The notes under the pieces: model-generated
Told to the model about the DNA's origin: nothing
The model's database searches: none
What the model saw: only the letters and a program-made list of their open reading frames with translations
Shown here: piece after piece, positions 1 to 26,627 of the stretch
Position numbering within the stretch: the stretch's first letter is position 1
Layout of the letters: every line of letters begins with the position of its first letter
Sequence record: ON470591.1
Reading direction: 5' to 3' (one strand)
DNA length: 26,627 nucleotides
Source of the DNA: Escherichia phage vB_EcoM-613R2
Made by a program: the position numbers and the translations under genes

Positions 1-120
1 ATGATTCCCAGCCAGAAACCTGCGGTAAACTCATCGTTCAGCAATATGCTGTCCGGCTTCAAAGATAAGGTGACATCATCCCTTAACAGCGCGGCCAGTT
101 CAGTTAAAGGGCTGTTCTGA
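1..120 (+). CDS. Short open frame running from the window edge to a TGA at 118-120 (39 codons); possibly the 3' end of a gene that starts outside the window
   Basis: Open frame from base 1 to a stop at 118-120; no recognisable motif; too short to judge. Not in the ORF track because it is under 60 aa. Confidence 0.2.
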   Translation: MIPSQKPAVNSSFSNMLSGFKDKVTSSLNSAASSVKGLF

Positions 121-282
121 TTTAATGCTGGCCACTCATACCTGGTAATAAGTGGTCAGTCTTAACACTCACCATTTGATTGCACCCGTGTTGACGATTT
201 GTTACTGGATATCAGACACGCTGGATAGCCAGTAGAAACATACCATTAAAATTATTACAATAATTGGTCACATGATTATCTT

Positions 283-846
283 ATGCTGAATAATAAAGAT
301 ATGAATATTAATGAACTTAAAGACTGTATTCACTATGAAGTAATCGGTAGCGAGCGTCCTTTCTCCTGGCGAAAGGCAATTGTTCGCGCAATAAAACATA
401 GAAGGGTTCGTTATTTATTTTGGTGGCGCATAGCCAAATACCTTTTTGATAAAGGCGGATACTGTCGGAAGATTGCGGGAAAAATAGAACGTTTCATTCT
501 TGATAAATATAATGTAACAGTCCCTTTAACTGTAAATATAGGGAAAGGCTTTGATATTTCTTATCTCAACAGTGTTGTTATCGGTCACAAAGTAACAATC
601 GGTGAAAATTGTTCAATTAAGCCCGGAGTAACTATTGGACTTCGCGGGGAATTTAATGATATGGATATTGTTATAGGGCATAATGTGACCATTGGTTGTA
701 ATGCCACCATTCTTGGTGGCAAAGTGCGTATAGGAAACAATGTCACAATAGGTGCTCATGCATTGGTATTGCATGATATTCCTGATGATTCAACATTCAT
801 CACTAAATTTCAGTCTGAAGTTATCTGCTCGTCCTCCCGAACATAA
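283..846 (+). CDS. Hexapeptide-repeat (left-handed beta-helix) acetyltransferase, WcaB/CysE-like
   Basis: ATG at 283. The translation carries consecutive [LIV]-G-x-x-x-x hexads ([24 protein letters not shown] ... [40 protein letters not shown]), the pattern of serine/polysaccharide O-acetyltransferases. It is the only plus-strand gene, visibly more AT-rich than its neighbours, and its 3' end overlaps the 3' end of tfa by 37 bp. Confidence 0.8.
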
Positions 847-1427
847 CCCTGATTCATCAGCTCTGGCCATACGATATCCGGAGCTGTACTGGTGTCAATT
901 CTACTCACTAATACTCTGTATTTTCTCCAGGAATCCAGTTGTGAATTTTCCTCGTTTGTTGCTATTTCAAGATTAACTGCATCCTGCAGAATTGCGATGT
1001 TATCTGTTGCTTCCTGGATCAACCTTGCCTTTTTCTCTTCCGCTTCCCGTATCCGAAACAGTTTTTCTGCTTCCTCATCATTCACCCAGGATACGCCGTC
1101 CCACTTCTGATACTCCCCTGCTGGCGACAACCAGGTGACATTCTCTGGTAGCGGTCCGAGTTCAGAAATAAACAATGCGTCCCCCGACGCCACGTCATAG
1201 ACCGTTTTACCACGATGGTCTTCAACAATATTCCACGATTCATTTTCACTGTTAAAAACTGCCACAAAGCCAGCAGGAATTTCCGGTGGGGCGATATCTG
1301 TAGAATTAGCTGGCAGCCCTGTATGAGGTGGAATATATGCGTCACCTTCACCAATAAACTCATTAGTTCCGGCCAGCAGGTTATAAATTTTTACGGTACG
1401 TGATTGTTCACTCATTCTGAATGCCAT
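810..1427 (-). CDS. tfa: Tail fiber assembly protein (lambda Tfa family)
   Basis: The N-terminus [46 protein letters not shown] matches what I recall of lambda Tfa and the E. coli cryptic-prophage Tfa proteins. Its ATG overlaps the TAA of the tail fiber gene (TAATG), directly downstream of the fiber. Confidence 0.9.
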
Positions 1428-4273
1428 TATGCAAGCCTCACAATATAATTAAATGCGATGTTTTTAACGGTGTTTTCCGCGTTACCAGCAGCGTTAACGG
1501 TGATGGTGTGTCCATGTGAACCAATCTTAACAGAGTGCGTATGAGCGCCAATACCAACAGTGTGTGCATGTGCCCCAGCACTTGTAGCGGTACCTGATAC
1601 TGAGTGGGTATGTGCGCCAGAAGAAGGCACAGTTCCATTCCCCACCACCGTGCCACTTGATGAACCATCCAGCCAGTCGAAATTCATACCGCCACTGTTT
1701 GGTCTCCTTAATGGAACGGTATGAGTATGTGCGCCAGCACTATTTGCAGTACCAGATACATTGTGGGTATGTGCACCTGTGTTATTCGTTGATTTAGTAC
1801 CGTAATCAAACGACGATGTGGTTTTCGTACCCAAATCCGTACTGGATGCGCTGGCACTGTGGGTGTGCGATTTAATGCCATCCTGTTCCTGAGACAATAC
1901 GGCCCGACCACTGGCGGGTTTGCCCTTGATTGTCCAGCCGCGCATATCTGGAATAACACCAGAAGGATAGGCAATAGCCAGTTTCGGATATGCTGCCTTA
2001 TCAAACGTCTGCCCCTGCATGATTGCATAACCTGCAGGTGGCGTATCTGATGGCCACGGCAGCGGAACACCTGGCGGAAACGCTTCAATATTTGCCGAGC
2101 CGTCAAATTTTACGCCGTTAATTGTCCTTGCCGTTTTCAGCTTTGTTGCTGTAGCAGCATTGCCGGATAGTTCGCCTGAAAGACCACCGCTGAATGTCTG
2201 TTTCGCCATCCATGTCTGAGCTTCGTCGATAATTGGCACACGTCTTGTCGTGATCGTGCGGCTTCCCGGATTTCCTGAAATGCGAACCATAAAAAAGCGG
2301 TAGTTGGCTTTACTTACAGTGCTGCGCCATACATGCATTGAGCGTCCCGAACCAGAATCATCACTCGGACCGACTGAGATGTTTATCAGGTTGCCATCAA
2401 TGACGCCCCAGTCCATACCGTCGGGAATATTGGTCATGTTATCAAGCCGAACGGTTATCAGACTGCCCGGCACAAAATCGTAGGTCTGCCAGTCCAGGCT
2501 GGTGAGCTTTGCCACAGCACCGCCGATACCCAGATTCAGGGGAAGTGAATACGAGGTGTAGACTTCCCGCCATTCGCTCCATGAGCTGCCGGTAAAGACG
2601 CGCTCAAAGGTGCGGCCTTTAAGGGTTGTACCTGTTCCGGCAGTTGTATAACGCTGCCATACATTAACACCATCAAACCGCCTCAACACTTCCAGAATGC
2701 CGAGTACAGTCACGCCGTTTCCGTCCAGTACTGGACCGTTGGTCGCTTTACCTGTAACGCTGTAAATACCTGGTGAGGTTACATCATTCAAATCACCTTC
2801 GTAATAACGACTCTCTGACTGATGACCGACTCTTAACCACGGTTCCCACTGCGGATTTGATGCATCCCAGCTTGCCGCAAGACAGCGGACATACATATTT
2901 CCACGGCGAGTGGTATAACGTTGCGTTCTTCCATAATTTCCGCCTTCGAGGATCTCAAGCATCCCCTGAGCAAAGCCGCCTTCCTCTGGATAATTGCGTT
3001 CATATGAAGCTATAGCTGAGCTACTGTTACGCCATAAACCAAGATGCTCGGCGGCTCCAAGCGTATTCAGGTCTATAGTCGTACTCAAAGGGCGGGTAGC
3101 AGATTGAGTGTGACGCCATACGCCCCACGGACCATCAGTGCCATTCCACTTATTGGCGAGTTTACGCATGTATACATTGCCGTCTCTCGTGGTAAAGCGT
3201 TGCGTACCTGCAAAATGGCCGGCAGCAAAAACCTCAAGCACACCGACAGCATTATCTTCCGGGAAATTTTTCTCCAGTGTTGCGTTGGTGGATGTTGCTT
3301 TAGACCAGATACCTGAATAAGCCTTAACAGGACCAAACGTATTCAGATCAGCATCAAGCGGCATTTCGCCATTGTTTTTCATAAACGTCAGGCTGGTAAC
3401 GCCAACATTGTCCAGAAAAGCTGATTTATCCTGGATATCTGCACCGTTCTGATTTTTCGCCAGACGTGAATTTGCGTTGTCATTTGCTGCCTTGACCGCT
3501 TTTGGCGTTGCCGCCTGCGTTTCAGACGTACTGTTAGTGGCACTACTGAGCTGAACTATCCCTTTTTGTGCCGTGGTGGCATTCTGGGCGGTATATTTTC
3601 CGTCAGCCAGGTCATATGCAGCCTTAACAGCCTTAGGCGTCGCTGCGAGCTTTTCAGACGTGCTATTGGTGGCATTACTGAGTTGAACAATGCCTTTTGA
3701 TGTTAAAGTTGCATCAGGATGATTACGTGATTGCTCATGTTTTACAATAGCTTGCTTAAGCCGCTTTGCTGAAACAGCCAGGGAATCATCTGTACCTGCA
3801 TCAATTTCTTGTTCATTAGCAAATCTTGCTACTCCAACAACAGTTTCGGTTGCGGGAGGGTTAATAAACTCAACATCACCAAATGTAATGTTTTTAGTAT
3901 CAAGATTTTTAATTGCTATATCACTTGATATTAAAGCAATTGTAGAAGATGCTTTATTTATTATTACTTGTTCTTGCGAGTATACAGCAAACAATGTTCC
4001 TTTATTTGTATACAAACCTATTGTATGGACAACATACTCATCTTTACTATCATCCTTCGCAGTTACATGAATGGTATCAGGAGAAACGACTTTGCCTCCT
4101 ATTGTGGTAAGTCGCTTTATTTCATCTGTTATTTTTGTTTGTGTGGTTGATGTGGCATAATATCTACTACCTAAACCAACAGAAACGATCTCAACTTTAT
4201 TTGTTCCAGTCTTGTTGGCATTAACCAGCGCCTTACGCCCGGCGTCAGTCATCGTAAATAATAATTTACTCAC
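1427..4273 (-). CDS. Tail fiber protein (P2 H / lambda Stf-like long fiber)
   Basis: 948 aa. GTG start at 4273 preceded by AAGGA. Two tandem copies of the phage fiber repeat ([26 protein letters not shown]), internal R(F/Y)TTR.GN.Y.R repeats, and a His-rich C-terminus with repeated G-A-H-T-H-(S/N/T)-V motifs typical of fiber receptor-binding tips. Lies between the baseplate I gene and tfa. Confidence 0.9.
3476..3718 (-). repeat. Two tandem in-frame copies of the phage tail fiber repeat inside the fiber gene
   Basis: Protein residues about 186-222 and 231-266 are near-identical ([31 protein letters not shown] versus [31 protein letters not shown]); the underlying DNA is visibly repeated. Confidence 0.8.
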
Positions 4274-4303
4274 GCTTAATTCCTTGGATTAACAAATCGC
4301 AAA

Positions 4304-4885
4304 TTAGCACTCACCAATTAATCGTACATAAGACACAGGCTGGAAAGCACCGACAATACCAACACCACCTGAAACATTGGTTGCTTGCGAAAATGTAAAT
4401 AGTGTTCTTGCCGACTTTGCACTCTTGATACTTCTTAACGTATCCTCCAACATCTCTTTCGAAGGAACAGCACCATCAAAAGAGTTAATCGAAGCAACAA
4501 TTGAGGCTGTATATGGTTCGCCAGGTGGTGATGTTTCAAACCATTCTGTTATGTTTACCTCTCCACCCAAGCTATTTACTACATCTTCAACCGCTGCCCT
4601 TGTACCCTTTATTCGCTTTGTTCGTATTATTGATTTAAAAACAGAACGCTTTAACAATACAGGCCAACTATCCCTCCATGTATCAGCATTCCATTGCCAA
4701 GCTAAATGATCGAGAACAACTGAGTCCAGGTTATCAACAACGCTATATATTTCTGTCTTATATATTAAATTGTTAATTGCTTGTAGTTCATCATCAATAG
4801 CTTTCGACATAGCTATCACGTTGGGATCGCTAGCTAAGTTAGGAGGTAAAACATCCAACAAGCTAACATTAAAGATATCAGCCAT
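4304..4885 (-). CDS. Baseplate protein, P2 gpI-like (tail protein I)
   Basis: 193 aa immediately upstream of the fiber gene and downstream of the J-like gene, with an 8 bp stop/start overlap with J. Size and position fit gpI; the call rests mainly on synteny. Confidence 0.7.
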   Translation of the reverse strand: MADIFNVSLLDVLPPNLASDPNVIAMSKAIDDELQAINNLIYKTEIYSVVDNLDSVVLDHLAWQWNADTWRDSWPVLLKRSVFKSIIRTKRIKGTRAAVEDVVNSLGGEVNITEWFETSPPGEPYTASIVASINSFDGAVPSKEMLEDTLRSIKSAKSARTLFTFSQATNVSGGVGIVGAFQPVSYVRLIGEC

Positions 4886-6002
4886 CCTCTAACCCCGCAT
4901 ACTGGCAATTTATATTTCTCTCTCTGGCGACCTGTGTCTCTCCAATCACAGTAAAAACAGGACTTGATATTTCTAATCTTTTAGCCCCAGCATTTTTTAA
5001 ACGTTGAATAATTTCATCTGGATTTATATCTCTTCCCATAACCGAACGTTGCCATTGTTTATACTCATCAATAGCTTTCTCAACCTCACTTTGAATTAAA
5101 GTTGTTCTGTTTTTGTCCGATGAGTTAATCCAGTATTTAATTATTATATCGTATTCAATGCTCTCTGGTTTCTTAACAAGAACTTTATCTGTGAATGGTC
5201 GAATATTAGTTGCAGAGAGAACGCTATTTATCTGCTCTAATAGTTCATTAGAAGGTATATCTCCGTTCTCTAACAAAGAACGGATTTCTACAATTCCGGG
5301 CGATGGTGTATATACATTCACATCTTTTATATTCTGATTGGCTGTTCTTGTCCAATATTTATAAGAATCCTCCGGCCCTGCTGTAGACAGTTTTTCCGGC
5401 GACAGTTTTATTCTTTCAGCATAATTATCATCTGACTCCGTATCAGCACCAGAATTAGATGTTGTTACATTCCTTACGCTGGAAACATACGGCAACGGAG
5501 TCACCAACTCATTTATTTGCCCTGGTAAAAAGCCATTCCCAGATAAACCAGGTATAACAGCATATCCTGAGACTGTACCAACTGTTTTCCCAGCAGGTAT
5601 TTCCAACAAAATATCTGTTTGGAAAATAACACCATTTCCAGTTGAAACTTGAGTGCCAGCAGGTATTGTATATATCCCCGATAATTTTGTTGACAGATTA
5701 AACTCAAATGTAGTCAAGGCAGATTGAGCTTCCAGCCTAGGCGTATCCGTCAGATAGCCTATATGGTCGAGATATTCACCTTCACCATATGTAAGAAGGT
5801 TTTGTTTTGCAGAAAAATCGATAGCTTTTCTTTGCTGTATAATAATCTCACACAATGATAAGATGAATAATCTACGTGGATCAGCAGGTGCTAATGTTTC
5901 ACCTGTTATACTCTCAAAAGCCCTGATTGAACGAGTTGTTATATCAGTCGGGTTAGAATCTGCGAAAGTAATATCTGGCAAACCACCACGCGGCAACGTC
6001 AT
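4878..6002 (-). CDS. Baseplate protein J (P2 gpJ / Mu gp47 family)
   Basis: 374 aa; ATG overlaps the W-like stop (ATGA). Size and position match the baseplate wedge protein J that precedes gpI and the fiber in P2/Mu-type tails. Confidence 0.8.
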   Translation of the reverse strand: MTLPRGGLPDITFADSNPTDITTRSIRAFESITGETLAPADPRRLFILSLCEIIIQQRKAIDFSAKQNLLTYGEGEYLDHIGYLTDTPRLEAQSALTTFEFNLSTKLSGIYTIPAGTQVSTGNGVIFQTDILLEIPAGKTVGTVSGYAVIPGLSGNGFLPGQINELVTPLPYVSSVRNVTTSNSGADTESDDNYAERIKLSPEKLSTAGPEDSYKYWTRTANQNIKDVNVYTPSPGIVEIRSLLENGDIPSNELLEQINSVLSATNIRPFTDKVLVKKPESIEYDIIIKYWINSSDKNRTTLIQSEVEKAIDEYKQWQRSVMGRDINPDEIIQRLKNAGAKRLEISSPVFTVIGETQVARERNINCQYAGLEDG

Positions 6003-6319
6003 TCTCTAACTCCTATCACAAGTTTTGGCCTAATAAAACCATCAGAAACGTCCGTTCTTTCAAAAGTAACAGAATGGATAATCGCTCTAGGCTCAAACTC
6101 ACTAATTTTTTGAATTATTTCTCGTGTTGCTGTAGCAATAAAAATTGGACTAGGGCTATCAACAAGACTTGAATTAATTCCTAATTTTCTGGCATATGGT
6201 ACAGTGCCAATTTGAGTATTAATAATAGTAGAGACATTTTGCAAAACTTCTTCTACAACTGTTTTGGGCGACCAATCAATCGAGTAAGAAGGTGATGATA
6301 TGGTAAACGTATTATTCAT
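5999..6319 (-). CDS. Baseplate protein W (GPW/gp25-like)
   Basis: 106 aa, 4 bp overlap with both neighbours. Size and a hydrophobic/EPR core segment resemble P2 gpW; position directly upstream of J. Confidence 0.7.
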   Translation of the reverse strand: MNNTFTISSPSYSIDWSPKTVVEEVLQNVSTIINTQIGTVPYARKLGINSSLVDSPSPIFIATATREIIQKISEFEPRAIIHSVTFERTDVSDGFIRPKLVIGVRE

Positions 6320-6783
6320 AATAATTTACCTAACGCACTTCTAGTTTTTGACTCTATATTGCCAGCAATATCAACTAATGCTTCTTTCAGAGAGGTCTGT
6401 CCGACTTCCTGTAATTTAATGCCGACGATAATCACTCGTGGATTCCCAGTTGGACCGAAATAAGTCCATGATTCCTCTATATCTGTAATTATAAAATTAC
6501 CAAAATACTGAATACCAATTACAACAGGATTTACTTCCTGAATTGATTGCATTGTCCTAAGTAATGAAAGCGCAGCCAATGGAACAATGCCAAGTGTTGT
6601 ATCCAACCGCATATTAAAACTAACTTCATCCAGATCTGGACCTATATCCTCCAGAACAGGTTTAAGCCCAATAACATCATGGCGCGCTACACGACGCTTT
6701 GACGTCCTTTTAAAATTGTTGAACGTATTCACCACTATTGATGAGGCAACAAAAGGCATTGTACCAAGCATACCCACAATCAT
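6316..6783 (-). CDS. Hypothetical protein in the baseplate module (between the V-like and W-like genes)
   Basis: 155 aa, translationally coupled on both sides (ATGA overlaps). No motif I can recognise. A gene at this position is not part of the canonical P2 V-W-J-I order. Confidence 0.6.
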   Translation of the reverse strand: MIVGMLGTMPFVASSIVVNTFNNFKRTSKRRVARHDVIGLKPVLEDIGPDLDEVSFNMRLDTTLGIVPLAALSLLRTMQSIQEVNPVVIGIQYFGNFIITDIEESWTYFGPTGNPRVIIVGIKLQEVGQTSLKEALVDIAGNIESKTRSALGKLL

Positions 6784-7400
6784 GCCTGAGCCTCCGTTGT
6801 CGGAGCGTATTCCCCCTGAGCTGTGTGATGGTGGCCTTTAGATTTAATCCCATCAACATCTATATCACCACCAACAACCTTAACATTCCCAGAAATTGTA
6901 GCTGCAACACCTCCAGCAGAAGATCCTTTCATTCCACCTTTGAAGGTTAGTAATCCTTCAACTGTAGCATTTCCGGTAATGATGGTTTCTGGAGCATCAA
7001 TAGTTACGGTTCCTGTAGCCTTAATGGTTACATCTCCGACAGCATCAACAAGGAGTAAATTAGATTCTCTGTCTATCTCAATACGAGTTCCGTTATTAAA
7101 TCTAATGACGCGTTTATTAACAGTATTAGATGGCGGCTTCTGTGTTTCATCATAAAAACTACCAAGAATAAAACCTTGTTGCGGCCCCGCGGGATGAAAG
7201 ATACACAAAACTTGCTCACCAATATCTGGCATCCAGTAATCAGCATTCTTATCTGTATTTTTCACAATAACTGATAACTTTGCCGAAGTGACGTTATCCT
7301 GATCATCGAAAGTAACTCTTGCTGTAACATCACCATCATCAATATCAGAAACAACGCCAACTCTTATAGTCTGACGTAATAATGTTTCTAAATCATTCAT
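6780..7400 (-). CDS. Baseplate spike/hub protein, P2 gpV-like
   Basis: 206 aa. The N-terminal region (VGVVSDIDDGDVTARVTFDD) and a Gly-rich C-terminal half with repeated V-x-G-x-V segments and an HHH stretch fit gpV-type spike proteins; lies upstream of the W-like gene. Confidence 0.75.
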   Translation of the reverse strand: MNDLETLLRQTIRVGVVSDIDDGDVTARVTFDDQDNVTSAKLSVIVKNTDKNADYWMPDIGEQVLCIFHPAGPQQGFILGSFYDETQKPPSNTVNKRVIRFNNGTRIEIDRESNLLLVDAVGDVTIKATGTVTIDAPETIITGNATVEGLLTFKGGMKGSSAGGVAATISGNVKVVGGDIDVDGIKSKGHHHTAQGEYAPTTEAQA

Positions 7401-7402
7401 AA

Positions 7403-8404
7403 TTAATACCCATTAATTACTCTTCGGACATCAATCGAGGTGGTATAACCACTAGTCCCAATTGAATGCACAGCTTTCGATATAAGATATTTTCCAGAAA
7501 ATGAACCGAATCCCTCCAGATTTATAGTTACACCAGCTACCAATCTGGTGTCTCCAACCAATACTAAAGATCCGGTATTTTGATATCTATTTTTAAGCCG
7601 CAAAGCAGCCTTTGCCTTACGTTTTGCTTCATCTAAATTAGCTACCAGTTTTCTTATCTTAAGATTCGACCCTTCTTCTACGGATGGATCTACCCAAGTA
7701 TACGAAAGCGACTTTCTTTTTTTAGGTACGCGATATTTGCACGTGCAACTTTTATACAAATCTGTAGATTGTGTGCTAAAGCTATATCTGATTATCTCAT
7801 CAATACCTAACGTAAGCGTAGCGATAGGATCTTTTTGCTCAAACATCTCTTGAGCAAATATTATTAATTGGCTATCAGTGACCTTTAACGACAACCCTTC
7901 ATCCTGGCAAAGTCGATGGAGAAATTTTAAATCGCTTTCCTCCATTTGATCTTCACGCGCATAATATGGATTACTATCACCATCAATAAGAAACAACAGT
8001 TCAAGGTTAGCTAATTTAGCTATAGAAGTTGCTATATCTTTAAGAGTTGTTTTTTCCCATGCATTACTTTTTAAATCACGTCTAATGCCTGATGAAACAG
8101 GAACAGAAACAGCAGTTACCTCAACCACAGAAGGTGGTCCAGAGCAAGTTATGCCATCTACCTGGAATTTCCCGCACTCAAGGACGATTTGATTTATAGG
8201 CTTAAAGCTCAAATCAATAAAATCACCCTTTTTAGGTGTCCAGTCTCCAGACCATTTCCCATCATCATTTTTTAATATAATAGAAATATCATCGACCTGA
8301 CCATCTTCATTATCTGTATAAGACATTGACAAAACATCAGGTGACATATGAGCGGTAATATTTACATTCTGATATATAACATCAAAAAGCGTTTTACGTA
8401 ACAC
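7403..8404 (-). CDS. Tail/baseplate hub protein, P2 gpD-like (late control D family)
   Basis: 333 aa. GTG start at 8404 with GGAGA upstream. Positioned between the X-like and V-like genes as in many P2/Mu-type tail modules. Assignment is by size and synteny. Confidence 0.65.
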   Translation of the reverse strand: MLRKTLFDVIYQNVNITAHMSPDVLSMSYTDNEDGQVDDISIILKNDDGKWSGDWTPKKGDFIDLSFKPINQIVLECGKFQVDGITCSGPPSVVEVTAVSVPVSSGIRRDLKSNAWEKTTLKDIATSIAKLANLELLFLIDGDSNPYYAREDQMEESDLKFLHRLCQDEGLSLKVTDSQLIIFAQEMFEQKDPIATLTLGIDEIIRYSFSTQSTDLYKSCTCKYRVPKKRKSLSYTWVDPSVEEGSNLKIRKLVANLDEAKRKAKAALRLKNRYQNTGSLVLVGDTRLVAGVTINLEGFGSFSGKYLISKAVHSIGTSGYTTSIDVRRVINGY

Positions 8405-8612
8405 TATTGCGTCTCCACGGAGGAAAATTGTTTACTGATATTGGCATAACCGGAGCATCAGGAACTTTAAGAATAATTCCCGCAGAAAAAAGCACCGTAA
8501 AGCGGTGCTCAGTATTAGCATCAATAAGAAGATAAGACAGGTACTCATTACCATACAACTTTAAAGCGATACTATCCCATGAGTCCCCTTGAACCGTTCT
8601 ATAATCATCCAA
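8394..8612 (-). CDS. Tail protein X-like (LysM-like small tail protein)
   Basis: 72 aa. TTG start at 8612 (the only start available after the upstream in-frame stop), preceded by GGAG. The motif RTVQGDSWDSIALKLYG resembles the gpX/LysM-like signature (G-D-T-L-x-x-I-A-x-x-Y-G). Confidence 0.6.
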   Translation of the reverse strand: MDDYRTVQGDSWDSIALKLYGNEYLSYLLIDANTEHRFTVLFSAGIILKVPDAPVMPISVNNFPPWRRNSVT

Positions 8613-11397
8613 AACTTAATCTCCGTTGTTGGAACATATGAGCACTCAATTTCTTCTCAAAATCAGAATATCCCGCATCTAATGCTCTTTTAGCTGCCGC
8701 CTCAGTTTCCTTTGGTGAACCAGCCGGAAGATTGATTACAGGTGAATAGGTTATTCCACCAGTCACAGCGTTAACGTTCTGGCGAGGTCCAGAAGTCCCG
8801 GCGGCAGATATCCCGTGAGGTGATAAATTTGATTGCCCGAACTTGCTTGCTATTGCATTCTGTAAGCTGTTATTCCTGCTAACACCTGATGCCAGAGTAG
8901 TCATTATTGCACCACCTGACTTTGTTAGCTGTGAGAATGGACCTTTTTTCGCGTCAGAGAACGGTAAATACTCACGTACAGAAGAAAAAACGCCTTTCAC
9001 TTCATTAATTAAAGCATTTGCTTTTGATTTTATCCCAGTGATTAACGTCTCAATTATTTTTGCGCCTGACTCACTCCAGTTTATTCCAGATAAATAAGTC
9101 GTTACAGATTGGAATGCTCTTATAAAGAGTCCAACTGGTGAAAAACGCATAAAAACAGATACCAGTGTATCTATGATTTTCTTTCCTGTTTCGCTCCAGT
9201 TAATGCCAGAAAGGTAATTTGTTGTAATTTTAAATGCTTTAATTAAGAACGGAAGCGGAGACATCCATTTAAAAGCACTAATTAATGTACTGTAAATTCT
9301 TACACCTGCCGAACTCCAGTTTATGTTGGAAAGATAATCCCATGCTTTACCAAACATAGATATAATCCATCCATTGAGGTCAAAGTTTAAGATAAAGTTT
9401 TTTATAGCCTCAAATGATTTAACTGTATATTCCTTAACAGAAGGCCAAACTCTGACAGCATAATCTCTGATCTTATCCCAATTCTGATAGAGCAATATTC
9501 CTGCGGCAACCAGCGCAGATATAGCCATCTGAATCCACCCGAAGGGTGTTAGCTTTGTCGCTACAGATAAAGCCAGCATAGCTACCCTACACGCTATAAC
9601 CACACTTTTCATGGTTAGAAACGCACCTGCCGCCATCACTATCTGAGACACAAAATTGGGGTTGTTAGCTACAAATTCACTAATTTTTGTAATCAGCGGA
9701 ACCAAAACACTAAGCGCGGCATTCAAAGCAGGTTGCAAGGCCTGACCAAAACTTAATGATGCATTGCTAGCCTGAATACGTAATTGTTTCAATCGCTCCG
9801 CATTATCTTTCGTTATGTTGGCAAAATCGCGGTCAATAACAGCACTTCCAGCTCCAAGAGATGTTGCTTTGATTCTCTGGTATTCCTTCCAGTTTTGAAT
9901 CATCGGACGAACAAAGTTCTGAACCTGCATATCGCCAAATAGTTCACCAAGTAACTTCTGATCTCCGTTCTTAGTCATTTTCATGACAGAATGCATTGCA
10001 GCTTCGAATGGATTCTTCCCTTTTTTCTGCGCTGTTGTAACAATTTTATATAAATCTACACCGAAATTTTTCTTTGCTTTTTTTAGTGTTTCAGGGGAAA
10101 GTATTTTTGCCAAAAAGTTGTTCATATTATTAGCAGCCTCATCCGAAGTTGCAGCCCCCTTGCGAGCTATCTGCAAAGCTGCACCCATCGTCGCGGCTGC
10201 TTCTTTACCTCCCATTTTTAATGCCTGGAACTGAGCACCAAGCACAGGAAGATTTTTGGCCATATCTTTAAATTCAAAGTTCCCCTCTTTCCCTGCCTGA
10301 ACCAGAATCCCCATTGCAGACTTCATTTGAGATGGATCAATCTTCAATGAGTCACTTAATGTAAATGATGCTTTCGAGACATCGAGGATATCAGAGCCAG
10401 TAGCTGTAGCTGTTCGCCCAATAGTTAGTAGATTCGCCTGAGCCTCTTTATAATCCTGCCCAGCAGCTACGAGAAAACCCTGAGCGGCCTGAATATCAGA
10501 TGCAAACTGGTTGGTAGCCGTTCCGGTAACAAGCATCGCCTGCCCCATCGCCTGAACTTCTTCCGGCTTCATATCTGCCGTAAGACCAATCATTTTGTTT
10601 TCACGATTGAAATTTGCTGCATTGTTAGCAGCAGCAAATGCACCAGCCGCTACAGCACCAGTTTGTAATCCTGACCTTACAAGTTGACTCTTTGCCTCAC
10701 CAAGATGCTCTCGCTTCAATTCACGCTGCCTTTCCAACGCGCGGTTTAACTCCTCCTGAGCACGTTTTACTGCAAGAACATTTTTCCGTGCTTCAGCCAA
10801 CGCATTTTTATAGCTGTTAATTTTATCAATACGTTGTTTTTCTAATGCCCGGTTAAGTTCCTCCTGCTGTTTTTTCACTTGCTGAACATTTGCTCTGGCT
10901 AAAGCCAAAGCCGTTCTGTAGCGGTTAACCTGCTCAACGCTACGGGCCTGAGCCTCACGATTACGATCAATGCTGGCTTTAAGCTCTTTCTCTCTTGAGG
11001 CCAAAGCTCTGGCAGATGTATCAGCTCCCTGATAGGCAGACTTTAAAGCGGCCAGTTCTTCACGCTGAGAACGTAGTGATGCTCGTAAATTCGATGAATG
11101 TGTTTTTGCCTTCTCAAAGTCACGAAGCATCGCTCTGGTTGGATTGGCCGTGTTTTTTATTTGCTTCTGTAACTCTTCAACGCGAGCGGCAGCTTTATGA
11201 TATTCGAGGGCAGTCTGTCCAACCTTTACTTTTACAGATTGTAGCTTTTGAATTTCCCCATGTTCTTTCGTTAATCCAGCAAGCTCGGCATTTAATTTAG
11301 CAACAGCCTGATTAGCTGTAGTAAAACTTTTGGGGAGAGAGGCGGCAACTTTGCCGCCAATTTCAAAAGCCAGCTTAAAGTTCTTATTGCTGGCCAT
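8605..11397 (-). CDS. Tail tape measure protein
   Basis: 930 aa, the longest ORF after the chaperone pair. Coiled-coil-type N-terminal region rich in Q/E/K/R/A/L with internal repeats, hydrophobic central segments, and three tandem repeats of about 40 aa near the C-terminal third. Confidence 0.9.
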   Translation of the reverse strand: MASNKNFKLAFEIGGKVAASLPKSFTTANQAVAKLNAELAGLTKEHGEIQKLQSVKVKVGQTALEYHKAAARVEELQKQIKNTANPTRAMLRDFEKAKTHSSNLRASLRSQREELAALKSAYQGADTSARALASREKELKASIDRNREAQARSVEQVNRYRTALALARANVQQVKKQQEELNRALEKQRIDKINSYKNALAEARKNVLAVKRAQEELNRALERQRELKREHLGEAKSQLVRSGLQTGAVAAGAFAAANNAANFNRENKMIGLTADMKPEEVQAMGQAMLVTGTATNQFASDIQAAQGFLVAAGQDYKEAQANLLTIGRTATATGSDILDVSKASFTLSDSLKIDPSQMKSAMGILVQAGKEGNFEFKDMAKNLPVLGAQFQALKMGGKEAAATMGAALQIARKGAATSDEAANNMNNFLAKILSPETLKKAKKNFGVDLYKIVTTAQKKGKNPFEAAMHSVMKMTKNGDQKLLGELFGDMQVQNFVRPMIQNWKEYQRIKATSLGAGSAVIDRDFANITKDNAERLKQLRIQASNASLSFGQALQPALNAALSVLVPLITKISEFVANNPNFVSQIVMAAGAFLTMKSVVIACRVAMLALSVATKLTPFGWIQMAISALVAAGILLYQNWDKIRDYAVRVWPSVKEYTVKSFEAIKNFILNFDLNGWIISMFGKAWDYLSNINWSSAGVRIYSTLISAFKWMSPLPFLIKAFKITTNYLSGINWSETGKKIIDTLVSVFMRFSPVGLFIRAFQSVTTYLSGINWSESGAKIIETLITGIKSKANALINEVKGVFSSVREYLPFSDAKKGPFSQLTKSGGAIMTTLASGVSRNNSLQNAIASKFGQSNLSPHGISAAGTSGPRQNVNAVTGGITYSPVINLPAGSPKETEAAAKRALDAGYSDFEKKLSAHMFQQRRLSFG
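9001..9339 (-). repeat. Three tandem in-frame repeats of about 120 bp within the tape measure gene
   Basis: Protein copies carry the motif YLS.INWS..G..I..TL.S.F...SP.....I.AF, three times in succession. Confidence 0.75.
10714..10926 (-). repeat. Tandem in-frame repeat of about 105 bp (two copies) within the tape measure gene
   Basis: Protein copies (INRYRTALALARANVQQVKKQQEELNRALEKQR versus INSYKNALAEARKNVLAVKRAQEELNRALERQR) are adjacent; the DNA is correspondingly repeated. Confidence 0.75.
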
Positions 11398-11402
11398 TAG
11401 TA

Positions 11403-11833
11403 TTAATCCTCATTAAACACGTCAATCCATGCGACGATTCGCCTCAACCGAAGCGAAAGCCAGTAGGATATAGGTGTTGATTGAGATGATTGAGATAGAG
11501 AACTCGCGGCCCTCATTATTTGCTTATCAATAGGTTTTTGCTCATCAAAACCTACGAGAGCAAAAAATTCTGTACCTTTTGACAAACTTTAACAAAGTCT
11601 TTCGCTGGTAATCCATTCAGATACTCTATTGGACGACCAATACAGCGAGCAGCCAAGGCTGCATGGACTTTATTATCAAGTGATGTTTGAACTGAAACAT
11701 GCCCTTGAGATTGCAGTAAGTCCGATACCTCTAAAATATCACTGCCTTTTAGGTTGTCTAAATCAAGGTTGAGTTCAGTCACTGGCTCAAAGTCTTCAAA
11801 ACGATATTCTTTACTTAATTTAACGGTTTCCAT
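11403..11833 (-). CDS. Frameshift-extended chaperone (P2 E+E'-like / lambda GT-like), made by a -1 ribosomal frameshift
   Basis: The -1 frame opened at the slippery site continues FFALVGFDEQKP... to a TAA at 11403-11405, immediately before the tape measure ATG. The predicted fusion is about 144 aa, close to P2 E+E' (142 aa). Confidence 0.7.
11552..11833 (-). CDS. Tail assembly chaperone (P2 gpE-like / lambda gpG analogue)
   Basis: 93 aa ORF between the tube and tape measure genes. It ends ...CAG AAT TTT TTG CTC TCG TAG, which places a T_TTT_TTG slippery heptamer a few codons before the stop. Confidence 0.8.
   Translation of the reverse strand: METVKLSKEYRFEDFEPVTELNLDLDNLKGSDILEVSDLLQSQGHVSVQTSLDNKVHAALAARCIGRPIEYLNGLPAKDFVKVCQKVQNFLLS
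11561..11567 (-). other. Programmed -1 frameshift slippery heptamer T_TTT_TTG
   Basis: Plus-strand CAAAAAA at 11561-11567 is TTTTTTG on the coding strand, in the X_XXY_YYZ register of the chaperone frame. This is the same heptamer class used by P2 E/E'. Confidence 0.7.
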
Positions 11834-11842
11834 TTTTTCACC

Positions 11843-12364
11843 TTATAAACCTAAATCATCACGAACAGTTTTTAATATATCTTCGCCATCAAAGATACAA
11901 ATAAAGTTCAACTTATCAATTTCTAAGACTTCTTTCCCATCAATAAATAATTTGATATAGAGAACTTCGAATTCATTTTCTGAATCAGTGGCCTTTGCTA
12001 CCTGTAGCGAACCTAAATCCAGTTTTTTAGGGTTTAGCTTCATTGAAGCCCGAATAGGAACCGTTTTATATTTTCCTGTTCCTGCATCATAAACCTGCTG
12101 GCTACCGCGAAAATCTACCTGATGCGATGAGGATAGAAATAATTTTGTACCAGCAGAGGTCAGAGTTCGCCATTTAAGAGAGACAGTCATTGGTTTGAAA
12201 TGCCCCAGCGTTCCGCTCTCAAGCTCTCCAGCGATACCTGCACCACTAACAGTTTCTGTCATCATCTCAATTGATGGCAGCTTTGCGTCAGCAACACCGA
12301 TAATACGGTTTCCTTCACCGTATACTGTAAAGTTAATAAGTCTCTCAGGAATTTGATTGCTCAA
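11843..12364 (-). CDS. Major tail tube protein (P2 FII family)
   Basis: 173 aa. TTG start at 12364 with a strong AGGAGGT Shine-Dalgarno 4-5 nt upstream. Directly downstream of the sheath gene and upstream of the chaperone pair, the canonical contractile-tail order. Confidence 0.85.
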   Translation of the reverse strand: MSNQIPERLINFTVYGEGNRIIGVADAKLPSIEMMTETVSGAGIAGELESGTLGHFKPMTVSLKWRTLTSAGTKLFLSSSHQVDFRGSQQVYDAGTGKYKTVPIRASMKLNPKKLDLGSLQVAKATDSENEFEVLYIKLFIDGKEVLEIDKLNFICIFDGEDILKTVRDDLGL

Positions 12365-12380
12365 AGCAACCTCCTATTAT

Positions 12381-13844
12381 TTATTCAGAAAACAAGTTCA
12401 GCAGATAATCAGGATTATATTCCATGACGAACTCTATATCTCTGGCAGGTGAGAATGGTGTCATTTTCACATGGAATTTAACAATCCCGTCCATCAATGA
12501 CGTAATCGTGTTTTCAGACTGATCAAAGGTAACAACACCACCTGCAATATCCTGATTACCAGTGAGGCCGTTAAGCCAAATATTCGCACTAGTAACAATC
12601 GATTCAATTAATCGACGGTTTGCAGGATTGTCTATTTTTGACCAATGCGAAAGAATTAACGTATTACCCACCCAGTTAAACATACGTCGGCAAACACGAA
12701 ATGCGTCTTTGGGGTCTGTAGATGTTGGATAAATAGCATTACGGTTTCCCCATGATTTCCAACCATCAAAATTAAGGCTTGTTACAATCCCCTGTCCATT
12801 TAAGTAGTTTGCCTGGCTAATGTTAAGCCATACCTCACTGCCATCTTTACGTACAGCACCGTCCATCTGTAGTTTTATATTTGACGGAGAACGTGATGGA
12901 ATATCACCATACTGACTATCCAGCAAGCATGTTGCTGCCGCTAAATGGGTTGAGTGATGGTAAATATTGTCACCAAGTTTCACCATCGGCCAGCACACTG
13001 TCTGGTTAGCTGCCATATGATTATTGTTCTGCTTCCATTCAGGAACAGCAGAATAATCACTGATAGTAGATTTATCAGTCGGCGCATCGGTGATAGCTTC
13101 TGCTTTGAACAATTCACTAATCAGCGCAGCTTTAGCCGCCATTAGCTGGCCAACTTCACTATCAGAACTAAATCCAGGCGCAATCACTTGTCCTGGAACT
13201 AGTTTGAAGCGGGGATAAACATCCGACAGTAACTCAAGCCCCGTATTCGCTTTAGTGTTGGAATCCACGCCACCAATAATATCGTTTTTAGTTACAGCCC
13301 CGGGATCAAGATACGTATAACTAACCTTAAGAGTGGCGTCTTTTTCAGTAACTTTTCCTCCGCTAATAGCGGTAATGACCGTATAGCCATTATCATCCAG
13401 CGCCAGTACATAATCTGTATCAACCGTTAACCCTGGAGAATCACCATCTGCTTTTTTCACAACAACAGATTTATATAAGACACCATCGTTAGAGAGCGTA
13501 CCTTTCCCGCCAGAAAGTTTTACTACCTCATCAGTTACGTCTTTCTTATGCTTTGCTGGATCAAGCACATTGATAAATACAACTGGCGCAACACCATATA
13601 TTCCAAATGCGACTTTAATTACTTCGCTTAAAGTATATTTCTCGAAGTTTGTGCTATATCCTATTTTAGATACGGCCTCTGCGTATGTATAAGCAATGAT
13701 AGGTTTATTTACCGCTGAGGCTGGATCTTCTAACTGATTAACAGGAGCTGTACCAAATGCGACAATCAACCCAGCACTAACTTGTACTGGAGGAGTTATA
13801 GATGTAGCCAGCTCAGATATATAAATACCGTGGCGATATCCCAT
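12381..13844 (-). CDS. Tail sheath protein (P2 FI family)
   Basis: 487 aa. ATG at 13844 overlaps the upstream stop (TAATG). Size and position immediately upstream of the tube gene fit a contractile sheath. Confidence 0.85.
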   Translation of the reverse strand: MGYRHGIYISELATSITPPVQVSAGLIVAFGTAPVNQLEDPASAVNKPIIAYTYAEAVSKIGYSTNFEKYTLSEVIKVAFGIYGVAPVVFINVLDPAKHKKDVTDEVVKLSGGKGTLSNDGVLYKSVVVKKADGDSPGLTVDTDYVLALDDNGYTVITAISGGKVTEKDATLKVSYTYLDPGAVTKNDIIGGVDSNTKANTGLELLSDVYPRFKLVPGQVIAPGFSSDSEVGQLMAAKAALISELFKAEAITDAPTDKSTISDYSAVPEWKQNNNHMAANQTVCWPMVKLGDNIYHHSTHLAAATCLLDSQYGDIPSRSPSNIKLQMDGAVRKDGSEVWLNISQANYLNGQGIVTSLNFDGWKSWGNRNAIYPTSTDPKDAFRVCRRMFNWVGNTLILSHWSKIDNPANRRLIESIVTSANIWLNGLTGNQDIAGGVVTFDQSENTITSLMDGIVKFHVKMTPFSPARDIEFVMEYNPDYLLNLFSE

Positions 13845-14134
13845 TATTTAATCTCCATGATAGAAGAAGAAACTCTAGAGTACATTACATACTCGACACT
13901 GGTTTTATCAGAAAGTCTTTTTTCTGCATCTGAAAAATCACTGGTTGCCACAAACAAACACTTTGCACCAGGAATATGTGATATTAATTTTTCACACTCT
14001 GGAGATAAGCCATTCTTAAATAGTTTATGCTTCAAAATTGAGAGTTGAGGGATTGTTGGCCCTATATATACAAATGTTTGAGCAACATCTTCCTTCTTTT
14101 CTATATCTTCTTTACTACTTTTCTTATTAGCCAT
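13844..14134 (-). CDS. Hypothetical small protein (96 aa) in a markedly AT-rich segment
   Basis: ATG start; stop/start junctions on both sides (TAAATG, TAATG), so it is embedded in the operon. Lys/Glu/Ser-rich N-terminus. No motif recognised. Confidence 0.5.
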   Translation of the reverse strand: MANKKSSKEDIEKKEDVAQTFVYIGPTIPQLSILKHKLFKNGLSPECEKLISHIPGAKCLFVATSDFSDAEKRLSDKTSVEYVMYSRVSSSIMEIK

Positions 14135-14620
14135 TTAGATAAACTCCTGAGACTGAATATTCTGAGGCTTTAATACTAGCCACGTTCCAGTTGCTTCCGT
14201 TATCCAATATGGATATGGTTGATCATCAAACATTCGCCATCTGATATCACCCTGAAAGAGAAATTTCTCTTCAAGTAAAGGCTTCTCCTGAAAATGAAAC
14301 ATCATCCTTTCAAGAAGAGCCATTACCCATTCATATCCAGTATGGTCCTCACAAAAACCACCTAGAAGAAACTTAACCTTAACTTCATCCGTTTCAGGCT
14401 GCATTCCTCCTTCCGTGGGCCTGATAATCACATGAGGAAATTCTGGCGGTTTATCTGGAGATGGTTGTGATTTAGGAGGCAAGTACCCTTTAAATATTGT
14501 TGGAACAAACAATTTAATATCGCTGTCTGTTTCATCATAAGGAGGCCCCTGCACTAATAAATCATGGAAAACCTCATGTTCCAACCGATTTTTTATTGCA
14601 TCTATCAAAAGATTAATCAA
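14135..14620 (-). CDS. Hypothetical virion protein, putative tail completion/neck protein
   Basis: 161 aa. TTG start overlapping the upstream stop (TTGA), with a GAGGA Shine-Dalgarno. Lies between the head-tail joining gene and the sheath; function inferred from position only. Confidence 0.5.
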   Translation of the reverse strand: MINLLIDAIKNRLEHEVFHDLLVQGPPYDETDSDIKLFVPTIFKGYLPPKSQPSPDKPPEFPHVIIRPTEGGMQPETDEVKVKFLLGGFCEDHTGYEWVMALLERMMFHFQEKPLLEEKFLFQGDIRWRMFDDQPYPYWITEATGTWLVLKPQNIQSQEFI

Positions 14621-14961
14621 ATCGGCATTCCTCTGTTAGTATTAACAGTGAGAGTTATTTCCAATACACCAACATTATCTGATACTTCATCAACAATATA
14701 ATTTTTACCGTTGATTTTCATTGACTGGTCTTTGACAGGGAGAACAGGAAAATCTTTTCTTGAAACAAATAATATTATTTGCCCCTGATTTATTCCCTCT
14801 GCAAACTCAGCATATGAGCGTTTATTCCGCTCATGAATAAGGTCTGTATCAATAACGGCAAGGATATCCTTGCCGTCTATGTTATATGTATCGGCAAACT
14901 CTTTTTCATTGAGGAATATTGCAGAAATATCTTGCGCTATAACCTCTTTGAAGGAGTTCAT
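14617..14961 (-). CDS. Head-tail joining protein, lambda gpFII-like
   Basis: 114 aa, close to the size of lambda FII (117 aa), with loosely similar N- and C-terminal segments. ATG overlaps the upstream stop (TAATG). Downstream of the capsid gene. Confidence 0.55.
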   Translation of the reverse strand: MNSFKEVIAQDISAIFLNEKEFADTYNIDGKDILAVIDTDLIHERNKRSYAEFAEGINQGQIILFVSRKDFPVLPVKDQSMKINGKNYIVDEVSDNVGVLEITLTVNTNRGMPI

Positions 14962-15353
14962 TACTTCTTATTACCTTTTTTTTGCGTTGATTTTTTCGCA
15001 TTACTGGTATCAGAAGTAGCTACAGATTCAGATGAATCATCAGCAACCATTTCCTCATTGCCGCCATCATCCTCAAACTCAACCTCGAATACACAGCTAC
15101 CCGCCTCCGTTCGCGTAATCAACCCCGCGTCCACAGCATCATTAACAGCAGATGCGTATCCATGCTCAAAAGCTAACTTAGCAGCATCATAGCCCCCAGC
15201 CGATGCCAAATCACCATCCTCTTCGGTGGCAATAGCATGTCCTGACGCAATCAGTTCGGCAATTCTGGAGTTATCCATTAGCCCATTAAGCAAACGGCCC
15301 GCTTTTAGCGAGCCGTGGCTTATCGTATCAATGTTTTTAATCAGTCTGGCCAT
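14961..15353 (-). CDS. Hypothetical head-associated protein with an acidic C-terminal half (lambda FI-like position)
   Basis: 130 aa immediately downstream of the major capsid gene. C-terminal half rich in D/E/S. Similar in size to lambda FI (132 aa) but no clear sequence similarity seen. Confidence 0.5.
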   Translation of the reverse strand: MARLIKNIDTISHGSLKAGRLLNGLMDNSRIAELIASGHAIATEEDGDLASAGGYDAAKLAFEHGYASAVNDAVDAGLITRTEAGSCVFEVEFEDDGGNEEMVADDSSESVATSDTSNAKKSTQKKGNKK

Positions 15354-16397
15354 TTAAACCACCTTAGCCACCAGATAGGCATCAGCCACACCAGGATTAG
15401 GCAGTGGAGATGACTTCATGGCAACATAACGGCCAGCCGGCTTACGAGTTACCCAGGTGTCTGGAACTCGTGGTGACTCAACAATCGTTAGAGTCTTTTC
15501 GGCGTCATCTACAAGCTCTACAGCACCATACAGCATCGTTCCTCGACCAGGAGAGCCAAAGAGGATCTTATCTTCCGGTACTAATGGTTCAGGTTTTCCT
15601 GTTTTATCATTGCGAATAAGTTCGTCGTAACCATAAAAATCGACACCTTCAAGATTGCCATAATGAGTTACGCCTTCTTCTAACTCTTTAGGCTCAATAT
15701 ACCCAAGCTCTTTTCGGCGATTATCAAGATATTTAGTTACTGCTTCATTTTTAACGAAGGCATCAACAACTTTTGCGCCCATTACGGCAACACGAGGTGT
15801 AAAACCTGAAGTTAGTGATACCCGACGTTTCCAGTTGCGAACATTGACTAACGGATCTGATTTTGCTGCACTCCATAAATCATCACCTGTCAGTTCAAGA
15901 TATGGTTTATCTCCTTCCTCTTCAGGCCAAAAATAAACTGTGTCATCCACTCCTTCACCAACAATATCAACCTGCCCCGTAAACAAGACTTGTGCACACA
16001 TCCATTCTTCACGGCGGTTAACCATTTCATCAAGCTCAAGCAAATCTTTACCTAATTGCTCGGCGGCTCGTTCTGCTGGCGATTTTGCGTTGTAAATATT
16101 CTCACCCGGAAGCCTGTTTAAAAGCAGCTCGGCTGTTGTTACCAAATCAGGTGCAACAAGTGGTGGCTCCAGAGTTCTCGTTACAAAGCCGCGTCGCTCA
16201 ACGGTTTTTGAGCCAAAACCTTTACCAACAAACGGAGCCATAGTACGGCCACCGCGAACAAAATCCAGATCAACTTTCTTTGTATTAAAGGTCTGAACAC
16301 CAGGAAAAAAGGTACGAAGAAGAAAACGACGAGCCTTGAAATTCTGAATAACAGGCTCAAGCATCGTACGTCGTTCAAAAATATCAATATTCGGCAT
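15354..16397 (-). CDS. Major capsid protein (lambda gpE family)
   Basis: 347 aa, close to lambda E (341 aa). Follows a decoration-protein gene as in lambda D-E. ATG start. Confidence 0.85.
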   Translation of the reverse strand: MPNIDIFERRTMLEPVIQNFKARRFLLRTFFPGVQTFNTKKVDLDFVRGGRTMAPFVGKGFGSKTVERRGFVTRTLEPPLVAPDLVTTAELLLNRLPGENIYNAKSPAERAAEQLGKDLLELDEMVNRREEWMCAQVLFTGQVDIVGEGVDDTVYFWPEEEGDKPYLELTGDDLWSAAKSDPLVNVRNWKRRVSLTSGFTPRVAVMGAKVVDAFVKNEAVTKYLDNRRKELGYIEPKELEEGVTHYGNLEGVDFYGYDELIRNDKTGKPEPLVPEDKILFGSPGRGTMLYGAVELVDDAEKTLTIVESPRVPDTWVTRKPAGRYVAMKSSPLPNPGVADAYLVAKVV

Positions 16398-16417
16398 AAA
16401 AATACGACCTCTTTATA

Positions 16418-16801
16418 TTATGCAGATGGATTTTGTTGTGCGGTATTAAGGAATATTCCAACCTTCCGGCAAGCCAGATATACATCGGCAACTTTTGCTG
16501 ATTCAGGAAGGATAACCGCATGTGCATTGAACATTCCGGTCAGCCATGCTGTTCCGACTTGCGCTGAATCAGTCGCATCAATATTGTGTTGAGCGATACA
16601 ATACGGTTCTTTTGCCTCCCCTTCACCAGAGAGATTTATTGGCGCCACAGTGACAACATTTGTTTTCTGATCAATACTGACAAAAGCAAGTAGCTCACCC
16701 CGTTTTACTTTACCGCTGGCAAGTTTAATACTTGTTGGAATTGCTGGCATACCACCAGAAATAATCAGATTATCTGGTTCAAATGAAAAAGACTCTCGCA
16801 T
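16418..16801 (-). CDS. Head decoration protein (lambda gpD family)
   Basis: 127 aa, the size class of lambda gpD, positioned between the protease/scaffold and major capsid genes. Confidence 0.8.
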   Translation of the reverse strand: MRESFSFEPDNLIISGGMPAIPTSIKLASGKVKRGELLAFVSIDQKTNVVTVAPINLSGEGEAKEPYCIAQHNIDATDSAQVGTAWLTGMFNAHAVILPESAKVADVYLACRKVGIFLNTAQQNPSA

Positions 16802-16810
16802 AAACTCACC

Positions 16811-17899
16811 TTAATTTTTATCGCGGTTTTTAAATACTGACCCAATAACATTTTTTACTGCTTCAGCCTGTTTGTTGCCGTTGTTTTCTGGTTGATTAAC
16901 ATCAACTGAATCATTCACCTCACTTGCGTCTTCTTGCCGTTGATTAAGAAAGTTTTTGTTACGCGCTCGCTCTGCATTCATAATTTCCAAAGCAAGTTCA
17001 GCCGCAGAAACTCCTGTTTTGAATTTTGCATTCTTAACCAGGTCGTCATGACCAGGAATCACGCTATTCTCGATTGTTTCAATGCGCTCGCGTTCTGATT
17101 TAACGCCCTCGTCTTTACCAGCATTAAAAACCTGATTGTATAATTCTGGATATTTATTTTTTAATTCATCAAGAGTCACAATATCGTCCTCATTTTGTTC
17201 ATTTGATTCAGTAGATAACTCATTTTTATTTTGCGGCAACTTTGCGAGTGAATCAGGTAATTTTGAAAACCTTGATGCTTCAAAAGTTATTCCATTAAGC
17301 GAAAGCATCCCTTCCTTTATAGAAGCGGATAAGCGTATTGGTTTTTCAACTTCGTCAGCAAATCCAAGCTCTACAGCCTCTTCTGCATTTAGCCATGTTT
17401 CCTGATCCATTAGTTCAATTAATTTATCCTCAGAAAGCCCTGTTTTCTCCTTATATGCAGATAAAATACTATTGCGTATCTTATCCATCATCTCAGCAAT
17501 ATCACGCAATTCATCCGCATCGCCAGCAGCAAATGTCCACGGATTATGGATCATCATCATAGAATTAGATGGGATAATAATTTTATCACCCGCCATTGCA
17601 ATAATAGTTGCAGCCGATGCAGCAATCCCGTCGATATAAACCGTAATATTCGCCTTATGACGCTTTAATGATGAAAGAATAGCTTGAGCAGTAAAAACAG
17701 AACCACCATAACTATTAATTTTTACGTTGATAGTATTTGATGAAATATCCTTTAATTTATTAACTATGTCAGAAGAAGAAACCTCATCAAATTCACCAAT
17801 ATACCCGTAAATTAAAAGCTCAGCCGGAGAGTCATCTTCACCCGTGCTATTTTTTATTTCCCACCAATTAGGCATCATCAGTCTCCATATTTTGTTCAT
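16811..17899 (-). CDS. Prohead protease, ClpP-like, with a C-terminal scaffold-like region
   Basis: The N-terminal 190 aa contain a ClpP-like core (INSYGGSVFTA ... DGIAASAATIIAMAGDK ... SNSMMMIHNP). The C-terminal about 160 aa are acidic and helical-looking. The true start may be the ATG at 17878 (M8), which has a GGAG Shine-Dalgarno and avoids a 32 bp overlap with the portal gene. Confidence 0.85.
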   Translation of the reverse strand: MNKIWRLMMPNWWEIKNSTGEDDSPAELLIYGYIGEFDEVSSSDIVNKLKDISSNTINVKINSYGGSVFTAQAILSSLKRHKANITVYIDGIAASAATIIAMAGDKIIIPSNSMMMIHNPWTFAAGDADELRDIAEMMDKIRNSILSAYKEKTGLSEDKLIELMDQETWLNAEEAVELGFADEVEKPIRLSASIKEGMLSLNGITFEASRFSKLPDSLAKLPQNKNELSTESNEQNEDDIVTLDELKNKYPELYNQVFNAGKDEGVKSERERIETIENSVIPGHDDLVKNAKFKTGVSAAELALEIMNAERARNKNFLNQRQEDASEVNDSVDVNQPENNGNKQAEAVKNVIGSVFKNRDKN

Positions 17900-19442
17900 T
17901 TACCTCAGAAACAGGAGGTGTAATAAGCCCCAACTCACGGCGAGCATTCTCTTCTCTGCCACAGATTTGTGCGGTTTCTTCCCAGTTAAGACCTGACATT
18001 TCAGCCGCTTCTTTTTCACGGGTAGAGAATGTTTCCTCAACACGCAGTTTTGCAGCTTTGACTTCTTTAAGAGGATCTAATTGGCCTTGTGATGGGCCAT
18101 ACCATTGAGCGCCACTCCATGCAGCGCGATATTCAGGCCCATAAAAAAAACCAGGGGCAATAACACGACCTTTAGCAACGGCTTCGGCCAACCATTCCTC
18201 ATAGATCGGTTGGCAAAATGACTGAACCATCCAGTCACGTCGCATACGGAACATTTTCCAGGCTTCAAGTAATGCGGCCCTGCTTGCGCTATAACTTGCT
18301 GTAAAATGCTTTACCAAGAGTTCGTAAGGGAGTTCTAAAGCAGCCCCAATTTGACGGCATATGGCGACAACAAAACCATCAAATGCCGTATTTGGTCGCC
18401 CGGGATTTGCTGTATCTATCGACTCACCTTCACCCAAACTTACTATGGAGCCATTCCCCATTTCTTGGGTGTTATCATCATGGTTATCGATCTGCTCGTA
18501 CTGAGGGATACCCGATTCACCGACTGGCCCATCAGGAGCGTCTGTTTTAATAAAGACAGTAAACATCCCTGACACAACCGCAGCAACCAATTCAGCATCG
18601 GTGTATCGCCCTAACTGCTTCAATGCTTCAATTACAGGAGCAAGGACAGGAACGCCACGGCGTTGCCCAGGCCTTTCAAAATCCTGCATGACATGCAGAA
18701 TATTTCTTCTTCCTGTTTTACTCCCATATGCGGGAATACGTTCCCACTTGCGGGTTACAAAACCAGAAGTCCCGGCTGGGTGATGTTTTGCAACCCAGTA
18801 CGCCACAGGCTCGCTAAATTCACCAACCTCTACGCCACCGTAAAGATTTGGTATAAAACGATCCTCTGGATTGCAAACACGATCACCTTCAATTAAATAG
18901 ACGCACAAATCATATATAACACCCTTACGCTTAATAACTGGTAGCGCAGCAAATATATCGCCAGATGTTAACGCAGATATTTGGACCAATGATTGCAATT
19001 GTCCAAAAGTACACATTCTTGATGCATCACAATTTGGAGAATCAGCCCATAATCTAAACTCACGCTCAACATGCTTTTCCCATGCTCGCGCTTCTTCCTG
19101 CGTCATCCCCAAGAAATCGGCATCAATGTTCGCATTTAGTTTTAAACCGGAACCAACAACGTTTGTCCTGATAGTTTTTATTGCGCCAACAGATAGCGGG
19201 TTTCCCATGAAGAGATCACGAGAACGCTCACGCAATTTATCTATATTTTTAACAATATCATCATCAGGAGAACCAGCTTTACTAAACCAACCCCTTAATG
19301 ATTTTTTATGAGTGCTTGCACCATGACGTGAATATCCAAGGTTATTAATACCTTCAAGTGCTTCTAACCGTTTTCTTGCCAAAGCTCGATTTAATGCCCT
19401 CTGAGGTGAAAACGGCGCAATAACTCGATCAAGAATATTCAT
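17868..19442 (-). CDS. Portal protein (lambda gpB family)
   Basis: 524 aa between the gpW-like and protease genes; ATG overlaps the upstream stop (ATGA). Size and synteny fit a lambda-family portal. Confidence 0.85.
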   Translation of the reverse strand: MNILDRVIAPFSPQRALNRALARKRLEALEGINNLGYSRHGASTHKKSLRGWFSKAGSPDDDIVKNIDKLRERSRDLFMGNPLSVGAIKTIRTNVVGSGLKLNANIDADFLGMTQEEARAWEKHVEREFRLWADSPNCDASRMCTFGQLQSLVQISALTSGDIFAALPVIKRKGVIYDLCVYLIEGDRVCNPEDRFIPNLYGGVEVGEFSEPVAYWVAKHHPAGTSGFVTRKWERIPAYGSKTGRRNILHVMQDFERPGQRRGVPVLAPVIEALKQLGRYTDAELVAAVVSGMFTVFIKTDAPDGPVGESGIPQYEQIDNHDDNTQEMGNGSIVSLGEGESIDTANPGRPNTAFDGFVVAICRQIGAALELPYELLVKHFTASYSASRAALLEAWKMFRMRRDWMVQSFCQPIYEEWLAEAVAKGRVIAPGFFYGPEYRAAWSGAQWYGPSQGQLDPLKEVKAAKLRVEETFSTREKEAAEMSGLNWEETAQICGREENARRELGLITPPVSEVNEQNMETDDA

Positions 19443-19678
19443 AAATCTCTTATCACCACTCGTTTAATTCGTGGGCCTCGGCGTACACCTGCTGATAATC
19501 TTTCTACTTCATTACGCCAGTAATCCATCTCTTTTCTGACTTCTGATAAATCCGCACGAGTTAACTGCCGCGTACCAAATTTATATGACTGACCGCCAAT
19601 AGCAATAGCGCGATATGCTTCCCGCCAGACAGATAACATCTCTCTGGCTTCAGTCAGAGAAAATGCTTCATTGTTCAT
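19439..19678 (-). CDS. Head-tail joining/head completion protein, lambda gpW-like
   Basis: 79 aa small basic protein between the large terminase and the portal, the lambda W position. Confidence 0.7.
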   Translation of the reverse strand: MNNEAFSLTEAREMLSVWREAYRAIAIGGQSYKFGTRQLTRADLSEVRKEMDYWRNEVERLSAGVRRGPRIKRVVIRDL

Positions 19679-19689
19679 TTATATTTCCT

Positions 19690-21546
19690 CTATATGGTTA
19701 CGCCTTTACTTATAACTCTACGGCGTCTTCTACGTATACCTGACGAGTTCTGCACATACACATTACCTCGCATTTCCTGTTCGGCAAGCCAGTTAAAATT
19801 AGGGTTCAGAATTTCCATCGCGGCAGTTGCATAGTTACGGCAATCAAGAGGCTCGTTACGCTCGTAGACTTTCACCCACTTTTCTTTTGTCTGCCCATTT
19901 TTATATTCAAATATTTTTTTCTCTGATAATAATCCTTTAAAGTATTCGGTATCATATCCTCTGTCAGAATCTAATGGGAAATGCATATAACCAGGACCAG
20001 GATCATGTAGTTTAATTCTTGCCATGATGGTCCCTTTACCATCATCAACCCCCAAATTAAACAACATAGCACCCACACGGTTATTATTACTTGGCTTTCC
20101 TATAAATGGTAAACCTACCCCACCACGCCCCCTGATAGAGTATATTCGCCTTGATTCTCTCGGCTTAGTAAAGCGATATACCTCTGTCGTAAAATGCCCA
20201 CCAGAGTCAATACAAACGGAAGAAATCTGTAATTTTCGACCGTCACGGAATGACCAGCTACGGAGTAAGTATTCATCAAGTTGTTTCCAGACAACATCTT
20301 GTGCGGGATCACCTGGGAATATTTTATATTCTATCCCCCATGACTCCTTACCTTTTCCCCAACCGACCAATTCACAAACTAAATACGTGTCCTGTACGTC
20401 AACACCAGCACTTAACAATAAAACATCATCTGGTAAAAACTCTTCAAACCTTATTCTGCGTTGCAACAAGTATTCAGGATCGATATCGTCTTTAGCATCC
20501 TCTTTCCATGGCTCACCCAGCTTAAGGTTAATAAACTCCATTAATCCATTTTTATCGCGGTTTCTGGTTGCTTCCGTAAATTCTTCAACCAGCTCTGACA
20601 ATGCAACCCACGGGGAGTAAAGACTGTTAATATGAAAACCAACAATACCTTTAACTCCAGTATGTTCAGCTATCCATACCCCCTTCGCCAACCAATCAAC
20701 GTCTGGTTTACCAGATCCGCGCATAATCCCGCCGCACTCACAGCACTCATATCTGGCCGTTTCCGGTAACGCCTCACCTGAATCGCTCTTATCCCATCTG
20801 ACTTGCGACCATTTCATCACCTGCATGGTGCCACAACATGGGCAAGGAACATGGTAGTAACGCTGATCGGAGAGCTTAAACCACTTGTGGATTTTGCTTG
20901 TTTCCTCCAAAACAGGAGTAGAAACAAAAACTTTCTTACGATTATGAAAGTTGGTAGTACGCTGAATACCTAGTTTTAGTGGGTCGCCCTCCTGCGTCAC
21001 ACCGTAACGATCAATCTCATCACCTAACAGTATTCGAATTGGCCTGGATGCAAGACCTGCTGGGGAATTAGCACCAACAAGTGCTATATATCCACCAGCG
21101 TAATGCTTCATACGTATAGTCGTGCTGGACTTTTTGGCTGCACCGCGCCCCTCTTTCCCTTCATGCAGCTTGTGTTTCAAACCAGGGGAATATTTGAACG
21201 TCGGATCAATACGCTCTTTTGAAAAAGCCTCAGCCGCCTCTACCGTTGGATAAATCATCAACTGAGGAGATGGCTCCTGATCTGCAAAGTAACCCATAAC
21301 ATTTAGCTGTAATTCGGATTTACCAATTTGCGAGCTACATTGCATCACTACTGTTTCTGTATCAGCGTCACCAATAACATCCATTGGTTCACGCAAATAT
21401 GGCACTCGGCTTGTACGCCACGGCCCTGGCTCTGGAGACGTTCCCGGCGCTACATGACGATACTTATCAGCCCATTCGGAAACAGTTAGCCGTGATTTAG
21501 GGCGAAGCGCACGGAAAAAAGCGGTGCTCCATACTGTTTCGCCCAT
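19690..21546 (-). CDS. Terminase large subunit (lambda gpA family)
   Basis: 618 aa. The N-terminus (TVSEWADKYRHV) resembles the lambda gpA N-terminal region. Cys-rich pairs (CPCCG, CCECGG) are present. Sits between the small terminase and the gpW-like gene. Confidence 0.9.
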   Translation of the reverse strand: MGETVWSTAFFRALRPKSRLTVSEWADKYRHVAPGTSPEPGPWRTSRVPYLREPMDVIGDADTETVVMQCSSQIGKSELQLNVMGYFADQEPSPQLMIYPTVEAAEAFSKERIDPTFKYSPGLKHKLHEGKEGRGAAKKSSTTIRMKHYAGGYIALVGANSPAGLASRPIRILLGDEIDRYGVTQEGDPLKLGIQRTTNFHNRKKVFVSTPVLEETSKIHKWFKLSDQRYYHVPCPCCGTMQVMKWSQVRWDKSDSGEALPETARYECCECGGIMRGSGKPDVDWLAKGVWIAEHTGVKGIVGFHINSLYSPWVALSELVEEFTEATRNRDKNGLMEFINLKLGEPWKEDAKDDIDPEYLLQRRIRFEEFLPDDVLLLSAGVDVQDTYLVCELVGWGKGKESWGIEYKIFPGDPAQDVVWKQLDEYLLRSWSFRDGRKLQISSVCIDSGGHFTTEVYRFTKPRESRRIYSIRGRGGVGLPFIGKPSNNNRVGAMLFNLGVDDGKGTIMARIKLHDPGPGYMHFPLDSDRGYDTEYFKGLLSEKKIFEYKNGQTKEKWVKVYERNEPLDCRNYATAAMEILNPNFNWLAEQEMRGNVYVQNSSGIRRRRRRVISKGVTI

Positions 21547-21551
21547 GAGGT

Positions 21552-22103
21552 TTATTCTTCCTGCTTAATAAATCGGGATTCCTGGAGCGCCTGAAGCGCA
21601 AAATTAATCTCGTCTTCAATAATGCGCTCGATCTCCCTGGCTGTTTTGCCTTCACAACGGGGAGCTGCTCTTGGAGCAATACTAAATAAGCGGCTACGCA
21701 ATTCATTAGCTGCCAGAAATGCATCATCCCTGACCGCATCTTTAGCGATGAGAGAGCCTTCCTTTTCTTCAAATTCAAGGCGTTTCAGCTTTGCCTGATA
21801 AATTTTTTCTGCGGTCTTAGCCTTGTTGAATTGCACCGCAACACCGGAAGTACCACCAGCTAATCCGGCATCATCAGCGGGTAACTCTGGTTGTTCCGAA
21901 GATATCCCATGCCCTCTTTTTCCATTTTCAGCAGATACCTCACGACCAACCTGTCGGCTCGCTTCATAAGCCGCACTGGCTTTATCAAAATCCAGCTTGC
22001 CGCTTTTCAGCACTGGAATGCGACCGGAACGACAGAGCTTCGTAACCATTGCCGGAGAAATACCTTTCCGGCGGGCAAACTCTGACTTACTGACGATGGC
22101 CAT
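21552..22103 (-). CDS. Terminase small subunit (lambda Nu1-like, N-terminal helix-turn-helix)
   Basis: I place the start at the ATG at 22101-22103 (MAIVSKSEFARRKGISPAMV...), which overlaps the upstream TAA (TAATG). The ORF track opens 9 nt earlier at a TTG. The N-terminal HTH followed by PVL.SG.K resembles Nu1. Confidence 0.75.
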   Translation of the reverse strand: MAIVSKSEFARRKGISPAMVTKLCRSGRIPVLKSGKLDFDKASAAYEASRQVGREVSAENGKRGHGISSEQPELPADDAGLAGGTSGVAVQFNKAKTAEKIYQAKLKRLEFEEKEGSLIAKDAVRDDAFLAANELRSRLFSIAPRAAPRCEGKTAREIERIIEDEINFALQALQESRFIKQEE

Positions 22104-22693
22104 TACTTGCAACCATTAGCAAGATACTGAACAAATCCCTCATGCGTTTCATGCGCGTCGTGGTACTGACGATAAACATCCAGCAACAATGCAATTTCCA
22201 TATCCGTCGCGGGAATACGTTCTTTATCAATAGCCAGGTACTTAATTTGAACAACAGGGGAAGAATTATCGTCTTCTTCCTGCGGCTGTTCATCGCTTAA
22301 CATTTCGTCAAGCTCTGCATCATTAAACCCAAGCAGATCAATATCAAAATCATCATCCATTAACTCTTTGACTTCTTCGGCCAGAAGCTGCATATCCCAG
22401 CCAGCATTTAAGGCCAGCTTGTTATCTGCAATCCTGTAAGCCTTCTTCTGTTTTTCAGAAAGGTTACTCAACCGAATCGCCGGAACTTTATCCATTTCCA
22501 GAATTTCGGCTGCTGCAAGCCGCCCATGCCCCGCAATCAGTTCATTCTTTTCATCGATCAGCACAGGATTAGTGAAACCGAACTCACGGATACTGTTCAC
22601 CAACTGTTCAACTTGCTCATCTGAATGAGTCCGTGAATTTTTGGCATATCTGAGCAACTTACCGACTGGTAAATATTCGATTTTTAGAGCCAT
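22103..22693 (-). CDS. ParB N-terminal-domain (ParB-like nuclease/sulfiredoxin-fold) protein, copy 1
   Basis: 196 aa with the ParB-NTD-type core NSRTHS...PVLIDE.NELIAGHGRLAAA and QKKAYRIADNKLALNAGWD. Translationally coupled to the small terminase gene. Paralogous to 25359-25982. Confidence 0.8.
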   Translation of the reverse strand: MALKIEYLPVGKLLRYAKNSRTHSDEQVEQLVNSIREFGFTNPVLIDEKNELIAGHGRLAAAEILEMDKVPAIRLSNLSEKQKKAYRIADNKLALNAGWDMQLLAEEVKELMDDDFDIDLLGFNDAELDEMLSDEQPQEEDDNSSPVVQIKYLAIDKERIPATDMEIALLLDVYRQYHDAHETHEGFVQYLANGCK

Positions 22694-23249
22694 TTTTTAA
22701 CCGCCATAACACAACAGGTTAAAGAAAACTGTTTAACTTATTGATACTAAAAGAGAAAAATGACGATCTTTTTACTCATAAAAAATCACACAAACCAGCA
22801 TAATTATCTGATTTTATTAAGTTTTTATAAGTAAAAAGGATCTTGCGATGGTGTTTTGGTTAAAAGATTGGATGTATTTGCATGATTTATAACGATTTTT
22901 ATCAGAACAACATCACATTGGTTAAAGATCTGCGCGTATCTTGATGATCTAAAAGAAAATTTTCCACTTTCTTTTTACCAGTACAAATACAGAAAAAATC
23001 ACGTTTTCCCGATATTTTTCAATGAGATGAGTAAATTTCTTTTACCGCAACTTTTAACCTAACTTTTTTCACGTTTAGCTAGCCGAATATCGGGGTTCGA
23101 ATGACCCGCATCCAACGCTTTTGGCCAGAAGGACCCAATTCTGCCGGACGATGAAACGATGCTCGTGCTCCCCCACAGACAGCCAGCGAGCGACGCTACA
23201 GAACACAGTGAATACACTCTGCATAACAACACCATCAACCACACGATGA
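22694..23249. other. Long non-coding region of about 556 bp, AT-rich in its lower part and GC-richer in its upper 160 bp; candidate packaging (cos) and/or regulatory region
   Basis: No convincing ORF on either strand: the two small minus-strand ORFs overlap each other and have no Shine-Dalgarno. It is the only large gap in the window and sits upstream of the packaging operon. Confidence 0.4.
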
Positions 23250-23969
23250 TTAACGAGAGAAAGTCTTAGAAAGAATGTCATCAATAGCCTTTGTGACTTC
23301 ATCAGCAAACGCATCCTCACCAGCACGCAGCGCCACGCCATGCCAATCAAGACGCTGCGAATAGTTAGGTTGCTGGATAAACGTAAGGATCAACGTAGGA
23401 CGCCGCCCAACGCGCTGCCAGACGCCTGGTTGAAGCGGGTTACTTGTACCAGGTCGAACAACAAAAAACTCCGTAGGCTTGCCCTGACGGCGATTTTGAT
23501 GCGCATCTCGCTGAACTCTTAGGCCAGATAAGACCTGCTGTAATTGCCCCCGCGAAATATTCCCGTATTTGTCCAGCTTTGCGCCGGGACCAGGAGCAAG
23601 CTGCCAGCCGTTAGGCAAATATCCACCAGCCCTTAGCGCCCCTTCTGAGCGTTTGTACTGTCGTTGTCCACCTTCGATTTGCGGAGTCAACGTTACAGGG
23701 GCTGGCGTTCCTCCCCATTCACGAGCATACACAATGGCTGTAGGATCACTCTTCTTTGCGGCCAAAACGTAAGTAGAGTTCTGAATCCACGGCGTGGGCC
23801 TGTCAAATACCCGATTAATTTCATTCTTAATCGCAGCCTGAGAAGCCTTTGCCGTTCTGGTTGCCGCAAGCGCCATTGCGAACGGCAATTCGCGTTCTTC
23901 AAGGCGCTGGAGTTGTCGTTGAATATCCTGAGAAGAAAAATCCATCTTTATCTCAATTCTGTCAGCCAC
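23250..23969 (-). CDS. Hypothetical protein (239 aa), last gene of a three-gene operon with the ParB/methyltransferase genes
   Basis: GTG start at 23969 preceded by a strong AGGAGG 5 nt upstream; an alternative ATG lies at M9. GC-rich. Gly/Pro/Arg-rich central region. No motif recognised. Confidence 0.6.
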   Translation of the reverse strand: MADRIEIKMDFSSQDIQRQLQRLEERELPFAMALAATRTAKASQAAIKNEINRVFDRPTPWIQNSTYVLAAKKSDPTAIVYAREWGGTPAPVTLTPQIEGGQRQYKRSEGALRAGGYLPNGWQLAPGPGAKLDKYGNISRGQLQQVLSGLRVQRDAHQNRRQGKPTEFFVVRPGTSNPLQPGVWQRVGRRPTLILTFIQQPNYSQRLDWHGVALRAGEDAFADEVTKAIDDILSKTFSR

Positions 23970-23985
23970 CAGCGCCTCCTACACA

Positions 23986-25359
23986 CTACTTAATCAACGG
24001 CCGGAAAGCCGCCAGCACATCATCAGATCGTCCGATTGTTGAACCACCAGGCAACGGCAACTCAAACTCAAAACGAACAGCTTTCTCCAGACTCGCCCAA
24101 CTAAGGGAATCATCGTTAATGACGTGCAAATACCAGCTCTTACAGTTGAATATTGACCGCTTAATCCTGAAACCATGTACACGACACAACTGCTTCACTT
24201 CATCATCAGAGTGAAACTTCTGGTAAAACCAGTGCCCCTTCCGGTACAACGCGGTAAAACCGTTATGATCAATAAAATAAAGCCGGCTTTTGGAACTCGC
24301 CGCTTGTGTTTGCTTCAGGACTGTTTCCAGCTCTCCACGGCTACGACCAGAAAAGAATATTGACCCACCAGCTTTACACAGGCCTTTCAGAACCGTCAGA
24401 ACGGACCATTCAGCCTCGACACTATCGACCGAGTTCAAAACGCTATCGCAAATCACGTAGTCGTAACGCCCTCGCGTTTTTAAGTCGTCCACCAGCGTAT
24501 CAATCATCCGGTTTGTTGCGGTCCTATCCAGAGTGTTTCCAGCGCCCTTACGGCGGAAAAGCTCGAGATCATGCAGGTTATATCCCTTTGCCCTGAGCAT
24601 TCGCGCGTAGTCTCCCTGCCCCGAACCAAAATCAATTCCTCTTGGCGTCTTGGCGATGATCGGGAGGATCAACGACTCATACAGGTTTGATTTCAGGCTG
24701 CCACCATTACGCAACCGCATAAGCTGCGCATACGTCTGGATGTATGTTGTTTTCTCCAGATGAGAATACTCAAATACACCATAAGTTTTATTCAGATAAC
24801 TTTGGTATTTTCCCTTCTCAACATCAGGGATCACAAACACCGTTAGCGGTGTGCGCGTCATCTTCGCTGCTAATGCATACTGAGCACAGTGAATAACCTC
24901 GCCAGACTGAGTAGCAACACAACCACCCCACGGACCATACTTGATAACCAGTTCCGCTATGTTCTTTCGAACATATGCCATTTTCGCGCGCATATTGCCT
25001 GAGATCTGGCTTGCCGATACCTGAACAAAACCATGCTTATCTTCCAGACCGGACACCCTGCAACGCTCATCTCCGCTATCAAAATCCGTTCCGTTATGCA
25101 GTTGGTTAAACCGTACTTCGTCGTATACCGTCGTTTCACAGGGCAACACATACACCGCAGCACGCGTTATTCCCAACTTACGTAGCGCCTTCGTCCTTTG
25201 GTGTCCCGCCACCAGCAAATCGCCACGCACTATCAATGGCTTCACAAGCCCCAGCTCCCTGACGCTTTCCGCCAGCCTCGCAAGATCATCCTCACCGATA
25301 AAACGCGGGTTATATTCCGCGCCACGTAGGTGCGTTATGTCGTAATTGAGGTGAAGCAT
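23986..25359 (-). CDS. Fusion protein: N-terminal ParB-like domain plus C-terminal class I SAM-dependent methyltransferase domain
   Basis: I place the start at the ATG at 25357-25359, which overlaps the upstream TGA; the track opens at a GTG 6 nt earlier. N-terminus has a ParB-NTD-like LVAGHQRTKA. C-terminal half carries Rossmann methyltransferase motifs: motif I GIDFGSGQGDYARML, an acidic residue after beta-2 (NLHDLEL), YDYVICDSVLNSV, and LKGLCKAGGSIFFSG. No DPPY/NPPF amino-methyltransferase motif seen. Confidence 0.75.
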   Translation of the reverse strand: MLHLNYDITHLRGAEYNPRFIGEDDLARLAESVRELGLVKPLIVRGDLLVAGHQRTKALRKLGITRAAVYVLPCETTVYDEVRFNQLHNGTDFDSGDERCRVSGLEDKHGFVQVSASQISGNMRAKMAYVRKNIAELVIKYGPWGGCVATQSGEVIHCAQYALAAKMTRTPLTVFVIPDVEKGKYQSYLNKTYGVFEYSHLEKTTYIQTYAQLMRLRNGGSLKSNLYESLILPIIAKTPRGIDFGSGQGDYARMLRAKGYNLHDLELFRRKGAGNTLDRTATNRMIDTLVDDLKTRGRYDYVICDSVLNSVDSVEAEWSVLTVLKGLCKAGGSIFFSGRSRGELETVLKQTQAASSKSRLYFIDHNGFTALYRKGHWFYQKFHSDDEVKQLCRVHGFRIKRSIFNCKSWYLHVINDDSLSWASLEKAVRFEFELPLPGGSTIGRSDDVLAAFRPLIK

Positions 25360-25982
25360 CAGCACACCTCCCCAGCCAGCAATGCGGATACAAATCCGAT
25401 ATAGCTGCCATTATCATCAACATAACGAGACACCGCGCAGTCAAAACGATCCGCTTCCTCATCCGTTGCCGGGATTTTATGACCTCCAAATGACAGGTAC
25501 TGAACTTTTACGCCTGATTTGGCCTCATCCTTCTCAAATGGGATATCCATACCCTCTGTGTCATCGTAGACCGCCGCACTCAATAAGTTATCCAGTTCGC
25601 GCTGAGTAAAACCAATTGAGTCCAGAGCAAAATCATCGGCCGCAAGATCTGCAAGCTCCGCGCTTAACAGCTCTTCATCCCAACCAGCATTCAGCGGAAT
25701 ACGGTTGTCGGCCAGACGATATGCCTTCTTCTGATTCTCCGTTAGCCCTTCCAGAACAATGCAGGGAACGTCATCCATCCCCAACTGAGTGGCCGCAGCA
25801 ATTCGACCATGACCAGCAATTACAACGTTGTTCTCGTCTATCAGGATCGGATTAGTCCATCCGTACTCCTGTATGCTGGCAACAATCTGATCTACCTGCT
25901 CCACGGAGTGTGTGCGAGCGTTCTTTTCATAACCAATCAACACAGAAAGTGGTAAAGAAACCACATTAAGATGTTTTGTCAT
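25359..25982 (-). CDS. ParB N-terminal-domain (ParB-like nuclease/sulfiredoxin-fold) protein, copy 2
   Basis: 207 aa. Collinear similarity to copy 1 (NARTHS...NPILIDENNVVIAGHGRIAAA...QKKAYRLADNRIPLNAGWD...K.QYL....KIPATD). ATG at 25982. First gene of the three-gene operon. Confidence 0.8.
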   Translation of the reverse strand: MTKHLNVVSLPLSVLIGYEKNARTHSVEQVDQIVASIQEYGWTNPILIDENNVVIAGHGRIAAATQLGMDDVPCIVLEGLTENQKKAYRLADNRIPLNAGWDEELLSAELADLAADDFALDSIGFTQRELDNLLSAAVYDDTEGMDIPFEKDEAKSGVKVQYLSFGGHKIPATDEEADRFDCAVSRYVDDNGSYIGFVSALLAGEVC

Positions 25983-26127
25983 GCCGTTTATCCGCTAAAA
26001 TCCCCTCGCTTGTGCAAGCAAGTGGGCCTCGGTTTGTATCCACGGCACCCTGTGGGTATGAATGACTGTCGTCAGGTCGCAACTGACGGCGGTCGCCCAC
26101 CTTCCAGTAATAAAAAAGCCACCAGCA

Positions 26128-26153
26128 TTAACTCCACAGCGAGCTGGAGTTAA
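26128..26153 (-). terminator. Candidate stem-loop downstream of the 26217-26627 gene (9 bp stem, 8 nt loop), with a T-run about 10 nt further downstream on the minus strand
   Basis: TTAACTCCA-CAGCGAGC-TGGAGTTAA is a perfect inverted repeat. On the minus strand it is followed by TGCTGGTGGC then TTTTTTATTA. The T-run is not adjacent and the stem is AT-rich, so terminator function is uncertain. Confidence 0.3.
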
Positions 26154-26216
26154 TGAGGCAGCTTTGGTTTGCGCATTATCGCAGCCCCTGATAAGCACAA
26201 GAGCTGCTGTAATGCG

Positions 26217-26627
26217 TTACGCAGGGATCAAACAGATGTGGCCGTTATTTACCTCAATACGGGAATATTCCTGCTTACCATCCACGATTCCGGTAATGAC
26301 AAGTTCGCCATCAGGCGACCATTCTTCTTTGTCGTCTTCAAGTACCGCGCCTTCTGGCAAATCAATACAGGCAAAAACAGGGCAGCCAGGATGACGTTTA
26401 TCCTCCATCGCAATCAGCATCGACTCACCGAACCACTCTGTGGTAGCACGGCCATCAGCCGCCTGATAGTGAATCAGATACTGGTTTTCGCCATTTGCAT
26501 ACTGAGCACGGGCTTTAACTTCTCCCCATTCGTCACTGATACGCATTGTTACCAGTTGGGATAATTCAAACTTAAACGGAACAGCATCTGCACCAATGGC
26601 AATCGGTTTATCTTCTTTCTTTTCCAT
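26217..26627 (-). CDS. Hypothetical protein (136 aa as seen); the ATG coincides with the window edge, so the gene may extend beyond it
   Basis: Open frame from the window edge to a stop at 26217. Acidic protein. No motif recognised. Followed by a 234 bp non-coding gap. Confidence 0.5.
   Translation of the reverse strand: MEKKEDKPIAIGADAVPFKFELSQLVTMRISDEWGEVKARAQYANGENQYLIHYQAADGRATTEWFGESMLIAMEDKRHPGCPVFACIDLPEGAVLEDDKEEWSPDGELVITGIVDGKQEYSRIEVNNGHICLIPA

What the first reader, a model, noticed from the sequence alone, without database searches (positions are those of the whole stretch)
283..846. Hexapeptide acetyltransferase gene convergent with the tail fiber assembly gene
The only plus-strand gene in the window encodes a WcaB/CysE-like left-handed beta-helix acetyltransferase. 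It is noticeably more AT-rich than the adjacent tfa and distal tail fiber sequence, and its 3' end overlaps the tfa 3' end by 37 bp. Either it is a phage cargo gene placed in the classic hot spot next to the tail fiber genes (possibly acetylating a surface polysaccharide and altering receptor or serotype), or it is a host gene and the prophage boundary lies within the first 280 bp. Soluble hexapeptide acetyltransferases are not the usual phage-borne O-antigen acetyltransferases, which are membrane acyltransferases.
Basis: partly seen in the sequence, partly recalled or inferred. Interest (0 to 1): 0.6.

Follow-up and report, generated by a model that had tools for sequence, protein, structure and literature searches.

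The report
Tail-fibre-linked phage acetyltransferase-like cargo gene
This is a real accessory gene of an E. coli phage-plasmid: a soluble acetyltransferase-fold protein that moves between unrelated phages together with the tail-fibre tip, has lost the usual catalytic histidine, and has no known function.

Summary
A + strand ORF at 283-846 encodes a left-handed beta-helix (LbH) protein. The conserved start is probably ATG 301, giving 181 aa. The ORF overlaps the 3' end of tfa by 37 bp and has lower GC than its neighbours (0.38 against 0.46-0.47).

The window is not a chromosomal prophage. It is a ~47 kb circular E. coli phage-plasmid, with an IncFII-type repA just upstream, so the "host gene at a prophage boundary" reading is refuted.

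The gene belongs to a cassette of conserved promoter-like element, transferase, tfa and fibre tip. That cassette is ~94-96% identical in P2-like prophages and P1-like plasmids. A stranded 3' fragment of P2 gpU at 28-120 shows it was imported. Relatives lie convergent with a tail-fibre assembly gene in 57 of 80 IMG/VR viral loci.

It is not CysE or WcaB. It has no SATase_N domain and scores below all NCBIfam cut-offs. The catalytic Asp/His pair is replaced (T79, Y94), and only in the closest clade. That clade is still under purifying selection (dN/dS about 0.1).

My best reading is a lysogen-expressed moron that alters an envelope glycan, with non-canonical chemistry. The function is untested. 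I class it as a new variant of a known kind, of moderate interest.

The parts
28..120 (+). Pseudogene fragment: the last ~30 codons of a P2 gpU-type tail protein, left over from the donor phage of the cassette.
   Evidence: RefSeq annotates it as a partial CDS. Window 30-3570 is 95.6% identical to P2-like prophage L002, where this stretch is the 3' end of a PF06995 Phage_P2_GpU gene. The peptides match.
213..300 (+). Upstream block conserved in four different phage backbones. It holds a promoter-like site: -35 TAGAAA at 233-238 and -10 TACAAT at 256-261 (TATAAT in two other backbones).
   Evidence: Consensus scan. Alignment of the upstream regions of the window, P2-like, P1-like and L010 loci: similarity to the P1-like and L010 backbones begins only at about 213-232. 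Function as a promoter is inferred, not shown.
301..846 (+). Coding sequence of the SAT-fold LbH transferase-like protein (181 aa from ATG 301).
   Evidence: phrog_2154, E 7e-79; AF2 pLDDT 90.9; the closest solved folds are serine acetyltransferases; dN/dS 0.07-0.12.
508..807 (+). Left-handed beta-helix domain (residues 76-175 in 187-aa numbering), preceded by four helices (residues 9-75).
   Evidence: AF2 secondary structure. Hexapep matches. Alignment to SAT structures.
517..519 (+). Codon ACA = T79, at the position of the CysE Asp143 / WcaB Glu partner of the catalytic His.
   Evidence: (D/E in 38 of 38 His-clade viral homologues; T in all 40 close ones).
562..564 (+). Codon TAT = Y94, at the position of the catalytic histidine (CysE His158).
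   Evidence: H in 83 of 94 homologues; Y only in the 8 closest; E. coli K-12 WcaB has His here.
810..846 (.). 37-bp tail-to-tail overlap of the transferase and tfa coding sequences. No terminator-like site was found at the junction of the two genes.
   Evidence: The tfa 3' variant at 847-1030 was not seen without the transferase in the rows listed from 5426 E. coli genomes.
810..1427 (-). Tail fibre assembly gene (lambda Tfa-like, Caudo_TAP).
   Evidence: Pfam PF02413, E 1e-39. 87% nt identity to lambda tfa over 1030-1500.
1427..3570 (-). Distal ~715 codons of the tail fibre gene (the full gene is 1427-4273), which belong to the exchanged cassette.
   Evidence: Window 30-3570 is 94.5-95.6% identical to P2-like prophages L002 and L003. 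Window 213-2059 is 93.8% identical to the P1-like plasmid L004. The 5' part at 3570-4273 is backbone-specific.

Best explanation
The gene is a moron, meaning an accessory gene with its own promoter, carried by a temperate myovirus-type phage-plasmid. It encodes a soluble protein, presumably trimeric, with the serine-acetyltransferase fold: a short helical domain followed by a left-handed beta-helix. It descends from the WcaB/EpsC-like lineage of cytoplasmic polysaccharide O-acetyltransferases.

It is physically welded to the receptor-binding module. The unit promoter-transferase-tfa-fibre tip is exchanged whole between unrelated phage backbones.

I infer that it is transcribed from its own sigma-70-type promoter in the lysogen, against the direction of the late operon. 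I infer that it acts in the cytoplasm on an envelope-glycan precursor or a related small acceptor. That would change the cell surface, giving superinfection exclusion or a serotype or behaviour change. This is the role shown for NeuO of prophage CUS-3 and suggested for neaT in the same P2 moron position.

The chemistry cannot be the canonical one. The Asp/Glu-His general-base pair is replaced by Thr and Tyr, and neighbouring active-site positions are remodelled.

Shown: identity, fold, cargo status, cassette mobility, loss of the dyad, purifying selection. Inferred: expression in the lysogen, the substrate class, and the benefit.
For: - Cargo status and context: the window is 100% identical to ~47 kb circular plasmids that carry phage structural genes plus repA and parA.
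- Spread: the gene occurs in 184 of 5426 complete E. coli genomes, at 158 chromosomal and 58 plasmid places. In all but a few listed rows the annotated feature beside it is a tfa gene.
- Cassette: it is shared at ~94-96% identity with P2-like prophages and P1-like plasmids. A gpU remnant records the import.
- Family-level link to tail fibres: a convergent tfa lies within -30 to +56 nt in 57 of 80 IMG/VR loci. This includes homologues of 34-52% identity and several tfa types. The same holds in Hafnia phage yong2, Citrobacter phiNP and P1-like JL22.
- Promoter: the -35/-10 element is conserved in four backbones.
- Fold: AF2 pLDDT is 90.9 and the best Foldseek hits are serine acetyltransferases.
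- Lineage: a remote homologue sits in a NeuB/glycosyltransferase/Wzy polysaccharide cluster. The LbH region is 38% identical to E. coli WcaB.
- Selection: dN/dS is 0.07-0.12.
- Precedents: NeuO is a prophage-encoded LbH O-acetyltransferase (PMC3046976). neaT is an AT-rich acyltransferase in the opposite orientation between P2 G and FI that affects surface behaviour (PMC3573123).
Against: - The catalytic His is Tyr, and its acidic partner is Thr (K or V in other members of the close clade). E. coli WcaB, the SAT structures in the PDB alignment, all 38 more distant viral homologues and 83 of 94 database homologues keep His. O-acetyl transfer by the usual mechanism is therefore doubtful.
- No substrate is known, and no host glycan pathway is linked to the gene.
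- The transferase and the fibre module do not strictly co-vary. JL22 has a 78% identical Tfa but a 36-37% identical His-type transferase. This weakens the idea that the enzyme is matched to the fibre's receptor.
- Lambda-type Stf/Tfa fibres are known to use OmpC or LPS core (my own knowledge). A cytoplasmic acetyltransferase would not obviously modify either.
- The position after the tail-fibre genes is a general hot spot, so the linkage may be only physical.
Confidence: 0.45

Rival explanations
1. It is a pseudoenzyme. The close clade has lost acetyl transfer and is kept for a non-catalytic role, for example binding or sequestering a nucleotide-sugar or lipid-linked intermediate, or a host or phage protein. 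It would use the stable LbH scaffold, presumably a trimer, for this.
For: Both dyad residues are lost together (T79, Y94). There are extra clade-specific changes one helix turn away: Q114P, N115G and T116V. H94Y is the only family-conserved position where the clade departs from both its sister clade and the outgroup. The clade is nevertheless under strong purifying selection. The Tyr is retained down to 53% identity, in Hafnia phage yong2, P0013 and P0014.
Against: All other family-invariant residues are kept (R49, K88, G89, E108, N109 and the glycines). This looks like a maintained active site rather than a decaying one. Some LbH N-acetyltransferases are known to work without a catalytic base (my own knowledge: QdtC, WlbB), so loss of His need not abolish catalysis.
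Confidence: 0.25
2. It is an anti-phage defence gene that does not work through receptor modification. It would act inside the cell against incoming phages, like other genes in the P2 G-FI (fun) locus.
For: In P2-like prophages the gene sits convergent with tfa, downstream of the fibre genes. In a canonical P2 gene order this is the G-FI position. Vassallo et al. describe a second defence-enriched P2 locus that contains fun and three new systems (PMC9519451). The gene is AT-rich, has its own promoter-like element and is widely exchanged.
Against: It matches none of the 5027 PADLOC models even at E <= 1. No acetyltransferase is mentioned in the P2 hotspot surveys I read. I know of no defence system consisting of a single LbH acetyltransferase gene. 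The family also occurs in other prophage positions, next to int.
Confidence: 0.15
3. It is a late-expressed function tied to the tail fibre itself, such as modification of the fibre or of its chaperone. It could be switched together with alternative fibres.
For: In P1-like JL22 a homologue lies inside the Cin-invertible segment, in the order cin, S', U', sacF, then tfa and stf on the other strand. In one orientation it would be co-transcribed after the alternative fibre genes. The family is tightly associated with tfa.
Against: In the window and in most loci the gene is convergent with the late operon and has its own conserved promoter-like element. No invertase crossover site exists in the window. 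It also occurs away from fibre genes.
Confidence: 0.05
4. It is a serine O-acetyltransferase (CysE-type), carried by the phage as an auxiliary gene for cysteine synthesis, as many database records name it.
For: RefSeq product names include 'serine acetyltransferase'. The best PDB and fold matches are SATs.
Against: NCBIfam cysE scores 71.5 bits against a cut-off of 210.65. There is no SATase_N domain. CysE D143, H158, R192 and H193 align with T, Y, M and D.
Confidence: 0.02
5. It is a host chromosomal gene lying just outside a prophage end.
For: None was found. It was proposed only from the strand switch and the lower GC.
Against: The element is a circular plasmid. Upstream lie a gpU remnant and repA. 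Every chromosomal copy I inspected is inside a prophage.
Confidence: 0.01

Closest known systems
phrog_2154 (PHROGs family of unknown function). Named examples: 'sat' of Citrobacter phage phiNP, 'sacF' of P1-like phage-plasmid JL22, and the serine acetyltransferase of Hafnia phage yong2.
   Same: Full-length profile match at E 7e-79. Same size and fold, and the same position convergent with tfa. The literature lists these genes without a function (PMC9603915; PMC6456863).
   Different: phiNP and JL22 proteins keep the Asp/Glu-His dyad. The window protein and its close clade, including yong2, have Thr/Lys/Val and Tyr instead.
WcaB (colanic acid O-acetyltransferase) and EpsC-type short SAT-like polysaccharide acetyltransferases.
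   Same: Short helical N-domain plus LbH, about 160-190 aa, soluble. 38% identity to E. coli K-12 WcaB over 98 residues. The best NCBIfam hits are EpsC, CysE and WcaB. A remote homologue lies in a polysaccharide gene cluster.
   Different: Scores are far below the curated cut-offs: 81 against 150 for EpsC, and 62.4 against 196 and 60.1 against 194.65 for the two WcaB models. The gene is not in a polysaccharide cluster. WcaB has Glu and His where this protein has T79 and Y94.
CysE serine O-acetyltransferase.
   Same: Closest solved fold (TM-score about 0.7 normalised to the query) and closest PDB sequences.
   Different: No SATase_N domain. The catalytic D143 and H158 and the serine-binding R192 and H193 are all replaced. 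It scores below the cut-off.
NeuO, the polysialic acid O-acetyltransferase of E. coli K1 prophage CUS-3.
   Same: A prophage-encoded soluble LbH acetyltransferase that modifies a surface polysaccharide from the cytoplasm. It is the functional precedent for the lysogenic-conversion reading (PMC3046976).
   Different: NeuO belongs to another LbH subfamily and was not among the 55 PDB sequence hits. It uses a catalytic His plus Trp, and it is phase-variable through heptanucleotide repeats. No tandem repeat exists here.
neaT of P2-like prophage phi-b0847 (E. coli CFT073), and the P2 'moron position 2' / fun locus.
   Same: In P2-like prophages this gene also lies directly downstream of, and convergent with, the fibre assembly gene, which is the position described for neaT between G and FI. 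Both are AT-rich, and neaT was cloned and expressed with its native upstream region. neaT changes aggregation and virulence (PMC3573123). The locus is also enriched for defence genes (PMC9519451).
   Different: neaT is a membrane Acyl_transf_3 (PF01757) protein, unrelated in fold.

Membership tests
Hexapeptide-repeat / left-handed beta-helix acyltransferase superfamily | Tandem hexapeptide repeats detectable by profile | tested here: met
   Pfam PF00132: E 1.1e-12, 47.5 bits against a cut-off of 27.
Hexapeptide-repeat / left-handed beta-helix acyltransferase superfamily | LbH fold | tested here: met
   AF2 model with pLDDT 90.9 and short beta strands at 76-175. Foldseek top hits are all LbH serine acetyltransferases.
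Hexapeptide-repeat / left-handed beta-helix acyltransferase superfamily | Catalytic histidine in the loop at the subunit interface (general base of the O-acyltransferases) | tested here: not met
   Y94 aligns with CysE H158 and with the WcaB His. His is present in 83 of 94 homologues and in all 38 more distant viral homologues.
Hexapeptide-repeat / left-handed beta-helix acyltransferase superfamily | Homotrimer with acyl-CoA bound between subunits | not testable with these tools
   Only a monomer model without coordinates was available.
CysE serine O-acetyltransferase | N-terminal SATase_N helical domain and a score above the TIGR01172 / PRK11132 cut-offs | tested here: not met
   No SATase_N hit. 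Scores are 71.5 against 210.65 and 44.7 against 397.
CysE serine O-acetyltransferase | Asp143-His158 dyad and Arg192/His193 serine-binding residues (residue roles from my own knowledge) | tested here: not met
   These align with T79, Y94, M127 and D128.
WcaB colanic acid acetyltransferase | Equivalog score (TIGR04016 / PRK10191) and location in the wca cluster | tested here: not met
   Scores are 60.1 against 194.65 and 62.4 against 196. The gene is on a phage-plasmid beside tfa. The K-12 wcaB context is shown.
phrog_2154 (phage protein family, function unknown) | Full-length profile match | tested here: met
   E 6.9e-79; residues 5-186 match profile positions 2-184 of 185.
Moron / lysogenic-conversion cargo | Variable presence at a permissive site, composition unlike the neighbours, not part of the structural operon | tested here: met
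   Present in 184 of 5426 genomes and across several backbones. GC is 0.377 against 0.456-0.471. It lies on the opposite strand to all other genes.
Moron / lysogenic-conversion cargo | Own promoter, expressed in the lysogen | tested here: inconclusive
   A promoter-like TAGAAA-17-TACAAT/TATAAT element is conserved in four backbones. No expression data were available.
NeuO-type phage polysaccharide O-acetyltransferase | Catalytic His/Trp pair; phase-variable 5' heptanucleotide repeats; detectable sequence relationship | tested here: not met
   His is absent. There is no tandem repeat in 150-900. NeuO is not among the PDB sequence hits at E <= 1e-3.
Known anti-phage defence systems (PADLOC-DB v2) | Match to any defence protein model | tested here: not met
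   0 families at E <= 1.
Invertible tail-fibre segment (Mu G / P1 C type) | Invertase gene and crossover sites flanking alternative fibre/tfa genes | tested here: not met
   No AAACCNNGGTTT-type core in the window. No invertase gene nearby. A homologue does lie inside such a segment in JL22.

The most novel reading that the evidence does not exclude
The close clade (T79/Y94, with P114/G115) would be a repurposed SAT-fold protein that no longer performs histidine-dependent O-acetylation. It would be either a base-independent transferase acting on a new acceptor, such as an amine, or a non-catalytic binder. Its function would be tied to lambda-Tfa-type tail-fibre cassettes, for example masking or altering the receptor that the co-transferred fibre tip recognises. 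A phage that swaps host range would then acquire the matching self-exclusion in the same recombination event.
Probability: 0.3. Interest if true: 0.65.

Novelty: new variant of a known kind. Interest (0 to 1): 0.45.

Why it matters
About 3% of complete E. coli genomes carry this gene, including ETEC, STEC and ESBL-plasmid-bearing clinical strains. It sits on three or more kinds of temperate phage, and databases propagate the misleading name "serine acetyltransferase".

If it alters the cell surface, it would be a widespread, unrecognised lysogenic-conversion factor. It could affect phage susceptibility, which matters for phage therapy host-range prediction, and possibly serology.

Its linkage to the fibre tip would then illustrate how receptor specificity and self-exclusion can be inherited as one unit. 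The replacement of the catalytic dyad under purifying selection also makes it a candidate for new chemistry, or for a pseudoenzyme role, in a well-studied enzyme fold.

Tried and rejected
- Host-gene or prophage-boundary reading: rejected, because the element is a plasmid and upstream lie a gpU remnant and repA.
- CysE and WcaB membership: rejected on curated scores and defining residues.
- Known defence system: no PADLOC hit. P2 hotspot papers mention no acetyltransferase.
- Invertible-segment remnant in the window: no hix/cix/gix-type core and no invertase gene. The inverted repeats found are short and look like chance.
- NeuO-like phase variation: no tandem repeat.
- Membrane protein: no hydrophobic 19-mer above 1.06.
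- A compensating His elsewhere: H102 and H134 are not conserved within the Tyr clade, and H159 is shared with the His clade.
- Strict co-evolution of transferase and Tfa: not supported, because JL22 has a 78% identical Tfa with a 36-37% identical transferase.
- The search for related loci on genome contigs with alignment A2: failed because no stretch was conserved enough, so taxonomic spread across species representatives was not measured.
- Classifying the 47 kb phage-plasmid: pSLy3 belongs to the SSU5 supergroup and does not fit. The element remains unclassified here.

Full report
**1. The observation**

The + strand ORF at 283-846 (187 aa) is real. The tail fibre assembly gene tfa lies at 810-1427 on the - strand, so the two coding sequences overlap tail-to-tail by 37 bp. 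The protein matches the Pfam hexapeptide repeat at E 1e-12. Its best NCBIfam matches are EpsC, CysE and WcaB, all far below their curated cut-offs.

GC is 0.377 for the gene, 0.456 for tfa, 0.471 for the fibre gene and 0.428 for the window.

Two details need correcting.
- The start is probably ATG 301 (181 aa), as RefSeq annotates. That Met is conserved in diverged homologues, while the ATG at 283 is destroyed in locus L010.
- A + strand pseudogene fragment lies at 28-120.

**2. What the window is**

Window 1-1500 is 100% identical to a set of ~47 kb circular E. coli plasmids. One of them, NZ_AP022164.1, carries terminase, portal, capsid, sheath, tube, tape measure, baseplate, fibre and lysis genes. 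It also carries an IncFII-type repA, parA and a RelE/ParE toxin module.

The window is therefore part of a phage-plasmid, not an integrated prophage. There is no chromosomal junction in the first 280 bp. Immediately upstream of the transferase are a gene remnant and then repA. Every other annotated gene in the window is on the - strand.

**3. A mobile cassette**

- Window 30-3570 is 94.5-95.6% identical to chromosomal P2-like prophages (L002, L003).
- Window 213-2059 is 93.8% identical to a P1-like plasmid (L004).
- The shared unit is: a short upstream block, the transferase, tfa and the distal part of the fibre gene. The proximal 700 bp of the fibre gene are specific to each backbone.
- Window 28-120 is the last ~30 codons of P2 gpU (PF06995 in L002). 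In these P2-like prophages gpU lies next to the transferase. The phage-plasmid therefore acquired the cassette from such a prophage.

The gene occurs in 184 of 5426 complete E. coli genomes, at 158 chromosomal and 58 plasmid places. In all but a few listed rows the annotated feature beside it is a tfa gene. The particular tfa 3' variant it overlaps was not seen without it in the listed rows. A 90%-identical copy sits beside another tfa in yet another prophage type (L010).

**4. The association with tail fibre genes is a family trait**

The protein is a full-length member of phrog_2154, a family of unknown function (E 7e-79). A scan of IMG/VR found 276 viral contigs that encode relatives. Of the 80 loci fetched, 57 have a convergent tfa within -30 to +56 nt of the transferase stop. 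This includes homologues of only 34-52% identity and several Tfa types.

Of the 23 loci without a detected tfa, I ran Pfam on ten downstream ORFs. These gave one fibre-like Gp10_C protein, a Baseplate_J protein, a minor tail protein and a spike-like protein. They also gave an S24 peptidase and a type VI secretion protein, and four had no hit. Four further loci face long ORFs whose N-termini look like tail fibres, two lie near integrase-like ORFs, and two end at the contig edge. Those last assignments rest on my reading of the sequences.

The same arrangement is annotated in Hafnia phage yong2, Citrobacter phage phiNP and P1-like JL22. In JL22 the gene lies inside the Cin-invertible segment. 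Other homologues sit next to int at prophage ends.

**5. The protein**

The AF2 model has pLDDT 90.9. It shows four N-terminal helices (residues 9-75) followed by a left-handed beta-helix (76-175). The closest solved structures are serine acetyltransferases, with TM-score about 0.7. There is no transmembrane segment.

A remote homologue lies in a polysaccharide cluster with NeuB, glycosyltransferases and Wzy. The LbH part is 38% identical to E. coli WcaB. The lineage is therefore that of short, SAT-like, cytoplasmic polysaccharide O-acetyltransferases.

**6. The unexpected feature**

The alignment to SAT structures gives these correspondences:

| CysE residue | Role (my own knowledge) | Window residue |
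|---|---|---|
| Asp143 | partner of the catalytic His | T79 |
| His158 | catalytic base | Y94 |
| Arg192 | serine binding | M127 |
| His193 | serine binding | D128 |

E. coli WcaB has Glu and His at the first two positions. Among 94 database homologues, position 94 is His in 83, Tyr in only the 8 closest and Asn in 3.

Among the viral loci the split is clean.
- All 40 copies with at least 89% identity have T79 and Y94.
- All 38 copies with 34-52% identity have Asp or Glu at 79 and His at 94.

Tyr is also kept in members as distant as 53% identity: Hafnia phage yong2, P0013 and P0014. H94Y is the only family-conserved position at which this clade departs from both its sister clade and the outgroup. 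It is accompanied by clade-specific changes one helix turn away (Q114P, N115G, T116V) and a few others.

The clade is nevertheless under strong purifying selection: dN/dS is 0.07-0.12 at dS up to 0.5. Copies are rarely disrupted.

The NeuO structure paper states that all LbH members crystallised up to 2011 share a catalytic histidine (PMC3046976). From my own knowledge, a few LbH N-acetyltransferases (QdtC, WlbB) work without a catalytic base. Loss of His therefore does not prove loss of catalysis.

**7. Expression signals**

A promoter-like element is conserved in four different backbones: -35 TAGAAA at 233-238, a 17-nt spacer, and -10 TACAAT at 256-261 (a perfect TATAAT in two other backbones). 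Similarity to the P1-like and L010 backbones starts just upstream of it.

No terminator-like site was found at the junction of the two convergent genes. Late transcription and transferase transcription would therefore collide. That this is a lysogen-expressed moron is an inference.

**8. Mechanism and rivals**

| Reading | Confidence |
|---|---|
| Lysogen-expressed cargo gene acting in the cytoplasm on an envelope-glycan precursor or related acceptor, changing the cell surface, with non-canonical chemistry | 0.45 |
| Pseudoenzyme or binding protein | 0.25 |
| Intracellular anti-phage defence gene | 0.15 |
| Late, fibre-directed function | 0.05 |
| True serine acetyltransferase | 0.02 |
| Host gene at a prophage boundary | 0.01 |

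- The best-supported reading rests on two precedents. NeuO of CUS-3 is a soluble LbH enzyme. neaT is a membrane acyltransferase in the same position and orientation in a P2-like prophage (PMC3573123).
- The defence reading has positional support: the P2 G-FI locus is defence-enriched (PMC9519451). However, there is no PADLOC match.
- The last two readings are refuted on defining features and on context.
- Against a strict match between the transferase and the fibre receptor, JL22 pairs a 78% identical Tfa with a 36-37% identical transferase.

**9. Novelty**

The gene has been noticed before and left unexplained. The JL22 paper says the reason for its presence "is still unknown" (PMC9603915). 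The phiNP paper lists it as a "fitness" gene (PMC6456863).

What I did not find described is the following:
- the family-wide linkage to tail-fibre assembly genes;
- the movement of the gene as one cassette with the fibre tip across P2-like, P1-like and 47 kb phage-plasmid backbones;
- the replacement of the catalytic dyad in the commonest E. coli clade while selection is maintained.

I class it as a new variant of a known kind, of moderate interest.

Noticed in passing
window 28-120 (+): A stranded 3' fragment of a P2 gpU tail gene lies on a non-P2 phage-plasmid, next to an IncFII-type repA. It is a recombination scar that shows where the fibre cassette came from.
   Followed up: yes
L002 5242-12091, L003 5249-12091, L011 1-4838 (P2-like prophages in E. 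coli chromosomes): The FI-FII-E-E'-T-U tail gene block is inverted relative to V-W-J-I-H-G, and gpD is truncated to 265 aa with a partial PF05954 match. This is seen at two or more different integration sites. These widespread prophages may be defective, or may represent an unusual P2-like gene order.
   Followed up: partly
L008 1773-9140 (P1-like phage-plasmid JL22): A His-type homologue (sacF) lies inside the Cin-invertible C segment, in the order cin, S', U', sacF, then tfa and stf on the other strand. Its orientation relative to the late promoter would flip with the segment.
   Followed up: partly
L004 5995-7019 (P1-like plasmid pCTX_B2_4): About 1 kb has no annotated gene between the holin gene and the transferase. 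P1 has lydC, cin and the alternative S'/U' genes here, so the cassette seems to have replaced the invertase half of the C segment.
   Followed up: no
L017 6001-7697 (Enterobacteriaceae bacterium BIT-l23 chromosome): Three tandem hexapeptide-repeat genes of 181, 193 and 195 aa lie in an apparently non-phage context. The first is a 49-52% identical His-type homologue.
   Followed up: no
window 22103-25982 (-): Three ParB/Srx N-terminal-domain genes lie just upstream of the terminase gene of the phage-plasmid. The same plasmid, outside the window, also carries a tRNA-Ile and an MT-A70 methyltransferase.
   Followed up: no
H88, NZ_CM180514.1 2069568-2070908: One E. coli strain (E8) has an IS1 insertion that splits the transferase gene. 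A few other strains have deletions that fuse it to fibre remnants (H115, L011 5019-5981).
   Followed up: no
window 847-1030 (-): The C-terminal third of this Tfa differs from lambda Tfa; similarity to lambda starts only at 1030. In the listed rows from 5426 E. coli genomes, this variant appears only together with the transferase.
   Followed up: partly
P0083, P0099, P0106 (remote homologues): Three remote homologues have Asn instead of His at the catalytic position. This suggests that loss of the histidine has happened more than once in this family.
   Followed up: no

Follow-up and report, generated by a model that had tools for sequence, protein, structure and literature searches.

A phage-plasmid tail fibre with a lineage-specific anchor and a distal part probably acquired as one block from a P2-like prophage

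Introduction

Mosaic fibres with shared gp37, Stf and gpH modules have been known since 1992, and the HxH iron sites since 2010. The classic case of tail fibre genes transferred horizontally between unrelated phages is the P2 gpH/gpG locus (Haggard-Ljungquist et al. 1992, reference 35 of PMC9594776). The structure of the T4 gp37 tip (PDB 2XGF) is credited in PMC6957217 to Bartual et al. 2010; residues H929 and H931 of gp37 are iron ligands and are essential (PMC6957217).

The locus analysed here is the tail fibre locus of Escherichia phage vB_EcoM-613R2, contained in a stretch of 26,627 nucleotides (record ON470591.1; hereafter the window). With the T4 gp37 tip it shares a collar and a needle, the C-terminal sequence and seven HxH motifs that occupy corresponding positions, but the apex of this fibre has no relationship to that of T4, whose residues ~932-965 make the contact with OmpC or LPS, the chaperone is of the lambda Tfa type instead of gp38, and the gp37-type module is borne by a P2-type fibre of a temperate phage-plasmid. 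With lambda Stf (orf-401/orf-314) it has in common the order of the genes (fibre, then tfa), a Tfa that is 81% identical and a C-terminal region with 66% identity across 257 columns, whereas the lambda tip is longer, with extra repeat units, and the N-terminal two thirds are unrelated save for the Phage_fiber_2 repeat. For the P2 gpH/gpG genes of Peduoviruses, P2-like prophage loci match fibre residues 266-948, tfa and the passenger gene downstream with a DNA identity of 96-100%; the N-terminal 122 residues, however, are dissimilar to gpH, and the baseplate is of the phage-plasmid type. The layout of the Mu G-segment and the P1 C-segment (S/U genes and a Gin/Cin-type invertase) is found exactly in the relatives of the plasmid, and the window retains a Phage_fiber_2 repeat that matches Mu S, but the invertible segment and the invertase are absent here except for a relic of ~30 nt. 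Finally, the three central repeats fall in the NCBI 'pyocin knob domain' family, as in the R-type pyocin fibre 6CL5, the likeness being limited to single domains. The fibre is a well-documented but ordinary case of host-recognition module swapping, and it leaves current understanding unchanged. The overall explanation, namely a native anchor, a single P2-like cassette import and the loss of an invertible segment, is in our view very probable.

Results and Discussion

The window belongs to an E. coli phage-plasmid

The window belongs to an E. coli phage-plasmid of ~48 kb whose tail is of the myovirus (contractile) type, and a near-identical circular plasmid of 48.5 kb combines RepA, ParA and ParB with genes for terminase, portal, capsid, sheath, tube, baseplate and lysis. 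The plasmid backbone was detected in 71 of 5,426 complete E. coli genomes; all of its 72 matches were on plasmids and none was chromosomal, and 26 of the 71 backbone-positive genomes carry this fibre at an identity of at least 98.8%. The SSU5 supergroup was considered as a name for the family and was dropped, pSLy3 being SSU5 and none of the sources consulted linking pSLy3 to the family. In the literature, vB_EcoM-473R2 is named by one paper only, which lists it as a ParB carrier. The features of the locus are collected in Table 1.

Table 1. Features of the fibre locus (positions in the window; aa numbers refer to the fibre unless stated otherwise)
Feature	Position	Strand	Remarks
Relic of a DNA invertase gene (hin/gin type), 3′ end	1..29	minus	left end of backbone homology
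Putative imported cassette, 3,450 bp: gpU relic, acetyltransferase gene, tfa and fibre aa 266-948	30..3479		
Relic of the P2-type tail gene gpU, final ~30 codons	30..120	plus	left end of the cassette
Left-handed beta-helix (hexapeptide) O-acetyltransferase gene, cassette passenger	283..846	plus	Pfam Hexapep E 1e-12
tfa, tail fibre assembly chaperone of lambda Tfa type	810..1427	minus	Pfam Caudo_TAP (PF02413) E 1e-39
Tail fibre gene, 948 aa	1427..4273	minus	GTG start, AAGGA Shine-Dalgarno 7 nt upstream
Needle, seven HxH motifs, aa 803-922	1508..1867	minus	aligned to gp37 iron ligands
Hypervariable apex of tip, aa 854-885	1619..1714	minus	32 residues
Collar domain, aa 735-782	1928..2071	minus	Pfam PF07484 E 3.3e-10, 40.2 bits vs cut-off 24
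Conserved linker, aa 716-732, older junction between modules in the P2-like gene pool	2078..2128	minus	
Central module, aa 296-715, with three ~90-aa knob repeats in tandem and an additional beta domain	2129..3388	minus	
Two Phage_fiber_2 repeats, aa 192-221 and 236-265	3479..3698	minus	Pfam PF03406 E 4e-41
Right-hand crossover zone, aa 248-265	3480..3530	minus	gene nt 744-794, second Phage_fiber_2 repeat
AT-rich lineage-specific N-terminal anchor, aa 1-173	3755..4273	minus	GC 0.36, GC3 0.22

Composition of the fibre gene

In 300-bp windows the GC content of the fibre gene was 0.32-0.34 at positions 3751-4200 and 0.49-0.54 at positions 1651-3300. The segment encoding residues 1-173 (the first ~520 nt) had a GC of 0.363 and a GC3 of 0.225, and the values were 0.497 and 0.464 for residues 266-718, 0.499 and 0.409 for residues 719-948, and 0.456 and 0.413 for tfa; the GC3 of the baseplate genes gpI, gpJ and gpW is 0.29, 0.28 and 0.20, respectively. 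The GC3 of the first 173 fibre codons differed from that of the remainder (chi-square 25.9, p = 3.5e-7). The initial annotation had described the first ~450 bp of the gene as AT-rich, like the baseplate genes, and the distal fibre and tfa as GC-richer. The second statement is borne out by the GC and GC3 of each segment; the AT-rich start is confirmed too, but the step is located further in, at gene nt ~525-600. The composition had also been taken as the signature of a swapped region. A distal region was very probably swapped in, but the GC step is not the footprint of the latest swap, and its equation with the swap junction was rejected: it lies ~150-200 nt before the latest crossover (gene nt 744-794), and a step at nt ~600 is common to every fibre variant of the plasmid family. 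As proposed for a mosaic gene, the composition is not uniform, and full-length fibre matches were confined to the same plasmid lineage.

The N-terminal anchor is shared by the plasmid lineage

The N-terminus of the fibre was 86-93% identical in all phage-plasmid relatives irrespective of their distal part, in alignments that span from residue 1 (residue 8 in JE86) to residues 231-296; for example, the fibre of the ATCC 25922 plasmid was 92% identical over residues 1-270. BLASTP revealed no P2 gpH-like similarity before residue 123, and the P2-type N-terminal domain PF12571 scored below its Pfam cut-off in the fibre (16.7 vs 23 bits). The two Phage_fiber_2 copies, which form a direct repeat of 88 nt (D1; 80% identical, spacing 132 nt), are GC-richer than the anchor, yet they are backbone sequence; this region also matches Mu S (8JU3, 5YVQ) and lambda orf-401. 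The first ~265 residues of the fibre would be native to the plasmid lineage, and the gpI/gpJ baseplate of the plasmid itself is the presumed docking site of the AT-rich anchor.

The distal fibre lies in a block shared with P2-like prophages

When compared with Yersinia phage vB_YpM_41, the backbone homology stopped at position 29 (as read in L002, a near-identical sister plasmid of the one in the window), up to which the identity was 98.9%, and resumed at position 3480, inside the fibre repeat. No backbone breakpoints other than these two were found. Positions 1-29 match positions 1695-1723 of locus L001, i.e., the final codons of the annotated hin gene of vB_YpM_41, and the translation of positions 30-120, NSSFSNMLSGFKDKVTSSLNSAASSVKGLF followed by a stop, matches the C-terminus of gpU of a P2-like prophage (L006). 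RefSeq annotates a pseudogene at this gpU relic. At the other end, the informative sites of a three-way alignment were P2-like up to position 3479, mixed at 3480-3529 and YpM_41-like from ~3530 onwards. The cassette between both breakpoints formed one continuous alignment, 96.0% identical to chromosomal P2-like prophages (H274, H275), and ~60 further chromosomes matched at least 80% of its length. Positions 200-2500 (2.3 kb) were 99-100% identical to the CFSAN018748 prophage, a P2-like prophage, but a patch of 73-79% identity was observed at 2500-2800 in the best prophage; there, the P2-like phage P2SIDE7 was 100% identical. Since no prophage among the matches listed was identical throughout the block, and given this patch, the donor might have been a recombinant outside these matches, or patching might have occurred later.

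The analysis demonstrates the module boundaries, the relics, the type of the donor and the homology of the tip. As part of the whole explanation, it is very likely that fibre residues 266-948, tfa, the acetyltransferase gene and the gpU fragment were taken as one block from a P2-like prophage. One recombination event with a P2-like prophage in the same host species would have delivered everything beyond residue ~265. The right-hand crossover would have been homologous, confined to 50 bp in the conserved Phage_fiber_2 repeat, and the left-hand join illegitimate, with the end of the plasmid invertase gene joined to the end of the donor gpU.

The relatives carry at the fibre locus the fibre gene, tfa, an inverted tfa′ and fibre tip, and the invertase gene. 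No inverted repeats of at least 18 nt were found in positions 1-4400 of the window, and the invertase of the invertible segment is reduced here to the ~30-nt relic. The recombination event would have removed the ancestral invertible fibre segment plus the invertase, so that a switchable fibre with two specificities became fixed. The 32 hypervariable residues at the needle apex would determine the fixed specificity.

The central module

The central module was 93-100% identical at the DNA level to Peduovirus fibres (93% to P2SIDE7 and PhiR44_2 over gene nt 704-2156) and 57-61% identical in amino acids to gp37 of some T-even phages. Self-BLASTP detected no internal repeats in the centre at E < 0.01, but direct alignment did reveal three knob repeats that are 36-40% identical to one another, and the homologues of this module carry the NCBI name 'pyocin knob domain-containing'. 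In a Foldseek search, an AlphaFold2 model of the centre (pLDDT 73.7) matched phage receptor-binding proteins and the R1 pyocin fibre 6CL5, the latter with an E-value of 3e-6, ~14% identity and a global TM-score of 0.20; these modelled matches would support a relationship at the level of domains only. The sequence shared with PhiR44_2 and P2SIDE7 runs up to the linker (KTAR-IN-V-FDG) and diverges after it, and the similarity to locus L007 and to lambda begins at the linker (FP-G--PWPSD) and continues onward.

The tip aligns with the receptor-binding tip of T4 gp37

Fibre residues 716-948 aligned with the receptor-binding tip of T4 gp37 (2XGF) with an E-value of 3e-82 and 62% identity over 233 columns, the collar matching domain D10, the collar of gp37. 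An AlphaFold2 monomer model of this region (56-sequence alignment) gave a pLDDT of 45.7 and a pTM of 0.20, low values that are expected for an intertwined trimer, and the fold was compared by means of sequence homology to 2XGF and not by means of this model. The initial annotation had noted five G-A-H-(T/A)-H-x-V units and one H-G-H as motifs of the metal-binding type. The five units (at residues 833, 847, 886, 900 and 909) and the H-G-H (at 920) were found, but an S-H-T-H-S at residues 803-805 brings the number of HxH motifs to seven, not six, with 14 His in residues 803-922; in 20,000 shuffles of residues 800-948 the mean was 1.2 HxH, the maximum 6, and seven were never reached. All 14 His align with those of gp37 (H883/885, 915/917, 929/931, 966/968, 980/982, 989/991 and 998/1000), and they are 96-100% conserved among 56 homologues. 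Because they pair one by one with the seven HxH motifs through which gp37 coordinates iron, the units are of the metal-binding kind, as had been suggested, and the motifs of the needle are predicted to bind iron. The fibre would be a trimer that ends in a needle of the T4-gp37/lambda-Stf type, held by seven iron ions at the HxH motifs.

The apex of the tip departs from this pattern, with only 4 of 34 residues identical to T4 over residues 850-883. Among the 56 homologues the column entropy was ~2.1 bits at the apex vs 0.3 bits or less in the flanks. The apex is bordered by 63-nt direct repeats (1556-1618 and 1715-1777) that encode GAHTHxVSGTAxSAGAHxHTV. Residues 854-885 are presumed to be the receptor contact, and by analogy the receptor would be an outer-membrane porin or LPS.

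Alternative explanations

The initial annotation had suggested that the receptor specificity came from a lambdoid or T-even-like source. Close to this view would be a history of separate acquisitions, in which the P2-like centre came from a Peduovirus and the tip and tfa from a lambdoid or T-even phage. Centre and tip are indeed separable in the wider gene pool, PhiR44_2 and P2SIDE7 sharing the centre only and L007 sharing only the tip, tfa and the acetyltransferase gene, and the tip DNA of lambdoid phages is 77-89% identical. Such a history is nevertheless highly improbable: one P2-like prophage carries centre, tip, tfa, acetyltransferase gene and gpU fragment side by side, with 99-100% identity across the centre/tip junction, the lambdoid and T-even copies are far more distant (64-89% DNA identity; T4 gp37 and lambda Stf themselves share 62-66% of the amino acids), and the backbone has just two breakpoints. 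The immediate donor was, instead, a P2-like (Peduovirus-type) prophage that already bore a lambda/T4-type tip. As identity per se is symmetrical with respect to direction, the cassette could also have moved from the phage-plasmid into P2-like prophages. We give this reverse transfer a negligible probability. In the prophages gpU is an intact gene within its operon, but in the plasmid it is a truncated, functionless 3′ fragment, and the invertase gene is truncated here but intact in the plasmid relatives. In addition, the GC of the block without the acetyltransferase gene (0.46-0.50) suits P2-like fibres, unlike that of the plasmid tail genes (0.36-0.40), and the carriers are ~60 chromosomal prophages of diverse sequence as opposed to one near-clonal plasmid lineage.

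Two further readings concern the composition step and the state of the locus. Gly, Ala, His and Thr abound in the distal fibre and raise the GC at codon positions 1 and 2, the composition step is common to all family variants, and it does not fall on the latest crossover, so that amino acid content or local selection alone, with no horizontal origin, might account for the step. This is scarcely credible, because GC3, which is mostly independent of amino acid choice, doubles from 0.22 to 0.41-0.46, and the foreign origin is proven independently by the homology breakpoints. The swap left pseudogene scars, and this fibre occurs in a single phage record, which is no isolated virion but a partial prophage predicted over 20.6 kb; this would suit a dead remnant of a defective plasmid-borne prophage whose role in adsorption has been lost. 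We consider this very unlikely, since the 948-codon ORF, tfa and the entire tail and head gene set are intact, the fibre is conserved at 98.8-100% across 26 genomes, and the related Yersinia phages vB_YpM_39, _41 and _44 (host Yersinia pestis EV76-CN) were deposited as complete circular genomes of ~49 kb.

With the import of a single P2-like cassette as the preferred explanation, the fibre would be a natural example of the rules for re-targeting phages and pyocins: the lineage-specific anchor is retained, the matching chaperone moves along, and the crossovers are located in the Phage_fiber_2 repeat or in the TARxINGVxFDG linker. It would also document gene flow from integrated P2-like prophages to a phage-plasmid whose E. 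coli carriers are mostly human clinical isolates, accompanied by the loss of a phase-variable host-range switch.

The chaperone and the passenger acetyltransferase

Lambda-type Tfa and T4 gp38 are functionally analogous (cited in PMC6957217). Here, tfa begins at the fibre stop codon, so that a chaperone gene is immediately downstream of the fibre gene. The product scored 136 bits with PF02413 (cut-off 22.1) and was 99.0% identical to the Tfa of a P2-like prophage; with 80.9% identity to lambda Tfa over residues 1-188, it is near-lambda, as first annotated. No NCBIfam models were found for the fibre or for Tfa. The fibre probably depends on Tfa, and the lambda-type Tfa of the cassette would fold the gp37/Stf-type tip.

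The acetyltransferase gene (GC 0.37) and tfa converge with their 3′ ends overlapping by 37 bp. The NCBIfam matches of its product (EpsC-, CysE- and WcaB-like) were all below the cut-offs, and a PADLOC search gave no match. It is conceivable, though unlikely, that needle tip, Tfa and O-acetyltransferase constitute one mobile cassette that both recognises and modifies the receptor. If so, the acetyltransferase would alter the surface polysaccharide or LPS bound by the fibre, lysogens would be shielded from superinfection, released particles would not be lost on lysogen debris, and capture of the cassette would have allowed a clinical phage-plasmid lineage to drop its invertase-driven two-state host range. 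The observed link between tip, Tfa and acetyltransferase is a physical one, with 99-100% co-identity in the prophages and the plasmid, and the acetyltransferase itself is 99.4% identical in amino acids to the prophage copy.

Phage-plasmid context of the fibre gene

A 48.5-kb circular E. coli plasmid (NZ_CP024865.1) carries a fibre gene 100% identical to that of the window, and since this plasmid encodes RepA, ParA and ParB as well as terminase, portal, capsid, sheath, tube, baseplate and lysis genes, it is a phage-plasmid. Of 5,426 complete E. coli genomes, 71 contain the backbone adjoining the fibre gene (window 3600-4900); its 72 matches are without exception on plasmids, none being on a chromosome. 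In PLSDB, 59 plasmids have this backbone next to the fibre gene. Relatives of 49 kb are on deposit as the Yersinia phages vB_YpM_39, _41 and _44, the host of close relatives being given as Yersinia pestis, and the reference strain ATCC 25922 also has one. With E. coli as host, the GC content of the backbone is only ~0.36-0.42. The start codon of the fibre gene is probably the GTG at 4273, preceded by an AAGGA Shine-Dalgarno sequence 7 nt upstream (window 4252-4273); in the RefSeq relative JE86 it is annotated from an ATG at codon 8 instead.

Genes and gene relics around the fibre gene (window positions)
Feature	Position	Strand	Remark
Tape measure protein gene	8605-11397	-	Tail gene run
gpD-like gene	7403-8404	-	Tail gene run
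gpV-like gene	6780-7400	-	Tail gene run
gpW-like gene	5999-6319	-	Tail gene run
gpJ gene	4878-6002	-	Tail gene run
gpI gene	4304-4885	-	Pfam Tail_P2_I
Fibre gene, 948 aa	1427-4273	-	Adjoins tail run, before tfa
tfa	810-1427	-	After fibre gene
Hexapeptide acetyltransferase gene	283-846	+	Beyond tfa
P2 gpU relic, last ~30 residues (NSSFSNMLSGFKDKVTSSLNSAASSVKGLF*)	30-120	+	gpU intact in prophages; RefSeq pseudogene
hin-type invertase gene relic, last 29 nt	1-29	-	Gene intact in vB_YpM_41

A single cassette from the P2-like fibre pool

When window 1-6000 was compared by BLAST with the reference loci, two clean patterns were obtained: vB_YpM_41 matched window 3480-6000 with 95.6% identity, and a chromosomal P2-like prophage (L006) matched window 30-3570 in a single 3,544-bp alignment (91.9%). 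Searched for in all complete E. coli genomes, window 30-3479 turned up in one piece in 88 of them: members of the plasmid lineage, with 98.9-100% identity, and about 60 chromosomes, of which the best reached 96.0%. The best prophage, CFSAN018748, is 99-100% identical over window 200-2500, a stretch that spans the acetyltransferase gene, tfa, the fibre tip and the tip/centre boundary without a break. Over window 2500-2800 (fibre aa ~492-591, the third knob repeat) its identity is 73-79%, and here the P2-like phage P2SIDE7 is 100% identical; past this patch, up to window 3500, CFSAN018748 is again 91-98% identical. The patch points to mosaicism on a fine scale, resembling gene conversion, among the P2-like fibres. 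From the identity pattern of CFSAN018748 and P2SIDE7 it follows that the cassette was drawn from a P2-like fibre pool that is itself finely mosaic.

In the P2-like prophages that bear the cassette (L003, L006, L007 and L014), the FI-FII-E-T-U tail operon is convergent with G-H. In P24A7b (L005, taken for contrast) the sheath gene follows G and is co-directional with it, the order of canonical P2; relative to P2, the tail-gene block of the donors is therefore inverted.

Junctions and direction of the transfer

In a three-way alignment of the right junction, the informative sites were P2-like up to 3479, mixed at 3480-3529 and backbone-like from ~3530. The 50-bp mixed zone corresponds to aa 248-265. 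The fibre has a pair of Phage_fiber_2 repeats (Pfam PF03406, E 4e-41), which form an 88-nt direct repeat with 80% identity, and the zone lies within the second of them; the motif is also found in Mu S and lambda orf-401. The right-hand join was homologous. On the left, identity with the vB_YpM_41 backbone (98.9%) ends at window 29, and the join was illegitimate. The invertase and gpU relics lie back to back in window 1-120, with a microhomology of at most 1 nt at the join. That both genes are truncated establishes that the cassette moved from the prophage into the plasmid.

At this site vB_YpM_41, the ATCC 25922 plasmid and pP136-7 have a common layout: fibre gene, tfa, inverted tfa', inverted alternative fibre tip, recombinase/invertase and then repA, which makes the locus an invertible host-range segment of the Mu G or P1 C type. 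No inverted repeats of at least 18 nt were found in window 1-4400. Plasmids FDAARGOS_1281 (L009, 3415-7650) and pMB9272_3 (L010, 3403-7638) have a third layout, which lacks the invertase and has two fibre genes: a gene for a 792-aa fibre is followed by a small ORF, by the gene for a second tail protein, which in pMB9272_3 is a pseudogene, and by tfa. Because this layout occurs in the same plasmid family, the fibre locus has been remodelled at least twice. All family variants have aa 1 to ~231-296 in common (86-93% identity) and diverge past the Phage_fiber_2 repeats. The P2 cassette variant was carried by 26 of the 71 genomes with 98.8-100% identity, mostly, among the hosts listed, human isolates.

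GenBank already contains the exact sequence under a tail fibre annotation, and since the work of Haggard-Ljungquist et al. (1992; reference in PMC9594776) it has been known that P2 gpH, lambda Stf, T4 gp37 and the S protein of Mu or P1 have modules in common. What is new here is the precise reconstruction of one event, in which a single 3.45-kb cassette passed from a P2-like prophage to a phage-plasmid by a crossover in a Phage_fiber_2 repeat, leaving scars of gpU and the invertase gene, with loss of the invertible host-range segment.

GC step and crossover do not coincide

The initial annotation had read the fibre as an AT-rich anchor with a swapped, GC-richer distal part; the observation itself was confirmed, and its interpretation was supported in part. 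The GC content is 0.32-0.34 at window 3751-4200 versus 0.49-0.54 at 1651-3300, and GC3 rises from 0.225 in codons 1-173 to 0.464 in codons 266-718, with 0.409 in codons 719-948 (chi-square 25.9, p = 3.5e-7), compared with 0.413 for tfa and 0.20-0.29 for the baseplate genes. Nevertheless, the step is not the swap crossover, since all family fibres go from GC ~0.33-0.41 to ~0.50-0.56 at nt ~600, independently of the distal part. The last crossover lies 150-200 nt beyond the step, which is the border between a lineage-specific anchor and a promiscuous fibre part that starts at the Phage_fiber_2 repeats.

Modules of the imported part of the fibre

The centre (aa 296-715) consists of three tandem ~90-aa repeats (36-40% mutual identity) with the signature D-L-N...G-x-L-E-V...Q-R-[YF]-T-T...W..W, followed by a further beta-rich domain. 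NCBI names its homologues 'pyocin knob domain-containing protein', and its AF2 model (mean pLDDT 73.7) had its best PDB matches in receptor-binding proteins of phages and in 6CL5, the fibre of the R1 pyocin (E 3e-6); global TM-scores were low. Several T-even phages, JK23, PYps14T and DalCa among them, have the module in their gp37 (57-61% aa identity). PhiR44_2 and P2SIDE7 have the centre in common with the window and diverge from there on, and the P2-like prophage locus L007 and lambda share only the part that comes next; the linker (aa 716-732) is the older module border within the P2-like pool.

The tip (aa 732-948) corresponds to the collar and needle of T4 gp37 (2XGF, E 2.8e-82; 144 of 233 columns identical), and all 14 of its His residues align with gp37 H883/885, 915/917, 929/931, 966/968, 980/982, 989/991 and 998/1000. 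The T4 needle holds seven iron atoms along its length, H929 and H931 are essential iron ligands, and apex residues 933-949 are required for function (PMC6957217; PMC11705849); it was the 2XGF structure that made the HxH iron sites known. The five GAH(T/A)HxV units and the HGH counted initially are present, but a seventh HxH, at 803-805, had been missed. When the C-terminal 149 aa were shuffled 20,000 times, HxH motifs averaged 1.2 and numbered 6 at most, never the observed 7. Across 56 homologues of the tip, conservation of the His residues is 96-100%, and the entropy of the scaffold does not exceed 0.3 bits, against a mean of 2.1 bits for residues 856-885; over aa 850-883, only 4 of 34 residues agree with T4. 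This variable apex (window 1619-1714) is flanked by 63-nt direct repeats encoding GAHTHxVSGTAxSAGAHxHTV, which fits the idea of Tetart et al. (1998), cited in PMC10879196, that conserved His-box motifs are where T-even phages recombine to exchange adhesins. Tfa, described initially as near-lambda, is indeed 80.9% identical to lambda Tfa.

The fibre is a mosaic, and each module is homologous to characterised fibre parts. By analogy with T4, lambda, P2 and Mu we infer that the N-terminal anchor would join the fibre trimer to the plasmid's own baseplate, that the knobs would form the shaft, and that Tfa would aid trimerisation of the needle, which may be stiffened by seven Fe(II) ions with six His per ion and whose apex would bind a putative receptor.

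The acetyltransferase passenger gene

The hexapeptide-repeat O-acetyltransferase gene (GC 0.37) is convergent with tfa, their 3' ends overlapping by 37 bp (810-846). A PADLOC search gave no match, and NCBIfam gave EpsC, CysE and WcaB matches, all below the cut-offs; the protein belongs to PHROG 2154, a family of unknown function. Its gene is located between gpG and gpU, a variable passenger-gene position in P2-like phages, and accompanies the tip and tfa in P2-like prophages with 99-100% identity.

Follow-up and report, generated by a model that had tools for sequence, protein, structure and literature searches.

A lambda-like head and contractile tail that appear inherited as a pair, and a recently swapped fibre tip, in an Escherichia coli phage-plasmid

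Lambda-family packaging and head genes followed by P2-family contractile tail genes raise the question of whether a virion was assembled recently from two phages or inherited as a whole. We addressed this question in a stretch of 26,627 nucleotides from Escherichia phage vB_EcoM-613R2 (ON470591.1), hereafter the window. Very probably, the window holds, in full, the late gene block for virion morphogenesis of a temperate myovirus that persists in E. coli as a phage-plasmid (circular, ~48 kb), with an inherited pairing of head and tail and one recent fibre swap. The element is ordinary and already known, as a previously sequenced 48 kb phage-plasmid of E. coli; its combination of a lambda-like head with a contractile tail is old and widespread, and only the tip of the tail fibre was recently swapped in.

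Composition of the late gene block

The genes of the block all lie on the minus strand and run in one direction (Table 1), and Pfam and PHROG profiles place the lambda-family packaging and head genes and then the P2-family tail genes where the original prediction had put them. That prediction missed the gpU-family gene between V and W, and the terminal Tfa that it named is present, although outside the start at 1427 that it gave for the locus. Its labels "Nu1-like", "gpW-like" and "FII-like" rest mostly on gene position.

Table 1. Annotated features of the window, with supporting evidence (E-values unless noted otherwise; percentages are identities)
Feature	Coordinates	Strand	Evidence
ParB/Srx N-terminal-domain protein	22103..22693	-	Pfam ParB_N 3.8e-8; stop overlaps TerS start
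Small terminase subunit (TerS), Nu1 position, N-terminal HTH	21552..22103	-	phrog_57 terminase small subunit 7.4e-42
Large terminase, lambda gpA family	19690..21546	-	Pfam GpA_ATPase 1.6e-75, GpA_nuclease 1.1e-84
Head-tail adaptor, gpW position	19439..19678	-	Pfam DUF6148 7e-16; phrog_118 head-tail adaptor 7e-29
Portal, lambda family	17868..19442	-	Phage_portal_2 7e-101; lambda gpB 27%, 4e-44
ClpP-type head maturation protease, C-terminal scaffold-like extension, lambda gpC/Nu3 position	16811..17875	-	CLP_protease 6.7e-32
Head decoration protein, gpD position	16418..16801	-	phrog_49 head decoration 7.4e-25
Major capsid protein, gpE family	15354..16397	-	Phage_cap_E 1.5e-55
130-aa acidic protein, lambda gpFI position	14961..15353	-	phrog_5541
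Probable head-closure/stopper protein, gpFII position	14617..14961	-	phrog_2551; weak phrog_82 "head closure Hc1" 3.6e-5
Neck or tail-completion virion protein, lambda gpU position	14135..14620	-	phrog_2581 virion structural protein 2.6e-63; function suggested by position only
96-aa protein directly upstream of sheath gene	13844..14134	-	phrog_4089; 32-34% aa, equal position in Vibrio relatives
Contractile tail sheath	12381..13844	-	phrog_23 tail sheath 2.8e-96
Tail tube, P2 FII family	11843..12364	-	Phage_tube 5e-44; P2 FII 28%, 8e-13
Tail assembly chaperone pair E / E+E'	11403..11833	-	Phage_TAC_7 1.5e-5
Tape measure protein	8605..11397	-	PhageMin_Tail 1e-20; P2 gpT 31% over 182 aa, 5e-8
Tail protein X, LysM-like	8394..8612	-	Phage_tail_X 2.3e-4, 21.1 bits vs cut-off 22; P2 gpX 0.002
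Baseplate hub, gpD family	7403..8404	-	Phage_GPD 2.7e-9, YQBQ 1.6e-6; P2 gpD 3e-15
Baseplate spike, gpV family	6780..7400	-	Phage_base_V, Phage_spike ~3e-7 each; P2 gpV 7e-17
gpU-family tail protein	6316..6783	-	Phage_P2_GpU 2.1e-22; P2 gpU 2e-4
Baseplate wedge, gpW/gp25 family	5999..6319	-	GPW_gp25 8.9e-5, under cut-off; P2 gpW 5e-4
Baseplate protein J	4878..6002	-	Baseplate_J 6.2e-54; P2 gpJ 8e-21
Baseplate/tail protein I	4304..4885	-	Tail_P2_I 1.8e-26; P2 gpI 2e-13
Chimeric tail fibre	1427..4273	-	N-terminal part (~3571-4273) phage-plasmid lineage; distal part to ~3570 from P2-like prophage gpH
Tail fibre assembly protein, Tfa/gpG family	810..1427	-	Caudo_TAP 1.1e-39
Hexapeptide-repeat acetyltransferase	283..846	+	Hexapep 1.1e-12; convergent overlap with Tfa 3' end
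Single imported block	30..3570	.	gpU 3' remnant, acetyltransferase, Tfa, distal two thirds of fibre

The ParB-domain protein is 58-62% identical to the products of the genes upstream of TerS in the Vibrio phages Rostov 7 and PVP-XSN; gene 1 of PVP-XSN likewise carries ParB_N, and the position directly upstream of TerS is kept in the Vibrio relatives. A Pfam search of the small terminase gave no Nu1 match, while its top match by hhalign was residues 3-33 of lambda Nu1 (E=0.0017, P=15%). Membership of the large terminase in the gpA family, taken only by itself, points to putative cos-type packaging. The adaptor is unrelated by sequence to lambda gpW, with no similarity detectable in profile alignment. 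The protease, whose start agrees with RefSeq (L007), gives a weak Pfam match to Peptidase_S49 (4e-5) and aligns with the lambda gpC profile over 258 columns (P=93%, E=2.8e-7). For the decoration protein, Pfam HDPD scored 19.4 bits, under the cut-off, and lambda gpD was the top hhalign match (E=0.0018). The closest solved relative of the capsid protein is a 341-residue chain named "Major capsid protein" (7vi9, E=6e-17), and from size and family the head is predicted to be isometric and T=7-like.

The neck comprises four small proteins, of which the 130-aa acidic protein is fast-evolving and restricted to the enterobacterial branch (48% amino-acid identity in a Salmonella plasmid), with no homologue among the Vibrio or Firmicutes relatives compared. 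The product of the next gene is probably the head-closure or stopper protein: its top hhalign match was lambda FII, in register (E=0.002), and the top, non-significant fold matches of its low-confidence model (pLDDT 63) were 114-residue chains in two lambda neck/portal entries together with a siphophage stopper-terminator entry. The sheath has no match in Pfam; it matches the pyocin R2 sheath PA0622 among PDB entries (5e-15) and P2 FI at 28% identity over the C-terminal 144 aa (E=7e-12). The predicted E/E' frameshift was borne out by a T_TTT_TTG heptamer at 11567-11561, four codons before the stop, where a -1 shift joins the ORF at 11552-11833 to a -1 frame ORF extending to 11403; the identical heptamer occurs in P2, at the annotated frameshift site, and in seven relatives across phyla.

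The element and its carriers

Escherichia phage vB_EcoM-473R2 (ON470610) is 100% identical to the window over 2072-22693, and the circular plasmid p23AR1217C (NZ_CP195374; 47.9 kb) is 99.9% identical to it. These two, like other 47-49 kb E. coli plasmids (the ECONIH1 plasmid NZ_CP009861 and the ATCC 25922 plasmid NZ_CP009073), share the whole structural block at 99.5-100% nucleotide identity and in like gene order, and the plasmids add repA, parA, a RelE toxin-antitoxin pair and lysis genes. At least 80% of a 25 kb query was held by 47 of 5426 complete E. coli genomes, the best 25 of these 47 records all being replicons of 47-49.6 kb, and PLSDB contained 63 matching plasmids, all non-mobilizable. 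The Yersinia phages vB_YpM_39, vB_YpM_41 and vB_YpM_44 (OR545053-5; 49 kb), deposited as phages isolated on Y. pestis EV76, are 98% identical at the nucleotide level over 3486-23106, and share with the window head, neck, tail and a plasmid-type backbone including the HigB toxin. Phage P1 has the same lifestyle, that of a myovirus kept as a plasmid (PMC7969092), a comparison of lifestyle and not of sequence. While electron microscopy has been reported for the Eco_473 lysate, its source strain has several prophages (bioRxiv 10.1101/2022.06.29.498070), and the element described here is known from its genes.

Such a plasmid might carry a defective element, either a decaying prophage remnant or a tailocin-like cluster from which infectious phage is no longer made. 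In keeping with this, a gene of the lambda gpZ family, which sits in the neck region of relatives, was looked for in the enterobacterial branch and is absent there, which could alter or impair tail completion, and p23AR1217C has a few pseudogenes, namely incomplete copies of Tfa and of an ORF6N gene. Yet the near-identical Yersinia genomes are on deposit as those of isolated phages, each of the 24 structural ORFs is intact and abuts or overlaps its neighbours as in relatives, dozens of plasmids preserve the block at 98-100%, holin and endolysin genes accompany it on the plasmid, and a full head module argues against a tailocin. We therefore consider a defective element very improbable, and retain the reading of a temperate phage-plasmid.

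Origin of the head and tail pairing

If a lambda-like head and packaging module had recently recombined with a P2- or Mu-like tail, from hosts of unlike base composition, the best classical reference should differ by module and GC should shift at the borders. The first is indeed the case, with lambda the best reference for TerL, portal and capsid and P2 for the tail. The likeness to lambda covers gene families and their order (TerS, gpA, adaptor, portal, protease/scaffold, D, E and the FI and FII positions), at 28% amino-acid identity for gpA (over 599 aa, E=7e-61), 27% for gpB and 25% for gpE (E=3e-19); lambda differs in having a non-contractile tail and an S49 protease, where the window has a contractile tail and a ClpP (S14) protease. 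The likeness to P2, and to R-type pyocin, covers the tail families FI, FII, E/E', T, X, D, V, U, W, J, I, H and G at 25-31% identity, but P2 distributes its tail genes over two operons (V-W-J-I-H-G and FI-FII-E-T-U-D) with X in a third, whereas they are contiguous in the window, and the P2 head genes Q, P, O, N, M and L have no counterpart in the window. Mu shares the contiguous order of sheath, tube, chaperone, tape measure, hub, spike, wedge, fibre and Tfa, as well as an invertible fibre segment like that of relatives of the element; its sequence similarity is marginal (gp45 E=0.006, gp47 E=9e-5, none for sheath or tube), and no Mu-type head or transposition genes are present in the window. 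With identities of only 25-31% and no nucleotide-level match to lambda or P2 outside the fibre, the resemblance to both is one of family only.

The composition figures of the original prediction are numerically right (GC 0.435 in head genes, 0.389 in tail and baseplate genes, p=0.006, and 0.50 in the distal fibre), but their use as support for separate origins of head and tail does not hold. The gap between head and tail is significant at the first and second codon positions (GC1 p=0.008, GC2 p=0.04) and not at the third (p=0.13), the same direction recurs in 4 of 4 distant relatives, and GC per gene correlates with that of the Rostov 7 orthologues (Spearman 0.71, p=3e-4), thus the gap reflects protein composition rather than origin.

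Relatives point the same way. A Salmonella plasmid carries head and tail collinearly at 64-90% amino-acid identity (head genes 84-88%, tail genes 78-90%). The Vibrio phages X29, Rostov 7, XM1 and PVP-XSN, of the proposed family "Weiviridae" (PMC11432961), are collinear with the window from the ParB-domain gene and TerS through gpI (head genes 26-66%, tail genes 28-57%) and share the TTTTTTG frameshift site, but have integrases, no annotated plasmid replication genes and unlike fibres; myovirus morphology has been seen for XM1 by electron microscopy (PMC11432961). Every gene from TerS to gpI has a collinear homologue in Rostov 7 and PVP-XSN, and most have one in vB_EalM-137 and Saumur; two Firmicutes phages hold both modules in collinear order. 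Among prophage loci fetched with the sheath profile (61 testable, in a whole set of 552), 40 of the 61, mostly from Bacillota, have the ClpP and gpE head upstream of the tail. For each gene from TerS to gpI the best non-identical relatives lie in these shared lineages, largely the pattern that the original prediction had itself named as evidence against separate sources, and relatives at 64-90%, 26-66% and 21-54% identity all have both modules, similarly diverged. A recent hybrid is thus largely refuted and has next to no probability left; judging from these comparisons, the pairing is very probably inherited rather than recently assembled, as the original arrangement in a large lineage to which the Salmonella phage-plasmid, the Vibrio X29/Rostov 7/XM1 myoviruses and many, mostly Bacillota, prophages belong.

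An older exchange is another matter. In 19 of the 61 loci the head is of another type, in which the gpA terminase and lambda-family portal are accompanied by a protease-capsid fusion of the Phage_capsid_4 family, and heads and tails have therefore been exchanged somewhere in the history of the lineage. Brevibacillus fortis has both head kinds in one genome (loci L028 and L029), with tails equally similar to that of the window (sheaths 49% and 50%), and orf114 and orf161 of the neck stay with the tail, homologues of the neck or tail-completion gene adjoining the sheath gene in both head classes. These observations are compatible with a single ancient chimera, to which one ancestor contributed a lambda-type head and another a P2-type contractile tail, the combination then being passed on as a unit. 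However, the data give neither the direction nor the number of exchanges, and the gpZ-family gene of relatives (in PVP-XSN between the FII-like gene and the orf161 homologue) extends the lambda-like order past the head and through the neck, so that there is no clean seam between lambda and P2. Over the 40 same-head loci, the identity of the portal to that in the window shows no correlation with that of the sheath (Spearman -0.17), which is uninformative either way. We hold such an ancient chimera to be possible, though on balance doubtful. The original proposal of modular assembly from different sources accordingly fails at the head-tail junction, but has substance for this deep-time exchange of heads and for the recent import of distal fibre and Tfa.

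The imported distal fibre block

Inheritance of the pairing from TerS to gpI leaves one real recent exchange, in which the distal fibre, Tfa and acetyltransferase came from a P2-like chromosomal prophage. Positions 30-3570 align with a P2-like chromosomal prophage of E. coli CFSAN018748 (L096) in one continuous blastn alignment (95.6% over 3549 bases), Tfa also being 95.6% identical at the nucleotide level to the P2-like prophage. At the fibre gene, vB_YpM_39 and the ATCC 25922 plasmid match 3480-4400 at 91% identity, and P2-like gpH matches 2118-3570 at 93%; P2-like gpH alleles reach 93-96% nucleotide identity with the distal fibre of the window. The homology breakpoint near 3570 coincides exactly with a jump in GC3, from 0.26 in the N-terminal part to 0.46 in the middle part, and Phage_fiber_2 repeats (Pfam) are located at the junction. 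The only nucleotide similarity to lambda is in fibre tip and Tfa, the latter matching the tfa of the lambdoid phage mEp332 at 82-85%.

The acetyltransferase is a cargo gene that arrived with the fibre block; it adjoins Tfa in the P2-like prophage, and vB_YpM_39, the ATCC 25922 plasmid and the Salmonella plasmid all lack it. The fibre cassette is present to at least 80% in 88 E. coli genomes, and the best 40 records comprise 25 plasmid-sized replicons (46.9-57.5 kb) and 15 chromosomes. ATCC 25922-type plasmids and others match the window only from 3479 onward and have another fibre end with a recombinase-invertible Tfa cassette where the window has the P2-like block, and the three Yersinia phages, unlike the window, have their own distal fibre with a Hin invertase and alternative Tfa genes. 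The distal fibre, Tfa and Hin-invertible fibre cassette that belong to the lineage have given way to 3.5 kb of DNA from a P2-like prophage of E. coli, with the crossover in the conserved fibre repeat near 3570, and this swap presumably retargeted the host range of the phage.

Phage-plasmid identity and distribution

The stretch 2072-22693 is 100% identical to the partial record of Escherichia phage vB_EcoM-473R2, and 3486-23106 shares 98% identity with three 49 kb Yersinia phages, vB_YpM_39, vB_YpM_41 and vB_YpM_44. Of the 5426 complete E. coli genomes compared, 47 contain at least 80% of the 25 kb query; the best 25 of these records are all replicons of 47-49.6 kb. Plasmid p23AR1217C (NZ_CP195374), circular and 47,945 bases long, matches the window at 99.9%. 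It has repA and a ParA-family gene, and it encodes a RelE/ParE toxin-antitoxin pair, a GH108 endolysin and two holins; the plasmid genes lie outside the window. In PLSDB, 63 plasmids match, all typed as non-mobilizable, from E. coli, E. albertii, E. fergusonii, Klebsiella aerogenes and Salmonella, the plasmid of ATCC 25922 (NZ_CP009073) included. Since phage structural and lysis genes sit together with replication and partition genes on one circular replicon, gene content identifies the region as the part of an approximately 48 kb phage-plasmid that encodes the virion. The 98% identical Yersinia phage genomes were deposited as those of phages isolated on Y. pestis EV76, thus infectious virions may be produced.

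No paper on the three Yersinia phages was found, and searches with phage names, plasmid accessions and ATCC 25922 found no description of the 47-49 kb group as a phage-plasmid in the searchable literature. The pSLy3 group proved to be SSU5-like and unrelated.

Head, neck and tail genes

Features of the virion gene block and gpZ-family genes of its relatives
Feature	Coordinates	Strand	Family evidence
gpU remnant	30-125		
Hexapeptide-repeat acetyltransferase	283-846	+	
Tfa	810-1427	-	
Fibre, 948 aa	1427-4273	-	
X, D, V, gpU-family, W, J, I	4304-8612	-	Pfam and blastp to P2 proteins
Tape measure	8605-11397	-	
Chaperone	11552-11833, -1 frame extension to 11403	-	
Tube	11843-12364	-	PF04985, 5e-44
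Sheath	12381-13844	-	phrog_23, 2.8e-96
Four small neck genes	13844-15353	-	
Capsid protein, gpE family	15354-16397	-	PF03864, 1.5e-55
Decoration protein	16418-16801	-	PHROG head decoration, 7e-25
ClpP-type protease with C-terminal extension	16811-17875	-	ClpP S14, 6.7e-32
Portal, lambda family	17868-19442	-	PF05136, 7e-101
Adaptor, gpW position, 79 aa	19439-19678	-	DUF6148; PHROG head-tail adaptor
Large terminase, gpA family	19690-21546	-	PF05876, 1.6e-75; PF20454, 1.1e-84
Small terminase	21552-22103	-	PHROG 57, 7e-42
ParB/Srx-domain gene	22103-22693	-	
gpZ-family gene, PVP-XSN	8648-9211		Pfam Minor_tail_Z
gpZ-family gene, vB_EalM-137	27300-27866		Pfam Minor_tail_Z
gpZ-family gene, Saumur	23157-23717		Pfam Minor_tail_Z
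gpZ-family gene, Brevibacillus fortis prophage L029	8676-9233		Pfam Minor_tail_Z

The original prediction of a lambda-type head followed by a P2/Mu-type contractile tail was confirmed in gene content and order, with small corrections, by Pfam, PHROG and comparison with reference phages; the genes concerned all lie on the minus strand, each abutting or overlapping the next. The large terminase contains both the ATPase and the nuclease domain of the gpA family (Pfam) and shares 28% identity with lambda gpA (blastp, E=7e-61), the portal shares 27% with gpB (E=4e-44) and the capsid protein 25% with gpE (E=3e-19), and direct comparison with the reference phages gave no match of these three proteins to P2 or Mu proteins. 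The best solved relative of the capsid protein is 7vi9, a 341-residue chain named 'Major capsid protein' (E=6e-17). The best Pfam family of the protease is ClpP S14, S49 scoring 24.1 bits, just under its cut-off of 24.9, and the profile alignment with lambda gpC (P=93% over 258 columns) indicates that the two are homologous, yet of different subfamilies.

The smaller proteins gave weaker signals. The decoration protein scored 19.4 bits against PF02924 (cut-off 29.1), and its top hhalign match was lambda gpD, weakly (E=0.0018, P=15%). No Pfam match to Nu1, gpW or FII was found among the window head proteins; PHROGs label a terminase small subunit, a head-tail adaptor and, weakly, a head closure protein Hc1, and hhalign ranks Nu1 and FII first and in register with P only about 15%. 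Profile comparison of the small neck proteins with lambda, P2 and Mu proteins was convincing for ClpP against gpC only, with Nu1, D and FII ranked first but weak, and returned nothing for the gpW-position protein, for orf161 (14135-14620, at the position of lambda gpU) or for orf96 (13844-14134). For orf114 (14617-14961, at the gpFII position), sequence search against solved structures produced chance matches only; the single-sequence AlphaFold model had a pLDDT of 62.8, and Foldseek matches to phage neck, portal and stopper-terminator entries, among them chains in lambda neck and portal entries, were suggestive but not significant (E>=0.04, TM about 0.3). A 130-aa acidic protein at the lambda gpFI position (14961-15353) is fast-evolving: its amino acid identity to the counterpart in the Salmonella relative is 48%, compared with 64-90% for the neighbouring proteins. 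In PVP-XSN it is replaced by an unrelated Rho_N-domain protein.

Several relatives of the element have one neck gene more. In PVP-XSN, vB_EalM-137, Saumur and the Brevibacillus prophage, a gpZ-family gene, above the Pfam cut-off, separates the FII-position gene from the neck gene after it, a site equivalent to 14617-14620, the junction of orf114 and orf161. No gpZ homologue was found anywhere in the window or in the full plasmids searched, the E. coli and Yersinia-phage elements being devoid of a gpZ-family gene replicon-wide, and the annotation of the Salmonella plasmid shows no gene at this place. The lambda-like order therefore runs on into the neck of the relatives, leaving no seam between a lambda part and a P2 part.

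The ParB/Srx-domain gene overlaps the start of the small terminase gene and occupies the same place in Vibrio relatives (58-62% amino acid identity), thus it may be part of the packaging module and not a plasmid partition gene. The window also has two other genes with a ParB domain, at 23986-25982, one of which is a methyltransferase fusion. At 22694-23249, upstream of the ParB-TerS genes, an intergenic region of 555 bases consists of a GC-rich part followed by an AT-rich part, and the three Yersinia phage records begin inside it, at window position 23106 or 23094, which makes it a candidate for both a cos site and a late promoter region.

The tail was recovered from sheath to fibre as predicted, together with a gpU-family gene between V and W that the prediction had not listed. 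The sheath matches P2 FI (7e-12) and the tube P2 FII (8e-13), and the best solved relative of the sheath is an R-type pyocin sheath (5e-15). All seven members of the baseplate set (X, D, V, U, W, J and I) were found both by Pfam and by blastp to P2 (E 0.002 to 8e-21), and these, together with the sheath, tube and tape measure, share 25-31% amino acid identity with P2. The possibility of a tailocin was ruled out because a full head module is present. The proposed E/E' frameshift holds as a sequence signal: a T_TTT_TTG heptamer lies at 11567-11561, four codons ahead of the chaperone stop, and the -1 frame stays open for about 55 codons more. The same heptamer marks the annotated P2 E/E' site, and T_TTT_TTG or TTTTTTA occurs shortly before the chaperone stop in 7 relatives ranging from Salmonella to Clostridia, thus E and E+E' chaperones, the latter with a predicted length of about 143 aa, are expected to arise by -1 frameshifting on T_TTT_TTG.

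Descent of the head-tail pairing

It had also been proposed that the modules came from different sources and that shifts in base composition between them support this. At the head-tail junction, however, the best-hit lineage is the same from TerS to gpI, which speaks against the proposal there. A Salmonella Weltevreden plasmid has the same backbone (amino acid identity for TerL 88%, portal 86%, capsid 84%, sheath 84%, tube 90%, D 85% and J 78%), and the Vibrio myoviruses Rostov 7 and PVP-XSN have a collinear homologue for every gene from TerS to gpI (TerL 63-65%, portal 66%, capsid 45-46%, sheath 49-53%, tube 54-57%, J 45-46%). The Firmicutes phages vB_EalM-137 of Exiguobacterium and Saumur of Enterocloster have most genes in common with the window (portal 54%, capsid 36-41%, sheath 41-45%, J 37-40%). 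In a comparison with the proposed 'Weiviridae', which comprise the Vibrio phages X29, Rostov 7, phi2 and XM1, identities over the structural block were 26-66% at the amino acid level, and synteny with both Rostov 7 and PVP-XSN was complete. Electron microscopy showed XM1, which is closely related to Rostov 7, to be a myovirus with an icosahedral head (PMC11432961).

No window head protein matched P2 Q, P, O, N or M by blastp, and the contiguous tail genes of the window depart from P2, in which they are split into operons, thus the layout is not that of Peduoviridae. Mu gp39-gp50 follow the same contiguous order as the window (sheath, tube, chaperone, tape measure, hub, spike, wedge, fibre and Tfa), but sequence matches within the sheath-to-baseplate set are limited to gp45 (E=0.006) and gp47 (E=9e-5); blastp found no match of window proteins to the Mu sheath, tube or hub, and P2 matches are stronger than Mu ones throughout the tail. 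Further matches, of the fibre and Tfa to Mu S (2e-16) and Mu U (4e-12), fall in families that are widely shared. A Mu-like transposable phage was ruled out by the lack of Mu head and transposition genes and by the marginal similarity to Mu. The layout of the window follows the order general to tailed phages, with the tube gene preceded by that of a sheath and with a complex baseplate.

The composition shift is real, but it does not speak to origin. Mean GC is 0.435 in head genes and 0.389 in tail genes (Mann-Whitney p=0.006), a difference located at the first (GC1 0.556 against 0.487, p=0.008) and second (GC2 p=0.04) codon positions and not significant at the third (GC3 0.331 against 0.290, p=0.13). 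Head GC exceeds tail GC in 4 of 4 distant relatives, and the GC of single genes correlates with that of their orthologues in Rostov 7 (Spearman 0.71, p=3e-4) and PVP-XSN (0.49, p=0.02). Because the effect lies at GC1 and GC2, recurs in relatives and is shared by orthologues, the head-tail GC shift reflects protein composition and not DNA origin. The structural genes at 4304-22103 are mostly several GC points below their orthologues in the Salmonella plasmid L095, with a whole-replicon GC of 0.446 in the E. coli element and 0.477 in L095, and GC3 of single structural genes in the window is 0.20-0.41, far under that of E. coli genes.

On a longer time scale, heads have changed partners. A profile of five sheath proteins scanned against one genome per species yielded 552 relatives, and the best 80 of these 552 loci, mostly Bacillota, were examined, 61 of them with 8 kb or more of sequence ahead of the sheath gene. 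In 40 of the 61, the same tail genes are preceded by the head set of the window (ClpP protease, gpE capsid, lambda-family portal), and another head is joined to the same tail and neck genes in 19, comprising a gpA terminase, a lambda-family portal of only 22-34% identity and a 667-aa fused protease-capsid (Phage_capsid_4). Across the 40 loci, the correlation of portal with sheath identity was uninformative. Brevibacillus fortis NZ_CP176370 contains two prophages, L028 with the ClpP and gpE head and L029 with the fused protease-capsid (Phage_capsid_4), whose tails are similarly related to that of the window (sheath 49% and 50%, V 50% each, J 47% each); this pair is a natural example of head exchange on the window's tail lineage. 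Given the 19 of 61 loci with another head and the presence of both kinds in one B. fortis genome, head modules have been exchanged on this tail lineage at some point, which lends limited support to modularity in the long term and none for the recent history of the element.

We tentatively propose, with rather low confidence, that the 47-49 kb plasmids of E. coli (ATCC 25922 included), E. albertii, E. fergusonii, Klebsiella aerogenes and Salmonella Weltevreden form a phage-plasmid group undescribed as such. They would be the enterobacterial branch, carried on plasmids, of a myovirus lineage that crosses phyla and also takes in the Vibrio 'Weiviridae' and numerous prophages, for the most part of Bacillota; in this branch a lambda gpZ-type tail-completion gene kept by all sampled relatives would have been lost, with infectious particles apparently still formed.

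The fibre block and particle assembly

Modularity in recent time concerns the fibre and not the pairing of head with tail. Positions 30-3570 form one alignment block, 95.6% identical over 3549 bases, with a chromosomal P2-like prophage of E. coli CFSAN018748, in which the end of gpU, a serine acetyltransferase, Tfa and the fibre gene follow one another exactly as in the window, where the imported block comprises the gpU remnant, the acetyltransferase, Tfa and the distal two thirds of the fibre. The crossover falls in a conserved stretch of fibre repeats (Pfam Phage_fiber_2, residues 233-274): the fibre upstream of 3480 shares 91% identity with the Yersinia phage and with the ATCC 25922 plasmid, and GC3 rises from 0.26 to 0.46 at the crossover. 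In relatives without the P2-like block, its place is taken by an invertible cassette that encodes a Hin-type recombinase and contains another Tfa gene in inverted orientation. The assignment of Tfa as lambda-type is sound at the family level (82-85% nucleotide identity to tfa of the lambdoid phage mEp332), but the alignment identifies a P2-like prophage as the immediate source of the Tfa and fibre block. The acetyltransferase, which came with this block and is absent from relatives with the invertible fibre, is convergent with Tfa, overlapping its 3' end by 37 bases, and may be a lysogenic-conversion gene.

Gene families, gene order, the frameshift signal, plasmid carriage and the fibre breakpoint were computed directly, and from what is established for these families the particle would be assembled as follows. 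The terminase would cut the DNA and package it via the portal into a gpE-type shell, matured by the ClpP protease with its scaffold-like tail and stabilised by the D-like protein; the adaptor and FII-like stopper would close the portal and take the tail. The tail would rest on a hub of D, V, U and X with wedges of W, J and I. The tape measure, together with the E and E+E' chaperones, would set the length of the tube, around which the sheath would lie, and the chimeric fibre, folded with Tfa, would select the receptor.

Among tailed phages, the joining of a lambda-family head to a contractile tail is common and long established; a literature search on this combination found nothing usable. The finding matters little as originally framed, because the sequence has been deposited many times, as phage and as plasmid, and the architecture is common. 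The searchable phage-plasmid literature does not appear to treat this phage-plasmid, which is widespread in E. coli and occurs even in ATCC 25922. The element is also a useful case of an inter-module GC shift that stems from protein composition rather than foreign origin, and of a recent, precisely mapped fibre swap from a P2-like prophage to a phage-plasmid, with a likely change of host range.

What the first reader, a model, noticed from the sequence alone, without database searches (positions are those of the whole stretch)
11403..11833. Programmed -1 frameshift (T_TTT_TTG) joining the two chaperone ORFs
The 93-aa chaperone ORF ends ...CAG AAT TTT TTG CTC TCG TAG. The heptamer T_TTT_TTG is in the correct register, and the -1 frame is open from exactly this point to a stop just before the tape measure start codon. 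The predicted fusion (about 144 aa) matches the conserved tail-chaperone frameshift of P2 E/E+E' and lambda G/GT. Annotation pipelines usually miss it and call two small genes.
Basis: partly seen in the sequence, partly recalled or inferred. Interest (0 to 1): 0.5.

Follow-up and report, generated by a model that had tools for sequence, protein, structure and literature searches.

The report
Tail chaperone -1 frameshift, unannotated
A myovirus-type phage-plasmid of E. coli almost certainly makes a second, longer tail-assembly chaperone by a -1 ribosomal slip on T_TTT_TTG, as phage P2 does; this is an ordinary, well-known device that public annotations of this element leave out.

Summary
All genes here are on the minus strand. 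A 93-aa tail-assembly-chaperone ORF (11833..11552) ends ...AAT TTT TTG CTC TCG TAG. The heptamer T_TTT_TTG (11567..11561) is in the X_XXY_YYZ register. The -1 frame then runs 52 codons to a TAA (11405..11403), 5 nt before the tape-measure ATG (11397).

The -1 extension is real coding sequence: dN/dS is 0.12-0.33. The heptamer, its register and a 52-61-codon extension ending at the tape-measure start recur in 13 lineages, from enterobacterial phage-plasmids to Vibrio, Paenibacillus and Faecalibacterium phages. No lineage keeps a conserved start codon or ribosome-binding site for the second ORF. P2 E/E+E' uses the same heptamer (91/142 aa; here 93/143 aa).

- The -1 frame opens 9 codons upstream of the slip site, not exactly at it.
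- Tandem slippage predicts ...QNFL-ALVGF..., not QNFF.
- Annotators call one gene and leave a 154-nt gap, rather than two small genes.
- The window's 9-bp downstream hairpin is no better than synonymous-codon controls.

Verdict: correct and ordinary, a new member of a known kind. Its value is as an annotation fix for a phage-plasmid found in 71 complete E. coli genomes.

The parts
11552..11833 (-). Tail assembly chaperone ORF (analogue of P2 gpE / lambda gpG), 93 aa, the zero-frame product
   Evidence: PF10109 Phage_TAC_7, 25.4 bits against a cut-off of 25. phrog_3140, E 8.7e-43. AF2 model with pLDDT 78.6 matches viral tail and tape-measure chaperones in BFVD.
11561..11567 (-). Slippery heptamer T_TTT_TTG in X_XXY_YYZ register (codons 89-91: AAT TTT TTG)
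   Evidence: The same heptamer is in register in relatives and in P2.
11403..11561 (-). -1 frame extension (E'/T-like): 52 codons plus a TAA stop, starting at the G of the heptamer
   Evidence: phrog_30074, E 4.4e-32. dN/dS 0.12-0.33 with an excess of third-position changes. It aligns along its whole length in 12 lineages. No conserved start or SD.
11403..11833 (-). Predicted frameshift fusion, 143 aa: join(11833..11561, 11561..11403) on the minus strand
   Evidence: The fusion matches phrog_3140 over residues 1-137, E 2.8e-47. P2 E+E' is 142 aa (PMC3091744).
11552..11554 (-). Zero-frame UAG stop, two codons after the heptamer. It overlaps GTA-GG (Val-Gly) of the -1 frame.
   Evidence: The position is fixed in 12 of 13 lineages through NTA codons (GTA/ATA/CTA/TTA), which are often uncommon in their genomes.
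11530..11555 (-). Predicted 9-bp AU-rich hairpin GUAGGUUUU-N8-AAAACCUAU, 5 nt after the heptamer. Not supported as a selected stimulator.
   Evidence: -8.5 to -9.1 kcal/mol. z is -0.6 to -0.9 against synonymous-codon controls, and it is absent from 70-77% relatives.
11575..11578 (-). AAGG, a weak Shine-Dalgarno-like tetramer 7 nt upstream of the heptamer. Possible stimulator, unproven.
   Evidence: Anti-SD duplex -3.9 kcal/mol, z -1.27 in the window. The same trend appears in 14 of 15 lineages, including P2.
8605..11397 (-). Tape measure protein gene (930 aa), immediately downstream
   Evidence: PF10145, E 1e-20; phrog_28, E 9e-109.
11843..12364 (-). Tail tube protein gene (FII-like, 173 aa), immediately upstream
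   Evidence: PF04985, E 5e-44.
12381..13844 (-). Tail sheath protein gene (487 aa)
   Evidence: phrog_23, E 2.8e-96.

Best explanation
This is the tail-assembly-chaperone recoding site of a contractile-tailed phage-plasmid.

Most ribosomes translate the 93-aa chaperone and stop at UAG (11554-11552). A minority slip back one nucleotide while decoding T_TTT_TTG (11567-11561). They then continue for 52 codons in the -1 frame and stop 5 nt before the tape-measure start. The result is a 143-aa fusion with the same N-terminus.

By analogy with lambda G/GT and P2 E/E+E', both proteins coat the tape-measure protein through the shared N-terminal domain. The rarer C-terminal extension recruits the tube subunit. 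The slip therefore sets a fixed ratio of the two chaperones needed for tail assembly, and neither ends up in the virion.

What is shown here: ORF geometry, heptamer register, conservation, purifying selection on the -1 frame, absence of an independent start, and family membership of the N-terminal domain. What is inferred: that the slip actually happens, how often, and what the two products do.
For: - Geometry and register.
- Gene context (sheath, tube, chaperone, tape measure).
- The fusion matches phrog_3140 across the junction, and the extension matches phrog_30074.
- TTTTTT[G/A/C] is in register with 52-61-codon -1 extensions ending -32 to +19 nt from the tape-measure start (in the 12 of 13 lineages where that start could be located). 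This holds across enterobacterial, Vibrio, Paenibacillus and Faecalibacterium phages.
- The extension aligns end to end at 29-38% identity.
- dN/dS is 0.12-0.33 in the -1 frame.
- No conserved start or SD for the second ORF.
- In the window, 38 other in-register heptamers give at most 25 -1 codons.
- P2 uses the identical heptamer (E 91 aa, E+E' 142 aa); PMC3091744. The general mechanism is reviewed in PMC5009743.
- Vibrio phage X29 (45% identical) has the join annotated as 'lambda gpGT analog'.
- No promoter, terminator or Rfam element explains the 154-nt gap.
Against: - There are no experimental data for this element.
- U_UU.U_UU.G is not among the motifs rated highly efficient in E. coli reporter assays (PMC4066793).
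- I found no supported stimulatory structure in this clade.
- The C-terminal extension shows no significant similarity to P2 E' (BLASTP E 4.6; hhalign E 0.048, probability 1%; no Pfam hit). Its tube-recruiting role therefore rests on position and analogy only.
- The Pfam hit of the N-terminal domain is only just above threshold (25.4 against 25 bits).
Confidence: 0.92

Rival explanations
1. The downstream ORF is a separate small gene, translated from its own start codon (TTG at 11585, or the ATG at extension codon 15), with no frameshift.
For: the ORF listing reports a 60-aa TTG-start ORF at 11403..11585. Annotators of Vibrio phages XM1 and PVP-XSN and of Paenibacillus phage Lily call a separate small gene there.
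Against: - No SD-like sequence precedes any candidate start in the window.
- The TTG at -8 is absent in the L022 lineage, where the first start in that frame is extension codon 10. That lies downstream of the conserved xxVGF/IGL N-terminal motif of the extension.
- No start position is conserved across lineages.
- The heptamer and its register are conserved everywhere.
Confidence: 0.03
2. The fusion arises from transcriptional slippage: RNA polymerase adds one extra U in the T6 run, so a subset of mRNAs carries the two ORFs in one frame.
For: A homopolymeric T6 run is present. An inserted nucleotide would give the same frame change and an FF junction.
Against: - From general knowledge, documented bacterial transcriptional slippage needs longer runs, typically 8-9 or more A/T.
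- The run is held at exactly six T's in tandem-slippage register, followed by G/A/C, in all lineages rather than lengthening.
- P2's identical site is described as a translational -1 frameshift in the P2 record and in PMC3091744.
Confidence: 0.03
3. The -1 ORF is a chance open frame or a relic, and only the 93-aa protein is made and needed.
For: The motif is not a top-efficiency slippery sequence in E. coli assays (PMC4066793). Public annotations omit the second product.
Against: - dN/dS is 0.12-0.33 with a third-position excess.
- The extension is conserved end to end at the protein level between Proteobacteria and Firmicutes phages.
- The only lineages lacking it are visibly degraded elements: L021 has lost the tape-measure gene, and in L041 the chaperone is a pseudogene.
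Confidence: 0.02

Closest known systems
Bacteriophage P2 E / E+E' (-1 frameshift in the FETUD tail operon; Christie et al. 2002, cited through PMC3091744 and the NC_001895 record)
   Same: - Identical slippery heptamer T_TTT_TTG in the same register near the end of a roughly 90-aa ORF.
- Products of 91/142 aa against 93/143 aa here.
- Same position between the tube (FII) and tape-measure (T) genes of a contractile tail module.
- N-terminal domain in the same Pfam family (PF10109).
- No convincing downstream structure in either (PMC3091744).
   Different: - Pairwise similarity is not significant (BLASTP E 4.6; hhalign E 0.048).
- The E' part has no detectable homology to P2 E'.
- The zero-frame stop lies 2 codons after the heptamer here, against 6 in P2.
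- The host element is a circular plasmid prophage with RepA/ParA, not an integrating P2-like phage.
Bacteriophage lambda G / GT (Levin et al. 1993; Xu et al. 2004, 2013, 2014; reviewed in PMC5009743)
   Same: Two overlapping ORFs sit between the major tail gene and the tape-measure gene. [quoted passage not shown] The predicted role is a chaperone of the tape measure made at a fixed ratio.
   Different: From general knowledge, lambda uses G_GGA_AAG. There is no sequence similarity, and lambda is a siphovirus with a non-contractile tail. Function here is inferred only by analogy.
Vibrio phage X29 'lambda gpG / gpGT analog' (NC_024369, YP_009043921 / YP_009091831)
   Same: - True homologue: 45% identity in the chaperone, and an alignable extension.
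- Same heptamer, and the same TAG two codons later.
- The joined CDS is already annotated.
- The BFVD top structural hit is a 147-aa protein 43% identical to the query, the same length as the X29-type fusion.
   Different: X29-type phages carry a strong hairpin that starts at the TAGG (z about -3 against synonymous controls). The window's clade lacks it.
E. coli dnaX-type stimulated -1 frameshift (upstream SD-like element plus downstream hairpin)
   Same: A heptamer of the X_XXY_YYZ type. A weak AAGG lies 7 nt upstream, and a small hairpin lies 5 nt downstream.
   Different: Neither flanking element is supported as selected in this element (hairpin z -0.6 to -0.9; SD z -1.27). Here the frameshift product is the longer, minor form.

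Membership tests
Conserved tail-assembly-chaperone -1 frameshift of long-tailed dsDNA phages (lambda G/GT, P2 E/E+E'; Xu et al. 2004) | Two overlapping ORFs located between the major tail (tube) gene and the tape-measure gene | tested here: met
   Tube 11843..12364, chaperone 11552..11833, -1 ORF 11403..11561, tape measure 8605..11397, all on the minus strand.
Conserved tail-assembly-chaperone -1 frameshift of long-tailed dsDNA phages (lambda G/GT, P2 E/E+E'; Xu et al. 2004) | [quoted passage not shown] | tested here: met
   T_TTT_TTG at 11567..11561, codons 89-91 of 93. It is the only in-register heptamer in the window with a long -1 ORF.
Conserved tail-assembly-chaperone -1 frameshift of long-tailed dsDNA phages (lambda G/GT, P2 E/E+E'; Xu et al. 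2004) | The downstream ORF lacks its own translation start | tested here: met
   No SD-like sequence precedes any candidate start in the window, and no start is conserved across 13 lineages.
Conserved tail-assembly-chaperone -1 frameshift of long-tailed dsDNA phages (lambda G/GT, P2 E/E+E'; Xu et al. 2004) | The arrangement is conserved among relatives despite sequence divergence, and the extension evolves as protein | tested here: met
   13 lineages keep the heptamer, its register and the extension. dN/dS is 0.12-0.33. See also alignment A2.
Conserved tail-assembly-chaperone -1 frameshift of long-tailed dsDNA phages (lambda G/GT, P2 E/E+E'; Xu et al. 2004) | Both products are made in a fixed ratio, both are needed for tail assembly, and neither is in virions | not testable with these tools
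   Needs protein analysis and genetics.
Pfam PF10109 Phage_TAC_7 (P2 gpE, Mu gp41 and related chaperones) | HMM score at or above the gathering threshold of 25 bits | tested here: met
   25.4 bits, E 1.5e-5, over residues 3-91 for the 93-aa ORF; this is marginal. All 12 aligned relatives hit the family, best E 1e-7.
P2 E' C-terminal extension (homology of the -1 encoded domain) | Detectable sequence or profile similarity of the extension to P2 E' | tested here: inconclusive
   BLASTP E 4.6. hhalign of A2 against P2 E+E' gives E 0.048, probability 1%, though colinear across the junction. The extension has no significant Pfam hit.
PHROG phrog_3140 (tail assembly chaperone) and phrog_30074 | Profile match that spans the frameshift junction | tested here: met
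   Fusion residues 1-137 match phrog_3140, E 2.8e-47. Residues 89-143 match phrog_30074, E 4.4e-32.
Stimulated -1 frameshift sites (dnaX / IS3 type) | Downstream hairpin or pseudoknot under selection, 5-9 nt after the heptamer | tested here: not met
   The window hairpin of -9.1 kcal/mol is matched by 24-28% of synonymous-codon controls. It is not conserved in 70-77% relatives.
Stimulated -1 frameshift sites (dnaX / IS3 type) | Upstream Shine-Dalgarno-like element | tested here: inconclusive
   AAGG lies 7 nt upstream, z -1.27 in the window. The trend is consistent in 14 of 15 lineages (z -0.35 to -2.8), but the lineages are not independent.

The most novel reading that the evidence does not exclude
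In this chaperone family the frameshift signal may be larger than the heptamer. It would have three parts:
- a purine-rich, anti-SD-complementary stretch about 7 nt upstream;
- T_TTT_TTG itself;
- a zero-frame UAG held exactly 6 nt downstream by NTA codons (often uncommon in their genomes) in the -1 frame.

In several lineages that UAG(G) also forms the base of a hairpin. If these flanks tune slip efficiency, this would be a conserved composite stimulator for a tail-chaperone frameshift. Such frameshifts, as in P2 and lambda, are generally thought to work without stimulators.
Probability: 0.15. Interest if true: 0.35.

Novelty: new member of a known kind. Interest (0 to 1): 0.15.

Why it matters
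The main value is for annotation. GenBank and RefSeq records of this phage-plasmid lack the 143-aa product and show a 154-nt 'intergenic' gap that is in fact coding. The records checked are Escherichia phage vB_EcoM-473R2, Yersinia phage vB_YpM_39 and two of the roughly 47-49-kb plasmids that carry this region in 71 of 5,426 complete E. coli genomes.

Adding a ribosomal-slippage CDS would complete the tail module of an element common in clinical E. coli. It also adds a well-conserved example of the P2-type T_TTT_TTG site, spanning Proteobacteria and Firmicutes phages, for comparative work on why a motif of modest intrinsic efficiency is used. It does not change the understanding of frameshifting or of tail assembly.

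Tried and rejected
- **Downstream stimulatory structure.** Folding 128, 90, 66, 45 and 32 nt after the heptamer finds a 9-bp AU-rich hairpin. Dinucleotide shuffles give z -1.27, and synonymous-codon resampling gives z -0.6 to -0.9. It is not conserved in the 70-77% relatives, so I rejected it as a supported element here. P2 facts are taken from the NC_001895 record and from PMC3091744 and PMC5009743.\n- **Word-index protein search with the fusion.** It found only chaperone-domain entries with no extension (15 of 18 exactly 93 aa) at 70-96% identity. No fused entries exist for this clade.

Full report
**1. What is in the sequence**

All genes in this part of the window run on the minus strand. 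In order they are:
- a tail sheath gene, 12381..13844 (phrog_23, E 2.8e-96);
- a tail tube gene, 11843..12364 (Pfam Phage_tube FII, E 5e-44);
- a 93-aa ORF, 11552..11833;
- a 154-nt stretch with no called gene;
- a 930-aa tape-measure gene, 8605..11397 (PF10145; phrog_28, E 9e-109).

Counting from the ATG at 11833, TTT is codon 90 and TTG is codon 91. T_TTT_TTG at 11567..11561 is therefore in the X_XXY_YYZ register needed for both tRNAs to slip together.

Starting from the G of the heptamer, the -1 frame reads ALVGFDEQKPIDKQIMRAASSLSQSSQSTPISYWLSLRLRRIVAWIDVFNED. It stops at TAA 11405..11403, 5 nt before the tape-measure ATG at 11397.

The -1 frame actually opens 9 codons upstream of the slip site, after a TAA at 11591-11589. 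This is a trivial correction.

**2. Is it more than chance?**

- ORFs of at least 90 aa in the window, on both strands, contain 39 in-register X_XXY_YYZ heptamers with Y = A or T. Their -1 extensions are 0-25 codons, and only the chaperone site reaches 52.
- The extended string TTTTTTG-N6-TAGG occurs once in the window, against 0.04 expected.
- No other ORF of 30 aa or more, on either strand, occupies the gap.
- Promoter, terminator and Rfam scans give nothing above background.

**3. What the proteins are**

- The 93-aa ORF hits Pfam PF10109 (Phage_TAC_7: 'tail assembly chaperone proteins E, or 41 or 14') at 25.4 bits, against a threshold of 25. It hits phrog_3140 (tail assembly chaperone) at E 8.7e-43.
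- The conceptual 143-aa fusion matches phrog_3140 across the junction (residues 1-137, E 2.8e-47).
- The extension alone matches phrog_30074, a 62-position family of unknown function (E 4.4e-32). I infer that this family is made of separately called second ORFs.
- An AlphaFold model of the 93-aa domain (pLDDT 78.6) matches a 147-aa viral protein 43% identical to the query (TM 0.90). It also matches entries named tail assembly chaperone and tape measure chaperone in BFVD.
- There is no solved-structure relative.

**4. Where the window comes from**

- The region is 100% identical to Escherichia phage vB_EcoM-473R2 (partial genome) and 96-99% identical to three Yersinia phages.
- The whole window is 99.7% identical to 13122-39749 of the circular 47-kb E. 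coli plasmid pWP5-S18-ESBL-08_3. That plasmid also carries repA, parA, a RelE/ParE toxin-antitoxin pair and a tRNA-Ile, so the element is a phage-plasmid.
- The region occurs in 71 of 5,426 complete E. coli genomes, always on plasmids.
- None of the closest records inspected annotates the second product. ON470610, OR545053 and two RefSeq plasmids all show only the 93-aa gene and a 154-nt gap, as do the gene calls on six further contigs.
- Two small genes are called in Vibrio phages XM1 and PVP-XSN and in Paenibacillus phage Lily.
- A proper joined CDS, 'lambda gpGT analog', exists in RefSeq Vibrio phage X29, which is 45% identical.

**5. Comparative evidence**

I collected relatives from three sources: the phage collection, IMG/VR and contigs encoding 70-78%-identical proteins.

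- Thirteen distinct lineages were found: several enterobacterial clades, Vibrio X29/XM1/PVP-XSN and metagenomic relatives, Paenibacillus phage Lily and a relative, and Faecalibacterium phage Epona. All carry TTTTTT[G/A/C] in the same register.
- All have a -1 ORF of 52-61 codons. It ends between 32 nt inside and 19 nt before the tape-measure start in the 12 lineages where that start could be located.
- The two exceptions are degraded elements. L021 has lost everything downstream of a breakpoint inside the extension, including the tape-measure gene. In L041 the chaperone ORF is truncated.
- The extensions align end to end at 29-38% identity, with invariant Gly95 and Leu113.
- Among enterobacterial relatives the extension evolves with dN/dS of 0.12-0.33 and a clear third-position excess in the -1 frame. 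It is therefore translated in that frame.
- No start codon is conserved in that frame, and none in the window has an SD-like sequence. In the L022 lineage the first possible start is extension codon 10, downstream of the conserved xxVGF motif.
- Translation must therefore enter from the chaperone frame.

One caveat applies. One of the two peptide patterns used for the IMG/VR scan included the residues N/S-F-L. It constrained amino acids, not codons. The tblastn hits were unbiased in this respect.

**6. Comparison with P2**

The NC_001895 record annotates E (91 aa) and E+E' (joined CDS, -1 frameshift). The sequence there reads GGT TTT TTG, the same heptamer.

PMC3091744 states that in P2 the -1 frameshift occurs at TTTTTTG and yields the 91-aa E and 142-aa E+E'. 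It adds that the site is conserved in P2-like Burkholderia phages and that no downstream hairpins are found. PMC5009743 reviews the lambda G/GT mechanism and notes that frameshift efficiency is 2- to 3-fold higher in P2 and its relatives.

By the P2 convention (shift after the terminal G), the product here is 91 + 52 = 143 aa with the junction ...QNFL-ALVGF.... Mass spectrometry can tell these apart.

Direct similarity to P2 E+E' is not significant (BLASTP E 4.6; hhalign E 0.048, probability 1%). The alignments are nevertheless colinear across the junction (DFVKVCQKVQNFL against DLVALAGKVVGFL). So the N-terminal domain belongs to the same Pfam family, but homology of the extension to P2 E' is not established.

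**7. Stimulatory elements**

- **Downstream hairpin.** A 9-bp AU-rich hairpin (GUAGGUUUU-N8-AAAACCUAU, 11555..11530, -8.5 to -9.1 kcal/mol) starts 5 nt after the heptamer. It is no better than dinucleotide shuffles (z -1.27). It is no better than controls that keep the E' protein and resample synonymous codons (z -0.6 to -0.9; 24-28% of controls fold as well). The 70-77% relatives lack it. Vibrio-type relatives and one metagenomic lineage do have a strong hairpin that begins at the TAGG (z about -3). P2 has none.
- **Upstream SD-like element.** AAGG lies 7 nt before the heptamer, with the same spacing in P2. Complementarity to the 16S 3' end exceeds synonymous controls in 14 of 15 lineages (z -0.35 to -2.8). 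It is weak in the window (z -1.27), and the lineages are not independent.
- **Fixed zero-frame stop.** The UAG sits exactly two codons after the heptamer in 12 of 13 lineages. It is kept by GTA, ATA, CTA or TTA codons in the -1 frame, whose background use is 0.01-0.25.

These flanking regularities are the only mildly unusual aspect. I record them as untested.

PMC4066793 does not list U_UU.U_UU.G among the high-efficiency motifs in E. coli. This fits a low-level slip.

**8. Rivals**

- Independent initiation of the second ORF, at about 3%. No SD and no conserved start argue against it.
- Transcriptional slippage on T6, at about 3%. From general knowledge the run is too short, and it is held at exactly six T's in register.
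- A chance or relic ORF, at about 2%. Purifying selection and deep conservation argue against it.

**9. Verdict**

This is a P2-type tail-chaperone -1 programmed frameshift, a textbook device. It sits in a phage-plasmid lineage whose public records omit it: a new member of a known kind.

Confidence that the fusion is made by ribosomal slippage is about 0.92. Its role, a chaperone of the tape measure with a tube-recruiting extension, is inferred by analogy.

Interest is low (0.15). The practical outcome is an annotation correction: join(11833..11561, 11561..11403) on the minus strand.

Noticed in passing
whole window (1-26627); L055 13122-39749: The window is 99.7% identical to a circular 47-kb E. 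coli plasmid (pWP5-S18-ESBL-08_3). That plasmid combines a complete myovirus structural module with repA, parA, a RelE/ParE toxin-antitoxin pair and a tRNA-Ile, so it is a phage-plasmid. The chaperone region occurs in 71 of 5,426 complete E. coli genomes, always on plasmids. The window itself contains no tRNA.
   Followed up: partly
window 8394..8612 (-): A 72-aa TTG-start ORF overlaps the end of the tape-measure gene by 8 nt. It resembles P2 tail protein X (PF05489, 21.1 bits, just under the 22-bit cut-off). It is annotated in ON470610 but missing from the RefSeq plasmid record, which shows a 200-nt gap there.
   Followed up: partly
window 11551..11567 (-); same position in 51 of 55 fetched loci: The extended motif TTTTTTG-N6-TAGG recurs once per locus. 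The zero-frame TAG is fixed two codons after the heptamer in 12 of 13 lineages, through NTA codons (GTA/ATA/CTA/TTA) in the -1 frame that are used at only 1-25% in those genomes. This suggests selection on the stop position or on the RNA.
   Followed up: partly
window 11568..11584 (-); L047 (P2) 662-678: The 17 nt upstream of the heptamer pair with the 16S 3' end better than synonymous-codon controls in 14 of 15 lineages, including P2 (AAGG or GAGGG 7 nt upstream; z -0.35 to -2.8). This is a possible SD-like stimulator. It is weak in the window itself (z -1.27).
   Followed up: partly
L040 2749-2838, L014 1749-1838, L042 2764-2853, L046 2752-2841: Vibrio phage X29/XM1-type relatives and two metagenomic lineages carry a strong hairpin that begins at the TAGG just after the heptamer (-28 to -37 kcal/mol; z -2.6 to -3.6 against synonymous-codon controls). 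The window's clade and P2 do not have it.
   Followed up: partly
L021 2767-3120: A 74%-identical relative keeps the chaperone ORF and the heptamer. Its sequence diverges 16 codons into the extension, and it has no tape-measure gene; an unrelated 277-aa ORF follows. It is a rearranged or truncated element.
   Followed up: partly
L049-L052 (relatives of window 8605..11397): Called tape-measure lengths differ widely among close relatives of the element (633, 817, 818 and 1043 aa, against 930 aa here). The 633-aa call starts about 550 nt later than in its sister contig. This suggests length variation, or a disrupted gene, in some copies.
   Followed up: no

Follow-up and report, generated by a model that had tools for sequence, protein, structure and literature searches.

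What does a ParB-fold protein do when its gene lies between the cos site of a phage and the gene for the small terminase subunit? The question is raised by a 196-aa ORF, called ParB196 here, on a stretch of 26,627 nucleotides from Escherichia phage vB_EcoM-613R2 (ON470591.1) that was analysed as a whole and is referred to as the window. The window is part of a 47-kb myovirus phage-plasmid of E. coli; RepA and ParA are encoded on the plasmid prophage. The initial annotation had regarded ParB196 as a possible accessory DNA-binding or nuclease factor acting at cos, or else as a cargo gene.

The ParB196 gene and its surroundings at cos

The features of the locus, with the evidence for each, are as follows.

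19690-21546, minus strand: large terminase gene (terL), gpA type, with its own nuclease domain (Pfam)
21552-22103, minus strand: small terminase gene (terS), 183 aa, pI 9.1, N-terminal HTH-like segment (phrog_57, comparison with X29)
22101-22105, minus strand: TAATG stop/start overlap of ParB196 and terS (direct sequence reading; TGATG in the 79%-identity clade)
22103-22693, minus strand: ParB196 gene (ORF listing, Pfam ParB_N, phrog_620, AF2 model)
22694-23249, no strand: non-coding spacer between the neck gene and ParB196 (composition profile; no gene-strand ORF)
22694-22702 (minus), 22717-22725 (plus), 22858-22866 (plus), 22920-22928 (plus) and 23051-23059 (minus): five GGTTAAARR repeats, within 22694-23059
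23091-23111, minus strand: conserved cos core ATGCGGGTCATTCGAACCCCG (identical block in six relatives from three clades)
23250-23969, minus strand: 239-aa gene directly before cos, putative virion neck protein
23986-25365, minus strand: ParB_N and Methyltransf_23 fusion, 459 aa (Pfam; phrog_5475 over the full length)
25359-25982, minus strand: short ParB paralog, 207 aa, same domain order as ParB196 (identity, phrog_620)

The range given for ParB196 includes its stop codon. Pfam ParB_N (PF02195) matched residues 15-86 with 33.7 bits (E 3.8e-08), above the gathering score of 26.3 bits, and phrog_620 matched over the full length (residues 1-195, E 4.6e-75). These matches, along with the ParB/Srx fold described below, bear out the assignment of ParB196 as a ParB-NTD-like protein. 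The overlap with the small terminase gene is likewise read from the sequence: TAATG (reverse complement of 22101-22105) holds the TAA of ParB196 (22105-22103) and the ATG of terS (22103-22101), with one base in common. From this junction, ParB196 is predicted to be translationally coupled to the small terminase.

The product of terS matched phrog_57, 'terminase small subunit' (E 1.4e-41), and was 43% identical to the annotated terS of X29. Phage_Nu1 gave no match to it in Pfam or NCBIfam, and only a weak N-terminal HTH-type match was seen. The gene is thus a small terminase gene, as had been stated, but its description as Nu1-like was not borne out. Downstream, TerL gave strong Pfam matches to GpA_ATPase (1.6e-75) and GpA_nuclease (1.1e-84), and terL is followed by genes for a DUF6148 protein and then a lambda-family portal (Pfam). 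On the other side of cos, the 239-aa gene probably codes for a virion neck protein and, along with ParB196, is a conserved member of the backbone.

ParB196 is the first ORF past the conserved cos core. The Yersinia phage records vB_YpM_39, 41 and 44, on which a literature search found no paper, all begin and finish at cos, and their ends join at 23094|23095. The X29 record has ends homologous to this junction, and read coverage indicates that the ends of X29 are defined (PMC5690320). A scan for sigma-70-like promoters in the 556-bp spacer upstream of ParB196 found none. As the spacer yielded no promoter and the upstream genes are co-oriented, ParB196 seems to belong to a late operon transcribed across cos. 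The view of ParB196 as the first gene of the packaging operon is correct by position.

The part of the spacer proximal to ParB196 (22694-23059) is AT-rich, with about 27% GC, and an Rfam search of 22694-23249 gave no match. All five matches of GGTTAAARR in the 26.6-kb window fall inside this part; the chance expectation was 1.37, and five or more matches occurred in 0 of 100 shuffles. GTTAACA repeats are found at the equivalent position in X29 and R20L, and the GGTTAAARR repeats are conserved only in part in the 79-86% clades. They are candidate cosB-type sites, to which terS may bind.

Domains and conserved residues of ParB196

ParB196 was divided into four segments, all encoded on the minus strand.

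22409-22693, minus strand: predicted nucleotide-binding ParB N-domain, residues 1-95 (alignments A2 and A5, Noc/ParB alignment, Foldseek)
22289-22408, minus strand: acidic helix pair, residues 96-135 (AF2 model, charge calculation, phrog_498 and PADLOC MTase_II models)
22244-22288, minus strand: disordered acidic linker, residues 136-150 (pLDDT below 50 at residues 136-148)
22106-22243, minus strand: C-terminal domain, residues 151-196 (AF2 secondary structure, conserved columns)

The AF2 model of ParB196 had a mean pLDDT of 82.6, and Foldseek returned a probability of 1.00 for this model with Noc, ParB, KorB, PadC and sulfiredoxin (Srx). In the N-domain, N19, R21, H23, S34, G39, G55-H56-G57-R58, D90 and N91 are invariant in the family (alignments A2 and A5). 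Both the Box I arginine and the P-motif GxxR of the nucleotide pocket are kept, the latter as G55-H-G-R58 (nt 22520-22531). When ParB196 was aligned with Noc and ParB, N19-S-R21 fell over Q-P-R and GHGR over GERR; at the ParB hydrolysis residues, ParB196 carries N19 for Q and H56 for E. The invariant pocket residues (N19, R21, S34, G39, G55, H56, R58, D90, N91) match the M. xanthus ParB residues listed in PMC13229309. The homology and structure search that the initial annotation had suggested thus found the fold, with the predicted pocket residues kept. ParB196 probably binds a nucleotide; for the ParB-CTPase fold, the sequence does not predict whether this is CTP, ATP or GTP (PMC12704722).

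The helix pair has the pattern WD..LL..E..L...DFD..LLGF..ELD and a net charge of -14, and is common to ParB-methyltransferase fusions; in the model, residues 96-135 form three short, acidic helices (101-113, 118-121 and 125-132). The C-terminal domain is modelled as a beta-hairpin (E151-155, E158-162) and two helices (H164-181, H187-192), and its conserved columns are YL.F...IP....E...Y....G...GF (alignments including A5). The same C-terminal-domain family was also found in short ParBs encoded ahead of a ParB_N-Methyltransf_23 fusion.

According to Pfam, NCBIfam and the AF2 model, ParB196 has neither an HTH nor any other DNA-binding domain, and no HNH or other nuclease family matched it in Pfam, PHROGs or NCBIfam. 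Among the PADLOC and anti-defence families, it matched only the methyltransferase N-module. The canonical partition ParB model, TIGR00180, gave 40.1 bits, below its curated cut-off of 58.45 bits, and the N-terminal sequence has no LG[KR]GL ParA-binding motif. The calculated pI of ParB196 is 4.5, complementary in charge to that of terS.

Conservation and gene partners of ParB196

The order neck gene, cos, ParB196, terS, terL was kept in 22 of 22 relatives with 76-100% identity. The situation of the 207-aa paralog is different. Its product is 48% identical to ParB196 over the full length (E 1e-61) and matched phrog_620 (E 2.9e-74), and its gene lies 2,666 bp upstream, as the initial annotation had it (a divergent paralog 2.7 kb upstream). 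A third ParB_N domain in the window, not reported there, is the N-terminus of the 459-aa Methyltransf_23 fusion, the canonical partner gene of the 207-aa paralog, whose stop it overlaps. When absence was scored within 10 kb upstream of ParB196, the island formed by the MT-A70, 207-aa and 459-aa genes was missing in at least 14 of the 22 relatives that keep ParB196. One of these relatives (L108) is 99% identical, yet has neither the 207/459 cassette nor the MT-A70 gene. The upstream copy thus lies in an accessory island, missing from most relatives. As the two copies are also non-sister sequences in an NJ tree, the choice left earlier between a domain duplicated and one acquired twice falls on the latter.

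The dN/dS of ParB196 against an island-less relative was 0.046 (dN 0.088, dS 1.9), indicating purifying selection; since dS is saturated in most gene pairs, this is the single usable value. Most relatives have an intact ORF; in a few (L126, L127) the match is broken or partial. ParB196 is therefore part of the conserved backbone and not random cargo, the latter idea being contradicted by the invariant synteny, the X29-type gene order and the low dN/dS of about 0.05. The MT-A70 methyltransferase was considered as a backbone partner and rejected, being present only alongside the 207/459 cassette. In one contig (L124), the terS next to an unchanged ParB was only 48% identical and looked like a natural swap, but this proved to be frameshift noise in the contig.

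X29-group Vibrio phages also have the order ParB, terS, terL, with identities of 59% for the ParB N-module, 43% for terS and 63% for TerL. The C-terminal domain is wholly different between the window and X29 lineages, though their terS genes are homologous. X29-type phages carry a single ParB and no MT23. ParB followed by terS is seen as well in a relative (L068) with a TerL of the Terminase_3 type. It may be noted that gpA-type phages with the same order of neck gene, terS and terL exist without any ParB gene.

The search for relatives returned 35,735 clusters (50% identity). Residues 2-148 of ParB196 matched phrog_498 (E 3.9e-52) and the PADLOC MTase_II model PDLC03229 (E 2e-40). Among the matches listed, this N-module shares 50-60% identity with the N-termini of phage ParB-methyltransferase fusions from many phyla, and likewise with stand-alone ParBs encoded just before Mom-like, Tet_JBP or methyltransferase genes; the fusions with the same N-module number in the thousands. 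Twenty short stand-alone ParBs were checked singly for the next gene; there were 11 Mom-like genes, three split methyltransferases, two phrog_11143 members, one glycosyltransferase-like gene, one terS and two unassigned genes. Pfam scans of further loci found Tet_JBP next to ParB in L055, Mom in L078 and, in L022, a set of genes downstream whose last member codes for an amino-acid:DNA transferase. The matches listed are mainly to the N-module, and six contexts among them belong to distant relatives with the C-terminal domain of ParB196; in all six, the short ParB is directly followed by a ParB_N-MT23 fusion, forming a two-gene cassette. These partners point to ParB196 belonging to a clade of phage ParBs whose partners are DNA-modifying enzymes and which has been linked to terminase genes as well.

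Like the ParB-methyltransferase fusions (phrog_498; PDLC03229; N6_N4_Mtase and Methyltransf_23 fusions, PMC12704722), ParB196 has the common N-module. Unlike them, it has no methyltransferase domain; its linker leads into a C-terminal domain of 46 aa. It resembles the short member of the phrog_620 and phrog_5475 cassette in its full-length phrog_620 match and its C-terminal-domain family, but no fusion gene follows it and it is kept where the cassette is missing.

Possible roles of ParB196

The closest functional model is ParB176, which has no DNA-binding domain and is needed by the adjacent dioxygenase 5mYOX176 on dsDNA (O'Toole et al., PNAS 2026, PMC13229309). Compared by published description, the two proteins share a nucleotide-binding domain, a short helical segment, an unstructured linker (roughly 50 aa in the ParB176 type, PMC13229309), a C-terminal domain and the lack of a DNA-binding domain. 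The spacing of N-x-R, S and GxxR is alike (N14/R16/S29/R56 in ParB176, N19/R21/S34/R58 in ParB196). Both genes lie in phage late or terminase-proximal regions, and L055, the relative of ParB196 with Tet_JBP directly downstream, comes from IMG/VR. ParB196 differs in that it is followed by terS and not by a Tet_JBP/5mYOX gene; no Tet_JBP match was found by Pfam in nine scanned ORFs of the window, and the annotation of the related plasmid pECO-b75 lists no such gene.

The type of locus is already described: PMC4738411 (Iyer, Zhang and Aravind) presents a phage 'ParB-terminase large subunit locus' (Tls), to which the window corresponds in having a ParB_N gene just upstream of co-oriented terminase genes, with ParB196, terS and terL contiguous. 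ParB_N genes in this position were seen with terminases of the GpA, TerL_ATPase, Terminase_3 and Terminase_6 types. By definition, the Tls locus includes a DNA-modification enzyme. None lies between ParB196 and terS; ParB196 is flanked by the neck protein gene and terS, with no modification enzyme fused or adjacent. A full fit is seen only for the upstream cassette of the 207-aa paralog with the 459-aa MT23 fusion.

We tentatively favour the reading that ParB196 serves as a nucleotide-gated adaptor to a partner that acts on DNA, and that this partner is terS or the terminase at the cos-proximal repeats; we hold this to be possible, though short of probable. ParB196 would be a ParB/Srx protein from the 'modification-type' clade of phage ParBs, expressed late from the first ORF past cos. 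Probably as a dimer, it would help a basic DNA-binding partner engage phage dsDNA just before or during packaging, as ParB176 does for 5mYOX176. The terminase is favoured as the partner since only terS is invariably linked to ParB196 in the lineage. The ParB176 precedent argues for this adaptor role, being a phage ParB of the same architecture on which a neighbouring enzyme depends. So does the habit of the clade, where the neighbour is the partner (methyltransferase fusions, adjacent modification genes), the overlapping neighbour of ParB196 being terS. The backbone status in all 22 relatives, kept where the island is missing, and the low dN/dS point the same way. ParB-then-terS recurs deep and independently (X29 group; L068), the charges of the acidic ParB196 and the basic terS are complementary, and the locus type is known from PMC4738411.

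Other observations tell against an adaptor for the terminase. The C-terminal domains differ completely between the window and X29 despite homologous terS genes, and the distant relatives with the window-type domain pair with the MT23 enzyme and never with terS (6/6 among the matches listed). Tight gene overlaps are frequent in phage late operons, irrespective of whether the products interact. The gpA-type phages of the same layout without ParB imply that ParB196 cannot be a general packaging requirement. Moreover, N19 and H56 replace the hydrolysis residues, and the label 'nucleotide-gated' is uncertain for ParB196, as pocket mutations did not abolish the function of ParB176 (PMC13229309).

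The same adaptor mechanism might instead serve a DNA-modifying enzyme in trans, with ParB196 as a second short subunit or heterodimer partner of the 459-aa fusion or of another methyltransferase, tuning modification before packaging. The six relatives just mentioned would fit this, as would the modification partners of the whole clade, the precedent in PMC13229309 and the presence of the 459-aa enzyme in the window, only 1.3 kb from ParB196; among complete E. coli genomes, ParB196 occurs in 72 and the 207/459 cassette in 71. We nevertheless consider it rather improbable, because at least 14 relatives, L108 among them, keep ParB196 without the cassette or the MT-A70 gene, purifying selection was seen against an island-less relative, and X29-type phages have a lone ParB without MT23; the 459-aa enzyme, besides, already possesses an overlapping 207-aa ParB and a ParB_N domain of its own. 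An autonomous, moron-like accessory, such as an anti-defence or late host-directed nucleotide-binding protein unrelated to packaging or phage DNA modification, is unlikely but deserves serious consideration. Orphans of the ParB-CTPase fold are widespread on mobile elements with varied roles (PMC12704722), ParB196 is acidic without a DNA-binding domain, some gpA-type phages do without ParB, and insertions around terS are common, as seen in the variable island alongside. Against an accessory role, the position beside terS is constant and not variable across deep divergence, the N-module is nearly identical to those of enzyme-linked ParBs, and the only PADLOC or anti-defence match was to the methyltransferase N-module.

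We infer that ParB196 is not a nuclease and does not bind a centromere. That it binds or cuts cos DNA, by analogy with the HNH endonucleases of HK97-type terminases (gp74), was the initial proposal and is in our view very improbable. ParB196 is indeed a small gene beside the terminase genes at the cos end, coupled to terS; 'nuclease' is found among the source names, and DNase activity is reported for some ParB/Srx proteins (Osa, as cited in PMC13370423). However, its fold is unrelated to HNH and carries no HNH motif or nuclease family match, the gpA-type TerL has a complete GpA_nuclease domain, and an acidic protein (pI 4.5, helix pair -14) with neither HTH nor basic surface does not suit direct binding. 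A nuclease would also be harmful in the thousands of methyltransferase fusions with this N-module, and one relative (L090) has a separate HNH gene beside its ParB cassette. A centromere-binding ParB for partition of the phage-plasmid, suggested by the plasmid prophage with RepA and ParA and by the label 'chromosome (plasmid) partitioning protein' in one phage record, is barely credible. Canonical CTP-dependent clamps (ParB/Spo0J, Noc, KorB) share the N-domain fold and the GxxR P-motif, but ParB196 differs from them in GHGR for GERR and N for Q in Box I, falls short of the TIGR00180 cut-off, and lacks the HTH, the ParA-binding motif and a parS-type role. In pECO-b75, parA lies about 17 kb from ParB196 and has its own small downstream partner gene (82 aa), and homologues occupy the same place in X29 (a linear record with defined ends) and in many prophages. 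HerB/YfjB, being much larger and HTH-containing, was set aside as not comparable. Equally slight is the probability that ParB196 is the functionless remnant of a ParB and enzyme cassette. One contig (L089) carries a complete ParB and ParB_N-MT23 cassette upstream of terS, which starts 180 bp away from the end of the contig; if such a locus lost its enzyme gene, precisely the gene order of ParB196 would result. The selection signal (dN 0.088 against dS 1.9) already speaks against this reading, as do the ORF intact in most relatives, the retention of all pocket residues and an N-module still 59% identical in Vibrio phages.

Within the favoured terminase-adaptor reading, a more specific version, which we regard as doubtful, makes terS the DNA-binding module that ParB196 is missing. 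The ParB196 dimer would close, under nucleotide control, round terS on GGTTAAA-type repeats, giving a composite clamp that sets up or times the initiation of packaging at cos; the enzyme-linked ParBs would then be variants with a modification enzyme in the place of terS.

Beside phage terminase genes, ParB-fold proteins that lack a DNA-binding domain are encoded very commonly, and only one class has been functionally tested so far, the activators of a thymine dioxygenase. A computational proposal of 2013, cited in PMC4738411, coupled modification at the ParB-terminase locus to packaging. The phage-plasmid offers a clean natural test case: a lone, strongly conserved ParB with terS as its sole fixed neighbour, replicating as a plasmid in tractable E. 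coli, with natural variants that have or lack the neighbouring modification island. If loss of ParB196 were without effect, it would be one more orphan ParB. ParB196 bears on the question whether packaging itself is a target of such ParBs, or DNA modification alone.

The ParB196 gene and the predicted structure of its product

ParB196, a protein of the ParB/Srx fold, is encoded directly before the small terminase gene (terS). The features of the region are as follows.

25359-25982, minus strand: 207-aa paralog of ParB196, 48% identical over the full length
23986-25365, minus strand: 459-aa ParB_N and Methyltransf_23 fusion, its start overlapped by the stop of the 207-aa paralog
23091-23111, read on the gene strand: 21-bp block at the presumed cos, ATGCGGGTCATTCGAACCCCG, shared unchanged by six relatives of three clades
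22694-23059: AT-rich stretch of 366 bp (27% GC) between cos and ParB196
22103-22693, minus strand: ParB196, 196 codons in the ORF listing
21552-22103, minus strand: terS, matching phrog_57 'terminase small subunit' (1.4e-41)
After terS: large terminase gene (terL) with GpA_ATPase and GpA_nuclease domains, then a DUF6148 protein, then a lambda-family portal

The two genes overlap at TAATG, the reverse complement of 22101-22105, where the last base of the ParB196 TAA is the first base of the next ATG. In the 79% clade the stop/start overlap is retained, with TGATG replacing TAATG. ParB196 exceeded the ParB_N gathering score of Pfam (33.7 against 26.3 bits), and its match to phrog_620 spanned the full length (4.6e-75). 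Both the ParB-like ORF overlapping the terS start and the divergent upstream paralog reported in the initial annotation were confirmed. The 'Nu1-like' label that it gave to the small terminase was not, because no Phage_Nu1 match was obtained in the family searches.

AlphaFold2, given 25 diverse homologues, produced a model of mean pLDDT 82.6 in which the following segments are predicted.

aa 1-95: ParB N-domain
aa 101-132: three short helices
aa 136-148: disordered segment
aa 151-192: small C-terminal domain, a beta-hairpin and two helices

The Foldseek neighbours of this model were Noc, ParB, KorB, the pNOB8 ParB N-domain, PadC and sulfiredoxin. The fold and its pocket residues had earlier been marked for checking; Pfam recovered ParB_N, and Foldseek the proteins just named. 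Set against the residues that PMC13229309 lists for M. xanthus ParB, the pocket retains the positions that contact phosphate and base, and both hydrolysis residues are altered (Q to N, E to H). Among the residues invariant in the family are N19, R21, H23, S34, G39, G55, H56, R58, D90 and N91. In HMMER alignments with Noc and ParB, N19-S-R21 fell on Q-P-R of Box I, G55-H-G-R58 on GERR, and D90-N91 on E-N of Box III. With a pI of 4.5 the protein is acidic; the net charge of its helix pair is -14.

Iyer, Zhang and Aravind describe a phage 'ParB-terminase large subunit locus' whose enzymes are predicted to modify DNA during packaging (PMC4738411). The fold survey of Kaljevic et al. reports that fusions to N6_N4 and Methyltransf_23 methyltransferases are enriched in phages, and states that the fold binds CTP, ATP or GTP and that sequence cannot predict which (PMC12704722). 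O'Toole et al. showed that a thymine dioxygenase encoded next to a stand-alone phage ParB needs that ParB for its activation on double-stranded DNA. In such ParBs a nucleotide-binding domain is followed by a helix-helix segment, then an unstructured linker, then a C-terminal domain, and there is no DNA-binding domain; both terminal domains are needed, and nucleotide-pocket point mutants are still active (PMC13229309). ParB196 shares this architecture; hence neither the type of protein nor the type of locus is new. The family and locus type have been described, and it is the enzyme-less setting that is unusual.

Conservation of the terminase-proximal genes and the presumed cos

When 22 IMG/VR relatives of ParB196 (76-100% identity) were compared, the order 239-aa gene (a probable neck gene), cos, ParB196, terS, terL was kept in all 22. 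The cassette formed by the 207-aa paralog and the 459-aa fusion was present in only three and was absent within 10 kb upstream in at least 14, one of them 99% identical; among these relatives an MT-A70 methyltransferase gene occurred only where the cassette did. Since the order is kept throughout and the cassette is mostly absent, ParB196 belongs, judged by gene order, to the backbone, and the cassette forms an accessory island. The comparison with a relative lacking the island gave dN 0.088 and dS 1.9 for ParB196, a ratio of 0.046 that is the single usable one, dS being saturated in other comparisons. The same order was found at the left end of Vibrio phages X29, phi 2, R20L, XM1 and Rostov 7 (59% identity to the window for the ParB N-module, 43% for terS, 63% for terL), in which the C-terminal domain of the ParB is unrelated to that of ParB196. 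In one further locus (L068) a lone ParB precedes terS with a Terminase_3-type enzyme. In gpA-type phages with the 239-aa gene, that gene lies directly before terS, with no ParB between. An apparently 48% identical terS in contig L124 (10591-11130) was set aside as a probable sequencing or assembly artefact, showing frameshifts against a 99%-identical sister contig. The initial annotation had offered a cargo gene as one alternative; on sequence comparison the gene is conserved, under selection and part of the terminase-proximal backbone.

The record ends of Yersinia phages vB_YpM_39, 41 and 44, start and end alike, all fall at 23094|23095. This junction is homologous to the ends of X29, whose genome announcement gives defined ends from read coverage (PMC5690320). 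The flanks of the 23091-23111 block diverge among the six relatives that share it, and we take the block as the presumed cos. The first ORF beyond it is ParB196, with terS and terL next, in keeping with its earlier placement as first gene of the packaging operon.

All five matches of the whole window to GGTTAAARR lie within the AT-rich stretch (1.37 expected; 0 of 100 shuffles reached five). GTTAACA repeats occupy the same position in X29-type phages, and conservation of the GGTTAAARR repeats is partial in more distant relatives. These repeats are plausible candidate terS (cosB-type) sites. It may be noted that an insertion/deletion of ~90 bp, at about 22888-22977, distinguishes the window from vB_YpM_44; the longer spacer form is apparently present in vB_YpM_39 and 41, judging by ParB coordinates (415 vs 313). 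Among the IMG/VR matches listed, the ParB gene started <150 nt from a contig end, reading inward, in 14 of 80 viral loci (L007, L008, L018, L019, L021, L028, L039, L044, L046, L058, L075, L076, L078, L084), which suggests that, in many cases, no other gene lies between it and a physical genome end.

Relatives, cassette and replicon

An exhaustive, profile-free search gave 35,735 clusters of ParB196 relatives at 50% identity. Many align over aa 1-140 only (55-60% identical) and many are 350-450 aa long; the N-module is the N-terminus of phage ParB-methyltransferase fusions (phrog_498, 3.9e-52; PADLOC MTase_II, 2e-40). Long fusions made up 75 of the 80 family matches listed in the species-dereplicated set, where the first large complete downstream ORF (31 loci listed) was a further methyltransferase in 13 and a large terminase, of three different families, in nine. 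Among the matches listed, 70 IMG/VR loci were tallied for the gene after ParB: small terminases of phrog_309 (13) and phrog_57 (7), and less often of phrog_141 and phrog_51, whose counts may overlap; Mom-like (11) and glycosyltransferase-like (9) proteins; and DNA methyltransferases of several families, three to four members matching each. Twenty short stand-alone ParBs, scanned individually, were followed by a Mom-like protein (11), a split methyltransferase (3), phrog_11143, which is ABC-ATPase- and acetyltransferase-like (2), a glycosyltransferase-like protein (1), terS of the X29 type (1) or a gene assigned to no family (2). Pfam scans of individual loci found Tet_JBP (L055) or Mom (L078) after ParB and, downstream of ParB in L022, a kinase-like protein, a glutamine amidotransferase and an amino-acid:DNA transferase.

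Six distant relatives with the same C-terminal domain were examined in their own contigs. In all six the overlapping next gene was a 452-470-aa ParB_N and Methyltransf_23 fusion, with large terminases of several kinds 0-3 ORFs later (GpA; TerL_ATPase with an HNH gene nearby; Terminase_6N/6C; Terminase_6C alone; intein-containing Terminase_6C). This arrangement matches the upstream paralog, not ParB196, and the two window copies were not sisters in a neighbour-joining tree. The two-gene cassette is conserved between metagenome contigs L089-L095 and the window (23986-25982), the fusion being 41-63% identical, and is followed directly by terminases of several unrelated types. The fusion is a non-canonical methyltransferase, its phrog_5475 being labelled 'unknown function'. 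The accessory island comprises MT-A70 (outside the window, at 16625-17212 of locus L004), small ORFs, the 207-aa ParB and the fusion (minus strand); nearly all E. coli copies carry it, against three of the 22 IMG/VR relatives, and MT-A70 and the cassette always co-occur.

Circular plasmids of 47-49 kb in 72 E. coli genomes match the window region at 99-100% identity (75 of 76 matched places lie on plasmids), and so do vB_YpM_39, 41 and 44. Judged by gene content, the element is a phage-plasmid: besides genes for RepA, for toxin-antitoxin functions and for ParA, the last with a small gene downstream, the related plasmid pECO-b75 has the full gene set of a myovirus. The three Yersinia phages, isolated on Yersinia pestis EV76, share 99% identity with plasmids resident in clinical E. 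coli; thus one phage-plasmid circulates as virions and plasmids across genera. A related Salmonella plasmid, pAR-0407-1, carries in its early region a DGQHR-domain (DndB-like, ParB-fold) protein (L097, 28000-29058); this type of replicon would then have one more ParB-fold gene.

Probable role of ParB196

By analogy with ParB176, the phage ParB that activates the dioxygenase 5mYOX176, an adaptor is the best-supported mechanism: ParB196 would bind nucleotide, probably as a dimer, and late in infection would aid a partner protein in its work on phage double-stranded DNA. The gene adjoining or fused to a ParB of this clade is its working partner wherever tested or obvious. As the neighbour of ParB196 is terS, across deep divergence and in relatives without the modification island, the terminase is tentatively favoured as that partner, although it speaks against terS that the C-terminal domain is swapped in the X29 lineage and that gpA-type phages without a ParB exist. 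An autonomous accessory function is unlikely. Action in trans on the Methyltransf_23 enzyme would suit the C-terminal-domain family of ParB196, but is rather improbable, ParB196 being retained where the enzyme is absent.

The initial annotation's guess of a cos-binding or nuclease factor, likened to HNH proteins, was supported only in part: the place beside the terminase stood, while direct binding or cleavage of DNA by ParB196 is very improbable, the protein having no DNA-binding module and a fold unrelated to HNH, and TerL carrying its own nuclease domain. Unlike partition ParBs, ParB196 has no HTH and falls below the TIGR00180 cut-off (40.1 vs 58.45 bits); a canonical partition role is excluded by these data. 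That the gene serves partition, or is a decaying remnant, is scarcely credible. ParB196 offers a tractable system for asking what this very common class of phage ParB acts on: packaging, DNA modification or the two together.

Follow-up and report, generated by a model that had tools for sequence, protein, structure and literature searches.

The 556-bp gap at positions 22694-23249 of the stretch of DNA analyzed here (26,627 nt, hereafter the window) is very probably the lambda-type cos region of an approximately 48-kb Escherichia coli phage-plasmid, a myovirus. The cos element is of an ordinary kind that can now be placed to the base, and its unusual features are only a long repeat array and an interposed ParB-like gene. 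A first-pass annotation had nominated the gap as a candidate cos, a proposal that is supported by a large terminase (TerL) of the gpA family, by the homologous positions at which phage records break, by a cosQ heptamer in the lambda register, and by repeats that begin at the R3 position.

The gap is bounded by the ATG of a gene for a 196-aa ParB_N protein and by the stop codon of a 239-aa gene. As the annotation had stated, it is non-coding and the only large gap: it is the largest in the chain of minus-strand open reading frames of the window (the runner-up is approximately 234 bp), its 556-bp homolog in plasmid pECO-b75 (NZ_CP009861.1, 21933-22488) is empty in the RefSeq annotation, and no annotated feature lies beneath it in 62 plasmids from PLSDB. 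Eight open reading frames of 20-91 codons can be drawn in the gap, none of which is annotated or conserved, being poorly conserved or interrupted by indels in relatives; the earlier statement that the upper part holds no credible reading frame thus stands. The division by composition holds equally well, with an AT-rich lower part (22694-23094, 401 bp, 29.7% GC) and a GC-rich upper part (23095-23249, 155 bp, 53.5% GC). The lower part essentially holds the lowest-GC 401-bp stretch of the window, in which stretches of this length have a mean GC content of 42.8% (sd 5.3%, minimum 28.2%). Only approximately 46 bp of the GC-rich part (23095-23140) are conserved; the remaining spacer shows identities of 0.13-0.4 and large indels relative to 20 Salmonella-type relatives, with a small patch at approximately 23171-23190 reaching 0.66. 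Read in gene order, the predicted layout would begin with a non-functional spacer of about 109 bp and continue with cosQ, 23 bp of conserved linker sequence, cosN, an I2-like segment, and about 350 bp of AT-rich DNA extending to the ParB-like ATG:

23250-23969, minus strand: 239-aa gene, whose stop codon adjoins the gap
23141-23249, no strand assigned: non-conserved GC-rich spacer between the stop codon of the 239-aa gene and cos, without a credible open reading frame
23130-23136, minus strand: GGGTCCT, a cosQ-like heptamer; its first base is 30 nt from the predicted top-strand nick, on the 5′ side
23095-23106, minus strand: cosN, predicted 12-nt cohesive end 5′-GGTCATTCGAAC-3′, from the break points of phage records
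23060-23094, minus strand: I2-like segment, left-end bp 13-47, with the conserved sequence TTCGnCTAGCTA and an A6 tract; CTAGCTA occupies 23076-23082

We infer the virion ends from the positions at which deposited records, which are assemblies of relatives, start and stop. The records of Yersinia phages vB_YpM_39 and vB_YpM_41 (approximately 98% identical) break at 23107|23106, ending in ...GATGCG and starting with GGTCATTCGAAC. The break in the record of vB_YpM_44 (approximately 98% identical) falls at 23095|23094, exactly 12 nt beyond that point; this record ends in ...GCGGGTCATTCGAAC and starts with CCCGATG. All three records derive from a single submission and are flagged circular, and a literature search found no paper on these phages or on pECO-b75. 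Five Vibrio phage records break at bases homologous to cosN: those of PVP-XSN, R20L, and XM1 start at GGTGCTCGCGAC, and those of R19R and X29 break 10 and 11 nt after that start point, respectively. The XM1 record carries the 12-mer GGTGCTCGCGAC at both of its ends, with an additional A at the 3′ end. Defined ends are reported in the X29 paper, as steep drop-offs in coverage at the contig ends; virion ends are not discussed in the XM1 paper.

These break points, which give both the location and the 12-nt length of the predicted end sequence, place the putative cosN nicks at 23107|23106 on the gene strand and at 23095|23094 on the other strand. Each is uncertain by approximately 1 nt, because the second Vibrio break point falls 10, 11, or 12 nt away and because the nick reported for Serratia phage vB_SspM_BZS1 sits 1 nt out of register with the conserved flanks. 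The annotation could not identify cosN by eye; it can now be assigned to 23095-23106, which lies in the GC-rich upper part of the gap and not in the AT-rich part. A 5′ polarity for the 12-nt extension is suggested by the terminal duplication in XM1 and by precedent within the gpA family (lambda, N15, and BZS1). The first nick is preceded by CG (TGCG|GG), and the second, on the other strand, by GG (CGGGG|GTTCGAATGACC); CG is therefore not found at both nicks, the second having CC in place of the conserved CG of lambda, a deviation common to the Vibrio relatives. Conservation relative to 20 Salmonella-type loci peaks at 0.99 over 23091-23110 and is at least 0.86 over 23091-23140, above that of the flanking coding DNA. 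A symmetric 16-nt overhang, with CG|GG on both strands, was considered and rejected, as no record breaks at the corresponding positions. When viral contigs were searched with the cosN 16-mer, the related matches were all contig-internal and mostly from isolate genomes; three further matches came from unrelated contigs that lack cosQ and were set aside as chance matches. Among 12 related contigs recovered from metagenomes, only one ends near cos.

The cosQ element has been described by Feiss and co-workers as a highly conserved sequence of 7 bp. GGGTCCT occurs once in the 26.6-kb window, is invariant in all E. coli- and Salmonella-type relatives, and starts 30 nt before the nick, a spacing common to lambda, N15, and XM1 and only 1 nt different in X29 (29 nt) and BZS1 (31 nt). 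The GGGTCCT of lambda is presumably cosQ itself, at bp 48473-48479, the coordinates that Wieczorek and Feiss reportedly gave for this element in 2001. We predict that GGGTCCT at 23136-23130 is cosQ, which by analogy with lambda would function in termination. The 23 bp that link it to cosN are conserved. Beyond cosN, the I2-like segment aligns in register with the corresponding sequences of lambda and N15 (TTTTCGCTA/TTCTCGCTA), and lambda and the window share TT at bp 20-21 and GCTA at bp 24-27, followed by an AT-rich I2-like stretch. CTAGCTA is common to the window, the Vibrio phages, and BZS1, and the I2-like segment is conserved in Salmonella-type relatives. The register of cosQ and the conservation of these elements are direct observations, as is the enrichment of repeats in the adjoining AT-rich DNA.

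Within the 401-bp AT-rich part there are seven exact copies of GGTWAAA, compared with 0.30 expected from dinucleotide shuffles (0/1000 reach seven), although this P value is optimistic because the pattern was chosen after the sequence had been viewed. The whole window contains 15 copies. With degenerate copies included, the array comprises 8-10 repeats over approximately 350 bp, with the consensus GGTWAAA(A)G; the copies are 7-10 bp long, mixed in orientation, and irregularly spaced (13-67 bp), and their positions and orientations are kept across lineages. The short direct repeats that the annotation had seen at both ends, copies of TTTTAACC at 22695-22702 and 23052-23059, both belong to this larger family. 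The repeats and the associated candidate sites for integration host factor (IHF) are as follows:

23051-23059, minus strand: repeat a, GGTTAAAAG, left-end bp 48-56; at the R3 position of lambda and N15 and invariant in relatives
23038-23046, minus strand: repeat b, GGTAAAAGA, bp 61-69; kept by every lineage at bp 61/62
22970-22979, minus strand: repeat c, GGTAAAAAGA, bp 128-137; four of five lineages keep it at bp 128-130
22920-22928, plus strand: repeat d, GGTTAAAGA, bp ~181, opposite orientation; position conserved
22858-22867, plus strand: repeat e, GGTTAAAAGA, bp ~243, opposite orientation; from the repeat search
22830-22842, plus strand: repeat f, AGTAAAAAGGATC, opposite orientation; forms the left arm of an inverted pair that is conserved
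22801-22813, minus strand: IHF-like site, AATCAGATAATTA, bp 294-306, halfway from repeat f to repeat g; differs from WATCAANNNNTTR at one position
22765-22776, minus strand: repeat g, AGTAAAAAGATC, bp 331-342; pairs with repeat f as the right arm and reads GGGTAAAAAGAT in Salmonella-type relatives
22734-22746, minus strand: second match to the IHF consensus, TATCAATAAGTTA, perfect; from the IHF scan
22717-22725, plus strand: repeat h, GGTTAAAGA, bp ~384, opposite orientation; conserved at bp 384-386 in all lineages
22694-22702, minus strand: repeat i, GGTTAAAAA, directly adjoining the ATG of the ParB-like gene

The R3 site of lambda and N15 occurs at about bp 48-65 (PMC9026076), and the first repeats of other phages occupy similar positions (GTTAACA at bp 50 in XM1; GGTAACA at approximately bp 47 in BZS1). 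In the inverted repeat formed by f and g, the 13 outer pairs persist across 10 sequences; both arms differ at one position, where six sequences have CG and four have UA. Repeat i may not be a true site, given that it overlaps the ribosome-binding region, and the plaque-forming phage vB_YpM_44 carries a natural 90-bp deletion, from about 22880 to 22969, that removes repeat d. Repeat d is therefore dispensable, so the array must include copies that are not essential as cosB, and certain copies may bind a different protein or have a different function.

The IHF-like site at 22801-22813 occupies the same position in all five lineages, with its consensus positions kept and its four N positions varying. 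The same scan finds the lambda site at bp 79, between R3 and R2, which is the location of I1. The perfect match at 22734-22746 constitutes weaker evidence because it is kept in only one other lineage, and in the E. coli type the interval from the bp 61 copy to the bp 128 copy holds no conserved IHF match. The site at bp 294-306 is approximately 200 bp further from cosN than lambda I1, and IHF may have a role there. By analogy with lambda, the array as a whole would represent an expanded cosB bound by the small terminase. The annotation had recommended a search for IHF-like and repeated terminase-binding-type motifs, and this search yielded both the GGTWAAA array and a conserved IHF-like site. 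It had also expected terminase-binding repeats just upstream of the packaging genes; a repeat array is in place there, but the first downstream gene is ParB-like and not terS:

22103-22693, minus strand: ParB_N/Srx-like gene, 196 aa, first gene after cos; Pfam ParB_N E 3.8e-8, phrog_620 E 4.6e-75
21552-22103, minus strand: small terminase subunit (TerS), 183 aa; phrog_57 E 7.4e-42, helix-turn-helix matches at residues 5-39
19690-21546, minus strand: large terminase (TerL), lambda gpA family; GpA_ATPase E 1.6e-75, GpA_nuclease E 1.1e-84

The TerL gene lies 1.1 kb downstream of cos in the same operon direction, and its product is 28% identical to lambda gpA over 599 aa (E 3e-62); the portal is also of the lambda family. 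TerS is homologous to the BZS1 protein annotated as Nu1 (26% identity, E 1e-10). Its comparison with lambda Nu1 gave a BLASTP E value of 0.4 and no Pfam Nu1 match, which places it outside detectable gpNu1-family similarity, and no significant match was obtained among solved structures. A search of genome contigs with TerS yielded no confirmed locus, and a relative with an apparently 49%-identical TerS was dropped from a test of co-variation between TerS and the repeats because its terS is frameshifted. The N-terminal 133 aa of the 196-aa protein are 62% identical to the corresponding XM1 protein. Only the ParB N-terminal domain was recovered when this protein was searched against Pfam, with no separate DNA-binding domain detected, and a literature search for ParB-like genes beside terminase genes returned nothing relevant.

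The candidate element shares with lambda a gpA-family TerL, a predicted 12-nt cohesive end, CG before the putative first nick, GGGTCCT 30 nt before the nick, a first repeat at the R3 position (bp 48), an IHF-like site between inverted repeats, and a location directly upstream of the packaging operon. It differs from lambda in having 8-10 short copies over approximately 350 bp where lambda cosB has three 16-bp R sites in 120 bp, in the placement of the IHF-flanked inverted pair (bp 266-342 versus bp 48-115), in the ParB-like gene between the array and terS, and in its terminase, with TerL only 28% identical and TerS devoid of detectable Nu1 similarity. The cohesive-end sequences are unrelated, with matches at 3/12 positions: GGTCATTCGAAC agrees with GGGCGGCGACCT at positions 1, 2, and 4 only, and is not a close match. 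The element would therefore work like lambda cos while falling outside the narrow group with lambda-like end sequences. N15 is likewise a plasmid prophage with a gpA-type terminase; its cosQ precedes cosN by 30 nt, and its record annotates a 5′ end of 12 nt. Unlike the present element, it has a lambda-like end sequence and a simple cosB with a single critical R3, its terS starts at bp 89, and it is a siphovirus maintained as a linear plasmid with telomeres, whereas the element described here is a circular plasmid and a myovirus.

For BZS1, a 12-nt 5′ overhang has been verified by PhageTerm and by PCR and sequencing (PMC7556043). The order of elements matches that in the window, with GGGTCCT, approximately 30 nt (31), the 12-nt end, GCGTCTAGCTA, and, starting at about bp 47, repeats of the GGTAACA type; cosQ and CTAGCTA are 54 nt apart in both, TerL is of the gpA family and 37.5% identical to that of the window, and TerS is homologous. 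In contrast, BZS1 has only three tandem GGTAACA repeats, its terS starts at bp 75 with no ParB gene between cos and terS, it is not a plasmid but inserts into a tRNA gene, and its reported nick carries the 1-nt offset described above. The closest characterized phages outside the E. coli/Yersinia group are Vibrio phages (TerL 63-65% identical), among which X29, phi 2, Rostov 7, and XM1 have been placed in a proposed family, 'Weiviridae' (PMC11432961). The order cos, ParB-like gene, terS, terL is found in X29 and XM1, and the Vibrio phages share with the window the sequence TTGGGTCCT...GCG|GGT.......AC|CCCG..TTCG.CTAGCTA, with record ends at homologous bases. They differ in having only about 140 bp between cosN and the ParB ATG, five GTTAACA repeats that are essentially all direct and 16-24 bp apart, and a different TerS recognition-helix region, and they are described as phages, not plasmids.

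By analogy with lambda, TerS would bind the repeats through its N-terminal helix-turn-helix, with the copy at bp 48, and probably also those at bp 61 and 128, mattering most. A bend of the IHF type may bring together the inverted pair at bp 266-342. Repeat-bound TerS would then anchor the gpA-family TerL on cosN, where two nicks 12 nt apart would generate the 5′ overhang GGTCATTCGAAC. Packaging would proceed toward decreasing window coordinates, through the ParB-like gene, terS, terL, and onward, until cosQ permitted a terminating cut at the next cos. After injection, the ends would anneal and be ligated to give the circular plasmid form seen in the window.

A different account accepts cosQ and cosN as described and regards the AT-rich array as mainly regulatory, acting either as an operator or activator-dependent late promoter of ParB-terS-terL or as a loading site for a ParB/Srx-like protein. 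The array is approximately three times the length of lambda cosB and runs as far as the ParB-like start codon; cos is followed by a ParB_N gene in the Vibrio relatives as in the window, three ParB_N proteins are encoded around cos, and one repeat is dispensable. In the Vibrio phages, moreover, a plausible TTGCTT-17-TATACT promoter overlaps the repeats in a by-eye reading. Nonetheless, we consider this account unlikely. The first repeat falls exactly at the R3 position, and Pfam recognizes nothing in the 196-aa protein beyond the ParB N-terminal domain. In addition, BZS1 retains similar repeats beside a homologous TerS with no adjacent ParB gene, which points to TerS as the binder. The late promoter that had been offered as an alternative finds no support in a promoter and terminator scan, which scored zero sigma-70-like sites over both strands, against 2.1 expected, and detected no intrinsic terminator and no upstream terminator that would require a new promoter; an activator-dependent promoter in the gap is possible.

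It is very improbable that the AT-rich repeats are iterons of a replication origin or a partition site (parS) of the phage-plasmid. AT-rich DNA with dispersed short repeats beside a ParB-like gene, in an element kept as a plasmid, would fit such a function, but in pECO-b75 repA is approximately 22 kb away and the ParA partition gene approximately 16 kb away. The short repeats, with their mixed orientation and irregular spacing, are unlike tandem iterons. A homologous repeat region also occurs in X29 and XM1, which infect Vibrio, and in BZS1, which integrates, and one phage is viable despite having lost 90 bp of the array. It is scarcely credible that the region encodes a small or structured RNA or is the remnant of a tRNA or att site. 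The plus strand does read GGGGTTCGAATGACCC, which resembles a tRNA T arm, with the T-loop-like GGTTCGAAT within cosN; sense-strand RNA of 22694-23094 folds better than shuffles (z = -3.4), and a 31-nt imperfect inverted repeat spans 22768-22838. However, ARAGORN detects no tRNA genes in the window, and nearly all copies of the element are extrachromosomal plasmids. The covariance-model scan that had been suggested (Rfam, 22300-23700, E-value-mode search) returned best matches at chance level, far below gathering scores. A structured hairpin at 22765-22842 was rejected on the basis of RNAalifold analysis of 10 diverged sequences, which does not retain the inner helix, gives a consensus energy of only -10.75 kcal/mol, and leaves just 13 outer pairs, corresponding to the inverted repeat motifs. 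With neither an Rfam family nor a conserved hairpin, the earlier suggestion of a small RNA is left without support.

A more speculative proposal, which we think has little chance of being correct, is that the GGTWAAA array is a loading platform for the adjoining ParB/Srx-like protein and not a classical cosB. If so, this protein would spread or bridge over approximately 350 bp and work together with the terminase, either as a third subunit of packaging specificity or as a switch between plasmid maintenance and packaging. Such a platform would explain the conservation of the order cos-ParB-terS-terL from Vibrio phages to enterobacterial phage-plasmids and the cluster of three ParB_N genes around cos.

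Of 5,426 complete E. coli genomes, at least 72 carry the element, that of ATCC 25922 among them, and in 71 of these 72 it is plasmid-borne, mostly on molecules of 47-50 kb; members of the phage-plasmid family also occur in Salmonella and Klebsiella and among Yersinia-infecting phages. The phage-plasmid carries a lambda-type head and packaging module and encodes RepA and ParA elsewhere. Assignment of the cos region would fix the packaging site and virion ends of this family to within approximately one base, making it possible to orient the family's records correctly, and would enable cosmid-type transduction tests and prediction of the DNA that its particles can mobilize. That the cosQ heptamer of lambda persists, 30-nt spacing included, in an element whose TerL is only 28% identical should also aid the prediction of cos in other gpA-type phages.

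The 556-bp interval at 22694-23249 is bounded by the stop of a 239-aa ORF (23250) and the start of a 196-aa ORF (22693), both on the minus strand, and represents the largest break in the chain of long ORFs, all minus-strand, that tile the window. The same 556 bp carries no feature in the RefSeq annotation of plasmid pECO-b75 (NZ_CP009861.1), and PLSDB lists none beneath it in 62 plasmids. These observations bear out the non-coding gap described in the first-pass annotation, as does base composition its division into AT-rich lower and GC-rich upper parts: the lower 401 bp (22694-23094), with 29.7% GC, is essentially the lowest-GC stretch of that length in the window (mean 42.8%, sd 5.3%), versus 53.5% in the upper 155 bp. 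The repeat pair TTTTAACC remarked upon earlier is likewise present in the gap.

At an identity of at least 95%, the window sequence has matches in 72 complete E. coli genomes; in 71 of these the match resides on a plasmid, usually 47-50 kb in size. Further plasmid matches occur in E. albertii, E. fergusonii and Klebsiella, and in Salmonella at ~70% identity, and three Yersinia pestis phages (vB_YpM_39, 41 and 44) are ~98% identical to the element. Given these plasmid and phage matches, and because repA and the ParA partition gene of pECO-b75 both lie distant from the gap, we conclude that the element is a phage-plasmid and that the gap is neither its plasmid origin nor its centromere. The surrounding genes are as follows.

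25359-25982, minus strand: ParB_N/Srx-domain protein, 207 aa, upstream of cos
23986-25365, minus strand: ParB_N and methyltransferase fusion, 459 aa, upstream of cos
23250-23969, minus strand: 239-aa protein just upstream of cos; phrog_1924 "minor tail protein", E 2.5e-97
22103-22693, minus strand: ParB_N-domain protein, 196 aa, first gene downstream of the gap in the direction of transcription
After the ParB_N gene: small terminase (TerS), phrog_57, E 7e-42, with an N-terminal helix-turn-helix
Downstream: large terminase (TerL), 28% identity to lambda gpA and hits to both gpA domains (E 1e-75 and 1e-84)
Downstream of the terminase genes: DUF6148 protein
Downstream of the terminase genes: lambda-family portal

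Three ParB_N/Srx-domain proteins, all minus-strand, thus surround cos, and those of 196 and 207 aa both match phrog_620. The order cos-ParB-terS-terL is common to Vibrio phages X29 and XM1 and absent from Serratia phage BZS1. The "minor tail protein" label is doubtful, because that gene lies at the far right genome end among ParB and methyltransferase genes, off the tail module; Pfam gives no match for the protein. Outside the window, upstream of the cos-proximal genes, is a tRNA gene annotated as tRNA-Ile in pECO-b75 (16242-16317) and as tRNA-Met in a Yersinia phage record (85-160).

The position of the virion ends is suggested by the break points of deposited records. Those of vB_YpM_39 and vB_YpM_41 end in GTTGGATGCG and start with GGTCATTCGAACCCCG, and that of vB_YpM_44 ends in GATGCGGGTCATTCGAAC and starts with CCCGATG; an interval of exactly 12 nt, GGTCATTCGAAC (minus strand 23106..23095), separates the two break points. 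By TerL identity (63-65%), the next closest are the Vibrio phages X29, phi 2, Rostov 7, XM1, PVP-XSN, R19R and R20L, in which the order of the ParB-like gene, terS and terL is identical wherever gene tables were examined. Their records break at bases homologous to the Yersinia break points, three beginning at GGTGCTCGCGAC and those of R19R and X29 starting 10 and 11 nt further on. The linear record of vB_VpaM_XM1 (PP580404.1) has GGTGCTCGCGAC at both start and end, plus a final A, as would be expected if a 5′ overhang had been filled in; this record is therefore probably 13 nt too long, apparently through a filled-in, A-tailed cohesive end left untrimmed. In BZS1, whose TerL is 37.5% identical to that of the element and whose cos layout is the same, a 12-nt 5′ overhang was verified by PhageTerm, PCR and sequencing (PMC7556043). 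One genome-length metagenome contig (OJJP01000130.1, 48,228 bp) has its end 29 nt beyond the predicted top-strand nick, lending weak support to the predicted ends; a break in coverage at cos in the sample may be the cause. Three others break elsewhere. From these record ends of close and distant relatives, the putative cosN, which had escaped detection by eye, can be placed at 23095-23106, and we infer the polarity of its overhang. On the plus strand the site (23091-23106, CGGGGTTCGAATGACC) holds a tRNA T-loop-like GGTTCGAAT and the palindrome TTCGAA. Three exact matches to this 16-mer elsewhere in IMG/VR lack cosQ and are apparently due to chance.

The cos regions, in gene orientation with slashes marking nicks, compare as follows.

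Lambda: ACGGGTCCTTTCCGGTGATCCGACAGGTTACG / GGGCGGCGACCT / CGCGGGTTTTCGCTA
N15: ACGGGTCCTTTCCGGCAATCCGCCCTGTTACG / GGGCGGCGTCCG / CGCAGATTCTCGCTA
Window: TTGGGTCCTTCTGGCCAAAAGCGTTGGATGCG / GGTCATTCGAAC / CCCGATATTCGGCTAGCTA
XM1: TTGGGTCCTTCTGGGCAAAGCTGCAAGGAGCG / GGTGCTCGCGAC / CCCGCGTTTCGTCTAGCTA

In all four, GGGTCCT starts exactly 30 nt before the nick, and the heptamer is single-copy in the 26.6-kb window. Its counterpart at lambda bp 48473-48479 is what we take to be lambda cosQ. In the account of Feiss and co-workers (PMC4669245), termination requires cosQ, a site 7 bp long and highly conserved. In an alignment of the window with 20 Salmonella-type loci (TerS mostly 83-88% identical; one locus with a frameshifted terS), identity is 0.86-0.99 over 23091-23140, peaking at 0.99 over cosN and exceeding that of flanking coding DNA (0.6-0.85), and falls to 0.13-0.4, with large indels, over most of 23141-23249. 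With conservation confined to the cosQ-cosN side, the functional share of the GC-rich part would appear to be its inner 46 bp only, corresponding to cosQ-cosN. In one Salmonella-type copy (L042, IMGVR_UViG_2880350357_000007, 3001-3540), frameshifts and stops break terS, and cos, the ParB-like gene and terL seem intact; a second copy in that genome (L033) has an intact terS. L042 could be in decay or depend on a helper, or the breaks could be a sequencing error.

The AT-rich part contains seven copies of GGTWAAA in 401 bp (0.30 expected; none of 1000 dinucleotide shuffles reaches seven) of 15 in the whole window. Sites in this array, which counts degenerate RGTWAAA copies, are numbered in left-end bp from the predicted nick between 23107 and 23106 toward lower coordinates.

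bp 48, 61, 128 and 331: RGTWAAA, forward
bp 181, 243, 271 and 384: RGTWAAA, reverse
bp 294-306: IHF-like site AATCAGnnnnTTA, present in 5 of 5 lineages, N positions varying

Most repeats keep position and orientation in four Salmonella-type lineages despite divergence of the intervening DNA. The first copy spans bp 48-56; R3 of lambda and N15, for which the spacing to cosN is critical, lies at ~bp 48-65 (PMC9026076). XM1 has a repeat of its own, GTTAACA, from bp 50, and BZS1 a GGTAACA repeat from ~bp 47. TerS would be the favoured binder of the repeats, because BZS1 has a homologous TerS and no ParB gene between cos and terS. Across the E. coli- and Salmonella-type sequences read, the TerS helix-turn-helix region does not vary; Vibrio has a different one, and the repeat sequence changes in step. 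This parallel is not decisive, since the ParB-like protein, too, has a different C-terminus there. The IHF-like site falls halfway between two 13-bp repeat copies in inverted orientation, an arrangement resembling lambda R3-I1-R2 but ~200 bp further from cosN; the same scan on lambda recovers a site at bp 79, the position of I1 between R3 and R2. Phage vB_YpM_44 (OR545055.1) carries a natural 90-bp deletion (~22880-22969) that removes the least conserved stretch and the repeat at bp 181, and it was isolated as a phage nonetheless; this part of the array is therefore dispensable.

The alternatives raised by the first-pass annotation, a late promoter or a small RNA, are not supported. Scanning revealed neither a sigma-70-like promoter nor an intrinsic terminator. 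As in lambda, late transcription may simply run through cos from genes upstream on the same strand; a promoter that depends on an activator is possible. In Vibrio relatives (L006, L007 and L008), a plausible sigma-70 promoter (TTGCTT, 17 nt, TATACT), seen by eye at left-arm bp ~85-125, overlaps the GTTAACA repeats that immediately precede the ParB-like gene, and the E. coli element has no detectable equivalent. For a structured RNA, the single-sequence fold is strong (z = -3.4), but this originates in the inverted repeat, and the covariance-model scan returned no Rfam family, nor is any tRNA predicted in the window. Only 13 outer hairpin pairs, the repeat motifs themselves, are kept across lineages, and such conservation suits protein sites better than it does an RNA. 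The repeats are unlikely to serve as an origin or parS, given how they are arranged and the locations of repA and parA.

The proposal of a cos site is instead supported by the record break points, the GGGTCCT register, the 12-nt interval, the repeat at the R3 position and conservation. The site would function as lambda cos does, and the two have cosQ, the 12-nt interval, the R3 position and the CG before the first nick in common. The second-nick flank differs, however, and no more than 3 of 12 positions in the end sequence agree with lambda. By end-sequence identity, which defines the narrow lambda-like group, the element falls outside that group, and its TerS has no detectable likeness to lambda Nu1. 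Two features of this cos region are unusual: an array of 8-10 repeats that extends over ~350 bp, and a conserved ParB-like gene residing between the array and terS.

Follow-up and report, generated by a model that had tools for sequence, protein, structure and literature searches.

The late region of Escherichia phage vB_EcoM-613R2 raises the question of what small ParB-type proteins do when they are encoded beside a methyltransferase and immediately ahead of the packaging genes. ParB-fold proteins are now seen as nucleotide switches that have been reused far beyond chromosome segregation, and few of the phage cases have a known job. The window analyzed here is a stretch of 26,627 nucleotides (sequence record ON470591.1), in which a sequence-only reading had described a three-gene operon encoding a ParB-like protein (gene A), a fusion of a ParB domain with a methyltransferase (gene B), and a third protein (gene C), with a further ParB-like gene (gene D) at the terminase. 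The cassette formed by A and B is common, occurs in at least two phyla, and almost always lies just before packaging genes, and the methyltransferase of B resembles no known DNA methyltransferase. Identifying its substrate would reveal either a new phage DNA modification chemistry directed against host defenses or ParB control of non-DNA methylation late in infection.

Gene Layout and Genomic Setting

Genes A, B, and C lie on the minus strand at the positions first proposed for them (Table 1), and RefSeq gives identical boundaries in a 99.5% identical plasmid. The element that carries them is an E. coli phage-plasmid of 47-49 kb that encodes a myovirus tail and a GpA terminase of the lambda type, and the three genes fall within its late region. 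Their co-orientation and tight coupling were confirmed, with one base common to the stop codon of A and the start codon of B (TGATG) and an AGGAGG sequence before C. The open reading frame list begins B at a GTG two codons upstream of the ATG from which residues are counted here, giving a 459-aa version. A scan of the three-gene stretch for sigma-70-like promoters and terminators returned none above chance, with which co-transcription of A, B, and C is consistent. The spacer upstream of A (25983-26216, 234 nt) is predicted to fold with an energy of -96.7 kcal/mol (z = -4.68), a stability reached by 0 of 200 shuffled sequences. A simple terminator-consensus scan missed the strong terminator-like hairpin at this site.

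Table 1. Features of the cassette and its surroundings (window coordinates).
Feature	Position	Strand	Description
Terminator-like hairpin upstream of A	26109-26165	-	~20 bp stem, then U6
Gene A	25359-25982	-	ORF, 207 aa, stand-alone ParB/Srx-type protein
Gene B	23986-25359	-	ORF, 457 aa counted from ATG
B residues 1-75, ParB N-domain	25135-25359	-	Invariant G52-H53-Q54-R55; Pfam ParB_N 24.3 bits
B residues 76-232, family-specific middle domain	24664-25134	-	Conservation in alignment
B residues 233-457 and stop, class I SAM methyltransferase (Methyltransf_23) with C-terminal helical tail	23986-24663	-	
AGGAGG ribosome-binding site of C	23975-23980	-	5 nt before GTG, read from the sequence
Gene C	23250-23969	-	ORF, 239 aa, GTG start
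AT-rich non-coding spacer between C and D	22694-23249	.	556 bp, GC about 0.40
Gene D	22103-22693	-	Second stand-alone ParB-like protein, 196 aa
terS	21552-22112	-	Terminase small subunit, PHROG 57, E 7e-42
GpA-type large terminase	19690-21546	-	GpA_ATPase E 1e-75, GpA_nuclease E 1e-84

The three genes had also been described as GC-richer than the virion genes, and as a measurement this holds (0.48-0.525 across A, B, and C vs. roughly 0.36-0.45 in most virion genes); it is not specific to them, however, as the non-virion half of the plasmid shows the higher GC throughout. The base composition was for that reason rejected as a sign that the three genes are a recently acquired island. The spacer between C and D is a candidate cos or late-regulatory region. 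The record ends of Yersinia phages vB_YpM_39, vB_YpM_41, and vB_YpM_44, which are 99% identical, fall at window positions ~23095-23107 within it, and a literature search found no paper on these phages. Only short imperfect repeats were found in a repeat search of the spacer, and an Rfam scan of positions 22000-26627 gave no match.

The Small ParB-Like Proteins A and D

Protein A has a ParB N-domain, in which the P-motif reads GHGR (GxxR), followed by a helical segment, then an acidic linker, and last a conserved C-terminal domain whose final residues are GFVSALLAG. Its Pfam ParB_N (PF02195) score of 24.8 bits lies just under the cutoff of 26.3 (E 2-3e-5), and it matches PHROG 620 with E 2.9e-74. 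The ParB assignment of A, as well as that of the N-domain of B, is also backed by PDB matches to ParB, Spo0J, and Noc. Among 38 A-like partners of B the G and R of the GxxR motif are kept at 90% or more, with G57, R60, N93, W101, and GF196-197 likewise conserved.

Protein D, the third ParB-like gene product that the sequence-only reading had correctly placed at the terminase, is a full-length paralogue of A with 48% identity and the same GHGR motif, and the end of its gene overlaps the start of terS by 10 nt. It scores 33.7 bits with ParB_N (cutoff 26.3) and matches PHROG 620 with E 4.6e-75. A total of 401 phage records contain the module represented by D and A; in some it forms the N-terminus of proteins annotated as DNA or adenine methyltransferases, and in others it is a free-standing gene at the start of the genome. 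D itself is a ParB-like gene of the ordinary, terminase-adjacent kind.

A Pfam search found no helix-turn-helix (HTH) domain in A, which consists of ParB_N and the conserved C-terminal domain, and no recognizable DNA-binding domain was found in A, B, or D. The hallmarks of a canonical partition ParB, namely an HTH, a TIGR00180 score above cutoff, and an adjacent parA gene, are lacking; the three ParB-like proteins score 31, 16, and 40 bits with TIGR00180 (A and D at 31-40) against a cutoff of 58.45. An NCBIfam search gave sub-threshold matches to ParB, Noc, and SerK and none to a dnd-related methyltransferase.

Gene B Encodes a ParB-Methyltransferase Fusion

As had been proposed, B joins a ParB N-domain to a class I methyltransferase that lacks a DPPY motif. 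The ParB_N match of its N-domain is below the 26.3-bit cutoff (E 2-3e-5), the same domain matches PHROG 620 with E 4.9e-14, and its GHQR motif is invariant in an alignment of 45 homologues. The methyltransferase domain scores 32.6 bits with Pfam PF13489 (Methyltransf_23) vs. a cutoff of 27. Its recognizable elements are motif I (DFGSGQG), an acidic E266 followed by R269-R270, and a motif IV region reading CDSVLNSVD. Motif I, E266, R269-R270, the cluster D305, N309, S310, and D312, and W377-F378 are invariant in the 45 sequences. The SAM-binding and GxxR motifs are thus intact, and B is putatively competent for catalysis.

An AF2 model of B (pLDDT 93) matches class I methyltransferases with a probability of 1.0. 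All of the best 50 Foldseek matches in the PDB are small-molecule, tRNA, or uncharacterized class I methyltransferases at 10-17% identity, including 3d2l, 3h2b, Trm9, GNMT, and METTL6; there is no DNA methyltransferase among these 50. A search of B for the motifs [DNS]PP[YFWH], PCQ, and ENV found none, nor does the protein contain a PP dipeptide anywhere, and Pfam searches gave no match to PF01555, PF02086, PF05063, or a cytosine-C5 profile. In BFVD the matches are to generic class I methyltransferases, with no full-length relative of B.

Between these two domains lies a strongly conserved middle domain of ~155 aa, whose invariant residues include E81, F84-N85-Q86, H88-N89-G90-T91-D92, D94, W144-G145, H157, Q160-Y161, and Y193-G194. 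It gave no match to PDB sequences at E <= 10 and no meaningful match to Pfam. The predicted order of secondary structure in residues 128-177 resembles that in residues 23-71, and a profile-profile comparison of the middle segment with B's own ParB domain gave no signal for a second, degenerate ParB domain.

The family is large; a search of 1.84 billion proteins gave 308 matches with E <= 1e-30, counted as representatives at 50% identity. The sequence-only reading could match these genes to no described phage function. It was right in that no function has been characterized, and our literature search found no functional study of the B family; the architecture itself, however, is already catalogued, both as PHROG 5475 (unknown function), which matches residues 3-459 of the 459-aa version over profile positions 1-457 of 458 (E 9.3e-265), and by Kaljevic et al. 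(PNAS 2025; PMC12704722).

A and B Form a Conserved Pair Upstream of Terminases

B homologues were grouped into clusters at 80% identity, of which 41 have upstream sequence available. An A-like open reading frame stands directly upstream of B on the same strand in 39 of these 41 and mostly overlaps the start of B. The same order recurs in a Klebsiella prophage, a metagenome contig, and the Bacteroides phage BS-TP3; in a Bradyrhizobium prophage the A-like gene lies ~0.7 kb upstream of B with one opposite-strand gene between them. Two natural fusions of A to B, P0365 and P0367 (658-659 aa), contain an A-like region that includes a C-terminal GFFASLLG as well as the full B region; such fusions would speak for joint function and for nothing beyond it. 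A accompanies B far beyond chance, and on comparative sequence grounds A and B are a genuine, conserved, and widespread two-protein unit. The check on gene co-occurrence that the sequence-only reading had recommended supports the pairing of A and B but not a wider unit with C, and the outcome that the reading considered fatal to its own proposal, a well-characterized DNA methyltransferase whose neighbors do not co-occur with it, was not observed.

Hosts of the pair include Proteobacteria and Bacteroidota, and the pair lies 0.2-2.6 kb upstream of large terminases belonging to at least four unrelated families. A downstream open reading frame of at least 380 aa is present in 40 clusters, and 27 of the 31 tested encode a large terminase (11 GpA-type, and 16 of the 20 others that were scanned with Pfam), the remainder being one portal protein and three without a match. 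The non-GpA enzymes are Terminase_6, Terminase_3, and TerL_ATPase/nuclease. In most lineages the cassette has a third gene encoding an unannotated protein of 145 aa, here called X, which is absent from the vB_EcoM-613R2 element and gave no match in sequence and profile searches of PDB and Pfam.

Gene C Is Probably a Separate Virion-Type Gene

The product of C is probably a neck or tail-completion protein tied to the lambda-type head and packaging module and outside the A-B unit. It has a putative core of the gpZ and HK97 gp10 type set between long N- and C-terminal helices, and C itself reached no Pfam threshold. The protein differs from lambda gpZ and HK97 gp10 in being about twice as long, with these long terminal helices, and in being encoded upstream of cos and the terminase, whereas theirs are encoded in the tail module. 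Members of the C family occur in both siphovirus and myovirus genomes and elsewhere stand alone before GpA terminases, so that C goes with this type of terminase and, beyond close relatives, not with the A-B pair. The cluster to which the window belongs has C together with B, as does a single relative of 69% identity, and in one further case (locus L061) C occupies a different position, upstream of A. A three-gene functional unit is not supported by this evidence.

Relation to Known ParB-Associated Systems

Kaljevic et al. (PNAS 2025; PMC12704722) catalogued fusions of a ParB-CTPase fold to Methyltransf_23 (PF13489) as enriched in phages and took such fusions into a screen for nucleotide binding; where ParB is fused to a SAM-dependent methyltransferase, that study reports binding of ATP. 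B shares with this architecture the two Pfam domains, their order, and the enrichment in phages and prophages. The tested proteins, uvig_65837_18 and UBA3002, may or may not be of B's own family. That work tested nucleotide binding alone and describes no substrate, obligatory small ParB partner, terminase-proximal cassette, A-B fusion, or X.

A second parallel is the phage thymine dioxygenase 5mYOX176, whose action on double-stranded DNA requires activation by ParB176, a small ParB that lacks a DNA-binding domain and is encoded beside it (O'Toole et al., PNAS 2026; PMC13229309). Like ParB176, A is a small ParB with a putative nucleotide-binding and a C-terminal domain, has no recognizable DNA-binding domain, and is encoded beside an enzyme, and 5mYOX clusters, like the A-B pair, are often near terminases. 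The enzymes themselves differ, 5mYOX being an Fe(II)/2-oxoglutarate dioxygenase without a ParB domain of its own and B a SAM methyltransferase with one. We infer that B may depend on A.

The first ~150 aa of A and D also resemble the N-terminal module of ParB-N6/N4 DNA methyltransferases (PHROG 498, E 1e-50 to 4e-52; PADLOC MTase_II PDLC03229, E 6e-38 to 2e-40), fusions that, like the A-B pair, are common in phages. Those enzymes carry the ParB module as a fusion to an amino-methyltransferase of the DPPY type (PF01555), whereas here it is a separate protein and the methyltransferase of B falls in another class I subgroup, one that lacks the DPPY motif.

Possible Function of the A-B Cassette

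Canonical ParB proteins act through two N-domains that close around a nucleotide. The reading that we favor, tentatively and with somewhat less than even confidence, is that A and B form an NTP-gated ParB heterocomplex through which a methyltransferase reaches phage DNA ahead of packaging. Transcription of A, B, and C would be late, these three being the final genes ahead of cos and the terminase, and the 1-nt overlap could allow A and B to be produced in fixed proportion. The two proteins would join through their ParB/Srx N-domains, each bearing a GxxR motif, into a heterocomplex gated by NTP, to which the C-terminal domain of A may add further contacts. Such a complex might keep the SAM methyltransferase of B on replicated phage DNA, so that progeny genomes would be methylated before they are packaged, and the gain could be a shield against restriction-type defenses in the next host or a mark on phage DNA. 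We infer the complex, its NTP gating, and above all DNA as the substrate. Gating by nucleotide is not assured, since mutation of the ParB nucleotide-binding residues in the 5mYOX system did not eliminate activation (PMC13229309). The presence of an MT-A70 methyltransferase elsewhere on the element also counts against this mechanism, and so do the 155-aa domain in the middle of B and the commonly associated X, for neither of which the mechanism accounts.

The main alternative, which is possible but on the doubtful side, is that B methylates something other than DNA, such as an RNA (tRNA included), a nucleotide or another small molecule, or a protein of the phage or its host, and that the ParB domains serve as nucleotide sensors or scaffolds and not as DNA clamps. 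The motifs of the known DNA methyltransferases are missing from B, and A, B, and D have no recognizable DNA-binding domain; both points count for this alternative and against delivery to phage DNA. A non-DNA substrate is quite possible given that the nearest structures, distant as they are, are small-molecule and tRNA enzymes (NodS-like proteins among them) and that the BFVD matches are generic. The ParB/Srx fold, moreover, is also found in non-DNA enzymes such as sulfiredoxin and a serine kinase (weak matches), ParB/Srx fusions variously bind ATP, CTP, or GTP, and R269-R270 and W377-F378, all invariant, are residues that would fit a nucleotide as ligand. DNA is favored instead by the company that the module keeps: the A/D-type ParB module is otherwise joined to true DNA methyltransferases, the site of the cassette, beside unrelated terminase families, is typical of phage DNA-modification genes, and the sole functionally tested small phage ParB partner works on DNA (PMC13229309).

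The same position could be read differently, with A, D, and the N-domain of B as nucleases or DNA-recognition helpers for packaging (pac or cos recognition, concatemer processing) and methylation as a secondary matter. The cassette is constantly beside terS and terL, D is translationally coupled to terS, databases often label the domain a ParB-like nuclease, and 5mYOX clusters likewise co-occur with terminases (PMC13229309). This explanation is nonetheless improbable, as the terminases include both cos-type and headful-type enzymes, a diversity that disfavors a specific mechanistic partnership, most related phages package without the cassette, no nuclease catalytic motif was identified, and the strict coupling of A to B together with the invariant SAM-binding residues points to methyl transfer as the selected activity. 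We consider it just as improbable that the cassette is a defense, anti-defense, or exclusion module acting on competitors or host immunity instead of on the phage genome, for instance by altering a signaling nucleotide or host factor. Accessory genes often occupy such a site, anti-defense roles have been proposed for phage ParB fusions (Kaljevic et al.; PMC12704722), and repurposing of the ParB fold as a toxin has been reported; the PADLOC matches, however, cover only the ParB module shared with a type II methyltransferase model and include no defense effector, the genes sit in a late operon behind a terminator-like hairpin and not among lysogeny-expressed genes, and wide conservation beside terminases suits a role in the lytic cycle. 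That the plasmid's partition system uses A or D as its centromere-binding ParB is very improbable and was rejected. The element does replicate as a plasmid and encode ParA, and several records name the proteins "partition protein", but ParA lies ~14 kb away beside a small downstream gene of its own, A and D have no HTH and fall below the TIGR00180 cutoff, and the same genes occur beside terminases in integrated prophages and lytic phages.

Delivery of the methyltransferase to phage DNA also has a bolder form, which we regard as unlikely, in which A-B (A-B-X in most lineages) would write a DNA methyl mark other than N6-methyladenine, N4-methylcytosine, or 5-methylcytosine. The enzyme would be a class I methyltransferase of the small-molecule type, carried to the DNA by a heterodimeric ParB clamp under nucleotide gating. 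If true, phages of hundreds of lineages would have a DNA methyltransferase of a new class and would be putting the ParB switch to a new use. The phage-plasmid is found in 74 of 5426 complete E. coli genomes, which makes experiments on the cassette straightforward.

The Conserved A-B Pair

The ParB-like gene A and the ParB-methyltransferase fusion gene B form a conserved pair. The full length of B fits the profile of PHROG 5475 (unknown function; E 9e-265), and a word-indexed search gives it 776 relatives at 90% clustering; an exhaustive profile search returned 308 representatives at 50% identity with E <= 1e-30, nearly all of 450-490 aa and matched end to end. A ParB-like gene of ~200 aa lies directly 5' of B in a Klebsiella prophage, a metagenome contig and Bacteroides phage BS-TP3 (B relative 35% identical), and ~0.7 kb 5' of B, with one opposite-strand gene intervening, in a Bradyrhizobium prophage. 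With 80 further viral loci fetched, the 89 loci analysed form 42 clusters at 80% identity. Upstream sequence is available for 41 of these, and in 39 of them a co-oriented A-like ORF precedes B, usually overlapping the B start by a few bases. Fusion of two genes in some lineages is classical evidence that their products work together, and the metagenomic proteins P0365 and P0367 (658-659 aa) are natural single-chain fusions of an A-like and a complete B-like protein. Residues 36-189 of P0365 align with 32-203 of A, including the C-terminal GFFASLLG (GFVSALLAG in A), and residues 198-657 with the whole of B. B-family members with no detectable A-like gene upstream occur in Brochothrix phage BtpYZU02 and at one other fetched locus (L053); in BtpYZU02 an HNHc nuclease gene lies 3' of B, the terminase is ~4.8 kb off and the surroundings are replication genes.

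The sequence-only reading had taken A, B and the 239-aa gene C as a three-gene unit, with a further ParB-like gene, D, at the terminase. Its observations on genes, coupling and domains hold: ORFs are present where it placed them, with identical RefSeq boundaries; the TGA of A and the ATG of B have one base in common (TGATG); and a strong AGGAGG stands 5 nt ahead of the GTG of C. Its interpretation survives for A-B, but C and D are separate. The higher GC content reported for the three genes (0.48-0.525) does exceed that of most virion genes, but it is the same throughout the non-virion half of the plasmid and thus says nothing specific about A-B-C. No promoter- or terminator-like signals above chance are found within the three-gene stretch. 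The 234-nt spacer 5' of A is strongly structured (z = -4.68), and its hairpin probably acts as an intrinsic terminator, or else as a site of regulated read-through; barring read-through by late transcription, it would insulate A-B-C from the gene before it.

D is, as proposed, ParB-like: it is paralogous to A over the full length (48% identity), and its gene shares 10 nt with terS. A and D both belong to PHROG 620, and over their first ~150 residues they match the module found at the N-terminus of ParB-N6/N4 DNA methyltransferases (PHROG 498, PADLOC MTase_II). A tblastn search with D found this module in 401 phage records, in some at the N-terminus of proteins annotated as adenine or DNA methyltransferases and in others as a separate gene right at the genome start. 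The 38 A-like partners of B conserve the glycine and arginine of GxxR, N93, W101 and a C-terminal GF, while a second copy adjoining terS, like D, is restricted to the window's cluster and one 69% relative.

Coordinates of genes, domains and other features (L numbers, fetched loci; L001, the phage-plasmid)
Feature	Location	Strand	Remark
A	window 25359-25982	-	207 aa
B	window 23986-25359	-	457 aa
C	window 23250-23969	-	239 aa
D	window 22103-22693	-	196 aa
136-aa ORF	window 26217-26627	-	5' of cassette
Spacer 5' of A	window 25983-26216		
Hairpin	window 26109-26165	-	~20 bp, then U6; inside spacer 5' of A
Spacer between C and D-terS-terL	window 22694-23249		556 bp, AT-rich, non-coding
Yersinia phage record ends	window ~23095-23107		within 556-bp spacer
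Tail-fibre gene, part	window ~1800-3000		GC 0.51
GC split	window 1-21000 vs 21000-26627; L001 31500-48000 vs 1-31000		
MT-A70 methyltransferase	L001 7228-7815		outside window
B, ParB N-domain	residues 1-75		G52-H53-Q54-R55 invariant
B, middle domain	residues 76-232		many invariant residues
B, class I methyltransferase	residues 233 to ~415		motif I DFGSGQG
X examples	L005:2210-2644; L003:9419-9883; L094:5001-5432; L095:2161-2616		~20 further loci
Bradyrhizobium gene cluster	L003/L004 11054-17196		
BtpYZU02 B relative	L009 5911-7245		

Domain Organization of B

The ParB N-domain and class I SAM methyltransferase ascribed to B are borne out by Pfam (Methyltransf_23 in B; ParB_N in A, B and D), by a confident AF2 model (pLDDT 93, pTM 0.89) and by fold matches, and its nucleotide- and SAM-binding motifs are intact. 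Neither PDB nor Pfam yields a sequence relative of the middle domain; its many invariant residues include E81, F84-N85-Q86, H88-N89-G90-T91-D92 and D94, followed by W144-G145, H157, Q160-Y161 and Y193-G194. In the methyltransferase, E266 is invariant and is followed by R269-R270. The DPPY-type motif is indeed lacking ([DNS]PP[YFWH] is absent, as are PCQ and ENV motifs), and an invariant D305/N309/S310/D312 cluster occupies the place of DPPY in DNA amino-methyltransferases. No DNA methyltransferase appears in the 50 best fold matches from PDB, which are small-molecule, tRNA or uncharacterised class I enzymes sharing 10-17% identity with B, and BFVD yields only generic viral methyltransferases and ParB proteins.

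The Third Gene of the Cassette

The common cassette is A-B-X, while the window's lineage has A-B and then C, since an unannotated ~145-aa family, X, abuts the end of B in at least 22 of the 42 clusters and its profile has no match in the full plasmid. X thus appears to be the usual third member. It generally overlaps the B stop by 3-22 nt, often with translational coupling, and sometimes lies on the opposite strand; two of its ~780 relatives, examined independently, again show the order A-B-X-terminase. Y18, W20, K22, H32-C33-A34, C68, N79, H81 and C131-R132-N133 are invariant, and the family has no name and no match in Pfam, PHROG or PDB. A few kb downstream of A-B-X, the Bradyrhizobium prophage carries clustered GGACT/AIG2-like cyclotransferase, Amidoligase_2 and N6_Mtase-like genes, a combination of the sort associated with peptide-type tagging or DNA hypermodification.

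C belongs to PHROG 1924, "minor tail protein" (E 2.5e-97), and its AF2 model (pLDDT 87) has a beta core flanked by long terminal helices. C-like genes occur together with B only in the window's cluster and two other loci (L021 and L061), in the latter upstream of A. The linear record of Pseudomonas phage F10 has the relative as its final annotated gene, past the lysis genes, and in three unrelated metagenomic phages the relative stands alone, directly followed by terS and a GpA terminase accompanied by a lambda-type portal. Eight of 44 C relatives weakly match Pfam Minor_tail_Z; because C itself falls below every Pfam threshold, its assignment as a virion neck or tail-completion-type protein travelling with the lambda-type head and packaging module is made with moderate confidence. 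We read its co-transcription with A-B here as due merely to location.

Position Upstream of the Terminase and Possible Function

Large terminases, from at least four unrelated families, are encoded 0.2-2.6 kb downstream of the cassette. The Klebsiella, metagenome and Bacteroides loci have terminase genes straight after it; the Bradyrhizobium prophage has its nearest one ~8 kb downstream, at the locus edge. An ORF of at least 380 aa lies downstream in 40 of 42 clusters, and 31 of these ORFs were checked: 11 are GpA-type large terminases, and a Pfam scan of 20 others gives Terminase_6, Terminase_3 or TerL_ATPase/nuclease domains in 16, a portal in one and no match in three. This position supports a late-expressed role exerted just ahead of packaging, and the diversity of terminases speaks against a mechanism tied specifically to a single packaging enzyme; a packaging-nuclease role is improbable, and a defence-type role equally so. 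Plasmid partition deserves very little credence.

Canonical ParB relies on nucleotide-driven engagement of its N-domains. By analogy, A and B, produced together late in infection, would associate through their ParB N-domains and the C-terminal domain of A; the complex would place the methyltransferase of B on replicated phage DNA, and genomes would thereby be marked prior to packaging. Complex formation, nucleotide gating and the substrate are what we infer here, on the observed pairing, fusion, position and intact motifs. Action of B on DNA is proposed tentatively, at somewhat below even chances, given the likeness of the catalytic domain to small-molecule and tRNA enzymes; the same likeness favours a substrate other than DNA, a reading rated only somewhat lower. 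The substrate question is easily testable.

No functional study of the B family was found in the literature. Kaljevic et al. (PNAS 2025, PMC12704722) catalogued the ParB-Methyltransf_23 architecture as phage-enriched and put one bacterial and one phage example through a nucleotide-binding screen, with an R-to-A control made for the phage example. ATP binding is reported there for ParB fusions to SAM-dependent methyltransferases, with neither substrate nor partner given. A small phage ParB lacking a DNA-binding domain activates a thymine dioxygenase on double-stranded DNA, and ParB-dioxygenase clusters are often near terminases (O'Toole et al., PNAS 2026, PMC13229309). The plasmid-borne adenine methyltransferases M.EcoGIX and M.BceJIII act on single-stranded DNA (Fomenkov et al., NAR 2020, PMC7736820). 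The earlier impression that the gene set could not be matched to a described phage function is corrected in part: the ParB-methyltransferase architecture is already catalogued and therefore not a new kind of gene, but the obligatory small ParB partner, the natural A-B fusions, the frequent third gene X and the strict terminase-proximal position were not found described. The case is best described as a variant among ParB-assisted nucleic-acid modification systems.

The Phage-Plasmid Carrying the Cassette

Circular E. coli plasmids (~47-50 kb) and Yersinia phages vB_YpM_39/41/44 match the window at 99.2-99.5% identity. The element is carried by 74 of 5426 complete E. coli genomes, nearly always on a plasmid, and all 62 such plasmids in PLSDB are typed non-mobilizable. 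It is a phage-plasmid, since the full record NZ_CP024865.1 combines repA, parA and a toxin-antitoxin pair with lysis genes, a complete lambda-type head module (GpA terminase, portal_2, S49/ClpP protease, decoration protein, capsid E) and, joined to it, a contractile tail. The order on the circular map is lysis genes, tRNA, MT-A70 methyltransferase, small ORFs, 136-aa ORF, A, B, C, spacer, D, terS and terL. The MT-A70 family gene, which like the tRNA gene lies between the lysis genes and the cassette, gives the element a conventional candidate adenine methyltransferase besides B. The 136-aa ORF matches PHROG 1935 (unknown function, E 8e-66), and a longer ORF (714 nt) is annotated at its position in the Yersinia phages. 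As the records of these phages start and end within the spacer between C and D, which holds only short imperfect repeats, a candidate cos may lie there. GC content splits sharply between the head and tail module (0.36-0.44) and the remaining phage-plasmid (0.46-0.51), which suggests different origins for the virion module and the replication/lysis/accessory half; parts of the tail-fibre gene are GC-rich again.
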